Shown here: positions 1 through 64,000 of the stretch, in pieces
How the letters are laid out: the number at the start of each line of letters is the position of its first letter
Position numbering within the stretch: the stretch's first letter is position 1
Source: Moniliella sp. 'wahieum'
Lineage: Eukaryota
DNA: 64,000 nt
Assembly (NCBI GenBank): GCA_003971905.1
Contig: RSEE01000055.1
Span: forward strand, 124,001-188,000
Direction: 5' to 3'
Program-made: the position numbers and the translations under genes
The notes under the pieces: model-generated
Database searches by the model: none
The model's input: the letters and a program-made list of their open reading frames with translations, nothing else
Told to the model about the DNA's origin: nothing

Positions 1-20
1 GTCAATCCAGAAACGGTCGG

Positions 21-75
21 CGTCTCGTTGCCCGTCGCGTTGGGCGTCTCGTTGCCCGTCGCGTTGGGCGTCTCG
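21..75. repeat. 24-nt tandem repeat, about 2.3 copies
   Basis: cgtctcgttgcccgtcgcgttggg at 21-44 and 45-68, partial copy 69-75. Confidence 0.9.
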
Positions 76-179
76 CGGTCCATCCCGCGGCCCGTCGGGC
101 TGCGCGTCGGCATCGCGCGCGTCGGGCGCAAGGGGCGAAAAGGGCGACAAGGCTGGCCCAGGCCCAGGCAAAGGAGGTC

Positions 180-3100
180 CTACCCCACCGCGGTACTCGA
201 TCCGCTTTCGGTTTCGGCGCGTTTGCGCACCGGTAACGATGCACCACGTACCTTGCCAGGCGTGGCGTCCAACGTAGGTGGAGACGTCACCCTTCGTCCC
301 CGGCCCACCGCAGTCGACTCCACCGACGCACCTGACACACCCAACGCACCCGATTCACCCGCCTGAGCCCCCGGTCCAGATCCAGATCCAGATCCAAGGG
401 TCCCCGTCAACTCGTTCGAACCGGGGTCAGTAGGTGCGGGGTGAACGTGCCTGAGGCTGGGCAAACCCACTGCCGTAGACCGAGAGCATATGGCCCGTCG
501 ATGTCCCCGTGGAGGGAGGAAGCCCGTCGGGTGCGTCGCCCCGGGCCACGGAAGCCATGGATTCGAGGGACGGCAAAGCGGGCGGCAAGGGGTCGTAAAA
601 GGGGTCATCGAGTGAAGTCCGATCCATCCGTTCGGCACGGTCGACACGGTCGGTCCCAGGAGGCGGCACGTCTTTTTCTCGCTCGAGGTGGTGCGGGTAG
701 AGATGGTGGAGGTGGTGGACGACAGCGTGGTGCGCGCGTTGGGCGGGGTTGGAACGTGATGGTTTGGTGGGCACGGGTGCGTCGGTGGGGGTTCCGTTTA
801 GGGTAGGCGCTGTGGGAGCGGTATGGGTGGATGACGCGACCCCCCCACCTGCGCCGCTTAATGGGGTCGTGAAGGTCGACGAAAAGGTTGCCATGGACGA
901 GGTGGAGGCGCTCATAGCTTGTGCCACCACATGGGTCGCATTAGGCGACGGCGCGTGGCGGACAAACCCGCTGGGCAAGGAGAATTCCCAATACGCATTG
1001 GCACGCGCATTGCCCCAAGCACGAGCGGCAGCAGCTTGTTGTTCGTTCCACGTATCAAAGTCAATGCTCTTGACTTTGCTCACGTGCACGCCCAAGGCAC
1101 GGTGGACAGAAGTACACTGGATACACAAAAAGATGCAACAGGGCTGCTCAAACAGCGACCAGGACGCCCAGCGTGGATCTGCCAACGGGAATCAGAACAT
1201 GCTAAGCAGAAGAAGAGGGGGGAGGAGGGCGTACTGGGTGCATGGCAGTCTGCACACAGGCGGTTCTCGGGCAACTGGGCCAAGGCCCGCACCTCGGCCA
1301 CCAGATTGACAGGGGGTGGGGTCGGATTCGAAGCAGCTATGGTGGATGATAAAGGCGAGGCCGAGGGTACTGGATTGGGACTGGAGGCGATTGGTTTCTT
1401 GCTCTTGGATACTACACCCGCAGGCACGGCATCACCAAAGGAGGTGGGGGAGTAGGCGGCAGCGTACGATCCCTGGCCATTCGAATCAGACATGGCTGAG
1501 GGGATGCTCACCGTCGATCCCGCCGTTGCAGTGGTAGGAGGGGGGAGGTCGGAGCTATGCATCATGTTACTGGCGGAACTGAGGGCGGGGAGGAACGGTC
1601 GCTGGCCAAAGAGGAGTCAGGCTGAAGCGACTTACCCCCCGGAGTAACCGACCTGCCTACCTCGGCAGCGGAGGTGGATGCTTCCTGCAAGCTGGCATTT
1701 CCGGGGGCGAGGGCGCCACCAGTCGAATCGACAAAAGCGGGTGTACTTCCCTGGTCGGGTACGATTGTCTGGTGCGAAGACATGTTGAGCAGCGCATCAG
1801 CAACGCCCTCTCGGATCGCTTGCACCCACTCTGCTAGATCAGCTGGATCGCGGGCGGTGACAAACCGACGGTCATTGAGAGAGACTAGCTCAAACACATT
1901 GTCACGAACACGAGGACCGCTGCCACTGTTGCCACCCCGCAAGAAGGGGAAGCGCTTGGATGATGCGCTCTTGTTCCCTCCTGAACTGGTCACACCGCCA
2001 GTAGGGGGGATGCTCATGCTCCGCCCTGAAAGGGGGGCGGTGCCGTTGACCGTGTCAGTTGTAGACGGATTGGACTGAATAGGATCCAAGGGGATTGGAT
2101 TGAAGGCCAACTCGGAAGCAGATGATGGGGAGTGACGCGGGTCTCCGGGTGCACTCGAGCCCAGTCGCATCAAGGTCGAAGTCAAGCTGTGCTGGGACCC
2201 GGCAGCACCGGCTGGGATACTTGGGATCCGAACTGTAGTCATGATGAGTGGCAATTCATGGACTGTGATTGTCGTCGCGGCATCCAAAGCGTGCTCTTTC
2301 CCACTCGACTTGGACCCTTGTGCATTGGGTTCGGGTACCGCGTTCTTCCGCTCCTCAGCCGATGGGGGGTAATCCAAGCCGGCATAGATAAAACCGATTC
2401 TGGACCCACCTCCATCCAGCACGGTCGCCAGGCCGATGCCTTGGACAGCTCGCTGGGCCAGTCCTTGTTGCCACGAAGCGTCATCCTGCCATTTCCCACT
2501 GGCATATTCATCTTGCGGGAGACCTGCAGAACGCCATTCTTGGACACAGTTGGCAGGGACAAGCCTCGCCCAAACGCCTGAATTGTTCCGGATCCGGAGG
2601 GAGGAGCTTCCGGCAAGACATGTTGGGACGGTCGTGGGGTTATCGAGGAGGCTTGGGAAAGCTGGGTCATGACGGGTCTGGTTGAACCCGTTGCGGAGCG
2701 CAGGTGAGTAGGGCAAACGGTGGATCCAGACGCTGAAGTCCCGATTCTGTCTGTTGACTCGGACATGCGGGGGGTACAATCGTCAGAGGTGGATGCCGGA
2801 GGCACCCTAGGACCTGAGGGCGGAGCGAAATTTGGGGCCGGTATGTGCGACACGACCCATTGCCTGACGTCGTTGAGGGGTGTTGGGAATAGCGGATGGG
2901 CGAAGAATTCTGAGTTGTTGGTAGAGGGGTATGTGACTCTCGGTCGCTGACAGTTAGGGTGTCGGTGCGATGCCGAGGCGAGTTGCCAAAGCCCCAGCGG
3001 GCAATCCCAGCTGGAGGGCGCAAGTCCAACGAAGCCCGAGGGAAACGGGAAGTGGCAGAGCCTGCCGTGCCGTACTCGGAGTTAGCATGCGAAGAGTAAG

Positions 3101-3891
3101 AAGGCCTTCGGGACGAACGGGGCGCATTGGAATAAAGAGGCACGGAGGGGCGCGGAACATCGGATGAGCGGCGCAGAGAAAAGTGTCTACCTGCCGCACC
3201 CAGTCCTAGACCGAGGTGAACGGGGCGTGCTTGGTCGTTGGTATGGTGGGAGGGGTGGGCCACAGGGATGGTTACGGCTGTCCGTGGTGATTCGGGCACG
3301 TCCCGTGCACTCAGGGCAGCAGAATCGTGGGCGTGAGATGCATCGGGCACGTCTCAGCGGCGGAGGCGGGGGGCGGATGGGGTGTGGGGGGCACTTGGCT
3401 GTGGCGCGGCGGCGAGGCGAGAAGAGGGAGGCGAAGCGGGAGGGACGGCGAGAGAGGGAGGGGGGTCTGTGGTTGAGGAGCCTGGCCCACGGGGGACAAT
3501 GCAGGGGGTGCGTGCTGGGTGGGCAGCGGTGGCTGGGTCTGCGGGGGAGGGGCCGATGCGTGTTTGCTCTTTTGGGGGTGAAGAGCTTGGGCAGGGACTT
3601 GGCGGGTTTGGTGCGCGGCCGCGCCTGGGCCGACGCGGAGTCCGGGACGGCCGAGACGGGCGGGAGAGAGGGAGGAGAAGCGGGGGTGCTTTTTGGTACG
3701 ACCGCTGGGGACGTTTCCGACGCGGGCTCAGGGGGCGTGCCGGTGGCCGTGGCTGGGGCGGCGGGGGAGCGGGGGCGCAGCGCTGGGGAAGGGAGGCGGT
3801 GGATGTGCGCACCAGGGCTGGGAGGGGGAGGGGGGCCAGGGCCAGGGCCAGGGCGGAATGCAGGTGGGGGCATGGGCATGGGCGTGGGCAT
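180..3891 (-). CDS. ArfGAP with split PH domain and Pro/Ser-rich N-terminus (frameshifted, ends approximate)
   Basis: PH C-terminal helix FELVSLNDRRFVTARDPADLAEWVQAIREG (ORF 1562..2779). ArfGAP NRLCADCHAP and RWASW..FLCIQCTSVHRALGVHVSKVKSIDFDTW..GNARANAYWE are joined by a 56-nt GTACGC..CAG intron at 1179-1234. Confidence 0.85.
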
Positions 3892-5330
3892 GAGGAGGAG
3901 GAGGAGGCGGCGGGCGGCGGAGGCGGCGGAGGCGGCGGAGAGGCGGCCAGACCGAAGCGAAGCACGGCGGGTGGCCGCAGCCAGGCGCAGTATGTATGCG
4001 CACGCGTGGCGCACAGCGCAGCTGCGCTGCCAGCCTGCGACGCCTGCAGCCTGCACGCCTGCAGCCTGCCGCGCCTAGCCTCGCGTGTGGCGACAGTGGC
4101 CGCGTGCCCCCCCACGACGCCTGCGCCTATCACGCGCCGCCAGTGCCCCCGTGCGCCTCCCAGCGCCCCACTGGCGCCACGCCCGTCCATGCCTCGGACC
4201 AGCGCGCCAGGGTGCGTGATATATGATACGCCGCAGTGGCTGGGCCGCCTCTCCTCTCGTCGGCCTCCCATGGCAGCCAACCCCCTCGCAGCGCCTCCGC
4301 CTCGCCGTTGCATCGCCCAGCCGTCGCTTGCGTCTGCGTAGCGCTTCCCAGCCCTCGCTCCTCCGCCCCCCACCAGCCCCTCCTTTCTACCGCGGCCACC
4401 GCCCGATCCCAGCCGAGCCTCAGCGCGGTGCAGACACCCCGCAACCCCCCACGCCCTCTCCTCTCCGCTCCCGTCGGCGGATGCGTCCGTGCGCTGGTCG
4501 CAACTCCAACATCCATCCATCTATCAGCTGGCTTGTGTGTCCTCGTACCCTATCGTATAGCATACCATCCCCCCATACCCCCCCCCCCATACCCCCCCCA
4601 TACCCCACAGATGCATGCAAGAGATATGGCCTCTTTCCTCCGTGGAGCTTCTGCTCCACATCCCAGCGGCCATTGCCGCCTGCGCCCCTGTGTGGGTCAA
4701 TGTACTCCATCGGTGTCGGTGGCGGTGTTTGGAATCCCGAACAGTGCTGAGTACAGGTTGTGGTTGGCCTGGGGAGGCTTGTTTTTCTGAATGGCCGCCA
4801 TACCAGCTCGGCCAATGGCTTCCCCGCATGGGCGCCCATCCCTGCTGGCGCCTTTCAAATCCCGTCCAATGGGGGCAGGCGGCCCCCAGGCACATCATCG
4901 ACATGCATCATCCATCGCCAGATCAGCAATCATTCATCACATTCATCACATGTCACAGACTATACATATCACCGCCATCTGTCCCGTCTGTCACGCCAGT
5001 CACACGTCACACGCTACCAACGTACCCCATATCGCCGTCAACGCGTCAACGCCACACCCCCGTCGTCTGGCTCTTGGCCTCGTGCGTCATCGCGGCTGGG
5101 AGGAATTACATCCATTACATACCCCCTGTTGCATGGTACATGGTACCCGTTAACCCCCCCCCCACATGGATCTTTCCTCCGCTTCATTCTGGACTGCCCC
5201 ATGGGGGTAAGCGCGCGAGTCATCAGTACTCACAACACACACTAATTAAATACTCTCACCCGTACTCAGTATTCACCGTACTCACGACTCAGTTGAGTAC
5301 TTACATGCGCGACTCACAAGGCTCAAGCGC

Positions 5331-5357
5331 TCAAGCTTCAAGCTTCAAGCTTCAAGC
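5331..5357. repeat. heptamer array (TCAAGCT)n within a wider TCA-N4 cluster (5221-5380)
   Basis: tcaagcttcaagcttcaagcttcaagc. Confidence 0.9.
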
Positions 5358-5910
5358 GTCACGGCGACATGTCACAATTGATGATTTTTGCACTTACGGA
5401 TTGACGTAACTGTGGAGAAGATAATGCCCGATATGCCCCTACTCTCCCATACTAGTGTGAAAGAGTGACTAGTGGCGAGAAAGATAGGGATTAACGCTTA
5501 GCCGCTTAACGATGATCGATTAAGCATCAATTCCAAAGAAAAGTAAGGTGGGGAGAAGTAAAACCCTAGGACAGGTGACCCAGTCTCACTAGTCACTTTC
5601 ATTGTGTTGGTCGCAGAAATGTCACAGGCTAGGACGCGCCTACAAGATGTCATGGGGCAGACCCAGAGCCGATTATCGTTCCAATCAGTTATTGGGCTCT
5701 GTTATAGATTTAGATGGAATGTTGGGTATGATGTGGGTGTAGTGGATCCCTCTGTGGCGATACCCACGATGCGTATAGACGAGCACTCAACGTTCAACCA
5801 AGTCCATCATAAGGGCGGGGGTACCACATATATGTCGCGGACCACCGTTGGCCAGAAGGAAACCCAGCCTATATGGACACAGGCCGAGCGGCCCAATCGA
5901 CCAGAGTGAC

Positions 5911-6250
5911 TGTTACGCGGTGCGCCGGTTATCTCCGGACGCTGAGCCCCGCACGTCGTAGCCATCCCATCCAAACACGCGTCAGTCCCGTTAGACTAGC
6001 GAGAGAGAACCAGAAAAGGAGCCTTATCGAAAGCACCCTTAAACTACCCGGGTGGGTCCCACCCCGGGACGCCTCCCATGACAGTGACCGGCAGGTATCA
6101 CGCGTGCATACTTGTGGCGCAACGAAAGCAGCTGTGGCATCCCGACCATATCCTGCATTCACCGGCCACAACCGCGAGGCTCAACGCCGCATAACAGGCG
6201 AGACTACGGTTTCCCTTGGGGTTGGAGGCAGTTGAGAAGTGGACGAAGGC
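5911..6250 (+). mobile_element. probable LTR remnant, related to the copy at 58126-58646
   Basis: Starts TGTTAC. 5911-6013 aligns without gaps to the reverse complement of 58544-58646 at 89/103 identities by hand count. Right end uncertain. Confidence 0.55.
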
Positions 6251-6286
6251 ACGTGGGGGGAAGAAGCGGACGAAAATGCCCAAGTA

Positions 6287-8003
6287 TCAGAGAGGGGGCG
6301 TTGCATCGTGCTTGGCCTTCTCGCCATTCTGGCCATTCTGGTCATCCTGGTCATCCTGGTCATTGGGCAACGGTAGGGAACCAGGTCGCTCCGGCGTCAG
6401 GTGAGTGTCCTCGCGTTCGTTGGCGGGCCTAGGGAGCCCCTGGGCCTTGTTCCCGTCGCACCCAGCGACGTGACCGGGGAGACGATCGTGTCGGATCCGC
6501 TCTGCTGCGCTCACCAGAGCGCGGCGCAGGTGGTCAAGGTGCGAGCGGGAGTTAAGGTCCTGGCGCATGCCCGGCGGGACGGACCAAGAGTGACCCATGC
6601 GCACCGCGTCGCGCAAATGAGCAGTGCCGGACGAGGCGGTGAAAATTTCCCCCCGGGTGCAGCGATGGAGGCGGGACCAGATCCCGAGGTCCGAAGGCAC
6701 CACCGTGCCCGGTTCCGAGCGGCACAGTACCGTCGCCAACACTTGGGTCCAGATCAACGCAGTGGAAGCAACGTCGTATCCGCCTCCTCCTAGGACGAGC
6801 ACAGGTTTGCCACGCTGCACCAGCGTCTTAGTGCACCACTCGTAACTCTCGGAACCAAAGTTGAAGATTCCATGCGGGTCCGCCGCGTTCCCATCCGCAC
6901 CGAGTTGCAACACGTAGGCATCGGCGTCAAACGCCGTCAGGACCTGCTCCACCCCTTCCCAGACATGGCAGAGGGTAGGATCCGACGCGCCGAGGTCCAG
7001 CGGGACACGCAGCGCGTAGGGGCTGGTGCCGTCCTGGGTGGGGACAGCACCGACCACATACGGGGCCGGCGGGAAAAATCCCGGAGCAGCATGGTGGATG
7101 CTCAAGGTCAATACGGACGGATTGGAGAGGAACGCTTCTTCCTAGCGAGCAGGGTCAGCACACTTGCTGCGCATCCAGCTGGGGGCAAGGCGGCAAGAAG
7201 GGAGGGATACGCACCACGCCATCACCCCAGTGTAAGCCATGTCGATATACGCGATGCGATCCAGCCTGTGGGACCGGCTGGGCGGTGCGAACGGGCCTGC
7301 GCAGCGCCTGGATCGCCAGCACCACGTCGTTCAGGTAACAGTACCCATCAGCCGCGGCCTTGTGGGCATGGTGCCGACCTCCGTCAAAGGCAAGTGCCAC
7401 GTCTGCCTTGGCGGAACGCAGGATCTCGGCAGCCGCAACGCTCGCACCTGCAATAGCCAGCGCATGGGACGCCAGTGGTTCCGCTGGCCCCGCTGGGGAG
7501 CAAGGCGCAGCATCGGTTGTGGTACGCAGTGTCTTGCGCTTCTTCCGCGCTGGTGGAGCGGGAGGTGCACATAGGGAGCGCATATAGTCTGCGTCGTGGT
7601 ACAGACACGCGGCGGTGGGGGAGATTGGGGTGGGGAAATAGACCTTTGCCCGGTACGGTATGGCAGGGGAGGCGTGGCGCTCTTGCTGTGCCGCTTGCTC
7701 CTCACTTAGCTCCTCATCCCCACACTCGTACTGACGGTCGCTGTCGTTACCATCTTCATCTTCGTACCGGTTGACCATTTCGCGGAAGAGGCGCGCATCG
7801 TCGCCGGGGGGGCAGGCAAGCAGGTCGCGGTGCCAAGCAAGTGAGTGCACCAGTTCCGACCGGCCGAGGGAGGAGCGATCGCGGTGGACAGCCAGTTGGT
7901 CGCTCAGGCGGGCAAGCAGAGCGCTGGCCACATAGGCGACCCGTGGGGGCTGCGGGGATGGAATGGATGGGGCGCTGGCTCGGCCGGGGCGCTGGGCGGA
8001 CAC
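6287..8003 (-). CDS. class I zinc-dependent histone deacetylase (Hos1/HDAC8-like)
   Basis: GGRHHAHKAAADGYCYLNDVV, IAYID..LHWGDGV|EEAF (73-nt GTGCGT..CTGAC..TAG intron 7142-7214), QLGADGNAADP, VLGGGGY. Confidence 0.9.
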
Positions 8004-8941
8004 ATTGGGGAGGGGAAGCGAGAGAAGAGGCGTGGGTCGTCACGGGCACGGGACGCGTCGTGGGTTCCCGCCCGCACACCGCTTCCGTCGACGCGCCTGC
8101 CCTTAGACGAAAGAAATATTGCAATTTCAATCACCCTCTCCGCGCACATCCCCATTCGCCTCCTCTCTCAGCACCATCCTCCACCTCCTGGATTGTCACC
8201 TCCTGTCCCCCAGATTGCGGGCGCGTTTGTAGGCACTGGAATAAACTCGCTACGTGTTTGGTTTGATGAGCAAGGAGAGCGCGAGGCGAAAGTCTGCTTA
8301 AAGGCCTGTAAGGGGACGAATCGATTCTCCTTCTCGTAACTATACCACCCGGACGTAATACCCGCTGGGGTGTGCTGGCTTGTTGCAGTCCGATGGGACG
8401 CAGCAAGCGAACCCTGTTTCTGGGCAGTTCTAGGTCCTCTCCTCCAGCTTGGCCCAGAACGAACAAGTTGGACCCGCCCCCCTGATCATCTCCTATCTCT
8501 TCCCACTCCTCCGTTCTCGCTTGCGATCCGAATTTCCGTCCGATGGGATGGGATTATGGGATGGGATAAAATACTATACAGGGCGAAACACTTCTCTGTG
8601 TTCTGTCCTCCTTATCACGCAAACGACATGGATCGAGATTAGCCACATTCATGGAGGGTAACAAAACGTAGGTATGCTATCGACGGAGTTCAACGTTTGA
8701 GTAGTTAGTAGTAGCAGGGACATCAGTAGGGTATGGTCGCCAGTTAGGGTCGAGGAGAGTGGGAAGGACGTTTTGGTAAACGGTACTGGGGTCGGTCCCA
8801 ACAGGGTATCGGTACAGGAGCAGGGAGAACTCTTACAGGGGGCCAAGAAAAACGTCGGGCGAGAAAAAAAAAACGTCTTCGCCATAATAAAGAGAAAAAA
8901 ACATCGTGGCCATAAAGGTCAAGGAGACGGTCGGCCACAAT

Positions 8942-11245
8942 TCATGACAGGGGGAAAAGGGGATTCAAAGACCCGTCGCTCGCCTCAGAAGCGAGGTGAG
9001 AAAGCGAGCTCAATCCGAACGAGATGGGCTCACCTTCAGGAGGGCCAGAGGTTCTCGGGCGTGGGCGGAAGAATCCAATCGGCCACGCCAGTGTCGTCGG
9101 CGAGGGGCCCATTGCGAGCGGCGCGTCGAGCGTAGGCTTCATACCATCCCCTTGGCGGATCAGACAGTGACGAGCTCGTGTCCCCCGACCGGTTGGAGTG
9201 GCCAGGGCTGTTGGGGCAACAGCAATAATAGCGTCAACGGAGGCCTCGGAGGTAGCGGAAACACTAGGCGAAGCGAAAGCAGACGTGGATGGCGACGTGT
9301 CCACGAAAGTAACATCTGTCACAGCAGGCACCGCTTGCTTGGGCCGTGGCAGGTGCCGGTGTGGGTGCGGGGTGGCCGGCGGGTGGGCGCGCGCGACCGC
9401 GAGGGCCGGGAGGTGTAGTTCAGCACAGGCGAGGAAGACGAAGGTGTATTTCCCTTGTTCATCGTCCGCCTTGCCCTGCCAGGGGCACGCCCATTTTGGG
9501 CGCCGGATCCGGGCACGCCCCTCGCCGTGCGCCACCAGGATGACGACGTGTGGAGGGTGGGGGGGCTCGCGTCAACGTCCGAATCCGCGTCAGCGTCCGA
9601 ATCCGCGTCGCGTGTCGAAGATTTGGCGAGGTGGCGCAATAATTTGCCCGCGGCCCGGTTAGCCTGGAAACAAGAGAGGAAGATAGACGGTCAGAATGTC
9701 GTTTTCTTAGGAAGGGAAGTGAAGGGAAGGCTTCCGGGCCAACGGTCAACATACAGTTGGGAACCAAGTAAAGTGCATCCGCTGCAGTAGCTCCTTGGCC
9801 TAGACCGCGTTGCACGTCTTTAGGCAGACCAGCCAGCACGACGAGGGCCAGTGTCAGGGCAAATTTCGGAAGACGCTGCCATGCGAGGAACCGTTCGTCG
9901 GGACATGTGTGTGCGTGCACTGGACGAGGCGGAGATGCCACTGTGGGTATGGCGCAGTCCGGTCGGGGTCTCGAGCCACTTGTTCGGTACGATCAACAGC
10001 AAAAAGGGACAGGCGGGGGTTCACACAGGTGAACGTTTGCTGCGGCGGGCACAACAGGAGTCGATGGATCTCGAAGCCCGGTTCCAATTTGTATGAATTG
10101 GAGGAGAGCTGGGAGGGCTGGAGACACCACAGTTTGCCGGGATGGTGGGTGTAGAGCGTCGAGGCAACGCAGGCCAAGGCCGCTTCGTAGCTGTCAAACC
10201 ACCGATCCGGGGCCACGCAAACTGTGGTGGGGGGGGCATGGGATCGGTGCCGCGCGTGGGCGCGGCGTTGGGAACCGGGATGCGGCTCGTCGCGGCGTCG
10301 GTGCGCCGTTTCTTGGCGGCGTCTCTGCGCCGTTTGTTGGCGGCGTCTTGCGCCGTTTGTTGGCGGCGTCTCTGCGCCGTTTGTTGGCGGCGTCTCTGCG
10401 CTGTTTCTTGGCTTTGTTGACCACTTCCGCCGCACTTCTCGATGCGGTCTGGCCACAGGAGCGACGGGGGCGCGGGAAGAGGAGAAGGAGAAGGTCAGCG
10501 GGCCGGGCGCGCATGGACATGTAACAAATACGCACCGTCCAGGTCACAGGGTGCTGCCGGAGGAGGATCGACCGGTCATGCGCTGCAACGCGTCATCATC
10601 GAGCCGTGACAGCGCGGCCAACATCTCCTCGCGCCAGCCCAGGGGCGTGCCGCGGGCCTGGACGGGAACGCGGGGACAGGTGCGGGCGTGGTTGGTGTGT
10701 TCGCGGATGGTCCAGGAGGGCAGCGCGGGCGCGGACGGAGGGGCGGTAGCGGGGACGTGCGGGAGGACGAGGATGAGGAAGGGGCAGTCGTAGGAGCGGC
10801 AGGTAAATGCGGTCTGGATGGGACCGATGTCGGACGGAGCTCCTTCGTTGTTGGCACGGATGGTGGACCACAAAGACGCGCTCGGGACGTGGAGCAATGA
10901 CAACTTCAACTCCTCAATCCCGGCTAGATGCGCGGGCGACAAGCGGAGACCCGCAATCTTGTCGGCGACAAACTGCTGCTGCACCACCCGGGCCACCGCC
11001 ATCTCCCGCGTCGGGTACACCGTCCCATCCGACGTCCACGCCAACTCCGTTTCCGTTGCGGATTCCGTTGGCGTGGAAGTGGCCGTAGTGGCCGTTTCCG
11101 TCTCCCTCGCCTTCACCTTCGCCTTCGCCCTCGCTCTCGCCTTCGCCCTCGCTCGCGTCGTTGCCATGGCCCTGGAGCAAACGAGAGGAGTGGACGCGAT
11201 CCACCTGCAAACAGCAGCCCCGACTGGGCTCACCCCCATCGGCAT
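8942..11245 (-). CDS. hypothetical protein with two repeated C-x4-C..H/C zinc-finger modules resembling WRKY/GCM1, FAR1 or MULE DNA-binding domains (frameshifted, ends approximate)
   Basis: Module 1: GTVYPTREMAV..FTCRSYDCPFLILVLP..WTIREHTNHARTCP. Module 2, read across frames: RWFDSYEAALACV..FTCVNP(A)CPFLLLIVP..W..HAHTCP. Confidence 0.5.
10302..10409. repeat. 24-nt tandem repeat, about 4.5 copies, inside the zinc-finger gene
   Basis: Unit tgcgccgtttgttggcggcgtctc, one copy 23 nt; AETPPTNG repeats in ORF 9854..10456. Confidence 0.9.
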
Positions 11246-11310
11246 GTGTGTATCACGTGATGCATACGCGGGGGCGCGTCACACGTCCACTCAATGCTCA
11301 GGCTGAGCAC

Positions 11311-11331
11311 TGACTAGTGACTAGTGACTAG
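11311..11331. repeat. heptamer array (TGACTAG)3
   Basis: tgactagtgactagtgactag. Confidence 0.9.
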
Positions 11332-11834
11332 GACTCAGCACTGGTCCGTGCGCTAAGTACTACACCTCGCCTCGCATGGAGCAACAGGGTTATACCGGCT
11401 ACTCCACACAGAGGCGTATGCGATGGACAAATTTGTCCCTATTCTTCTCACGGGCAAGCCGGCGTACATCGAAGGCGCCGCCATGCAAAGATACGAATGG
11501 AAAGAGGAGGTCTGTTTTGAGGCCAAGCTCATGGTCGAGGTCGAGGCTGTAATAACGACACCGGCTATCAGTAGTAAAGGCGGAGACAACAGCTTTTCCA
11601 AGTTACAAGCTCAATGTCGCCCATACCGGCGTCTGGTACTCTTAACTGTGGATATTTTGTCACTTTTCATTTAAAACGACGAATCATCTTGTCTCTTTCC
11701 TCTTCGCGAGGGCAATGAGCACACACGAATGAGGAATGTTCAAGTGAACTGGGGAATGTCGCAAAGCTGTACTGGTACGAAATCCCCCATTTGGTCCATT
11801 CGAGAGACGAACCAAAGTGATATAAAACTGAGTC

Positions 11835-14800
11835 TTAGGCATGGACACGATCCCGCTAGCCAACAGAAGGTTAGTAGCACAGCAGAGATAGATTGGGGAG
11901 AATTGAACGCACCTGAATCGTCGAGTTGCCGGCCAAGTCGCGATCGACGCGGTTGTACCATTCAAGCACCCCGCATTCTGCCAACCGAGTGAGGAACTGT
12001 TCGTCGTGAGTGATGATGATCAGCTGAGAGCGGCCGTTGGCGGCGCGCCGCTCCTTGATCAAGTCGGCAAGAGAACGGGCGAGGGCCTCAATGTTCTGAT
12101 GGTCCAGGTTTGTCGTTGGCTCGTTAGCGCCAAAAGAGAACAGTCCATGCTAAAAGAGTCTGCCAGCGCAAGACGAATGATGATGGAGGCCAACACTTTC
12201 TGTCCGGCCGAGCAACGGCCTCGCATGTCCATCTCAGCCCCATTCTTGACCATCGTGACACGGTAGTTGTATGTCCTCCTGGCCGCTGTTGAACTCTTGT
12301 CGGACGCCTCGGCCTTGATCATGATCTTCTCAATGTCGATACCTTGGTACGTCTTGCCCCAGAGGTAGTTGATGTTTTCGTTGATCTCTGCCATTTTGAT
12401 TGTGTGGTACTCGAGAATGCCCGTTTCGATGGAGCGTCGCAGCTTGTCCAAGTCTCGGTTCGCCCTCTCGTTGAGCTGAAACTCGGTTTGCTTGGCAACC
12501 AGGCGCTTGTTTGCATCGCGGAAATCTTCTTGCATCTCCTCTTCAGAAGACTTGAGCTGTTGAGTCAAACTCGCAATCTCGCCGCGCAAGTGGGCTGCCT
12601 GCCCCGCCCGTTCCCGCTCTTGGCGTCGGGACTCTGCATACTGCGTATTGAGTCGTTGCAGCGCCTCAATCTTGTCCAGCGGATCTAGATCGGCAATCTC
12701 CTGCTTCAACGAAGCAATTGTGGCAAGTGTCTTGCGATACCGCAGATTGTCATGCAAGTTGCGTTCCGTCGCGCCAGCTCAGTTCGTTGTCGGGTAACCT
12801 TGCTGGCCTCCTCCTCAACACGGGCAAGTTCAGTTTTCAGCGTCTCGCGCTCCTCCTCCAAAGAAGCCAGCGCCGCTCACATGTAGCGAGTTTGCGCTCG
12901 TTCCCCTGGGCTTGAATGGCGTTGAGCTCCTCGTCGATGGATCCCAACTCCCTCTGCGCCGATTTGACCTCCTCCACCAGCTGAGAGTGAAGTGCCTCTA
13001 CCTTCTCTCGTTGGGAGCGTGCGTCCCGCTGCCGTGCCTGAGCAGGTGTAATGGCGCTTTTGATCTGGGAGAGAGTGCTGGTCATTTCTTCCAACTGCGC
13101 TTCCGTCTGGGCAAGAGCCTTCCTTCCTTCCTCCACTTGCTCCTGGAGACCTTCCTTGCGCCGCCGTTCCTCCTCTGCCGCATGGCGAGCATTTTGGCCG
13201 CGTTCAAACTGCGTTCAGCAATTGTCACTGCGCGCTCGGCCTCGTTCCGCTCGTATCAATCTGGGAAAGGAGCTGCATAGCATCCCGATGGGCCTTGGTC
13301 GTGCTCTGGAGGCACGTCTCCAGCTCCGCCGCCGTCTCGGGGGTCTGGCCCAACTCCTCTAACTCCCGCTGGGTTTGGGCCGCTTCCTCCTTCAGTGCTT
13401 CGGCTTGTTCCTGGCGGGCACAAATTCGTTGAGCGTACCCCGGAGGGAAGGAGACTGTCGACAGTCTCCTGGGCATGCTGCACAGCCTCCTGACTGTGTC
13501 GCGAAGAGATCATCACCTCCTCCCGTTTCTTATCCGAACGTAGTACGGTCTCCCTCCCCTCTTGCAGCTCGTTACGCCAAGCTTGGACCATATCATGCTG
13601 CGCACGGAGCGATTCGACCTTGCGAATATCTTCCTTCAACCCTTCGAGATCGCTCTGTTCGAGCGCATAGCCTTTGGCCAAGCGGTCGTCCATGATCTTC
13701 TTCTGCTCAAGGATAAATGCGTGTACTTGGGGCAGATCATCATGTGAAACCCCGCGGCCGCAGGCTTTGCAGGGACGGTGGTGCTCAACTACCTCAACCA
13801 GCATCTGGCCGAAGAACTTGCTCATCTCCTGCGGCGACTGGGCAAGTTTCCTCTCCAATGCTTCTTGTTCGCCCAGGAGGGACTGATACGCCTGCTCGAT
13901 AGAACCGTTAAATTCGCCTTCGTTCGCCTCCACTGACTTGAGTGTCGCCTCTTTGCGTTCCTCATACTCCGCCAACTTCGACTGCACCTCCTTAGCGTAC
14001 GCTGGGCGACGTTGATTTCCATCTGGGCCGACTGAAGCGCATCTTCCTCCTCCCGATCCTTCTTTTGGGCTTGGCGAAGCTCTTCCTCAGCCGAATTGAG
14101 CGAATGGGCGAGGCGCTGAGGAGCATCCGCACTTTCCATCCCTTCGCCCCCCACGAGTTTGTCCCACCGGGGCGCAGTGACTTAGCCAGATCCGAGGCCT
14201 GATTGATCTTGTCCTGACGTTCCTTGACCTTGAGCTCCCACTTGGCTCGCACCGTGGCCGAGACGTTAAATGCTCGGAGACGAGCGTTGAGCCCCTCAAC
14301 CTCTTTCTGGAGCTTATCCACCCGCTCTCGCTGTTCGCCACGACGTTGATCAAATGCGCCCTCGGCCAATGCACGTTGGGCGTGAACTAGGTTGGCTTCC
14401 TCCCCTGCCACTTCGGCCTGGACCCTGTGCCCCGATGTTTCGGACAAGACGATCTGCTGGACCTTGGACTCGAGGTCGGCAAGTTTGGTCTGCTGAGCCT
14501 GACGGCTGGAGCAAGGCCGCTTTGGCCGTCCTGTTCGCGACTGACCCAGGAGCTTGCTCAGCTCCTCCTCGGCGAGGGAGAGTGCATGTCGTGCCTCGGT
14601 CACAGCTTCTGTTTGTGCCTCGCTCCGCCGCGCGAGCTCCGAAGAGAGGTGAGTGTCAAACTGGGCGCTATCGGCTTGGGACAGAGCACGGGAGGCATCG
14701 TACCCTCGGATTCCCAATGCTCGACTGAGTGTGTGCACCTTGTCTGTCCTCTTGGCCATGAGCTCATGATAGGTACGTATCCGAGCCTCTAGACCCCCCT

Positions 14801-15848
14801 TTTCGGAAAATTTCTTTTGGCGCTCTTGATCCAGCTCGTCTATCCTGCCTCGGACACGGGCCAGGGACGGCTCTTGCTCTTGCTCTCCTCGTCCAACGCG
14901 CAAGGTACTGGTGAAACCCATCGAGGCGTTCGCGCAATTCCTCGTCTGAACCTCGATCGTCTCCATGCCAATCGAAGCGATTCAAGTTCTTGTTGGCGCA
15001 AGGCTTCTCGTTCCTCTAGCAACTTGAGTTCGTTGACCGCTTTTTGTGCCTCAGCCGCCTTGTCGGCCGTTTGTTGATTCTCTTTCCCTCGTCGAGCAAG
15101 TTCATCCTCCAAGGCAGCCGACGCCGCCTCCTTCTCGTCCAACGCGGCCGTCAGCACAGCGATCTTGCGCTCGAGTTTCCCCTGCATTCTCTGTCGCGCT
15201 TGAGGCCCTCAAGCTCTTTGGCATCGATCTTGGCCTGGACTTGGCGTTCCTTGTAAAGAGACGTGACGCTGGTTAGGGCCTTGGTCCACTTGGTTGCTTC
15301 AAAAATCTCATCAAACTTGATTTTGAGTTTGGACGACTCGGACATGGGCCAGTTGCTGTCCTCCTGGTGGCAAAATGACGTTTTCCAGATCGCCTTGCTC
15401 ACGCCCATCTCTCGCGGCACAAGGTCGTCCACATCGTTGCACCGGACGCTGATCGCTGGGTTTTTGCCATGGGCATCCCGGTTTCTGGGTCATCCTTGTA
15501 AAGTGTGTTTTCCAAGGTCTTCATGGACAGTCCGCCGCCGGCCTTGGTGGAGACCATGAGCTTGCGCTGGACCATAAAGCGTTCGCCGCGGTTGTTTCGG
15601 AAGATGAGGCTGACATGGGCATGCACTTGGGGCGAGCCAGCCATATGGGGGTCGTAGACAAAGGCACCCTTGGTGTTGGGGGGCAAGACGCCTGTGGTGG
15701 CGTACTTGAGGCATTCGATGATGGTCGTTTTGCCGCTTCCGTTCTGCCCTACAATGACGGTGAGCGGCGAGTAAAAGGAGCAGCTCTGCTCGTCGCGGTC
15801 GCTGAAGGCGCGTATGCCGCTGATGGCCATGCGGTAGAGGTGGGCCAT
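11835..15848 (-). CDS. RAD50: DNA repair protein Rad50 (MRN complex, SMC-like ATPase)
   Basis: N-terminus MAHLYRMAISGIRAF..GQNGSGKTTIIECLKYATTG, FCHQEDSNWP, zinc hook CKAC, signature MRGRCSAGQKVLASIIIRLALA, QLIIITHDE. Terminal GTGCGT..CTAAC..TAG intron 11856-11912, then RDRVHA*. Confidence 0.97.
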
Positions 15849-16108
15849 GGCGGGTTAGCAGGTGGTGGATGGGATGCGACGAGGGGGGGCGGGTGTGGTA
15901 ACGGGCAACTAATGGTCACTGCTAATTAGAGTGTGGGAGCACCGCTTGCAGCGGAATGGGCGGGCGGAAGACGGCTGATGTAGAAATGTGTGAGACGTGG
16001 ACTGAGCGTGACGCGCGCGTCGTCTTTCTGGGGTAACCGGTAAGGCTGGCGAAGCTTCAGGTGCCCAATGGCCGTCCTCTGTTCGCCACGACTCCCACCC
16101 CCATCGAG

Positions 16109-17006
16109 ATGAGTGAGCAGCAGGTTGTTCTGATTACCGGCGCATCCCGCGGGATGGGCCTGCAGGTGGCCAAGTTCCTCCTCCACGGCACCCACAGTAT
16201 CCCCCCCTCCCGCGTTGTCTCCCTCTCCCGCTCCCGCCCCCCCGCGCTGAGCGAGCTGCAAGCGCAGTTCCCCCACAATCTCCTTCTTGTCCAGGGCGAC
16301 GTTACCAACCTGGACGACAACCAAGCTGCCGTCAAGGCTGCCCTTGACACGTGGGGTCGGCTGGATGCTGTTGTGCTCAACGGTGGCCTGATCCACTTTG
16401 GTTCGCTGGCCACGATGGATCCAGCCATGTTTGCCAATGTGCTTCAGGTCAACTTGGTCAGCTTGCAACTCACCCTTCATGCAGCTCTACCAGCCCTGCG
16501 TAACTCCCCTGGGCAAGGCAAGGTCGTCCTCGTCTCCTCCGGCGCTGCTGTTCCTCCCGTGCCGCCTGGGGCGCTTACAATGCCTCCAAGGCCGGTGCGA
16601 ACGCATTGATGCGTACCCTTGCTTCGGAGGAAGGAGGGGTGCCAACGCGGCGCCCATCGCCGTTTTTCTGTTCGTCCGGGACAGGTGGATACACAGGTTT
16701 GTATCCAATCCTCTGCTCTAATTTTTAGTGGGAGCTGACACCATGACCTATGATAGATGCAGGAGGAGATGCGGGATGCCCATCGTCCCGACTTTGACCA
16801 GGCTACGTTTGATTCCTTTTCCCAGGCCCACCGCGGAGGCAAGCTACTCAAGGTGGAACAGCCTTCGCATGTGATTGCTGCCTTGTCTGTACTGGGATCC
16901 CGCTCTTCCCCGCCAACAGCAGCGGAGAGGGCTTGGGCGCCCAAGGTGCGTTTTTCAACTGGAATGCCCCGAGGTCGCAGAGGCTACTTGGCAGTGGCAG
17001 GCCTAA
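16109..17006 (+). CDS. short-chain dehydrogenase/reductase (end approximate)
   Basis: VVLITGASRGMG, GDVT, LDAVVLNGG, VNL, VSSGAA. YxxxK (WGAYNASK) lies in the shifted frame near 16570. Probable intron around 16697-16756. Confidence 0.9.
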
Positions 17007-17577
17007 AAGCCAACGCACAATGGCTGTTCCTTTGGCAGCAAAACATTGGTGTAGGCTGTCGTACGTGGCATATTTTCCTCGGTACAGATGACACAAGACA
17101 TTGGCAAGGGCGAGGGCCAAAGGAGTACGGGCAATCCATGTAGTGCGAACACACACGCTGTAACGTCCACTATCTCAGCTCGACCTTTTCCTTGTTCCTG
17201 CGCGTATTGCATCGCCAGTGCATTCGTTGTGAGGGCATGCTCAGGTGTATTTGCAAACCGACACAGCGATATGAGATTCTGTTTGTGCGTGCTCTACGAG
17301 GAATGGAGGAGGCCGGAGGCGAAGGTGAGGCCGAAGGACGTGATGGGCGTGAGGTGCAAAGAGCAAGACTGGGCGAGGGTCGAGGCCTCCTCCATCATGC
17401 ATCATGTCATCGATCATCGCATCCCAATGTCCAATCACATGTCACACCCACATCACCTGCTGTCGACTGGCGAGTGTCCGCAGCCGGTGCGCAGCTCAGG
17501 TAGGGACAGGATGGGACGCAGGTGTGATGTGGGTTGGATGGTCAGGGCACGCCCCACTCCACTGGCTCTGTCCCCCC

Positions 17578-18782
17578 ATGCCCTCGCCGGTGTCGTGGGC
17601 GTCGCGCCGCGCGCACCGCACCCAGTCCTTCGACTCGGCCGCTGCTCCGCGGCCAGCCCACCGCGGGTGGGAGCTCAACTACCTCCCCGCCCGCCCCGCC
17701 CGCCCGCCCACGCCGCCCCCCGTCTCCTCCGCCCTCGGCCCCACCTCCACCCCGAATCCCATCTCGACCCCCCCCCAGGGCCGCACCGCGTCGCTGCGCC
17801 CTGGCACGCTGGCCAGCGCCTCGTCCGCCGCGCCCGCCACCGCCACCGCCACCGCCGCCCACCTGCCTCTTCCGCCGCCACCGTCCCCCCCGCCGACGGC
17901 CCCCCGTCGCGCCGGCGCCGCTCTCGGTGCCCCGCCAACATCGTCCCCTGTGTCTTCCCGCCGTATGCACAGCACTCGCTCGCTGTCCTGCTCGAGGTGC
18001 TCGTCAGCGGCCGTGTGCGGTCCAAGATGCGCGGTGTCGACCGGGCGACGAACGAGGTGGTGTTTGTGTGGCGCCGGGTGCAGGGATGTGGGAAAAAGTG
18101 TATGACCTGGTGGACGTACGGACGGGGGAGGTGGTGGTCCGTACGCGGCACGATTGGGGTACCAACACGTTTGCAGCGGAAGACCCAGTGTTGGGCGGCG
18201 CCCGCTTTGCCATTCGCCGTCGGACCCTCTTGTCGAGCGAGATGGTGGTGGACTGTGCCCTGGCCGCTCCAGCGGCCGGCCTGATGGTCGCCCGTTTCCG
18301 ATCGTACACCGACCCTACCAGCACACCCATGAGATTCTCCATCCCGCCGGCCCCGTCCTGGCTACATCCAGATCGACAAACTGAGTGGGCGCTTGTGTCT
18401 CCGCCTTTGGGGTACGCTGCCCTCTGCCGCCCCGCGCAGGCTTGCCTGGACTAACCAACCTTCTGCACAGTCTCTCCTGGATTCGACATCATTGTGGCCT
18501 TTGTGGTGGCCTGTGCTCGCCAAGAAAGAAGGTGGATTGGGCTATCGACCCACGACGGGGAACTTCAACGTGCCCCTACGCTTCACAGTCCCGATTACGA
18601 TCGGTGTTACGGCACCCGCACTGGCTCCTACGATGGCACGTACGCTGCGTAACCTCTTTGCATGGCCACGCAGCCGTCCCATCATCACTCGGTCCGCTCA
18701 TGGGCCATCCACCTTCCATCCACCATCCTTTTTCCTCGACTTCATCCACCCTCCGTACCCCTATGTCCTTAGTCCCTCATGA
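17578..18782 (+). CDS. hypothetical protein with Pro/Ala-rich N-terminus and globular beta-rich C-terminal region
   Basis: Protein-like segments in ORFs 17404..18105, 17534..18454 and 18393..18782; probable intron around 18385-18470 with CTAAC..CAG. Confidence 0.5.
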
Positions 18783-19348
18783 TATCTTTGCCCGGCATCC
18801 TGGCCGCTTCACATCTGGCGTCCCCAAATCTACCCTCGCTCTGTTACTTTGGCTCGGCGACCCCCGCTCGACACTGGGCCGCTATTCAGTGCGAGTCCGA
18901 GGGAGGGGTCCCGCATACACCGGTTGTACCACGTTTACCCCTTTGTCTATCCTCTGTTACATGTTATCCTCTGTTACCTCTATTGTCTCATACCATTAAC
19001 TTCACACAGGCTGGGGTCGGGAAACATCTGATGCCGTTTTGTCGGTCTTAGTGCACCGCTCTTTCCTTTCCCCCCTGATTGCCGGTGAGGTATCGCCGCC
19101 TCCAACGTAGCCCGTCCGCGTTGCCTGGCGACCATGCTTACGCAGTGAGTGGGGCCGCAACAGGGAACATTGATGATACGCGAGAAGTTGAGGGTGCTAA
19201 GGCGTCCGTCAGCCCAAACCAAGCTGACCACCCCCTCGTGCTTGTTCACAAGAACCGAGACCCATGATAGATGAACAAGTGGAGCTGTACTGAGTTGCTT
19301 ACATTCTCTCCACATCTAGAAGCACAATGCAAGTTGCTTGGGACCTTC

Positions 19349-19391
19349 GTCCCAAGATTAAGTTCTGTCAATGATATGGTTGCAGTATAGC
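19349..19391 (+). repeat. dispersed repeat segment shared with 58975-59015 (probable TE remnant)
   Basis: gtcccaagattaagttctgtcaatgatatggttgcagtatagc vs gtcccagccttaagctctgtcaatgatatgtatgcaatagc. Confidence 0.6.
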
Positions 19392-19691
19392 ATGCCAGTC
19401 CATAATATGTTTCTTGCCAGACAGAGAGATGGGGTGTCACTGTATCTAATCTCCCTCTATGCACTAGGCTAGTCCCTGCACTTACCTTGGCTCTGTTCAA
19501 GGTTCAAGGTTCAAGGTGGAATCACGATCAATAACGAGCGAGTGCGAGAGAGAAGCGAGAAACAGTTTACTTTGCAGCGCCTGACCAAGCCCGATCGGGC
19601 GTGGCCGGTGGGGGGTCAACAAATGTCAGAGAGGGTCTGGGGGTCAAACTGGCGAACACACACGCAGTTGCGCAAGTGCAGGAAACGGAGC

Positions 19692-19722
19692 GATGGAATG
19701 GAATGGAATGAATTGGAATGAG
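19692..19722. repeat. (GGAAT)n microsatellite
   Basis: gatggaatggaatggaatgaattggaatgag. Confidence 0.7.
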
Positions 19723-19918
19723 ATGAACGACCGGAGGGAATCGCGTCTCACGCCTCAGGCTTCAGGAATCAAGCGTCAAAGAACGAGAAACCCAAGTTCA
19801 TGATGAGATGAGGAACAAGGAACAAGGAACGGTAGAGGAAGGAGGAATGAAGCTAGGAGGAGGGAGGAGATTGAATATTGAGCAATGGAGGAGGGAGGTA
19901 GGGAGAACGGGGACCGAA

Positions 19919-22900
19919 TCAGTCTCTAATGCAGTGACAGGAAAAGAATGGGGAGGGGGAGGATGCGCCGAACCGACAAGCGAGGGCGCGGCGGCAACGG
20001 TTCTCCCTGCAACACGCGGTCCAGGCGGGCAACCAAGTCGGGGTCCAATGCCCATTGCGCCGCACGTGATTGACTCGGTGGGGGGGGGGGGCGGGGGCCG
20101 AAGGCGAGGCCGGGACGAGGACTGGAGCTGGAGCTGCCGCGATAGTTGGGCGGGATCCCAAGGGGGAAAACGGGATGGGGAAGGTGTGGTGAACGCCAGC
20201 GGGACCGCAGGCTGGACCCTTCCCCAATCGGTACATCTTCCCATTGTCCGACCCGCAGTGGGTCCATGCGCGCCTCAAGGCGGGACAAGGGAGGGTCAAG
20301 CAGGCGGCGCGTAAACGCGTCGGGGCCCACCAGGTCGTGCGCAAGATCATGCGCTTGAGCAGTGGTGGAGTGGGCCGATAGAGCCCAGGGGGGTTGGTCG
20401 GCTTCGTCGCCCTGAAAGGGAATACCGGCCCGCGAGGGCTGAAGAGCCCGCCCTGCTCCAGGCGCATACTCAGTCGGCCAAATGCTTCCCTCGAGACGGT
20501 GAGCCGACGGTCGCCAAGGAGTGTGCGACGCTGCTGGTCCGACGGATGCAACGTTTCCATCACCAACTCCATCGTGCCCGGGTCTGGCTTTCTGGCGTTC
20601 TGGCCACCACAGACGGGAGGGATTGCATCCCTTGTGAGGCAGGGATGGGCATGTGCTCGATCCCAAGTGTCACTGCCGCCTGTACCGCAGCTCTTGTATA
20701 TGCGTCTTCGGTTCGCTCCCCATCCTGGGGCAACATCACGTTGACCGTGTGGCATGCTGCTGCTGCTTCCATGTAGAGGGAATCCGAGTCGGGAGGCAGG
20801 GCTGGACGTGCAGCAAGGCCTGTAGGATGAAACATCCGCCGCCAATGAGGTAGAATGGAAAGGTAATCCCTCAGGTTATGGACCCCGCTTCCAGAGTAGA
20901 CGCAAAACGTGGCGCGCTGGTGCTCATTGAACTCGGGTGGCGGGGCACGGCACATGCACTGTAACTCTTCTTGCGGAACGCGGGTACGCCTGTCAGGGAC
21001 AGGTGGGTGAGCTTGTTGAGCTTGGAACGGCGTAGTACACCCCAGGGACAGTCAGACGATCGCAGTACGAAAGATGAATCCGCTCCAGTGACGTGTGTCG
21101 TTCGACCAGGGAGATAAGGGCCGCATCAGTCAGTCCTTGGACCTTGACAAGCCCGATCCGGCGCAGCTTGGGCAAATTCAGACCAATCTCTCGTACCGCC
21201 GCATCAGTCAAGTCAGGGCAATAAGCAAGATCGATGTACCGCAAGCGAGTGCAGGAGCGCACCAGATACTTGATACCCCGGTCTGTAATCCTAATAGTAT
21301 CAGTCATGGTCAGTATAGGGCCCGTCAACGTGGTGCGGTGTAGGAACGTACTTTTCGCATCGACCCAAATGGAGGTAGTGAAGGTTTTTCCCTAAGCGCG
21401 AGATGGCGTAGATGGCATCGTCGGTCAGGAGCGAACATTTCGAAAGAACCAAATTGCGCAACTTGGGAGAATGGTTAATGATCCCTTCGATAGCCGAATC
21501 GGTGAGCTGGGTGCAGTTGCCCAAATCGAGGATTCGGAGTTGCTCAAAGATGCGTGGTGGGCGTGGTGGGAGCGAGGCATGGGAAAGCGGGGGGATGTCC
21601 ATCTCCTTGTGAGGTGAAACGCCGCTTGCGCGTGAGGCCGTCGGACAAGCTGAAAGCACACCCGATAGTTCCGAACCGTATACGTCCTCTTCGTGAGTCA
21701 CGTCATCCTCGTCAAGAAGTGCGATCTTGGACGCATCGCGCACATCGGCGGGAACATGTCATCCTCCCATTATTGTCGAGGACGATGCCATTGGAGAGAA
21801 CGTTGGTGCGGCGAACAAGACCAGCATTAGGTGCTGGGAAACCCAGGGAGGTAAGTTGCAGGCAGCTGTAAGCTTCAGTTCACGAAGAACATGGGTGTGT
21901 CGCCAGATGGCGGCCACCCCCTCGTCCGAGACTTCAATGCAACCCGTCAAATCAATCTCCAGCAGATGACGGCAGTGCCGTGCAAGGGCGACACAGCACT
22001 GTTATTGACAAGAGCGCAATTGCCGAGCTTGACCCTGCGAAGTAGGGGACAGTGCAAGGCGAGGGGGATGACGCCTTTACTCGAAATCTTGGAACAGTTG
22101 GTAAGGTTGATACCTTGTAGGCGGGGGCACGCCTTGGCAATGTCTTCGAGTGTCTCGTCCGTAAGCTGGGCCACATCCGTTAGGTCAATGGCCACCATGG
22201 CGGTGCATTGGGGGAGCACGTCGCGCAAGATGTCGTCAGGCAAGTGTTTGGCCCCCCAAGGTCAGCCTTTCCAACTGGCGGCAGTGCGCAATTGCACGGA
22301 ACACCTGGGCACGGGGACCAGCCAGATCTTTGCCAATCAAACAGCAGTTGATCCTTCTCACATAATCGCTGTAGGGAACATGGTTTCAGGTGGCCCCGAT
22401 CCTTCTTCCAGCCCTAGGGGCGAGGTGACCAGAGGCAAGACCAAGGGGACCGGGGGTGTGGATGGGGATGAAATTAAATCCGACGATTGTGGCGGCGGTA
22501 GGAGTGCCGCTCTCTGACACGCCATGGTCAGGCAGTGGATTCCATAAACACCGACAAGAAGTCGGGTCGCTTCAGGAAGAGCGTTCGAGATTGAGTCTGT
22601 AGTGGCAGACCACCGCCAGTGGAGTGATCCGAAAGCTGGAGGATGGCGAGGGCGGACTGGAGAGACGGGGACAAAGTCTGCCCAGTTGAGCCAGCCAGGA
22701 CGGCGACCATGTGGTCAATACCCGAGGGGAGTGAATGTGTGTTTGTACCAGCAGCTCAAGGCCAGCATGGCACCAACGATGGCTGACGACCAAGCATTCG
22801 GTGAGATCCGCAGAGCCGTTGGCCTGGACGAATCGGAGAATTTGAAGCAAGATCTCGTGCGGGAGGGTGGCGAAGGTGGTCTTTGGCAAGCTGTCCTCTA

Positions 22901-23517
22901 CCAAGGACGGTAGGGCGGGCGTATCTTGGCCTCGGGCGCATCCTCCTCGTCGTCTCATCAGCAGACGTCGGTCATCGTCGTCGTGCCAGGAGGCGGACAT
23001 GGAATGGGCCGATACAAAAGCAGAGGAAGCCGAGGGGGGGGGGGAGGTGGAGGGAGAGGGATGGAGAGGGCGAGCGAGACGGAGTGCGAGCACGGAATAG
23101 TCCCGTGTTCCCAGAGTGTCGGGCGAGTACGGGGAGTATCAAGCGAGAGAGTACCGCCGATGGGGTCCCGGTCAGCTGATCGGGGAGCAGCCGAGGGGTG
23201 AGCCAGAGAGGGTTTGGCGGTAGCGGCGCAGGCGCAGCGGCGCCAGCACTGGTGCCTACGTCCACTGGAGATTGGATCGAAGGCGGGGGCGGATGGATCC
23301 AGAGCGGGGCACGCAAAGAGGAGGAAGGCACGAGGGTGTCCTGCGCGCAAGGAGTGGAGCACGCAGTGGGATCCTCCACAGGGGACAGACGGACGCCGAT
23401 GGAGCTGGACTCGAGGTCGGCAGGGCTGGTGACAAGGGCCGGTGGCGGGTGGCGGGACGCGGGCGGAGCGCGGCAGGCAGGGGAGGTGTTGGCGGTGGAG
23501 GGAGGGGGGGGGCCCAT
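19919..23517 (-). CDS. GRR1: SCF F-box/leucine-rich-repeat protein Grr1 (ends approximate)
   Basis: F-box FATLPHEILLQILRFV..CLVVSHRWC; AMN1-type LRRs (CPRLQGINLTNC, LRILDLGNCTQLTD, CTRLRYIDLAYC, LPKLRRIGLVKV, LERIHLSYC); Grr1-type motif PPPEFNEHQRATFCVYSG. Confidence 0.9.
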
Positions 23518-23669
23518 GGCGGGCAGTGGGGGATGGTGGGGGCGTGTCTGAAGCGAGGCTTGGCAGCCGCAAATCGCCAATCAGTACTCAGTCATCGGCA
23601 TGCGTGTTCGCGTGCACTGAACACTGACGTTCACCTGAGCTCAAACGTTCATGTTAGCTGCCTCTCGGC

Positions 23670-23785
23670 CTCCGATCGCAGCCTCTCGTCTCGACTCTCC
23701 GATCGCAGCCTCTCGTCTCGACTCTCCGATCGCAGCCTCTCGTCTCGACTCTCCGATCGCAGCCTCTCGTCTCGACTCTCCGATC
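23670..23785. repeat. 27-nt minisatellite, 4 perfect copies plus 8 nt, upstream of GRR1
   Basis: ctccgatcgcagcctctcgtctcgact starting at 23670, 23697, 23724 and 23751. Confidence 0.95.
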
Positions 23786-24663
23786 CCAGCCGCCGCCAGC
23801 AGCAGCACGCTCAGCCGCAGCACGCCACAGCGCCCCACTCCCCAGGATACGCAACCCTAGCGACCCTTCCCACAACTGCCCTCATGCCTCATGCCCCATC
23901 CTGCATCCCGCCCCTAACCGATGCTAAATGTGAAGGACCGGTGACTAGTGACTAGTGACGCTAGTGACGAACTAGTGACGCGGGACACTTACTACCCACT
24001 GGTCACGTGCAGATAGCATGGTTCCTGTAGGTTCTTTTTCATCTTATCAGCAGAGCCTCGTGCCTAGTGCCCCCCCATACACGACAGCCCTACCACATCC
24101 AGCAGCCACATGCCACAGCCCCTCTCCGTTCACCATCCCATCTCTGCATCAACCCAACGCTCAACCTCAAATACGCTCAACCCGTGATCGATAAGCAAAA
24201 CCCAACACCACATATATGCCCCCGCCCAACATAATAGAGAGAGCAGCTGCCTCGCCGGCATTGGCTTCATCCAGTGCGGTTGCGACGCGCAGGGATGACT
24301 AGGGTATTCCGCTCAATCTAAATCCTATCCACAGTGGCGAGACACATCTTAACCAGCTTGTCAAGCTTCTCACGGTCTATTGAAACACCCCATCCGCAAA
24401 CCTCACACACCATCGCATCGAGCGCCCGTAGCATCCATTGGAATGAAGGTAGTGTGCATATTGCATGAAGCGGACAAAAAACGGAACTGTTCATCCATGT
24501 TCTGAAGATAATAGAGAAAGACTGAAAAACAGAATGAGATCGAATAGGTGCAACCTGAAAACGGATACAAGGGAACACTTTTTTCATGAAAGGCTTGATG
24601 CGATCAACAAGTTGGGTGACCAAGCGCCAAACCGAGAAAAAAAGAAGAGGACTGAGGACTGAT

Positions 24664-26864
24664 TTAGGCCACCGACACGGTGGGCGTGATCATCCTCCTG
24701 CGAGTGTAGACCGTACCGGCCTCCACATCCTCGTCCATATCCACGTTCTTGCCGTCGTTGCGCTCTCGGCGGCCGGCTGCCAAGGTCTGGGCAAAGATCG
24801 AGCGTTCCCGCACCTCCTTGCCCTTGTACCACAGAATGTAAATGGGGAAGATAATGAGGATCGAAGCAAAGGCCAGCAGAGTGGTGGCCCACTCGTACCC
24901 CATCTTTTCGTACATTGGTACCGAGAAATGGCCGAAATGCCCGCGAGGAAATCACGCGCCAGCGCATTTCCACCACACGCACTCGCACTATCGTCATGGT
25001 CAGCCAACAATCACAACAAGCCAGACACGGAACGTACCTGTAAGGACCGTAGGCGGCAATCATATAGTCAACAGTGGCAAAATAGATAGCATAATTGGCC
25101 ATCGAAATGAGCGCACTGAAAATTAGCGGTGCGATCCAGTGGGAATGAGGGGGACCCATGGAGGTCCAGGCAAAGCCGAATAGACCCAACGTCTCCCAAG
25201 GACAAAGGAAGAGAGATATGTCAAACGAGCCTCGGGCGTGAGCGCGTTACGGTCACGCTTCCTCTGCTTGAGCTCCCATCCAAACCGGGGCAGGTAGAGG
25301 CCCCAGCGATAACATAGCCAATGAGACCGAAAGAAAGGCGAGGCCGACTTCGACGGTAGTGAAACTCCACTGGCCAAACACCAGTTCAAAGCTTTCTTGG
25401 AAAATAAAGATAAGCATGTCGCTAAACCCGGAAAGAGGGAGCAGAATAGCACAATTGGCTCCCGCACAAACATCTCAAATGGACGGATCCAGTGCGTAGC
25501 CATCGACTTGAAGTTGATGCTACCCTTGGCCTCGGTCGGACCCCAGATATTGGACTCGCCGGCACGACGACGACGACGGGCCTCACGGTCCAAGAGGATG
25601 GTGGAACGTGTCTCGGGCACAATGAAAAAGTGAAGCAGCTGAGTCAGGCCATTGAAGCACAACTGACTCCAGAAGTTCCAAATCAAAGGCACACCAGGGA
25701 TGCCAAGGAATCCTCCGATGAACGCACCCCCTGACACACCAAAGCACGAGAGGAGCACCATGAATGCCAAAGCGTACTGCTGCTCGTCCGGCTCAAACAG
25801 ATCAGCCACCACAGCCAGGGTGACACCACCATTAGCCGTAAAGAGGCCACAGAAGAAACGAGAGACGACAATCGAACCAAAGTTGGGAGCCAAGGCAGCC
25901 AAAATGGTAAAGCCTTACAGTCAAGAGAAAGTTAGCTGGTTGCTTCAAAACAGGACAAACAGGGGGAGCTCATATACGCACTGTTGACGAGGGTCAAAGA
26001 CAATTGCAAGATTGGCTTCCTCCCAAATTCCTCAGACCACGGTGCCCACAGCTCACAGCCAAAACTGTAAGCCACCAGGTAAATCATCTGACCCACACGG
26101 GCCGCTTGTGCGCTGACATGGAACTTTTCGACAATCCCAGGCACGGCATTGGAGTAGCAAGAAGTGTTGTAGTTCATCGAGACTTGAATCAGGGCGGTAA
26201 AAACAAGGGTCAACCACTTCTTCCAGGTGGGGAAAGAATATCCTGTAGCGAGATACCCAGCGCGTTCAGTAAGAACAATCTTTCCTTCTTCGTTGGGGCG
26301 CAACTGCGCCTCGCCCTCAATCGCCTTTTCAGCGTTGGACTTGAGCAGGTCGTTCTTGTTCTCGATCCGCTTGATTTCATGGGGATAGTAAGTCCGCATC
26401 CGGTCGCCGAGGCCAGGGTGACGGATCTTGACACGTCCATCGGGATACTGGAAGGCAGTCAGAGCGGGGTCTTCCGTAGTCTCTTTTGTTCGGGCTCCTT
26501 CTCGTCTGGGCTGTCGACCGAAGTTTGCGATCCATCTTCGTTGGATGGCGGGGTGGAGTGCTAGCCTCTGGCTGGGACGGGTTTGGCACCTGAGCCATGT
26601 CGAGCGCCTCGGGTGGGGGGCGCCTCGACTGCTCATGTCACCGGGACGAAGCAGGGCGGTGAGAGCAGCGGCAGGAATGCTGCGAGTACGGCTCTTAGTG
26701 CGGGAGTGGGCATTGGTGAGCGCAGGACCTTCATCGTCTGAGATGGCTGTCTCGTCAGGCGCAGAGGCAGGGGCGGCATTGGACAGAGCCGCGCGGGCTT
26801 GGGCAGCCGTAGTCTGGGACCCCGCTGACGCCCTACCGGACGGGCGTGGCTCGGTACTTGACAT
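24664..26864 (-). CDS. MFS transporter, DHA1-like drug:H+ antiporter family
   Basis: WKKWLTL..LWAPWSEEFGRKP, ALAPNFGSIVVSRFFCG, VVADLF, VPETR, IRPFEMFVREP, PEARL, DYMIAAYGPY|SASACGGNALARDFLAG, MYEKMGYEWATTLLAF. Confidence 0.92.
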
Positions 26865-28191
26865 GGGTACTGTGGCTGTTGGTTAGGCGAGTGCGGATGG
26901 GGTGGTGGTGGCAGTCCAGAAATGTAAAACGGTGTCGTTCTTGAGAGAGGAGAATCGAAAAGAATATAGCCACGCAGGGAAAAAAACGGCCGCGTAGAAA
27001 GAGCACCGTCTTTTAAACGCGTGACGCGTGACGTTGACGGACCCGCGCGTGTAAATCCAGTGGCGTCATCGTGCCGAAAAGTTCGATCACAGTGACGCCG
27101 ACAGTTTCGCACAGGGGGGCTGTCACATGTCCCATGCAATGCGTCACAATGTGACACCCCACCCACGCGCAGCAGGCCGGCGGAATGGCACACGAGGCGC
27201 CTTGGCAGTCGAAACTGGGCTCGAGCATTGCAACGCTTGCGGCAGTGTGACCCACCCCCCATCCGATCTAGGATCTGAATCTAACATCGTGATGACTGGC
27301 ATGGAACATGGTCACTGAATCGAGAGGACATGGCTGTTGGGCGTTGGGCCGGCCCACCTCCTACACGCTGCATCAGAGCAGCAAGTACCTGTTGGCCTGC
27401 GTGCTCCCGGCCAGCTGACGGACTGAATCTGGCCGGCGGCTCGGGGCCTGCCGGGGCCAGAACGCCCCGCCGGGGCGGTTCTGGCCTGTAACATGTTATG
27501 CAAGTTACGGCCACAGGAAACATACCGATGTAAACGTGGACGTTGAACGTACTACGTACGTTGAACGCTAACGGTACTGGACCCTGTGGGATAGGTTGTC
27601 GACTATCCACCATCCATTTTGTAATTGGCCAGTATCACGGTCCTCTTAGCTAATCAGGGGAATCTTCTCACCGCTCTCCCCGCCGATCCTGTTCTCCCTC
27701 CTCCTACCAGTGCATCTTTGGCTTCCCTTGGTACTTGGTCTCACCCGTATCGCCCGATTCTTACAGCCAGAGTAGAAGAGAGAACCTCTCTCTCTGGTTT
27801 CAACATATCAGAGTAGACGCCGGTCAGATCTCAGGCTGTTTTCGGTAAAACCACGGGAAGGGATGTGGAACTCAATATCAATGCTGTTCCTTCCACTCTT
27901 TTCACACTTTACTGCCAGCATCCTATTGGCTGGGGGACCACGGCCATTTCTTGACCGTCCGTAGTGATTAAACCAGTTCTAACTAGCTCTAACTCCTACT
28001 GGTCACTAGCCGTTTTAACTACCGGTTACCCACAGCCTCGATGCTCGCGCTCGCACACAACAGCGGTCGATGACGTCAGTGACCAGTGATTATCAATTAA
28101 ACCTAAGCCTAAGCCTTAGGAGCTAGCTTAGGCGCTTAGGCCCCTTCGGCCTTAAACTTTTAAGTGATCCATTACTAGCTTTACTGATTAA

Positions 28192-28280
28192 TGACGTATG
28201 ATGCATGATGCATGATGCATGATGAAGATGGATGCCGGTGACCGGTGACCGGTGACCGGTGATGCATGATGCATGATGCC
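28192..28280. repeat. phased heptamer arrays (TGATGCA)n and (TGACCGG)n
   Basis: TGATGCA at 28199/28206/28213; TGACCGG at 28239/28246/28253, continuing in phase as TGATGCA at 28260/28267. Confidence 0.95.
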
Positions 28281-28596
28281 TGCCGCCGAGCAAAATAAAC
28301 GCCTTCGAAAAAGTGAGCAACTGCTGTCACAGATTGTCGCCTACTGTTGCCCGCCCGGGACAAGGCGGATCCATAGAGCAACTGGGAAACCCGGTAACGA
28401 ATAGTACCCAACATGCAACAGCCAGTTACCGGTTGCCGGCTACCGGTCACCGTACCAGCAACCCCAGGAACCGCCAAGAGTCAAATAATCGTCGGCGCGA
28501 CCGCCACATGAAGGCTGCTTGTGGTGACCGGTGTGGCCTGTGGTGAGTACTCAGGCTCAGTTAACTGAGTGCGGGCAAGCTCTGTCTGGGGATGGT

Positions 28597-28627
28597 TCAA
28601 CGTTCAACGTTCAACGTTCATTAATGA
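28597..28627. repeat. heptamer array (TCAACGT)3-TCATTAA-TGA
   Basis: tcaacgttcaacgttcaacgttcattaatga. Confidence 0.9.
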
Positions 28628-29413
28628 TTCCACCCTCCCCCACCGACCATGGGGAAAGGGGCTCGACCGGCGACCAGAGCGCCCTGTGCGCGCAGCGTCA
28701 GGCGCGTCAGATCTCAGACCGTCAGACCGCGCCACGCGTCAGGAACCACTCTGAGAATGGCGAGAAGGCGCTAAAATTAATATAAGGACTCACCGGTACT
28801 CCCCGAGCATCCCGCTGCTGCCTTCCCTGATAATTGCATCCCCACCATCTCTCCCCTTTTTGTCATGCTCGCCTCCCACAGGTTTGCTAAGGCCATATAT
28901 CGGCAGGCCTGGGGCCCAAGGGCCTAAGACTTAAGGCAAATGTAAGCCACGGGGTAAGGCACCAAAAAAGGAAGGCAAATGTCAAAAAGAGCCCGAGAGG
29001 AACTGTGCCCAAAACGTAAAGTCGAAAAAGGGAATAAACTTCGATACTACACAATGGGGGAATGTATGGGACCGCATGGTTCTCGGATTTTGTTGGAGGC
29101 CGGATTTCTCGTTTGTCAGTGGCAAAAAATTGCCTGTATGTTTGTGTGGCCGAGACAGGCACACGCCAATAACGTCTTCAATACCGCAGCCTCCACGAGC
29201 TCTTTGGAAGCAGGACTGAGCGCGCTGAAGCCTGCTGGAGTTATTATCTGAAGTTTGAAGAGCTTGTGAAGCTTGAAGGTAGGATAGTACAGCCATAACC
29301 CAAGTAGAAACTAGTACGTGGAGCTAGGTGAATATTGAATAAGTTTAGAGGTTCTGGCACGTCTGCGTCATCATATGCACATGCATCATGCGCCATGCGC
29401 CATGCACCATCGA

Positions 29414-29990
29414 TCATCAATCATTAATCATCGATCATCGATCATCAAATCAGTTGACTAGGAACTGCGCTGTGCCAGTTTCTAGTTACTTCTCGATTAC
29501 TAGAAGGGTCTCTCGTGTGACATGCGCCACGTGACGCGTGACGTATGAGCATACGATGTGGTTGAGATCATCGATCATCGATCATCGATCAGAAGACTTG
29601 CAGGCTCCTGCAGCACTTCCGGTCCGGCGTTGCTCGCTCCGCGGCCGGCGGTGTTTCATACGGAGCGCGGCTGCGGCAGTGGCTATCGCACCGAGTTTTA
29701 CATTTCCCGCCGAAGTGGTCACCGGTCACTGGTCACCGGTCATCGAGGTCATCGGTCATTTGTCCTCTCTGTTGCGCCATACGTGATGCGTGACGTTGTG
29801 TGACTTGCATGTGCAACAACTGTGTGTTTGTTTTAATGCTCGCTCGTTTTGGGGAAGTTATTCAAGCTTCAAGCTTCAAGCTAATGTCACGCGTCACGCG
29901 TCAGCGTCACGAGTCAAGCTGGTCAACCTTCAAATCTTCAAGCTACAAGTGAAGCTTCGTGCACTTCATGCATCATGCATCATGCATCAC
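29414..29990. repeat. cluster of heptamer arrays with TCGA, TTAA, CCGG, AGCT, CGCG and TGCA cores
   Basis: Arrays at 29414-29448, 29568-29591, 29719-29746, 29862-29882, 29887-29903 and 29966-29989. Confidence 0.9.
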
Positions 29991-30399
29991 TCATCATATG
30001 CGCGACTAGCGCGCTGATGCGCTGATGATTGGTTAGCGTCGCACCCCGTTCCCCTCCTTCTCTCATGGTGCGTTCAAGGTCGGACTACACCAACTGACAA
30101 GAAGCTATCTATAACTGTTCCTCCTCGCACAGTAGTGCAATCGTCATCCTTAGCTTGGTAGCGTAGATACTTGTCAATTAACGGACAACCGCGGTTCTGC
30201 ATTCTGGGCTCTCAGATCTCATTATGGTGTGACCGATTCATGGCGCTCACCCATTGATAGCCCAGTGTAGTGCTTCGCCTCGCCCTAGCCCCCATTCTTT
30301 CAGGAGGGAGTAGTGATTAGTGATTTGAGTGGGTCATGTAGCTCATCGAGCGCATTTCGATCCTGTGCCACCTCTCGACCGTTGCATTTTTGCAAAACA

Positions 30400-32000
30400 A
30401 TCTCTGTGATGAAAATGTCACATTGGAGGCGAAGGTGAAGAAGGCCAGAGGACTAGGTGAAGGGATGTAGCAATCGTTCGTGGGGAAGAGGCAAGAGCAG
30501 AGGGCATGGTACGAAGCGGGACAACAGGGAAAGGTCGAGACGCTCGGGACGAAAAGAAATTGGAAATGGGAGCCTGCGAGCTGCGCTACATCCGGTTTGG
30601 AAGCGAAAGGCGGGCGAGAGAGGGTCCTGAGCCCTGGCCGGCCTTACCTGCAAGCGTCTCCTCTCGTTTCCTAAACGGGTTTTGGCGCAAACAAGCATGG
30701 TAATGTGGGGAGTATGCTAATGCATTATTCCTTCTGCGCTTACAGTGTATAACGATACCAAAAATGGCAAAAATGGAAGCGGCAATTACTGTATAGAGTG
30801 CGACTCGGACGCTTCACTCGTAAAGTCTGTGGTGCGGTGGAACAGGGCACTCTCCGACGAACCGAACAGTCTATTACAGGAAAGCTAGCCATCAGCAGAG
30901 AGTGGGCACAAGTTACAAGTGAAGCGAAGAACGGTGCGGTGGTGGAGAGACAGGACACTAAGTAGAGAAGGAGGACGGAAAAGGCGAGCGCGCGCGCAAG
31001 CGCGAAGAAGTATCGGGTATGAACTGATCTTTAGTGCCTCTGAGCCATAGCGCCAGCCTATTAGTGTCACCCCCACGTCACAAAAGACCCCCCCCCACCT
31101 GATAACTTGCCTAGGAACGCCGTGAGGACGAGGGGAGGTACGGGCGCGGGCGGCTTGTCCATTGCAGATTGGGAGGCGCGGCGGAAGGTCAATAGTTAGC
31201 CTCCGCCGTTAAAGAACAGAGAGCCACGCTTCCCTTGCAAGTACTCGTGCATATACAGCTCGCGGCCATCAAAGTGGAGCAGCACGTCCGTTGTGTCCCT
31301 GGAGGCTTGGGCAACGCGATAGGGGCCCTCCTACTTGGCTGCTAGTGCTCCAAGTGTCTCGCAGCGTTTTACGGCGCAAACAGAGCGCTTGACCAAGCAT
31401 CCGGGCGGGAAGTGGATACGCTATACCCGCGGGGATGCAGTACGCGTGGCGGCGATGCTGCTCTGCAGCTCGCGCAGACGCTCCGCACTGATGAAGTGGT
31501 CCTCCTGTACGGAGAAGCGAAGTTGGGTTGGACTGGCCTCAGGGATATGTGTGCTTGCACCTTCGGAAACGTGTTGGAGAAGCGGCGCTCAAAGAAGATG
31601 GTAGCGGGAGCGGTATGGTCAATGTGGCGACAGAGCCTCTCAGGGGCGGACATTGTGGGCGTGCACCACAAAGGCGTCGTCGAGCACTGCTGGCCAACAC
31701 CCAATTTGGAGCAGAAAGAGGAACGGAGGGTAGTGCATAGCCTTTTCCAAACTCGACACCTCTTATTGACCGCCGACAAGGTCAAGAAGGCCTGGATAAC
31801 TGGATAACGATACCGCCGAAGCTGCGGCGGCTGACCTCAAATAGAATGGAGCGCACCTGGGACAAACCGTGCCAGTTGGCGCTTATCCATCATGCTACAG
31901 ACATTCAATCTGCGGGCAGGACGCGAATATGCGAGTCCAGACCAATTTCCGGAGTTTAGTGCTCCCAACTATGATCAAGCTAGATCAAGAAGCATATGAT
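30400..32000 (+). mobile_element. possible highly degenerate non-LTR retrotransposon or pseudogene relic
   Basis: Broken protein-like frames. GAGGLSIADWEARRK (around 31143) and AGAVWSMWR (around 31603) resemble the GGLG and W-x-x-W-x-x-R motifs of L1/Tx1-type ORF2 C-termini. No intact RT motifs seen. Confidence 0.3.
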
Positions 32001-32918
32001 AAAGTGGAGCTGCCGTTCATATTGAGGCCTAGAGAGTTATAGGTTCCTCCGGCACTCAGCAAGCCCGAAGACAGTGTGGACGCGATCACCTATATATAAT
32101 CTGCAAAAAGCTCAAGCTGCCCCGCGGCGGTCTAACTTCCACGCTTCTGCTTTGTTTCCATCTTATTGCTCAGCACTCCTACTGAGCAGTCTCTGCTACG
32201 GAAGTGGGGATGTTTGATTATCGATTATCATGAGGCAGCAGAGGGGGGTGGTGATGACGCGCGTCAGCATGACGCGAGCACTGTATTATTGGAAAAGCAT
32301 GGAAAGGTCCGCATTTATCCGCGGGCGAAAGGGAAGTGTGTCACCAAAAGGTCATGACCGCGCGTGAAAACAAGGGCAGGGTTTTTAAAACACCTTGTGG
32401 CATATGCCACAGGCATGTTCCCTGCTCCCCACAGGTTATTTGCGGTTGCTTCTGTTCTTCCACCACCCTGCTTTGAGCTGACCGTCGCGGCCGAATTCTG
32501 CCTCTGTCCTTCACGCGCCCTCCATTATCGGTAGACAACTACTCCGCTGCCTGTTGGCTGGACTCAAAAAACCTCAGTTGAGTGGCTGACTCTCGCGACG
32601 AGGAGAAAGAAACCCGGCTGGCAACAGCGGTAGCGGTAACCGGCATCTTGCACGGCAAATACGCTTGTTTTTGTCGCCAACTCACTTATCCTCACAGCTT
32701 TTGCCGCCCATTGCTTGCCATAAGGTCAGCGTTGGTTTGGCAGTATCAGCCAGTCCATTTTCCCCGCGGCATCCAGGATGCGATCGTTGTCGCAGTCGTA
32801 TCACCCGTCGCCACCCCGTTCGCCACCCCGTTCGCCCCGGGCTGCATCCTCTAACCATCAGTTCCAGACCGGCTTGCAGCTCACACGGCCACTTCTCTTG
32901 TCCTCCAGCCACTTTGAT

Positions 32919-34112
32919 ATGAACTTGCCCTCCAAGAGGAAGCACAGCCGTCACTCGCTCCCCCGCTTGCTCCAGCTGAGGATGACGACCACCTCTCAAC
33001 TATCCCTGGAACCGATGTTTCCATTTGCGACCACAACAACACTCCTCTCCTTGTTGAACCACCACCTGTGTCCTGCCGATTATGGCATCGCTTATGGAGC
33101 GGAAGACGTACCACAGACGGTAGTTCTCCAACTAGGGAAGACCCCAGTCTTCAGTTAACAAGCGCTGAAAGGCGGCAGATCGTGTTGAGAGTTGGTTTCA
33201 CCATTGCGTGTCTCTTTTTATGCTGCATTTCCGCTCTGGTCGGGATTCTTGGGGTGTGTCTCCCTCCGGTTGAACCTGAAGATAAGGGCCAGTTCCGACT
33301 TCCGCGGTCGTTTGATGAGCTGGTGGTGCTGCATACGTTGATGATAAAGTACAAGGAATCATACAGTGCCCGCCTGCTCATCTGCTGGACCTCCACATTC
33401 ATTTTTCTTCAGGCCTTCTCTATCCCCGGGAGCATGTGGATGGCTATTCTCGCCGGAGCAGTGTGGAGTATGCCCATTGCCTATCCACTGGTCATATCGG
33501 TGCGTTACTCTTTTCGCATATTATGCCCTACTACTGCGACTGACTCAAACGCGATATTTACATTAGGCTGTGGCGTGCGGAGCGACGGTAGCGTACTTTC
33601 AGCATGCCCATGGACTCACTCTTGTTGGTTCGGCCGCGGTGGAGACAGCGGGTTGAGAGTTGGAAGGCCCGGATTCAAAAGGAAGACCACCTCATATCCT
33701 ACCTTGTCTTACTCCTCCGCATGGCTCCCGTTCCCCCCCCAGTGTGGTCAACATTGCTTCTCCCCACTTGGGTGTGAGCTTGTTCCCGTTTTGGATCAGT
33801 ACGGCGATTGGCACCGCAGCTGTATCATTCATTCAAGTTACCCTAGGCCAAAAGCTGGAAGAAATGAGTACACCTGAGGAGATGCAACTCGTTTCAGGCC
33901 ATAACATCCTCCTACTCGGTGGGATCATCTTGGCTGCGCTCGTTCCGTTGGCGGCGAGGAAAGTTTACCAACAATCCCCCTTGGAAGATCCTGCCGGGCC
34001 AGAAGGCCAGGTTGCACTTCCCCCGATGCCCGGCCAGCCGATTCCTCCGATATTGAGGCTCATCTCAACGGATGAAGGGAGCTTACTTCCCTCCCGAGAT
34101 CCTAACTCCTGA
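32919..34112 (+). CDS. TMEM41/VMP1-like (DedA/VTT, SNARE-associated domain) membrane protein
   Basis: LPRSFDEL..LMIKYK..FIFLQAFSIPGSMWMAILAGAVW; P..VVNIASPHLGVSLFPFWISTAIG. Intron around 33500-33567 (GTGCGT..CTGAC..TAG). Confidence 0.88.
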
Positions 34113-34467
34113 TTTGAATGCACGTTAGTTGAACTTAACAGTCGATGCTTCTTCCGACTGTGCCGTGGCATCCGTAACCGACAATTCGGACACTTCACGT
34201 TGATTCCCCCATATACATGTGCACCATATTATTCAGGATCCGTGGTGGCAGGGGCGGTACTGATGGTGGCTGTGGTGGTGGCGGCGGGTTGTGGGGGTGA
34301 TGCCGACGACAGAGAGAAGTAAATGAAAAAGGAGTCACCGACAGCGTTAACAATTGTTTGTTCCAATTCCGCCCACGCGGGACTAGCCCCGCTGCCTGCC
34401 TGTGGTGCACTGGCATCAATTGGCTGTTGGATGTTAATCGCCTCAACTTGGCTCGAGCTCGTCGTCG

Positions 34468-36245
34468 ATGCTCATCTTTGTGCCGCGGGACCTACCCCTC
34501 CCCAAGCCCTCCTCGCCTCTTGTTCTGATCGGCCACCGCTTTTCAGCTGACGGCCACTCGGCTCTCGTCGTTGTTCATGGCTTGGATTCTTGCCATTTGG
34601 CCGCCTGGGGTGGCACGACACTCGCACGCAAGATACGCCACCATCGCCGTCCGAAACAACAGACGTGATCCCGCTGGGCTTGTTCTACAACCAAGATGAC
34701 TGCGTGGATGCGATTTCGCGTGATTATGATCTGGTACTTCAGGTGCACTCGCTATCTCAGCCGGGTAGGCGTCGGTCTCTCTCAGATATTACCTTGATGT
34801 ACGAAGAACCCAATGCCTTGCTCGAACAAGACTCACACCTTTCTCTTCTGTCAGATTCTCATCGTATCCTCTCCCCACGCTCATCCTCTACGACCCTCCT
34901 AATCCTGACTTTCATCGTTTCCTTGCCACATCACCTATCTATCTCGCCAGAAGCATGCATCATCAACGGAGGCAGTCGACGACGGTCAGACGTTCGTGTT
35001 GGCCATCCAAAAAATCAACCAGGTTATTTCCACGCGCGCAAGCTACAAGGCATGCAACCATCTTCTCATTCATCCAAGGCAGGATGGCTATTTTGTCCCC
35101 ATTCGATGGCTGCGTGCGGCGGTGGGATACCCGCCGCTGCTATCTCGTTCCCGTGTCGCGCGGCAGGTGTACGTGCGCCTTACCCAGGCGACTGTTGCCC
35201 CCGTGGTGGCATCTGATCTAAGGCGCAGGCGACATGCTGGGGAGCCAGCAGCCTGTCTCTCACGACCCTACATGGCTGTGTGGGGCAGTCTATGGCTTAT
35301 ATTGTACGACATTCTCCTGGGGCAAGTGATGGCCGCTATGCTCGTGTCCATCGCGGATGCAGGCAGGATCGCTGCTACAAGTCAATGGGTGCACAATATC
35401 CTAGTGGTACAGCCGATTGCGCTGCTCACCTGGCTCGAGCAGTGGCCTGTGGGCCTCAAACTCAACACTCCCCTTGCAACATTCTTGGGTGATATGGCGC
35501 GAGCGCTGTTACTGGCGTTTGATGAACTATTGTTGCACCTCTCTTGGTCTTGGGGGAGCCGCCCCTCTCGACCTTACTGGTCCAGGGACTGATTTGGGGA
35601 TGCAAATATGGGGGTTTGGCTCTCTTCTTTGCCTTGGCTACTGATGTGTTATCAGTACTCACGCTCCATCTCCGCCTTCTTCATGTGGGTTTAGCCGCTA
35701 CTACCCGCGCTCTGGGCCAGAGTCTCTTCGCGCTGTTCCTTCTGTTCCAAGGGCGGAGGAGAAATCCCCTCCGAGGGGGGCGGATTGACAGGGCTGGGCA
35801 GTATGAGGTGACCAAACTCTACTCGGAACTCTCCTCTTTACGCTGCTGCTATTCCTTGCGCCAACAGTGGGAGTGTACTACCTTTGTGCGGCAATTCCTC
35901 TTGGCGGGCTGGTCCTTCTCACTGCGCTTCTCGACGCAGCTCGTGCGACCGTCAATTTCTTCCCCCACTCTTCTTCTCTCTCGGATTAAAGATCCAGCAC
36001 GAGTACCTGGGGCTGTGTCATTGCTGATGATTGAGCCAGGACTCTTGCGTCGCGGCAGCAGCAGCGGGTGGGGAACGGCGTACGAGCTGCACTCTCAGCC
36101 TGTTTCGGTTTCCCAACTGTTCGACGGCTACACGGACCAGCTTGCGCCATTGTGGGATGTTCCAACAGCATTGTGGAATCTGGCACGTGCACAGCCATTG
36201 GCACTGCAGGTTGCTCCTCTGTCCATCCCATTTTTGGAGGAGTAG
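34468..36245 (+). CDS. GPI1: GPI-GlcNAc transferase subunit Gpi1 (PIG-Q)
   Basis: LWLILYDILLG, WLEQWPVGLKLNTPLATFLG, LFLLFQGRRRNPLRGGRID. Confidence 0.9.
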
Positions 36246-36535
36246 AAGGTGTTGGCCATGCATGAGATTCGATACCCATCCACCAGTATGTGGGCACAGC
36301 GTCGACCATAGTTTGCTCCACCTCGATTGCGGCGGAAGGGATGGAATTGAATTGCGGCGGGCCAATTCCGCCTCCCAGTGGAGCACACGCTCCTCCAGCC
36401 TCCTGGGGCCAAGTCGGGGGAAGAAGGGTAGCGAAGACTGGCGCAGTGCGGGCGCTCACGCGTCGCGCCTGCTTTTCTAGTTGGTTCGCCGAGCCCTTCC
36501 ACATTGACGCCACCACCTCATCCACCGCCACACCC

Positions 36536-38251
36536 ATGGCTGCTGTAGCGCACACGTCGTCCAGCGCCCCGGGCGCTACCGGGGGACCGGGAAACAAGGC
36601 CTTCAAGAATGCTGACAAGCCTGATGAGGTCCGCCGCTCCAACATGGCGGCTGCAAAGGCGGTCAGTGATGCGGTCCGCACCTCTCTCGGGCCCAAGGGC
36701 ATGGACAAGATGATTCAGACCGCTCAAGGCGAGGTAGTGATTACCAACGACGGAGCCACCATCCTCAAGCACATGGCTGTCATGCATCCCGCTGCTCGCA
36801 TGCTCGTCGAGCTTTCCCAGGCCCAGGACATTGAGACGGGCGATGGCACCACGTCGGTCGTGGTTGTGGCAGGGGCGCTCCTGGGTGCAGCTGAGAAGAT
36901 GCTGGCCAAGGGGATTCACCCCACCGTCATTGCCGAGTCGTTTGTCAAGGCATCTACCAAAGCCGTTGAATACCTGACCGAGATCAGCACCCCCATCGAC
37001 TTGAGTGACAAGGAAGCCCTCCTCCGTGCTGCTCACACCAGTCTCAACTCCAAGATTGTGTCGCAGTACTCGTCGACGCTTGCGCCGATTGCGGTCAATT
37101 CTGTACTCCGCCTGCTGCACAACAACTCCCACTGCGCCGGGACCTGTGTCGGCACTGCCCATCACCTCCACTGGCGCAGCTCAGGAAAGCGCGCGTGGCA
37201 CCGTCGAGCCAGCGGGGACAGCGACGAGTGATGAGCCATCGGTGGACTTGCGCGACATTCGGTTGGTAAAGAAGGTGGGGGGCACCATCGAGGACACGGA
37301 GATGATGGATGGCCTTGTACTGGAGCAGAACGCAGTGGCCAATTCTGGCCCGACCCATATGGAGAAGGCTAAAATTGGCGTGTGTCAGTTCCAGCTGTCT
37401 AGCCCCAAGCCTGATATGGACAATCAGATTGTGGTCAACGACTACCGTCAGATGGACAAGATCCTGAAGGAGGAGCGGCAATACTTGCTCAATATGTGCA
37501 AGAAGATCAAGAAGCTGGGTGCAATGTCTTGCTGCTGCAAAAGTCTATCTTGCGCGACGCTGTCAACGACCTTGCGCTCCATTTCCTGGCCAAGCTCAAG
37601 ATCCTTGTCATTAAAGACATTGAGCGCGACGAGATGGAGTTTGTGTGCAAGACGCTTCACACCACCCCCATTGCGGACATTGATGCATTTACCGAGGACA
37701 AGCTGGCGTATGCAGACTTGGTTGAGGAGGTACAGCTTGCGGGCACGCGTGTGGTCAAGGTGTCTGGCATCAAGAACATGGGCAACACCGTTAGCGTCCT
37801 GTGCACCGGTGCCAACAGCCTCGTCTTGGAGGAGAGCGAGCGGTCGCTTCACGATGCGCTGTGTGTAGTACGCTCGCTTGTCAAGAAGCGCGCCCTGATT
37901 GCCGGCGGTGTGCCCCGAGGTGCATGTTTCGCGGCAGCTGGCCCAGTATGCACAAAAGTTGCAGGGCATGGAAGCCTTCTGTTTCCAGGCATTTGCCGAT
38001 GCTTTGGAGATCATCCCACCACGTTGGCCGAAAATGCAGGGCTCAACCCGATCGCTATCGTGACTGAGCTGCGCAACCGACATGCTCAGGGGGAGACGAC
38101 CGCCGGCATCAATGTACGCAAGGGAACAATCACCAACATTCTGGAAGAAAATGTGTTGCAGCCCTTACTTGTCAACACGTCGGCCATCGAGCTTGCTACT
38201 GAGACCGTGTCCCTCCTGCTTCGGATCGACGACTACCATTTGGCCAGGTGA
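36536..38251 (+). CDS. CCT4: chaperonin CCT/TRiC subunit delta
   Basis: [89 protein letters not shown]. Confidence 0.97.
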
Positions 38252-38492
38252 AGAATTGCATCAGCATTTTGGTCGTTTTTATGTTGCTACTAAGCGTCTT
38301 CATGATGTGGGTGGCTGACTACATATCGAGAGCCTATAACGAAAGAGCGAACAATATCTGTGTAGTACAGCATGTGTGCATGGAAGCCCTGCTCCAGAAG
38401 CAGGCAAGAAGGCAGATCAATGCCATTGGCTGGCCCACCAGCTAGCGGGTTGCGAGTCAGCCCTTTTTTTGGGGGGGGGGCATGCAAAGCAC

Positions 38493-39274
38493 TTAGACGC
38501 TAGCGAGGGGGGTGGGCTCGACGAACTCAGCGCTCTTGACCTTGGCGCCAAGGTCCTCAGCACCCACCACGTTAGCCGCACCACCGTGGAGTTCAACCAA
38601 ACGCGAAACGTCAAACTTGGGCTTCTTGATGATCTTGACCTTGTGGACAAACACGTCCTTAAGAGGGTAGATCCCACGAGTCGACTTCTCGATCTCGCGG
38701 CCAATGACCTCAGGAATGAGCTTCTGGACAAGCTCCTTGATGTCGCACGTCTCGATCTCGCGCTTGATGATCTGGAACATCTTTTGCCGGATGGCGCGCA
38801 CCTGGGCCGACTGGGCGTAGGTGGTCTTCGACACGCTGTTGGAGCGACGCTTGGTGAAAGCAATGACAAACAGACGCACAACGTAGCCGTCCGTCAGCTT
38901 CACATCCTGGTGTGCCTCAATGGTGGTCTGCCACTTGCGGACGAGCGAACGGATCTTGTCCGTAGTGAAGTTCATCGAGTGGAAGTTGGTAAGGCACGAC
39001 CGGCCCTGAACCTCATCGACGCGCAGAGAAAACTTGCGGAAGGACTGCTCCTCGTCCTTGTTGAGGTCAGCGAGCGAGGCCTCGACGATGCGGCCCTTGA
39101 GCGAGTCGTTGGCGTTCACCAGACCCTGGGACTTGTTGACGATGGTCTTGCCAACAGTACGGTTGTCGAAGAAGGTGGGTGCCCGGATGTCGTGCCACAC
39201 CTTGCGCGACATAGGGTCGACCGTCTTTTCTTCATGCCCTTCTTGCCGAGCTTCTTGTTCTTGCCGATCGCCAT
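38493..39274 (-). CDS. RPS1: 40S ribosomal protein eS1 (S1/S3a)
   Basis: [13 protein letters not shown].., [58 protein letters not shown]; one frameshift near 39225. Confidence 0.97.
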
Positions 39275-39649
39275 CTTGGAAAACTGTCCGGGAACACTGC
39301 GCACAGAGAGGTTAGCGCTACTCCTTGCCATGGATGGGGCCGTCAACGGGCAGACGACGACAGTATCGGTGTCGCCGTCCTGACAGAAGGGCCCTACTGG
39401 CGGGCACGATGCTTACCTCGAGGGTGGCGGTCCTAGTGTGTCGACGGTAACAGAGACGGCGAGAACTGCTGTTTGGTGGGAAGGCGGACACGGGCCAGGG
39501 GGTAGTAGGGTTATCCCCTCTGCTGCGGCAACTCTTCGACCTAACCCTATACTTTCAGCAGTGCCGCTGTGCTGCACTCGCCAATTGCAATTTGCCATCA
39601 ACACGACTGATTTCAATCAGCTACGTGAACTGTGGGGCAAATTGTCGCT

Positions 39650-41963
39650 TCCTACGCATTAACCGTGCCGCTAATACGATCGCTTTCTGGGGCGCATCTG
39701 TTCTTTATTCCTCTACTCCCAGTAGCAGCCGCACATCACTCGGCTCCAGTTCGACCAGCGCATCCGGATCTTCGTAGCCGCCCTCAGGGCTGCGCAAGGC
39801 CTCCACAATCCGGGCGTACGTGTCTGCCATGCCCCCAACGCGGCCGCATGAACCGACGAACGAATGGAAGGATCCTTCAACGGCGAAAGCGAGCGAGCTT
39901 CCAGCGGAGCACCCGATCGTAGTACCTCGCCCAGTACGAGCATCGCTTTTGACACAGATGCCGAATCGCACTCTCGATGCTGTGCGAGTGGTGTGGTATC
40001 GCGCAGAGGTAGCCTTGCCAATGGTCCTAGAGCAGCCTGATCCAACGAGACGTTGGGTGTAGGTTTCAACCAGGGCTTGGACCAAATCGGCACGTTGCTT
40101 CTCCAACCGTTTGGCCGCAGTGGCCGCAGGGCCAATAGGGGAAACAGGGCTGCCTGCCTGGAAGCGCAGACAAAATGATCGTAACAGTTGATAAGAAGAT
40201 ACCTTGGTCAAACCTCTCCTCGCCATACCCCGCGGATTGGGGAGCGCCGGTGCTGGGGGGCGAGATCGCTAGCCAATCGATCACACAGTGCTTCCATAGC
40301 CCCCACCAATTGAGTGACAATGGCACCCAATTGAACCTGGGCCATCTGCCGTGGTGCGTCAAGCGTGCCGTCATCCTGACTGGTATCAAAAGGCATTGCC
40401 GCGGAGGCCGTCGCGAGAAGATTCTTGAACGCCGCCGCTTCAGATTCGAGATATAGCTCCTTCGGATTGGTGGATGGATCTGCTTGCCTGATCTCTGAAG
40501 CGTGGCGGTTAAGCTCAGCATCAAAGGCGAGGGCTGCACGACGGGACAGATCTTGTACCGCTAGAACGAGTGGGCTGTGCTCCATCCGTCCTAACGTGGG
40601 CGGAGGGTGACGCGGTAAAATCAAGAATGTGGGCCAGACGGAGAAGTTGAAGCGAGTCGTTACCCTTCCCTCCCGCAGAGGTAAGTACACTCGTCACACG
40701 TTCTCGTAGAGGACGGGCTAGGGGAGCGAGGTACGGTTGACCAGTTCGTTCACAGCTTCCTCGGCCGCCGTCAATGCAGGTCCTGTGCCTTCCCGCACCC
40801 CTTCCACTTCCTCCTGGGCCCACTGGGCCGCACTCGGGTCAAGTCGACCGAGCCCGAGTCGACCCCATGGCGCCGGGTCCAATCCTGTGGGCCAAAGGAG
40901 TATCCGCCTCTCCATACCGGGGCGATGTAAGAGTGCAGAATAAACTTCCCTCTCACTTGCCGAGGCCTGATGAACCCAAGCAAGCATATCGCCAACGTAC
41001 CGCAAGGAATCATGCGCCTGCGCTTCAATTGGACGTTCCCCGGGTCCCGAACCAAGACGCAAGGCCGTCGAAGGAATAGAGAACAAGGCGCGCTCTCGAT
41101 CCGCCAGCTCAGACAGAGCCGGGCGGAGAAGACCATCCTTGCTTTCTTGTGGAGAAAGGCAACCGCTCGCGGCACTTCACCAGCAGGGTGGAACCCAACT
41201 CCAACTGGGACGATAGGCTTGGATCGCGGAAGCGTACAATAAGCCATTGGGACAAGCGATGCAAGCCTCGATCCAGCTGGGCCGAGGCGGCTTCCATCAC
41301 GTCCACCCCAGCGCGGATCCCACCACCTTCATGGGAAGCAGCCTCGCTGCCGGCGAGAAGCGACTGGGCTTCGGAGCGGATTCGTACCAGACGATCAAGG
41401 GCAGCAAATGTATGCTCATCCACGTGGGTGTCCGCCTTATCTAGGGCGGTGACCATGTCTTGCGGGAGGGTGAAACGGCGAAGGAAAAGATTCGTGATCG
41501 TCTGCTCCATCTCGGCCTTGGTTGCTTCGGCCTGGGCTGGCTGGGCACTGGCCAGGAGCGGAGCGCAGAGACTGGCGGCGGTACGGGTTTGACGCTGGGC
41601 GGTGGTGGTGGCAGTGTGCATGTCGGCCAGACTGGCATCAAGCGCATCGAGGTCAGCGACGATGCCGTCGAGGCGAGCGAGGACGTTGTGAACGACAGCG
41701 CGGCGGGATGTGATGAGGGTATGCTCCATCTCCGCCTTCAGTGCAGCGACGTCGGTAACAGCGCGAGGGTCTGAGAGGGTGCTCTCAAGGATGGGCTCGT
41801 CGGGAAGGGTGTGGGCGTGAATGTGGTGGAGACGGGCGAGTGCGCCGAGGGTCTGGGCAGCGCTGGAGGCGTCAATGGGACGGGCGAGGAGGGCCTCGGC
41901 GCGCAGCAGCAGCACCGCCGAACCGTCCCGCTCGCCCCGCATGGGCGGCATGGGAAGCGGCAT
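39650..41963 (-). CDS. COG6: conserved oligomeric Golgi complex subunit 6 (ends approximate)
   Basis: GPGERPIEAQAHDSLRYVGDMLAWVHQASASERE, FLRRFTL, FAALDRL. Confidence 0.88.
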
Positions 41964-42617
41964 GGGCGCGGAGCGTATCCGAGAGGGCGGCCGAAGGGCA
42001 GGGTGGGCCGCAGGGCTCAAGAGTGGCTGGGGGAGCCTGCGGCCAGAAGGAGCTCGGGTCGGAGGCAATGCGGCCGCTCGCCATCGCCCATCCATCGTCG
42101 CCCCACCTGGCCTCATCGATCGGTGATCGATGATTAATGATTGGCAATCGATGGTCGTGTTGCGTCCATCTCTCGTTTCAACTTTCATTCGCTCGGGCCA
42201 TTCCGCCAGCCAGCCGCCTGCCCCTGCAATTCCGCCGGATGTTCGTGCCCCCCGCCCCCCTGGTTCCCCCTATGGGCACATGGCTGACACATACCAACGC
42301 ACTGTGCGCCGAAAGGCCATTGAGCTGTACCACATGACCGCCAACTTCCACCCCACCAAGCTCCCTGCTCGGATCACTATGACGATCAATTGTCTAACTC
42401 TCGCTCTATCAGCGTGTCGATGCATCCTTCGAATCCGGCGCATTAGGAGGAATAGTACTTCAAACAAGGGGCGTCGCATGTCATCCCTGGCTGATTCTTC
42501 TCCAAAAGAGTACAGATGTTGGGAAAAAGACAGCGCCACAGAAGGTCGAAAAAAGAAAGGGATATATATGGAAACGCCCGAGGGCTCATACAAAACACTG
42601 GGCCCCACCACACACTC

Positions 42618-43964
42618 TCAATATTCCTCTTCCCCCTCTTCGTCCTCCAGCACGTCTCGGCAGCAACCTCTTCATAGTCCTTTTCGAGCGCAGCCAGGTC
42701 CTCGCGGGCCTCGGAGAATTCGCCTTCCTCCATGCCCTCGCCGACGTACCAATGGACAAAGCACGCTTCGAGTAGAGCAAGTCGAACTTACGGTCGAGCC
42801 GGGTCCAGGCCGACGAAATGGCTGTGGTATTGGCCAACATGCAGAGCGAGCGACTCATGGGAGCCATGTCGCCCCCAGGAACCTGGGAAGGCGCTTCGTT
42901 GCAGATACCAACCTTGAACCCAGTAGGGCACCAGTCCACAAACTGGACCGTGCGCTTGGTCTTGATTGCCGCAATGGCCGTGTTGACATCCTTCGGCACC
43001 ACATCGCCCGGTACAGAAGGCAAGAAGCCATAAACTTGCCCTCACGTGGATCGCATTTGACCATCTGGTTGCCCCGATCAACGCGGACGACGTCATTTTC
43101 CGCCACACTGTTCTGCTCATGCGACACCTTGTCGTCCGAGACGATGGGCGAGAGGGACGCAAGTGGGAAGTGGATGCGAGGGAAGGGAACCAGGTTGGTT
43201 TGGAATTCGGTAAGATCAACGTTCAGCGATCCATCAAACCGGAGCGAGGCGGTAACCGAAGACACAACCTGCGCAATCAGTCGGTTCAGGTTGGAGTACG
43301 AAGGCGAAGCAATGCCCAATTTGGTCTTGGCAATGTCATACAGTGCTTCATTGTCCACCATGAAGGAACAATCGGAGTTTTCGAGCGTAGTGTGGGTCGT
43401 GAGCACGGAATTGTACGGCTCCACCACTGAAGAAGACATCATAGGCGCAGGGTAGACCGAAAATTCGAGCTTGGCCTTCTTTCCATAATCTTGAGCGAGA
43501 TGCTCGAGGAGGAGCGAACCAAACCCTGAACCCGTGCCTCCGCCAAATGAATGGAAGACAAAGAATCCCTGCAGCCCTCCAGTCGCATCGGCCAGCTTGC
43601 GGACTCGCTCGAGTGTGTCGTCAATCAGCTCCTTGCCCACGGTGTAGTGACCCCGGGCATAGTTGTTGGCCGCATCCTCCTTGCCTGTAACGAGCGTTTC
43701 AGGGTGGAAGAGGGAGCGGTACGTTCCTGTCCGCACCTCATCCACCACATTGGGCTCAAGATCAACGTAGACAGAACGAGGCACGTACTTCCCTGAACCT
43801 GTCTCGGAGAAGAAGGTGCTAAAGCCATCGTCGTTTGCCGAAGGAGAAGCCTCGAGAAGGCGGCCATCAGGCGAAAGGCCGTGTTCTTGCAGATACAGCT
43901 CCCAGCAAGCATTGCCAATCTGGATGCCCGCTTGGCCGACATGCAACGAGAGAACTTCACGCAT
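42618..43964 (-). CDS. TUB1: alpha-tubulin, intronless
   Basis: [75 protein letters not shown]-terminus ..EEGEEEY* in the shifted frame. Confidence 0.98.
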
Positions 43965-44701
43965 TGTAGGTGTTGAGGGGTGTGTGTGGCTAGTACAGTA
44001 GGTGCGGTTGGTGGGGTGGTAGTAAAAACGAAGCTGGATATAGAGAAGGTAGACGTAGTTTGGCTTTTTATATAGACTCTCGCTCGCGCAAATTGGGCGG
44101 TGGCCCACGACCGTGCTCCCAGCACAGAGGCGTAGTGTGTCTCACGCCTGCCCGCACGAGGCGCGTGTGTGGCGCTGTGGTGGGCCAAGCACAGGGCCCC
44201 TTGGCGGGGAAATGGGTTTGGGTTGTCGCCGAAAAACACTGCCCCCCGGGCAGCCCCTTAAGTTAGGTGGCAGTCTGCGTCAGCAATCGCTCCTTCTTGC
44301 GCTCCAAATGAACGGCCGCTCGGGGGCCTTCAGCAAGCTTAGCTTAGCGCCAGTAAGCCCCATCAAGCTTGAAGCTTGAAGCAGGCATCGTGAATCATGC
44401 AATATGCGCCCTTTATTCATCGATCATGCCCATCATGTACCGGGCAGGGCACCTCTCTTCAAGCTTCACCGATAGAGCGCGGCCCTCGCGCGTCGGTATA
44501 TTACCGGCGGTGTGGCGGATTCCATGCGATCAACCACATACAGGAAGAGGTACTTCTCTGTTTTGTTTATTTTTCTCCTTCCACCGCCGTTCACAGTCTG
44601 TTCATCAACTCACTCTCCAATGATTCCCGCCCTGTACATGTAGCACATCCTTTTAACGTGAACCACATATATACCCCAACCGTCCCAAAACTGAAGAGAG
44701 A

Positions 44702-44883
44702 TGTTGTCACGGGACGTTGTCACGGGACGACGAATATTAAGAGTCGCGTTGACAGAGCCACCTCTACTCTGTTATCGTCGCTCTCACTTTTTCTCAGTTT
44801 CTCTCTCCCTATCACTACTCAAGTTATCTAACTTTCGCTATCGTGACTCGGATTCTCGGCCTATCTATACAAAACCCATAACA
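44702..44883 (+). mobile_element. possible solo or 3' LTR remnant
   Basis: Purine run gaagagaga followed by TGTTGTCAC, 13-nt duplication gttgtcacgggac (44703-44728), possible ..TAACA end. No TSD or second copy seen. Confidence 0.3.
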
Positions 44884-46701
44884 ACCGTCTCTTTTCCCCT
44901 CAACACCCTTCTTCTAGGAGGACTCAACTCTAGAAGAACCACCTTTCCGATCCGCTCGCTTGCCCTCCCTCGCCCATCGAGTCTCCCCGCTTTCTCGTCC
45001 GGCCCCTATTAGCGTGTAACCTCCTTGCAGACGCTGCCTGGCTCTTCTCGACGAACAACAAAGCACTACTTGCGACCCTCCTACGTTCACGCTAGTGTTC
45101 CTTTGGACTTTACATCTCATCTGAAACGTGTTCAGTAAGTCCTCCGTGATTCTTGTCTCCGATGGGTAGGGAAGGTCTCCGCCTGGGAAGTCAGCAACCC
45201 CGCTACAAATGTGGTCTCTTATCCAGTCCTCTATCAGGTATGTTTATCATCTTTTCTTGAAGCTTGAAGCACCGTACTACGGATATCACATCAGCTTCTC
45301 GTCCTCTAAGATCTAAGATATATATATTCACGCAGAACAAATCATCGTATCAGAGGTGGCATTGTATAGACGACGCTTCTACAGGCCGACCACACACACA
45401 GTATACTCACTGCCTTCCATCCTTCTCAGGAGGGCAGCAAATTTCTCAGTTTCCATCATGAAGGTGATTTGGCTTCTAGCTTCACCTCTCTGCAGCAACA
45501 GATCTATGATCGGATGGTAGTTCTCTGTTATCCACATATTGGGCGCGGCGGAAGCGCGAAAAAGGTAAGAACATGACTGTTGGTCTATATATTGAAGCGC
45601 TGGTGAGGAGCGCCGAACCACATAGTTAAGCGCCAAGCAAATAATAGGTCTTGACCCTTTTGTGTTGCGACGGTAACTGACTTTACCTTCACTGGCCGTG
45701 GAGCCCTTCCATCAGCCCCACGGCCTCACTAGCTTACTAGCCCACTAGCCCCCGTGGCTCCGCGGACTCCGAAGGTTGCTTGCTGGCACGGGCGTACCGG
45801 GCACCAGCGACGAAAGTAGTCTCCTGCTTTTGCTACCATCAACGCCCTTCGTCGAAGGGCCACAGAGGATATTTATCAGGCCGGATAAGCCCGAAGGCCT
45901 AAGGCCAAGGTTAGGCCCCCAAGATCTGACACCATCACAAGTTCGTACCCCCAACCTTGCAGGATAGGCTCATTCTATACCTTCTGAGATGGTCGATGAG
46001 CGCGGTGTGAGCGCGGCTAGAACGTCAAACGTTAAACGTCCGTCACATGTCACAAGAAAGGTGCTGTGGAGATGGGAGCCAACACAATGGAACAACCCTA
46101 CAAGGAGTACCAACAGTGCTGGTGACCGGTGACTTGGTCGATGATCGAGATGATCGGGGTGGCTGGCTGGAACGGTGGGGGACAGCCGGTAAGCGCTACG
46201 CCGGTAAGCGGTAAGCGGTAACCGGGAACCGGCGTGGTGCAACCCTAGGAGTAACGCAACGCGTAACGTAAGGCCGGTGGGGAGTGAATTTGAAATTGCA
46301 CGCACCCTCTCCATGGGTGCCCGGGCCCGTTTGAGGGGGCTGGCCCTGGGCCCTGGGCGGCGCGCATGTGCATGTGCCCTTGCAGCACGGCGTGTGGCAC
46401 CGCATGTGTGCTGTGGGCCTCGCGCCCACATCACGCGTCCGTGCCAAACGCCCACCGCTGAGCCTCAGCCCCGCCGCTGGAAGCGCGCATCACCGATCGC
46501 TGATCCGCAGCAGCCGAACACGGCCGCCGCATTGTTGCATCCTCATCGAATATCGATCCCTCATCGATCGTCCGCGTCCTCGCAACCTCCACCGCCGTCG
46601 TCACTGCGTCCACGTCCCCCTCTCCTCCACCGCCAGCCCGCGATGGGTGTGCAGTGGCACTAAAAACCCCACCCAACCGACCGCCCCGCCCCCCCTCGCA
46701 C

Positions 46702-49700
46702 ATGCCTCCTCCTCGCCGCCCGTCCTCGACGGCGAGTTCGGCGGCCGTCCTACTCGCCCCTCGCGCCGCTCGATGAGCAGCCCGAGACCCAACCCACCAC
46801 GGATCCTGACCACGTCAGCTATCTCGGCAATGACCATGTGCCCCAGCCCAAACTGGGCTGGCTGCGTCACTTCAAGCTACGCATTCTGTACGGCGCCATT
46901 CGGTACCTCAACTTTTTTCGCATCCACGTTATTGTCTTTGTCTTTGCGCCCCTCATTGCCAGCGGCATTTTCTATGGTGCCAACGACCACGTCCACGTCC
47001 CCTACATCGATTGCCTCTTCCAATGTGTGTCGGCGATGACCGTGACGGGCCTGACGACGATCAACATCTCCCAGATCACCGGTTCCAGCAGAGCATTCTC
47101 TATGTTCTCATGTGGTGCGGCAATATTTCCACTGTTGGGTGTGTCATGGTCTTGTCCGTCGTTACTTTTTCCGCAAGCGCTTTGAGCATCTTGTACGCCA
47201 CGACCCCAAGATTCCCGTCGCGCTCGCCACATCCAGCGTCAGGTGTACAAGCAACAGCAGGATCAGATTGCTCGAGTCCACCGCTTCCTCCGACCAAACA
47301 AATACCGATCTGGGACAAATCCAAGTCCTCCAGTAAAGATGACTCTGAGCTCAGCACGACGCAAACTCTAAGTTCGACTCATCATCCCCTACCCAGGGCG
47401 AGAAGCGCAGCGACAGTCCGTTCATCACTCCTCTCCCCAGTGCCCAGGAAACAGCGTCTGCCCTTCAGACCAGAGCGCTGTCCATTTATCATCGTCTCTT
47501 GACTCAAGCGGCACGACGGCCCATCCGACGATAGACAGCCCACGCCCCCGCCGGTCAATAAAAAGAAGCGTGGTCGCAAATCCCCTCTGACGGCAGAAAT
47601 GATCAAGCGTGTTGACCGACCGGCGGGGTCAAGTTGGGCGGGCAAGAACATAGTTCCGGTAACGATGGGTTTTTTCAACGAATCATGCCCCACCATGGCT
47701 CCGAACATGACCAACCCAAGCCGAACCCACAAATGCGCCCTCTGAGGATCCAACACGCCCCGTTTTGCCCCCCTACCCGAGAGCGAATTGGCCAACATCC
47801 CTGCGGAAATTCGTGCGCGGGACTTGCAGTTGGCTGCGCTCCGGGCCGACGAGGATGAACCTGATCGGGGACGTGACCGAAGACGGGATCCCCAGGCAGA
47901 AAGTCGCCCCCACTCTCGTCCCCGCAGAGGTATTATCCATAGCGCCTCTGGGGCTACCACGCCCGAGGAGCGACGGCGCCGACGCTCGCCTTCGGCTTCT
48001 CGGGAGAGAAAGGATCAGGAATCGTTCCTGACGGCTTTTCGTGAGGGGGCCGCCCGGCATGCCCGTCAGGAAATGGAGCGAGAAAAGGAAAAGGAACGGC
48101 GCAAGCGTGGCGGTGAAAGCTCCGTCGCTGCCACTCCCCTTGCTCGTAGTCCCCTTCAGGTTAGCCGTGCTCCCACGCCTGAAGTGGTATATCCTTCCCA
48201 AGCCCCCCACATGGACTTGCCGCCTGAGCTTTCAGGTGCGCCGACGCATGCCGATCCTTCAATCAACTTGGCCCCAGCGCTTCCTGAAGGCTCGCAACCG
48301 ATCTCGTCTCCTGCAGCTTCCGCTACGCCGGAAGAATCAGGGCCAACTGATGTGCCAGCAGTACCTCAAAATATGAGAATTCCAGGACGCCTTTCCAGAC
48401 CTCGCTCGTTGTCGGTCCGGGCGGTCGCCGTCAAGACCCGAATCACCCCTCTCATCGCTACCCGAGGAAAACGACGCGACGGATGCAGGTGCATATGGTA
48501 TGTATCAGATGGGAATGAACGATTCCGACCGGTATTCTCGTTCGAGCGGGAGCCAGTTCCGCCGGTCCCGCTCGCCGGCAAGTCGGTACGAGGGGCAGCT
48601 CCCTCTTCCGAGGGCGTTGGAGTGGGCCTCTCCTCGGCTTAGGGCGCAAGCAATGAATTTGGCTGAAACGGGCGCTAGAACGGCGTCTTCCTCTGGCTTC
48701 CCCCGTACTGCCACCCGTTCCACCGCGTTTGACCAGGCTGTTCGACGGACAAGGACCTTGGGCCCCGGTATGCCTCGCACCCAGACCCAGCAGAGCAGAG
48801 ATACACTCGGTTCCCTGCGCCGGACCCAGACCCGTGTGACGCATTCCCTCGGACCCAGACCATTGGTTTTGCGGACAACACGCAGTTCATCCCTGAAGGA
48901 TATACCTCCTTCCGCGCGGCCCGGGGCTCCGGGGGCGAACAGCAACGGGCAACTTCTCCCGTACGCAGACGTACCGGTCGGGAATGGGAATGGGGGAACG
49001 TACGCTCACCGGTCGTACCAGGGGTCCGAAAGGGTACGGGTACAGAATGGACCGGACCAACACGATGCTGGACACGATGCAACGGGTTTGGGGGGCTGGC
49101 CTACGCCGACCGACTTTCTCATTTATATCTACCGTCGTTTGAGACCCCCCACGCCGCGAGACCACTTGCCGCGCATGAACACGATCACATCCACATTCTC
49201 GAGAGGGCAGGATGGAGGAGAAGGAGATGCTTCCTCTGGACCAAGACGGAACTACTTTTCCTTTGATGTGCTTGTATCGCGCAACAGCCGCTTCCATCGC
49301 CTTACAGAAGCTCAACGAGAAAGCTCGGGGGTGGAGTATCGTGCCCTTGATCTCCTGAGCAAGCTGGTTCCGATCTACATTCTCGGGATCAACTTCCTTT
49401 GCGTTACTGTGGTTGCCCCTTATGCTGCAAGTAGACAGCACAATTCACAAGTACATTCCTGTTTTTGAGTCGCAAACCATACACGCCTAATCGGGTATGG
49501 TGGGTCTTTTTCAATTCCATCTCTGCCTACTCCAATTCGGGCATGTCGCTCATTGACACCTCGTTCCAAAATATGCAAGATGCATACCTGCCCATGACCT
49601 GTGTCGCCTTTCTTATTCTCGCGGGCAACACAGCCTTCCCTGTCTTTCTGCGCTTCTTTATCTGGCTGTTCCCATTTGGTTCCCAAACCAGCAGGACCCA

Positions 49701-50944
49701 CGAGTCGCTTATGTTCCTCCTGGACCACCCGCGCAGATGCTTTGTGTATCTGTTCCCTCAGCGCAAACTTGGTTCCTTGTCTTGACTCTTCTCTGTCTCA
49801 AGTACGTGCTGCTCCCCCCTTTCCTTGGTTCTCTCTCTGACCCAATACACCAGCTTGACCGATTGGGTATGCTTCCTGGTCCTTGACTTGGGCAACCCAG
49901 TGATCATGACCATTTCCAAGGGTCAGCGTGTGTTTGATGGGCTGTTTCAGGCGGTTGCTGTCCGCGCCGCCGGGTTCCAAGTTGTGTCGGTATTGCGTCT
50001 TGCGCCTGCGGTCCAGGTCCTGTACACGGTCATGATGTACCTCGCTGCGTTTCCCGATCGCCATGTCGGTGCGGTCAACAAACGTATACGAGGAGCGGTC
50101 GTTAGGTGTGTTTGATGACGGTTCGGACGACGATGACCCTGGGGATACACCTGGTCCTTGGTCAAGACGTGCGACCGGTCAGAAGCGGGGGTGGTCATCT
50201 TACCTTGTGCACCATGCACGGAAACAGCTGTCGTTTGACTTGTGGTGGCTCGCTTTCTCCTTTGGTTACTGTGCATCGTGGAGAAACACCAGCTGGAACG
50301 AGAGGACAACCAATCCTGGTCACAGTCTTTTCCTGTTTATTCGAGCTCACCTCAGCCTATGGTACGGTTGGCCTCTCCATGGGTACCCCTATGGACAACT
50401 TTTCCCTTTCCGGCCGGTTCAATGTCCTGGGGAAGTTGATTGTGATTGCTGTCATGCTGCGTGGGCGGCACCGTGGCCTCCCGTGGCCATTGACCGAGCC
50501 ATCATGCTCCCTGATGACCTGGAGCCAGGCGAAGCCGAGGTGTTGACGCCTTCGCTTGGGCCCGAGTCGGACGTGTGGGAGGACGACGAGGAGAACATGT
50601 CGGGCGCGGATGAAGATATGGGGGGCCAAGAGGGGGTGCAACACCACGATTACAGCGCCCGCCCCGGGTCGGTGGAAGGATATACTGTCCGCACCCCTCC
50701 CCCACAAGAACAACCGCTTTCTACCAGCCCCGCATCGTTCCATGAGGAGCCGGTAGTCCCCACTTCCCCCACAGCAGAGGCGACCACTGCTCGCTCCGAC
50801 CTACGAAAAACCAGTGCTATCCCCACCTCTCTTGCCCCCTGCGGAAGTGGGACACGCGGAACGACCGATGGACTCGACGCACCTTCCCTCCTCACCAAGG
50901 CTTTCGAACGAGGAGAGCCAAACCTCGAACACTTTCATCCCTGA
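46702..50944 (+). CDS. TRK1: Trk-family potassium transporter
   Basis: Four pore loops VSAMTVTGLTT, SAYSNSGMSL, VAVRAAGF, SAYGTVGLS; also GVEYRAL, FLLDHPRRCF, SVRSTNVYEERSLG, MLRGRHRGLP. Confidence 0.95.
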
Positions 50945-53154
50945 TGGGTTTCCTATACATATATATACCTTTCTCTCCAATGCTTCCTTCTGCCAGCATC
51001 TTTCTTTTATTGCGCATCTCTATACTATCTCAATTATTATCGTCATTCTGCTCATCGACATATGTGATGATGCATTGCCACATGACAGTGCCACACCTGT
51101 GCCTTGTGTTATACTTAGTAGCTCCTACCTGTGCACGTAGCTATAGATCGTCGATCAAGCCTTTTGTATCGACGTATCCTCAAACCTCGTTGGGGTTCGC
51201 CCATCATGGATGGACAACTCATTTTACCCCGTGTGCATACGCCTATGTATGCACAGCTCTGCTTTCGAAGGGGGAATGCGTTGAGCGCTCAAGAGACAGA
51301 GAGAGGAAACGACGGTATACAACACATCTTGGCCTCTGCACTCATACACCAATGCAAGGATAGTATGAGGCCTGCACGATCCGATCCTCGAGTGTGTATG
51401 CGCTCCATACTATGCGGGATGCCACCATGTTCACAAAATGAGCCCGGTTGTGGAGGAGAAAAGAGGAAACGTGGTGTGTCCTCCGGCAACAGGCGTCGTA
51501 TGTGCACGGATTATATCCCATGATGTGGGTAACGAAGGAGCATTTGGTACCATTGAGGGATGGAGATGGATCCCACATCTTGAGAGACCCCACCAGAGGC
51601 CAGGTTTGTGTATTACTGGGGAAGGTGGTGCATAAGGATATTACGGCGACGGCTTTTTGGGACCCCTCGGGAGAGAAGGAGCTGCATGCATCTCGACAGA
51701 GAGCAGGTCGGTTGCGCCATGATTACGATATAGCAGTGAGGCACTCTCAAGGCACCCTTTCCTCTGATGGCTATGACAACACACCGATAGTATTATGATA
51801 CAAAAGATTTCCAAATACAAGACGAGTTTGCGCGCCCCAGAAGGAGAACGAGAGTCCTCCTCCTCTCCTCTGATGTTTTATATATACTCTCTCTAATTAG
51901 TGATCCTGGTTCCCCAGCCTTATAAGGTAACGTTAGGCAGTGGTGAAGCTTAGAGGAAAACAGGAGCTGGGTTGAACGTCATCGACAAAAACTTCGAGCT
52001 AATATATTCAACGTCAACGTTGCTTCCAACATTCCCGCGCACAAGAGATGTATGCAAGAAGTATGTATTACCCGAAATCATAGCCTACTCAGCTGCGTTA
52101 AAACCTTGATTATTCTTCCGATCCTCCGTCCTTCCGCGCCAAGCGCCCAAGCCGGCTTCGAGCTTCATCGATCTTTTTGCCATATGGTGATGTGATGCAT
52201 CATTATGGGATGGGGATGACCGAGAAGTGAGCGCTCCGCGCTCCAATCGCTGGTTAATCATTGTTGTGACACGCACCCGTGACCGCCTGGCCGTACCTTG
52301 CCCAATCGCAAAAGGCATTCGCATTTCGAGCGCAGCAAGCTTCAAAAAGAGTAAAAACCAACGGATCCCATTCAATGCATATCAACGTCATCAACATACC
52401 CAGGTACATGCATCGTGCATTGCATCATGCATTGTGCGAGCTCCCGGTTCGTTCAGGCACGCGAAGGCATACGTCCACAGGCCCAACCACTAACAGGTGC
52501 CATCAGGTGCCACACGTCCCTTGTGGATTGGATGATTATTTTCGCGATGCATGATAACACTCTTTCCGTCCGGCAAGAACCCTATATGTGTCTCTGTTTC
52601 CGTAAAGGAATACACAGTCTCAGATGTCGTCATGTCATACTGAAGAGTGACATTCGGCTGCTGTACAACAGTCTTCGGATTTATAGTGCCTTTTGCGTCC
52701 GCCGATCGAGCAAACATACACATAGTGCCGGCATAGTATACCCGTGAAACGGGAAACGCTCTCCCGGCGTTTTGTGGCTTGTGGGGGGAAAAGAGGAAGC
52801 AACTGAGCGCTTATTCTTACTCGGCGAGTATAGAAGCGTCCTCAAAATAGGCGCGACCGCGATCAGGGAGATATTTTGCCCATCGGATCTCAGATCTCTC
52901 AGATCTCAGATCTAGATCACGGCAAGGCCTCTGGCAAGACCAAAGGGTTCAACTATAATTTAACTATTAGTCGCGCTTCCTTTTCTCTAATGTAATGTCT
53001 CGTTCACGGCCGCAGTGGGGATAATCGATGGATGCTTTGTGTCGAAAAAGTATAGAATTAAGTGTGTGGATCTAGTGGAACCTATCTATAGATCCACTTC
53101 AATATGGATAATATTGTTACTCTAAATTGAACCTCACAAGCACCAAGAGCTCTT

Positions 53155-53535
53155 ACAGATCTCAGATCTCATCGATCATCGGATCATCATGTATCAGATC
53201 ATCAATTCTCATATCTCAACGTTCAAACCGTTCAACGTTCAACGTTCATTGAGAATAAGCCTCTCAGGCCCTCATTAGGCCCTCAGGCATCGACTTCAAG
53301 CTTCAAGCTTCATTGAGTACTGAAGGCCTCAAGCTTCAAGGGCCTCAAGCTTCAAGCTTCAAGATCCTCCACTTCAAGCATGATGCATGATATGCATATG
53401 AGACGTTTTCGTAATCGCGACCCTCCCTAGGCATCTCTTCACAAGCTACACTAGCCACTTACTGCTTTTAACATACTTGCGCGAAAACTCCGTTGTAACG
53501 CGTAACGCGTAACGTCTATAACGCATGAAGCTTGA
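53155..53535. repeat. dense mosaic of heptamer arrays (GATC, TCGA, ACGT, GGCC, AGCT, TGCA, CGCG cores)
   Basis: cagatctcagatctcatcgatca; tcaacgttcaacgttca; tcaagcttcaagcttca (several); tgatgcatga; taacgcgtaacgcgtaacg. Confidence 0.9.
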
Positions 53536-54062
53536 AGCATGTTAAACGTACGTTAAAAACGCACGTGTGATGATGCAGGAGTAGTAACTAGTTATGTAAA
53601 GATGTGTGTGTTAGCTTAAGTCCGTGGGGAATGGCGCAACAGATGTAGCCAGGCGGCAGCAACCGCTAAGCGCTGAAAGCGCTAATAACCGCCCGGAGAA
53701 ACCGTCGTCATGCTGGAGATTATACATGGATTAATCGATCATCGATAATCGATAATCACGACAACGCATCCGCGGCCTCTCCATGTCTCCCTCTCGAACA
53801 AAATGATGTTGAGACGACCTCCCCCCGTAGCCGCGTTACCGCGTAACCCCATAACTACACAGTAACTAGTAATGTTTGGCACTTGGCCATTGTCAGAGAA
53901 GAAAATGGGCCAACAAGGGTAGGCAGAAGAGAAGCAACATATATGTGTGCTGGAAGAGATTATACTTGTCTTCGAAAACCAATAACTGAGACGTATGTGG
54001 ATTGTGTGTGTGCAAGCAGTACAGCGTGCAGCCAGTGTCATGTGTACGGGGCGGTTATGAGG

Positions 54063-55323
54063 TCAATGCATAGAGCATAGAGCCCCCGCCGGAACGCACA
54101 TGCCGTGTATCTTGTGGGTAGCTGCCCGCGCATATGAATAACTTTTACGGTTGCTGTTGATTGTTGGCATCGCTTCGAGGGTTGTTTGGAGACAGCACTG
54201 CATCGTGCTGATGCTGGAAGGAAGACCAAAAGGAAGGTGGTGGATGAGGAACAACGATGGCTGAGAGGCCATCCGCCTGTCTGGGGCGGTTTCCCCCGCC
54301 GCGGCAGTTACTACTGGGAGGACCGGGGCCGGGGGCGGGGGCGGAGGATGAGATGTGAAGTGTGCCTCCGCGTAGGATGTCGATGAAGCTTCTGGCGCTT
54401 CGGTCGTGTGCGGGCCAGTGGTGAAAGTGGGCGAATGGCTATTGGGCCAGTGATTACTCAACGATGGCCCTCCAACTTGGGATACCGAAGGTCCGAAGGG
54501 GAACGGCTTTGGTTTCACATCCTCCGGTCATGGGTTAGTCCAAAAGACAGTTGTTGGTATCCAGTGCCATCGGCCGGAACAAACGCAAGACGACCAGAAT
54601 CACTGGCATAGGTTGGAGGGTCTCGACGTAGCTCCATGTACCCATTCGATGTCCCATTCCCGCATGCCCAGCAGATTGATGCGCAGTCGGGTCATAGTTA
54701 GATTGAGGGGAAATGGATGGGGCTGGAAATGGTCTACCCCCGGAGGCATGTCTGGGGGTCTAAGCGACACTCCGTTTGGGTGCTGCACAGGTGTTTGGTT
54801 CACAGAAGGAGGAAACGAACCGATGCCGTGGCGAAAGATGCGCGGTTCCGCCCCAGGTCCGCTTACTCCGGGTAAGGGAGCATGCAGCTCAAAAACGGTC
54901 CGTCTCTTGGCTTCTGCTTCCGGCTGGACCATCCAGAACATGAGGCCGAACTTCGGCCAGCTGAAACGAAACCGCCGTCGTGCTTGCGGGGTTCGCGTCA
55001 GGCGACGAAACCAGAAGGTTCACAGGTAGAGGATTGGGGCGCTGCTCATAACCTTGGCTTGTTGCAAGATGAGGATTGTGCTGATGGTGCATGGCCTGCA
55101 ACATCCCTCGCAACCGCGTGTTTTCTTGGCGCAATTCTCTCACTGTATCTGTAAAGTTTGGGGGGGAGGGGGGCGGAGTTAGCATAACGTTTTGCAAGCC
55201 TGAAGAGGGATGCTCACTTTCGAGATCAGCAATGTACTTCCTGCGGCGCTCACGGAACGCACGCTGCACCTCGAGGGCACGAGTGGGAGCTGCATCGCTT
55301 CGAGGTCGGCGGCCACGAGCCAT
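54063..55323 (-). CDS. bZIP transcription factor (3' end uncertain)
   Basis: MARGRRPRSDAAPTRALEVQRAFRERRRKYIADLE, then a probable GTGAGC..CTAAC..CAG intron, then TVRELRQENTRLRGML (basic region plus leucine zipper). Confidence 0.8.
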
Positions 55324-58125
55324 TGGATTGCCCAATGTCCAGAACCTTCTGGGGCGGCGGAGTTGGTAGAAGATGTGAGAGGTGAGTCCAAGGGACTGTT
55401 GCGGGCGGAGTGGTGGCGACAGGAGTCAAGAGCCGTAACCACAAAACTGGTGCGGACTTTGGCCACAGGATGGGGTCGGCCCTGTCGATAGACGATATAA
55501 TACGACACATCGCGCCTCATCGCGGGGCGTTGGTAACGGCACCTTATACACACACACACAAGAGGGAGCTGCCTATGCGACATCCCTTCCCTCCAGGATC
55601 CACCGCAGAGCGGCAGCTGGAAGCGTGCGCCACGTCGCAATTGCCAATTCATCCCATTGCGACCTTTCGGATCACTTCACCTTGACCCATTTGACACAGC
55701 AGGCGGGCCCGAGTCCCTACGGAGTCCCTTCGTTGGGTTCACGCGACCCTATTCGTTGAACACACTGAACATGTGGCATGAATATCAAGGAGCGCTCAGG
55801 CTGAGCAGCCACCGCAGCCTCAGCGCCTCAGCCGCTAGCGGAGCCACAAGACGCTGGACGCTGGACCACTGCTAGACCCCTATGCACCCCTCTTGTAATG
55901 GGTGATGTATGATGTGTGATTTGGCGACCGCTGGCGCTGAGGCGCTGAGCGCGCCTGACCGGTGACCTCGGAGAGCGGATCGGGAAGTTGGTATCGCCTC
56001 GTTAAAATGATGGGGTGTAAGGGTCGGGCGATACGAGTGTAGGCCGACTGCCGGTTGCGGGTTACCGGTTACCCGCATTACATGGTCGTACCGGTCATAC
56101 GAATACTGTCGCCGCTGATGGTCACCGGTCGTGCAGGTACGCGTTACGTGGCTACGGTCATATTGCGGCACGAATCTGTGGGGGAGAAGGGGCCCAAGGT
56201 ATACACCTGTGTTCTGGTCAGTTGGTTACAGCGCCGGTCTAGCCATGTCTAGCCAGATCTAGCCGCGCTCAGCTCAGTCTGAGCTCGCTGAGCGCTCGGG
56301 CTAAGCGGAGCTCAGTGGGTTGATCACGAGATCATCGACCATCTATCATGCATGCGGAGCAGGTCTTTAGTCAGATCGGTCAGAGGCTGTGGGTCTATAG
56401 CTAAAGGGAGAGGTCTCCGATTATTCGGTTAACACAGGTGCACTCATTGATCAGAACCGTAATCGATAATCCTACCGGTATCATATATCACCTATCATCG
56501 ATCAGCGCTCTCTCAGGCCTCAGGCTAGTGATGTGACCGGATCCGATGCCAAGCGAGAGACAGCAATCAACAACTGGGGCCAATAAACGATAGGGATTGA
56601 TTGCTGGTGAGCGCTAGTAGAGAGTAGCGGAGAGGGAGGAGGAGGGAGTGGAAGAGAGAAGACTAAGAGCTACGACTACTGAGGCTTCTAGAAGGAGGCA
56701 TGTCGGACAGCCACGCTTCCGCCCGAGCGGAACTAGCGGAGCTAGTGCTGGATGGAAGTGGCTGGGAGCGCCAGAGTCCGGCTATGCCTTTGGCACACCG
56801 CACTAGTGTCCCAACAGTAAGCCACCTCATCGATCATCCAGGCTCAGGCGGAACACTCGACGGAACAAGATCGAGTGGGGGAAATTGCTCTCGTGCGATC
56901 AGGGGAGTGGCAGAACGAAATTGATCCCACGGGCGTCATGACCTATTTATCGAGAGACTCCCTGCTTTTTCCACCTGTACTTAAGTGCGTGGCATCCCCT
57001 TGGCGAGGCCACTTACAAGTCGTCGCTGCATTAGTTGCAATGATGCATCAGTCTCTTGATATAATGATGAACGTATTAAGGTGAGTATTTTATGGATGAA
57101 CAATATATGTGCTCTCGATTATATCTGTGGATGGCCTCTGAGATCTGACGACGCTGATGCTCACTTTTATATATGGTCTGTGCTGACCCCTTCCTCTTCC
57201 CCAAAACGCATCCGCGCGACAAGAATTGCCCCCACGCTAAAGCCGAAGTCGATTGGCCTAAATGAGGTCACCAAGTTTTTCCGGCACCTTTGCGACCGCT
57301 GTCGCCCCGTTTCACCACTGCTTGCTTTGTCCTTATTTTCCGTTGCGCCTGCGGCAAAACGAACCCTCTTTTGACATGTCTTTTCCTTTCTACACCCCTA
57401 TTGTGCCCGTTTTCCCTTTTAGATATACTCTGTACCCCTGGTTATGGTGGGGATCCTTTCCCCAACACCTCCCATTCTGGCCCCTTCTCTCGCCTTTCCT
57501 GCCCGACTCCTCTGCCCGCTTCCAGCCATTGACTCAGTACAGAGGCAACTTCGTCTACCAGCTTTCCATTAGCCCACCAGCCGCTTCGAGTCCCCATACC
57601 AACTTATCGCTTGGGTTCCTTTCCAGACGCAGCGTCAACAGCCGCCCCTGTTTAGTCCCAACTCTGGCAGTGTGTTTCTTCTCCATATTGCCTCTACCCG
57701 TTCCCAACAAGCCCTGGAGACTTCAGCAATGCGTACGCCGCCTTTCCACACGTGAAGCTGTCTCCGCTCCACCCCCAAAGGCCCCTTGTCATGGGGGGGG
57801 TCCCGAGGTGCCCCCCCCCTGTAGTTTAGGGGTGTAAACCCTTGGACAGATCAATCGGTGGCTCGTCCGTTAGGTCCTGCTCCAGATCCTGGTTGAACCG
57901 AGCGGGTGTAGAGGCTAGGGAGAGACCCTCTAGTTTGGGTGGCTGCCTGCGTGCAAAGGCCGCAGTCCAGACCCTCCGAGGTAGGAGCCGTGTACGTAGG
58001 TCGATAGACCAGCTGAAGGGGTCCAGGAGCTCCGGAATTACTCTGTTCCTCGCCGCGTTACCACACTCGGTACGCTGTAGCCGGCGGGAACAGACAGAGT
58101 CCTAAAGAAGAGCAAGCGCTACTGA

Positions 58126-58646
58126 TGTGAGTAATCGCGGCTTGCAGTGCACTCGACGTAAGTCGTAAATTCGTAAGCGTAAGGGTGGTAGAAGGTGGAC
58201 GGGCGAGAGAGGAAGTGGTAGTCGGGGAGACCAACGGTAATAGACAGGATGGTCGACAAGGACCACAGCTAGCAAGCCTTAGACATGGCTGCTTATATAC
58301 AGCAGAGGGAACCAGACCTCAAGTGCCTCATGACAGGTATAGACAGAATGCGGGGCACTTCCCAGAAAGGTAAAGAAGACTAATGCACAGCCCTTGCTTC
58401 CCAAGGCGCTGACGCTGCGCAGTCGGGCGCAACAGGAAGGGTTCTGACAAGACTGGCCGCAATAGGCACAAAGCATCGTACCGATAAGACCATGCGGCCA
58501 TGGCGGGCCGCGGAGGATATCCGCAGCAAGGATAAGGTGTCGACTGGCTCTCTCTCGCTAGTCTAACCGAACTGACGCATGTTGGGCTGAGATGTCTACG
58601 ACATGCGGGGCTCAGCGTCCGGAGATAGCCGGAGCGCCCCGTAACC
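58126..58646 (-). mobile_element. probable LTR (about 520 nt) of an LTR retrotransposon remnant
   Basis: On the minus strand it is preceded by purine tract gaggtagggacgagaagggg, starts (G)GTTAC, contains TATATAAG (around 58295) and ends ..TCACA. The first 103 nt are shared with 5911-6013. Confidence 0.55.
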
Positions 58647-58974
58647 CCCTTCTCGTCCCTACCTCCGCTCGGATTCACCAACTAGCTCTTCAAGCCAGAA
58701 ACCACCGTGAGTTGTCCTTCCGTGTCTCCTAAGGGTTTTTGTACCCCACAAACCTGGGTGAGGCCCCTGACAGGGCCCGCCCGTGACTGTTAGCTTTTGT
58801 GGGCAGTGCCGCAAGGTTCTGGAGGCTTGAAGGGAGACCATCACCCTGAAAACAGTAGTGCCATTCTAAACGAGGAGAGTCGCTCTGTGTGGGGGAAAGA
58901 ATGTCTTTTCCCCGAGAAAAGGTATCATATATCACGGGCAAAATTATTTAGAACCGCAAAACGTATATATCCCT

Positions 58975-59170
58975 GTCCCAGCCTTAAGCTCTGTCAATGA
59001 TATGTATGCAATAGCGAGTATATTATACAAGGATTAAGCTAAAGAGACTGTATATTATACAAGGGATTCAACTAAGCCCCGCAAGATGAACGGTTCGGCT
59101 TAGACGTAGCGTTTCTCCTATCCCAGCCTTAAGCTCTATCAATGAGATAGGGATTAAGCTAAAGAGACTG
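58975..59170. repeat. AT-rich segment with internal direct duplications
   Basis: tcccagccttaagctct at 58976 and 59121; ggattaagctaaagagactg at 59031 and 59151; gtatattatacaagg at 59018 and 59050. Confidence 0.85.
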
Positions 59171-59229
59171 GATGATCGATGATTCCTCACGGGAATGAGC
59201 ACGTTCTATGCGATACCGTCGGATATATA

Positions 59230-59533
59230 TGTCACAACCCCTGGCATCCTGATGGACGCCGGTGACGATAAGTTTCTAGTATACGAGACGAAATTATGGT
59301 CACAGCCGGAGGAAATAGGAGGAGAGTGAAAGGTAAATGTTTGTGGGAGAGGTGGCTGAGGCACGACAGAGAGTGAGGTTGTGTATACCCCTCCACCCTC
59401 CCTTTCCCTACCCCACGTTGTGTATTATCTTTGAAGGGCAAGTTATTAAGGTTATTGGGGCAGAGAAAGGGGAAGTGGGGCGCTCTTGCTGTCTTCGGGG
59501 GCATTGTTACTAACGGAACGATGCTGTGTCACA
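59230..59533. mobile_element. possible solo LTR ending 30 nt upstream of tRNA-Ile
   Basis: TGTCACA..TGTGTCACA termini, about 300 nt; flanking 5-mers (atata/aacta) do not match as a TSD. Confidence 0.35.
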
Positions 59534-59563
59534 AACTATGCTCCCCTATGCATGATGCATGAT

Positions 59564-59659
59564 GGTCGATTAGCTCAGTTGGTCAGAGCGTGGTACTAAT
59601 ATGTCCTGCCTGGAGTGTTGGTAATGCCAAGGTCATGAGTTCAAGCCTCATATTGACCA
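59564..59659 (+). tRNA. tRNA-Ile(AAT) with 22-nt intron (59602-59623)
   Basis: Acceptor GGTCGAT/ATTGACC, D arm GCTC..GAGC, anticodon arm TGGTA-CTAATA^A-TGCCA, T arm ATGAG-TTCAAGC-CTCAT, downstream T7 terminator. Confidence 0.93.
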
Positions 59660-60000
59660 CATATTTTTTTACTTGTTCTCTTCCTGATGGCTTTGGATCA
59701 AGCTCTTTCGAGCTTTTCCTGCCCTGTTCTGCTGAACAGGATTATTGGATTGCTGAGAAAAGGCCATGCAGACACGTATCAACCACCAAAAGATCAATGG
59801 ATTATCCAGACCATTGAGAGTGCTGGAGGTGGGCGAGCCGCCGTGGGCGGGTACATGTGTGCTAGAGGAACAGGAAGAGAAGAGAGGTTGCCCGCAGAGC
59901 AGGATCAAATGGGTGAAGGAAGCTGATGCAACAACGAGGACAGCTGCAAGAACAGCTGATATGGTTGCCAGCTGTAGTCGATGTGGTTCCCAATTTCGCA

Positions 60001-60549
60001 TTAGGCTGAATTCGCATTGTCCCCCGCCGCTTTACGGCGGCGATAGTCCTCTGCAGATCCAAAGATCCAAGGCTTGAGGATGGAGAACTGGCGACTGCCC
60101 GAATAGTCGGCAACGTGCTTTCCATCTTCGTAGAGGCGCATCGAGGGATAAGCAAGCACATTTTCTTGGTCGCAAATATCCCCCTGGACTGTACAATCAA
60201 CACGGGCCATGTAGAAGGCACTGGAGTCTTCCAAGTGGGCACTGATCTCGCTTAGGTCCTTCCACGTAGGCATGAAGTTTTTGCAGTCTGTAACCGAGCA
60301 GAGGTTAGCTCAGAAACTCGATCATCGTCAAGGACAACATACGAGGGCAATAGGGGCTGTAAAATTCCACAAACCACATCCCGTGAGCCGTCTTGGTGGC
60401 AAAATCGGCAGCTGTCAAGGAGCGCAGGCCTGATTCATCACTCTGAACGGGAGCGGGAGCGGGGCAGGGGCTGGCACTGGTGCGGGGGATGAAGAAACAA
60501 GAAGAGCACTGGCCAGAGCGGCAGCAGTGGCAAGGGCAGGGAAGCGCAT
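60001..60549 (-). CDS. secreted/ER single thioredoxin-domain (PDI-like) protein
   Basis: Signal-like MRFPALATAAALASALLV; WFVEFYSPYCP|HCKNFMPTW across a GTATGT..CTAAC..CAG intron (60288-60342) giving CPHC; ARVDC, AYPSMRLY, YSGSR. Confidence 0.85.
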
Positions 60550-61591
60550 GTTGGTGGCGGCAGGTGGTGTCCTATGGCCAACGTTACACGTTACGTGGTG
60601 CTGGCGAGTGGCAATGGTTGATCGCAACGGCAGTGCCGTTGCAGTGGCAGCGGGTGCTCGTTTGCATTCATTACTTGAATTAATTCGTTTGATCCATTCC
60701 ATTCGCCCACGTGATGTGTGACACTGACGCGTAACATGTGACAACTTGTGACCCACGTGACGCGCGTGACGCGTGATCGGCCGCCTCTCGCCGGCTACCC
60801 CGTTCACTATATAGTGACTTCGAACTAGCCGGGTCGCTGGACGTCCTTGGACTCCTCCAGGTCCTCACATGTCACAGCGTCTCATGAACGCTTCGCTCAG
60901 ACACTCAGATCTCAGAACCTGGGCTTCAATCTTCCAGCTTCAATCTTATTGAGCTTTGTGCTTCTTCATCTTCTCACAAGTAATAACATGTAACAGGAGA
61001 TGGAGATGGGGGAAAGGATGAGGATCATATCCATCGAGTGGAAAGAGAGCGAGATATATATGCCTCGAGTCACATGGAGGGAAAGAGGGAGCACAATCCA
61101 AAGGGGGAAAACAGGGTCTAGAACAAATCAAGGGGCCAGACAACTTGGTCACAAATAAACGTGATCAAGTGAATCTGTGAGAGATCCTGAGATCTGATCC
61201 CGACAAGTAACGATTAAAAAGAAGAGAGAGGAGATGATGCGGGCACACATGATGCAAATCATAAGAGAGAGAATCGGGCAGAACGGTGACGAGAAGATGC
61301 GATGAGATGTGTGTTAATCGCATTGATCACCTAGCGAATGTCACATGGTCCCGAGGTGCCTCAGGCCTCAGGCGAGGTCTCAGGCTGAAGAGGGCCCAAG
61401 AAGTTGAGAGCCTCAAGCTCAAGCTCAACCCCTCAACGTCCTCAACCCTCAACGTTGAAGTTCAACTTGAACCCCAATCAGTTTTTCAACTATTACTCCA
61501 ACTAATCATACAGTAGCGCAGTTTCCAGATACTAGAGAATCACCGAGCATGTCGAGCCTCCAACTGTAAAAAAGATCGCCACAATCAAAAA

Positions 61592-61696
61592 TGCACTCGC
61601 CGGGATTCGAACCCGGGCAACAACTTATGCTAGCTCCTCGTGATGGAACCCCAAAGACATGGGAAAGTTGCATCTTAACCACTTGATCACGAGTGC
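61592..61696 (-). tRNA. tRNA-Gly(CCC) with 33-nt intron
   Basis: Minus strand GCACTCG..CGAGTGC-A, anticodon arm CAACT-TTCCCA^A-AGTTG, T arm CCGGG-TTCGAAT-CCCGG, followed by a T run. Confidence 0.93.
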
Positions 61697-61884
61697 TGTT
61701 AGAACGAGACAGCACAAAGATCTGTCTAATCTCACTTATTAACATCTCCCCACTCATCCCCGTCTCTTATTAGACGTTTTTCCAATATAACAGCCTCAGG
61801 TTACCCGTTACCACAGTATCCATAGGAGAAAGGGTATAAGGGAGCTGACCTGTCGATGATCCCCATGACAACTACAAGGAAAGG

Positions 61885-62448
61885 ATGTCTGTCCAAGGGT
61901 CTGGGCGCTCCTATTGGCTCGGTCCTCGCGGGCAGCAAGGCGTTCATTGCCAAGGCACGCCATTTCCGCAAAGCCTTTGGCGGCGGGCTTCGCCAGACTG
62001 ACCCTACTGCCGCAGCTGCCCGCGTGGCACTCGAGACGGGATTCCCCAAGTTGAAAGCGACCCATGAGCTGGCACGATGGGCTCAATCCCAACTTGAACA
62101 GTTGAGGGTGCACATCGCCATTCCAGCCGAAACGAATATGGTGCGTGTCCTCGACCGATCCCCAGCTTGGACTGACTTTTGCTGTAAAAGCTCTTTCTTG
62201 ACACTCTAAGCATCGGGGTTGGCCCCGACGAGGTGATGGAGCGAGCTTCCGGGCTGCCTGAGCCGCTGCTTACCTATGGCCAGCGCTTCGTCTTCCACAT
62301 CAATACGTCTCCCGAGGCTGTCCAGGATTTGGTTGGGCTGATTGCGCAGCTCAAGCAGGAAAAGCTGGATCAGGGCTTTGATCCGGACAAGGGATTGGAG
62401 CACCGCAGCGCAGTGGGGGGGATCTATGGCCAACGGAAGCGTAAATAA
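61885..62448 (+). pseudogene. GLY1: 3' half only of low-specificity L-threonine aldolase
   Basis: CLSKGLGAPIGSVLAGSKAFIAKARHFRKAFGGGLRQ, ETNMV, intron around 62141-62210. No N-terminal half visible upstream. Confidence 0.75.
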
Positions 62449-62699
62449 ATGGGACACCGAGAGCGCGAGGAGCGACCGACGGTAAACACGACATGGCCTT
62501 TCTATATCCTAACACTTTGGCAATGAGCACAACACTGGGTCGGTTCACCGAGCCAGCAAGGATGATCTAGTTATGCGCCTCGGGCCCAGGTGGGGTATTA
62601 TGCCGCCATCATTCTCTTCAATGGACTTGACCACCCTCTCTACATGAGCAAAACGGTGTGAGCAGAGAGTGATGTTGGCACCCATCTGCGGTTGCCTCG

Positions 62700-63002
62700 G
62701 TTAGGATTTGAATCGGAGGGTGGCAGTAGAACATTGGCGCGAGCAGCGCCACGCCGTCTCCAAAGCCGCAAGTGGTCTCGGCTCAGCGCGCCTGCCCGAG
62801 TCGCCTCGGCCGTTGCGCAAGGCGAGTCGGTTGGATTGGGTCCGGCGCTACACTCAACCGGCTTTGATCGAACCAGCTGTACCCCCCGACTTTAGCATGC
62901 CCTACAACGTCATCATTATGGTCTCCACCATGGCGCTCTTTTTGGATCGATATTCAACAACTTGTTTCGCTCATATGTGGATGTGGTTGTACCGAGGTAA
63001 TT
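62700..63002 (+). pseudogene. GPI16: C-terminal fragment of GPI transamidase subunit Gpi16 (PIG-T)
   Basis: YTQPALIEPAVPPDFSMPYNVIIMVST, then FGSIFNNL in the shifted frame. Too little room upstream for a full-length gene. Confidence 0.7.
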
Positions 63003-63153
63003 GGCACTTCGCTCCCACCGCGTTGACCGTTACATTGTTTGGGAGGTGTACCCACCAGCTACGTGCAAAGCGTAGCAGTAATTGTAGTGTACATGCATGG
63101 GAGGAAACAGAGAGGGGAAGGAGGGAGGACGACCAAAAAAAAAGAGCCCCGGC

Positions 63154-64000
63154 TCACAAGAAGCCATTCTCCATCAACATCTTGGCAATTTTTTCGTTCT
63201 CGTCTCGTTCCCGAGGCTCGAGTCGGAGCGATTGCCGATACAACTCTTCGTCTGATTGAACCTCCACAAGACTGTCTTTGATAAACCGCTGGATGCCTTG
63301 GACCGGGGTGAGCACATAGGGCGTACTCTGGTACGTGCCAATCTCTTTGACGACCTCGGCAGTCATGCGATGCTGTTAAAATTGATGAACTGGCTGGGGC
63401 GAAGCAGGTTCAAGTTGCCCTCGTCGATGAACGTCAGGTCCGTCAAGTAACACCCAAAAAGGGGACGCAAGGCGGGTTGAGGTTGTGGATCATATCGCGG
63501 TACTGGGCAAAGTTCTTGGTATTGAGCAGCAACTTGTTGACCGAGTTGAACGTATCCCGGTTCTTGGTGCTGATCAGCTGCCACGTGGCGCGTAGCCGGT
63601 AGATGGCCGCACTGTTGGTCCACTGACGATGGCCGTCATGGAGGCAAAATTATGCAACCGTCTACACTGATCAGCAATCTGAATAAAGTGCCGCAGCCAC
63701 TGCGCCCGCGTCCTCGCCTCAGGCTGGAGGAGGATGGACTCGACCACCCATCCAGTGACCTTGTTGCCTGTCGCAACAATCTCTTTGATGTGGGGCGAAC
63801 GGATGTGTCCGTCCTCTTTGGCCCAGTTGCGATCAAGACACTCTTGCGGCCGAATCCGGCCAAAAGCGTTTGCCTCCCGGATGGTGAGCTGGCGCGCCAT
63901 CTCAAGCGGATCAATGTCCAGGAACTTGATGTGCTGCACCGTCTTGTGGGCAAGATGGGAGGAGGGGCATTGCTCGTGTTAATCGAAAGTGTCTTGCGCG
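63154..64000 (-). CDS. RasGEF (Cdc25-family) catalytic domain; gene continues beyond the window
   Basis: FLDIDPLEMARQLT, CRRLHNFASMTAIVSG, GCYLTDLTFIDEGN, INF, LYRQSLRLEPRE. Confidence 0.93.

Follow-up and report, generated by a model that had tools for sequence, protein, structure and literature searches.

Tandem heptamers of T-N-A and palindromic tetramers in intergenic DNA of an ustilaginomycotine fungus: a possible product of fixed-geometry insertion

The window, by which we mean the whole stretch of 64,000 nucleotides analysed here, is nuclear DNA of a fungus of the Ustilaginomycotina with Tilletiaria anomala as the closest named match, and its nuclear nature is shown by its genes, among them those for tubulin, CCT4 and RPS1. 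The gene map behind the term "intergenic" is approximate, as it was built from Pfam matches and a codon-usage score. Between the genes lie heptamer arrays, in which a T-N-A trinucleotide alternates with a 4-bp palindromic core; their coordinates come from a Tandem Repeats Finder listing and direct reading of the sequence.

5331..5361: (TCAAGCT), 4.4 copies, with degenerate TCA units alongside (TCAAGCG, TCACGGC)
11311..11335: (TGACTAG), 3.7 copies, about 190 bp from an inferred minus-strand gene start
17393..17444: three single loci, TCATGCATCA, TCATCGATCA and TCACATGTCAca
23941..23980: (TGACTAG), 2.7 copies, then GTGAC units spaced 9 and 11
27017..27033: (TGACGCG), 2.4 copies
28185..28282: composite TGA-phase tract with TTAA, CGTA, TGCA (three times), a gap, CCGG (four times) and TGCA (twice); the CCGG and TGCA blocks stand in one common TGA phase
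28595..28627: (TCAACGT), 3.7 copies, then TCA.TTAA.TGA
29380..29446: (CATGCGC), 2.7 copies, then TCA.TCAA TCA.TTAA TCA.TCGA TCA.TCGA TCA; a two-block chain with flanks aa and tc, as predicted by the insertion model below
29530..29548: TGA.CGCG TGA.CGTA TGA
29566..29591: (TCATCGA), 3.7 copies
29717..29759: TCA.CCGG TCA.CTGG TCA.CCGG TCA, then degenerate GGTCATC units
29861..29916: (TCAAGCT), 3.1 copies, then (TCACGCG), 2.6 copies, with degenerate TCA units
29966..29997: (TCATGCA), 4.6 copies, in reverse-complement orientation to those at 28198 and 28260
42118..42155: TGA.TCGA TGA.TTAA TGA, a 38-nt composite
44363..44382: TCA.AGCT TGA.AGCT TGA, with mixed middle bases
45256..45319: (TGAAGCT), 2.1 copies, and (TAAGATC), 2.1 copies
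45894..46133: two-copy loci of TAAGGCC, TAAACGT, TCACATG and TGACCGG
52886..52918: (TCAGATC), 4.6 copies, with a single 2-bp interruption
53156..53250: 95-bp tract with TCA every ~7 bp, with GATC, TCGA, degenerate units and ACGT (three times)
53294..53363: three (TCAAGCT) arrays with unique sequence between them
53378..53538: TGATGCA, two copies; (TAACGCG), 2.9 copies; TGAAGCT, 1.9 copies
53732..53757: TAA.TCGA TCA.TCGA TAA.TCGA TAA, with mixed middle bases
56060..56525: TTACCGG, two copies; TCA.TATA TCA.CCTA TCA.TCGA TCA; TCAGGCC, two copies
59171..59183: TGATCGATGAt, a single locus
59548..59564: (TGATGCA), 2.4 copies, abutting a tRNA gene (59564-59660) at its 5' end
60725..60776: TGA/TAA-phase tract (CGCG, CATG, CGCG) upstream of a minus-strand thioredoxin gene
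60904..60916: TCAGATCTCAga, a single 12-mer
61358..61373: TCAGGCC, 2.3 copies

This pattern is real and lies far above chance in the window. Perfect 10-mers, consisting of TNA, a 4-bp palindrome and the identical TNA, occur 100 times against 2.3 in shuffles and group into 74 loci. Among exact runs of 15 bp or more, 39 have period 7, where 20 dinucleotide shuffles give 1.2, and 4 have period 8 (0.25 in shuffles). The shuffles blend coding with non-coding DNA, so that all expected counts are approximate; effect sizes are 40- to 400-fold. A preliminary description of the window had reported many palindromic cores with one period and one T-N-A spacer in intergenic DNA, and had named a lag-7 peak and an excess of palindromic cores over a dinucleotide-shuffled background as checks. 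Both are found: TSA-N4-TSA with the same trinucleotide on either side occurs 141 times (32.8 in shuffles), compared with 23-69 at every other lag from 3 to 21, and 89 of these pairs enclose a palindromic core, where 1.85 are expected and the highest count in 100 shuffles is 7. The description itself is likewise borne out, with 14 of the 16 palindromic tetramers serving as cores (AATT and GCGC are absent), period 7 as the only period enriched and 68 of the 74 loci intergenic. Tandem Repeats Finder lists a period-7 array at every coordinate then given, and the named arrays are present, except that those at 29966 and 29719 read TCATGCA and TCACCGG, the reverse complements of the units named, and that at 44363 is mostly TGAAGCT.

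The spacer is constrained as well. When all 64 trinucleotides were scanned in the form XYZ-pal4-XYZ, the only standouts were TCA (56 vs 1.2), TGA (33 vs 1.0), TAA (8 vs 0.12) and TTA (3 vs 0.10), each enriched 30- to 70-fold; other trinucleotides were not enriched, the next four in the scan (ATC, ATG, CAT, GAT) being other parses of the same arrays. Among the 53 exact heptamer arrays of at least two copies, 34 are reverse-complement symmetric (0.3 expected), 32 of them with a TnA centre, and 19 are non-symmetric (about 3 expected). The arrays with palindromic cores are self-complementary at 6 of their 7 positions. Symmetric units of other periods are not enriched in the window (period 5, 16 vs 13.9; period 6, 2 vs 0.7; period 8, 0 vs 0.03; period 9, 1 vs 0), nor are heptamers with an A-S-T centre (108 vs 109).

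With respect to genes, the 68 loci outside gene spans fall in 39.6% of the window as judged from the approximate gene map (binomial p = 4e-21). They are present in 14 of 20 intergenic intervals and take up about 3.4% of the window's intergenic bases. The six intervals without loci are short and include one upstream of the RPS1 gene, at 39383-39707, and 13 loci lie in a 3.5-kb interval (51060-54549) between the 3' ends of two genes that are convergent on the approximate map, one of the gene calls being weak. Locus orientation shows no clustering along the window (31 switches vs 30 expected) and no strand bias to the nearest gene (TCA-on-sense first, 26 to 14 upstream and 7 to 12 downstream).

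Underlying the arrays is an elementary 12-mer, TNAcd·d'c'·TNAcd, in which T-N-A and two adjoining bases, middle base included, are repeated directly, with the reverse complement of the last two bases between the 5-base repeats. A 4-bp palindrome (cdd'c') thereby comes to stand between two identical TNAs, which gives a period of 3 + 4 = 7. In a scan of direct repeats of length X from 3 to 6 with inverted fillers of length P from 0 to 5, only X=5 with P=2 was strongly enriched (120 vs 0.3, both strands); with X=5, other fillers gave 8 vs 5.2 (P=0), 6 vs 1.2 (P=1) and 2 vs 0.1 (P=3), and at half-lengths of 1 or 3 the window shows no excess of cores. Two-copy 12-mer seeds are thus about 400 times commoner than chance. 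The middle base is identical in the 89 palindromic-core TSA pairs and complementary in 7 others; the inverted arrangement (TCA…TGA) occurs 18 times overall against 33.5 expected, and is barely enriched with a palindromic core (7 vs 2.3). In 19 cases the N2=N9 rule is the only one broken, as against 100 perfect 10-mers.

The ends of the 57 single-link loci take two states, the periodic match ending at the TNA or exactly 2 nt past it: extensions of 0, 1, 2 and at least 3 nt are seen at 25, 7, 19 and 6 left ends and at 18, 5, 24 and 10 right ends. Tabulated as (left, right), there are 14 loci of (0,2), 10 of (2,0), 5 of (0,0), 4 of (2,2) and none of (1,1). With tandem duplication of a pre-existing 7-mer, the two extensions should instead sum to 4. 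In 12 of the 57 loci, where chance would give about 3.5, both extensions are 2 nt or longer; in 10, neither reaches 2 nt. In every case the filler measures 2 nt and derives from the TNA-distal end, on one side only.

Most loci are short. Chains of 1, 2, 3, 4 and 5 links number 68, 12, 6, 1 and 1, so that copy number falls roughly geometrically and isolated 10- to 12-mers are the commonest state (44 isolated TNA-pal4-TNA loci, 9 isolated pal4-TNA-pal4 loci); the repeats are exact and head-to-tail. Four clean composite chains (28239, 29421, 53162, 42124) consist of two blocks each, and the predicted flanking dinucleotides match at 7 of their 8 ends; in other chains (44363, 53732, 60725) the middle bases are mixed. 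Arrays of the same core also occur in opposite orientation 170-1750 bp apart (for instance 28236/28428, 53294/53515 and 28191/29966), and a 38-nt composite, 89% complementary, is common to 29406-29443 and 42118-42155, 12.7 kb apart, the likeness stopping at the array. Composite stretches fold well as single strands (28185-28282, -23.8 kcal/mol, z = -7.5; 29855-29920, z = -3.4), whereas five single-core stretches gain little or nothing over shuffled sequence (z = -0.6, +0.3, -0.4, -1.7, -2.0). Windows that break exactly one constraint number 121 against 54 expected, and this excess of 67, distributed over 6 of 7 constraints, compares with a perfect-window excess of 98. The decay of the loci looks neutral, near-misses being about as frequent as neutral decay would give.

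From the sequence, our best explanation, held tentatively and with somewhat less than even confidence, is that the arrays may be the product of a lineage-specific insertion of fixed geometry in non-coding DNA, rather than binding sites or ordinary slippage microsatellites. Each event, as judged from its end product, would add 7 bp at a pre-existing TNAcd and with them a second TNA and, at a distance of 7 bp, a microhomology of 5 bp; further events or microhomology-mediated slippage could then lengthen the locus to (TNA+pal4)n. Since TNA reads TN'A on the opposite strand, the bases used could likewise be the two on the opposite flank, and chains would result that keep one TNA phase and contain two blocks at most, each with its own core. 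The loci would afterwards decay through ordinary point mutation, and selection against 7-bp frameshifts would exclude them from coding DNA. The least certain step is the agent, perhaps an enzyme specific for T-N-A whose cutting or joining has a fixed geometry, or alternatively a template switch seeded at the pseudo-palindromic TNA. The preliminary suggestion that template switching makes the cores palindromic may still hold; simple fold-back, however, predicts a complementary middle base, which is the rare form.

T-N-A (T-N-A/TWA) is the target of PIF/Harbinger and IS5-type DDE transposases. To our knowledge no nameable enzyme or repair pathway gives a direct repeat of 5 bp around an inverted 2-nt filler taken from one side only. 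We found no transposase, integrase or reverse-transcriptase Pfam domain in 266 ORF translations from the window, and neither a MITE-like structure nor an element with inverted termini in it. From 68 loci and 1342 intergenic TNA sites, the implied rate per TNA site would be about half the per-base substitution rate. Such an insertion rate is very high for a hitherto undescribed process and counts against the insertion reading, as do the negative domain and element searches in the window, the want of a nameable enzyme, the chains with mixed middle bases, and the 12 single loci extended by at least 2 nt on both sides and the 10 on neither. We regard it as possible, though doubtful, that the lineage has an undescribed DNA-processing activity which recognises T-N-A and turns TNAcd into TNAcd d'c' TNAcd, a stereotyped quasi-palindromic insertion of 7 bp, at a rate per site near that of base substitution. 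Such an activity could be a transposase-like nuclease, domesticated or cryptic, or else a dedicated pathway of template switching; most new intergenic sequence would then stem from it, and it would steadily make 6-bp palindromes and short tandem arrays in promoters.

Several other explanations have to be weighed against insertion. It seems unlikely to us that the arrays are a structure-driven class of microsatellites, in which quasi-palindromic heptamers form hairpins or slipped structures and so arise and expand faster, through ordinary replication slippage biased by self-complementarity. Self-complementarity at 6 of 7 positions, the good folding of composite stretches (z = -7.5 and -3.4) and a chain-size distribution that declines like that of microsatellites all speak for this account, yet the window shows no excess of self-complementary units at periods 5, 6, 8 and 9, and TnA occupies the centre of 32 of 34 symmetric arrays even though any complementary pair would serve a hairpin. 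Single-core stretches, moreover, fold no better or only slightly better than shuffles, the commonest state, an isolated 10- to 12-mer, is unable to form a hairpin, and chance proto-repeats cannot supply the births (120 vs 0.3). The earlier conclusion that slippage of a single unit does not account for the arrays is upheld. We give hardly any credence to an assembly or sequencing artefact, of which no supporting sign was found and against which stand 74 loci with 14 cores, each in unique sequence, their graded decay by point mutation and their exclusion from coding DNA.

It is distinctly unlikely, in our judgement, that these are cis-regulatory or chromatin elements kept in promoters by selection, whether through an abundant protein binding T-N-A at 7-bp steps or A-N4-T palindromes or through a set of homodimeric factors with one hexamer each. 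In favour, the loci are confined to intergenic DNA, where many have an inferred gene start no more than a few hundred bp away, the array at 59548..59564 adjoins a tRNA gene, and some hexamers equal known fungal sites (ACGCGT is the MluI cell-cycle box, and ACGT cores are bZIP sites). Against this, fourteen different cores occur without a consensus, the inverted half-sites that dimers need are not enriched (18 vs 33.5), the frequency of one-mismatch derivatives is about that expected from neutral decay (67 vs 98 excess), orientation shows no bias to the nearest gene, six short intergenic intervals are empty, including the one upstream of RPS1, and 13 loci lie between 3' ends that the approximate map, with its one weak call, shows as convergent. 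The preliminary suggestion of a factor reading TGA-N4-TCA half-sites regardless of core is not supported (inverted 18 vs 33.5, or 7 vs 2.3 with palindromic cores, as against 89 direct; cores without consensus; near-misses at the neutral level). An origin from mobile elements appears very unlikely, be it from MITE-like elements, with the loci as their subterminal repeats or their terminal inverted repeats of foldback type, or from PIF/Harbinger-type transposons, with the loci as excision footprints (a TNA duplication with terminal dinucleotides head to head). By analogy, TNA repeats round a palindromic filler would fit a 3-bp target duplication plus 2 nt per inverted terminus, much as the Tc1 footprint is TA-CA-TG-TA, and the oppositely oriented same-core arrays and the 38-nt composite at two loci also speak for such an origin. 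Fourteen fillers, however, would need as many element families, the extra half-core beyond the second TNA is left unexplained, the window yielded neither a transposase domain nor an element with inverted termini, and the likeness of 29406-29443 and 42118-42155 ends at the array.

If the insertion reading is true, the loci would form a clean, countable mutational signature of exact geometry, and such precision usually points to one enzyme or pathway that can be found by genetics. A single process would then make many short tandem repeats and restriction-site-like palindromes in promoters, raw material for regulatory-site turnover, and would need to be modelled in fungal intergenic alignments and motif scans. 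Should the loci instead prove conserved, they would represent a new kind of regulatory element, shape-specific rather than sequence-specific. In the literature searched, which covered few subscription journals, we found no description of the heptamer pattern.

The loci share features with several known systems. Like microsatellites and microhomology-mediated tandem duplications, they are exact head-to-tail repeats in non-coding DNA with a steep fall in copy number, and microhomology pairs of this sort, 5 bp long and 7 bp apart, serve as substrates for tandem duplication; unlike them, the unit is constrained to period 7, a T-N-A spacer and palindromic 4-mers, and its seeds are ~400 times commoner than chance. 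As in the target duplications and footprints of cut-and-paste transposons, a short pseudo-palindromic target whose central base is free is directly repeated, the two copies enclose a palindromic filler, and length grows by a fixed increment. The direct duplication of a 3-bp T-N-A target, a feature of PIF/Harbinger-type footprints, is found here (89 vs 7, all four TNAs enriched). In such footprints the remnant between the duplications derives from the fixed termini of an element; the window has 14 different fillers, which match the flank: the filler differs from locus to locus and matches the adjoining two bases rather than an element end, always over 2 nt and on one side only. P nucleotides occur at hAT and V(D)J hairpin ends. 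The loci in the window lack the variable-length inverted flank copies, from either flank, of such footprints, and hairpin-opening models were rejected because they predict varied filler lengths and fillers from both flanks, neither of which is seen.

The mobile palindromic GC clusters of yeast mitochondrial DNA are 30-40 bp long, and the AP-1/Gcn4 bZIP dimer site is TGA(C/G)TCA, a pseudo-palindromic heptamer. Our loci resemble the latter in their symmetric unit of 7 bp, whose central C or G is free, but their centre is T-S-A and not A-S-T, their arms are without fixed sequence and their repeats are direct. A paper on the clusters describes palindromic units flanked by a duplicated short target (AG), discusses footprints with two target copies, and lists among its references Weiller et al. 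1989, with "single elements and tandem arrays" in the title (PMC4478555). A palindrome with a duplicated target is common to both, though the clusters have a family consensus (named GC42 in PMC4478555) and are mitochondrial, whereas the "element" described here measures 4 bp, comes in 14 sequences and resides in the nucleus.

Period-7 arrays are present at every place for which the preliminary description had listed one, as judged by Tandem Repeats Finder and by reading of the sequence, and the signal is far above the expectation from whole-window shuffles, the source of all expected values here. There are 39 exact runs of period 7 that reach 15 bp or more (1.2 in shuffles) and 4 of period 8 (0.25 in shuffles). 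Two identical copies of TCA or TGA (together TSA) four bases apart occur 141 times where 32.8 are expected, which gives a clear peak at lag 7 against 23-69 at each other lag from 3 to 21. The proposed enrichment of palindromic cores is equally borne out (TSA-palindrome-TSA 89 vs 1.85, with a maximum of 7 in 100 shuffles), as is the use of many cores, given that 14 of the 16 palindromic tetramers are found. When all 64 trinucleotides were scanned as spacers, only TCA, TGA, TAA and TTA stood out, 30- to 70-fold each, and the spacer is therefore better written as T-N-A (TNA) with a free middle base. Additionally, when exact heptamer arrays of two or more copies are counted (53 in all), 34 prove reverse-complement symmetric (0.3 expected), and 32 of these 34 have a TNA centre. 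Two smaller candidate units were discarded, namely single nnTSAnn heptamers (231 vs 132) and A-N4-T hexamers (324 vs 176), the excess being in each case about what the composite loci contain.

Long arrays are the rarer state of these loci. Chains of one, two, three, four and five consecutive TNA-palindrome-TNA links number 68, 12, 6, 1 and 1, respectively, so that the smallest form is the commonest. Perfect 10-mer windows, in which a palindromic core lies between two TNAs with the same middle base, number 100 (2.3 in shuffles), and requiring this identity yields 74 loci. The two flanking TNAs are direct copies, with the same middle base in 89 cases and a complementary one in 7. Loci end in one of two ways: periodicity is kept up to the TNA and no further, or for precisely two more bases, halfway into the next core position. 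Among 57 single-link loci, extensions of 0, 1, 2 and at least 3 nt were found at 25, 7, 19 and 6 loci on the left and at 18, 5, 24 and 10 on the right; one-base extensions are thus depleted, whereas chance predicts an extension of at least two bases at only about 3.6 of the 57 per side. The modal object is therefore the 12-mer TNAcd-d'c'-TNAcd (d'c' being the reverse complement of cd), in either strand orientation: five bases are repeated directly, and the final two of them recur between the copies as their reverse complement. Across repeat lengths of 3-6 and inverted fillers of 0-5 bases, only this 5+2 geometry is strongly enriched (120 vs 0.3), and a filler taken from the TNA end was never seen.

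Chains that contain different cores hold a single TNA phase. Four of them are clean composites (28239, 29421, 53162 and 42124), each made of two same-core blocks, and their flanking dinucleotides agree at 7 of 8 ends, as expected if both blocks grew from one site of the form ab-TNA-cd. One 38-nt composite of TCGA and TTAA units occurs twice, at 29406-29443 and, in reverse complement, 12.7 kb away at 42118-42155, with 89% identity; the likeness stops at the array edge, and the pair arose by copying of a short tract or else by parallel evolution from two identical starting sites (AA-TCA-TC). At 28185-28282 (98 nt) a TGACCGG block lies between TGATGCA blocks; the stretch folds as a single strand at -23.8 kcal/mol (z = -7.5) and could extrude as a cruciform. 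The convergent 3' interval that separates two genes at 19495-19870 contains several arrays of non-palindromic heptamers (GTTCAAG x3.3, AGGAACA x2.9 and GAGGAAG) and a TCA chain at 7-bp steps with non-palindromic cores. An apparent 7-bp direct repeat around TTACATGTTA at 18957 proved to be a 17-bp tandem duplication (18948-18980, TATCCTCTGTTAC…), which yields one of the TTA-CATG-TTA loci by chance.

The whole window is nuclear DNA of about 57% GC with split ORFs, and its Pfam matches include ArfGAP, histone deacetylase, a Rad50/SMC-type N-terminus, short-chain dehydrogenase, F-box/LRR, MFS, Gpi1, CCT chaperonin, ribosomal protein S3Ae, COG6, alpha-tubulin, TrkH, thioredoxin, Gpi16 and RasGEF. 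One CCT delta subunit exon shares 89% identity with Tilletiaria anomala and 79-85% with the other named Ustilaginomycotina, which places the organism among the relatives of Tilletiaria. By our approximate gene map, built on Pfam hits and a per-ORF codon-usage score and including three weak gene calls (G9, G17 and G18), gene spans cover 38.7 kb and intergenic DNA 25.3 kb (39.6%). Of the 74 loci, 68 are intergenic (p = 4e-21), in line with the preliminary description. Fourteen of the 20 intergenic intervals contain loci, at densities of 0.9-6.6 per kb, and 3.4% of intergenic bases belong to them. They lie both upstream and downstream of genes, as well as in a 3.5-kb stretch with no recognised gene. 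An impression by eye that the arrays read TCA in the sense direction of the closest gene was not upheld by counting (36 vs 28 overall; 26 to 14 upstream, 7 to 12 downstream; loci with TCA in the sense direction first). Orientations do not cluster among loci (31 switches, 30 expected), and TCA outnumbers TGA by 40 to 24 (p = 0.06).

Loci are most numerous in 27000-31444 (18) and 51060-54549 (13), two gene-free stretches, 3.5-4.4 kb long, whose GC content is lower (47-55%) and whose ORFs of at least 60 aa have no Pfam matches; such lengths are unusual given the compactness of the genome. The region 3000-4600 is very GC-rich (about 72-78%, depending on codon position); both strands carry long ORFs that overlap and translate into low-complexity Pro/Ala/Gly/Arg sequence, and no gene or strand can be assigned. 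Two tRNA genes were also found:

59564-59660, plus strand: tRNA gene with intron (ARAGORN, anticodon unclear; Rfam, 52.5 bits)
61592-61696, minus strand: tRNA gene with intron (52 bits, in a permissive regional search only)

The second was missed by the whole-window run at gathering score and by ARAGORN, and a (TGATGCA) array adjoins the 5' end of the first. A repeat of some 130 bp is dispersed over two inverted copies, 5880-6020 (plus) and 58530-58675 (minus), 52 kb apart and 85% identical; it has no Rfam match at gathering score, and candidate identities are a small gene for non-coding RNA, a MITE and a piece of promoter common to both sites. Other repeats are a 27-bp unit x4.8 with 97% matches at 23663-23791, in the F-box gene's upstream interval; a 24-bp unit x5.1 at 10292-10412, within an inferred minus-strand gene; and a motif of about 30-40 bp (…CCTTAAGCTCTGTCAATGATAT…) in three copies with 78-91% identity (19346-19387, 58972-59013 and 59117-59148), two of which lie 145 bp apart, each followed by GGATTAAGCTAAAGAGACTG.

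Several ways of making such loci can be set aside. Duplication of a pseudo-palindromic 7-bp target predicts 14-mers, while the modal periodic span is 12. If instead a 4-bp palindrome were the duplicated target and T-S-A a 3-nt remnant, the isolated form should be palindrome-TNA-palindrome, which is the rare one (9 loci vs 44 for isolated TNA-palindrome-TNA). Both fold-back synthesis and head-to-head end fusion predict a complementary middle base, again the rare form. If opened hairpins had left P nucleotides, fillers should vary in length and come from either flank, but neither a spread of lengths nor a TNA-side filler was seen. Structure-driven slippage as a general process fits poorly and is an unlikely explanation: a hairpin has no need of a TNA centre, self-complementary units of period 5, 6, 8 and 9 are not enriched in the window, five single-core array stretches fold much like their shuffles (z from +0.3 to -2.0), and isolated 12-mers are unable to fold. 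What remains is a T-N-A-anchored process of fixed geometry, and our best, if tentative, reading of these end products is that +7 insertions anchored on TNA left a signature specific to this lineage, after which slippage and neutral decay acted on the loci. Once a 12-mer has formed, its 5-bp microhomology at 7-bp spacing offers a plausible route to longer arrays, and each event would add a new TNA, which would explain local clusters.

Whether the loci are scars or functional elements can be approached through their decay. There are 121 windows with a single one of the seven constraints broken (54 expected), and this excess of 67, distributed across six of the seven, stands beside an excess of 98 perfect windows. 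By our own reasoning, elements that start out perfect and then collect point mutations should show two roughly equal excesses, whereas purifying selection would leave a small one-mismatch class; the decay looks neutral. The factor reading TGA-N4-TCA half-sites that the preliminary description had proposed is not supported: the inverted arrangement needed by dimeric factors is not enriched and the cores have no consensus. We therefore read the loci as mutational products, and a regulatory or chromatin role appears rather improbable. If so, the 68 intergenic loci among 1342 intergenic TNA sites would imply about 0.5 events per TNA site for each unit of per-base substitution, a rough figure and a surprisingly high rate.

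T-N-A or TWA targets are used by PIF/Harbinger and IS5-type transposases, which the specificity of the loci may recall, and the layout of a direct repeat with palindromic filler might likewise be compared to a Tc1 footprint. In contrast to transposon footprints, however, the filler here tracks the flank and not an element end. Pfam detected no transposase domain in the window and no transposon remnants in 116 ORFs of the long gene-free stretches or in 150 longer ORFs window-wide, and no elements with inverted termini are present in the window; we consider an origin as transposon remnants improbable. We know of no enzyme that yields the 5+2 geometry.

A full-text literature search, whose coverage leaves out most subscription journals, returned no description of this pattern, and a paper on Daphnia tandem repeats makes no mention of U. 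maydis. The 'palindromic microsatellites' of Fusarium are mitochondrial (A)n-TATA-(T)n sequences, a different and unrelated class. Yeast mitochondria harbour mobile palindromic GC clusters, elements 30-40 bp long. These are the nearest analogue in the literature searched: an AG target is duplicated, footprints carry two target copies, and the reference list includes a paper from 1989 with 'single elements and tandem arrays' in its title (PMC4478555). GC clusters are elements with a family consensus, whereas the palindrome here is 4 bp long and takes 14 different sequences.
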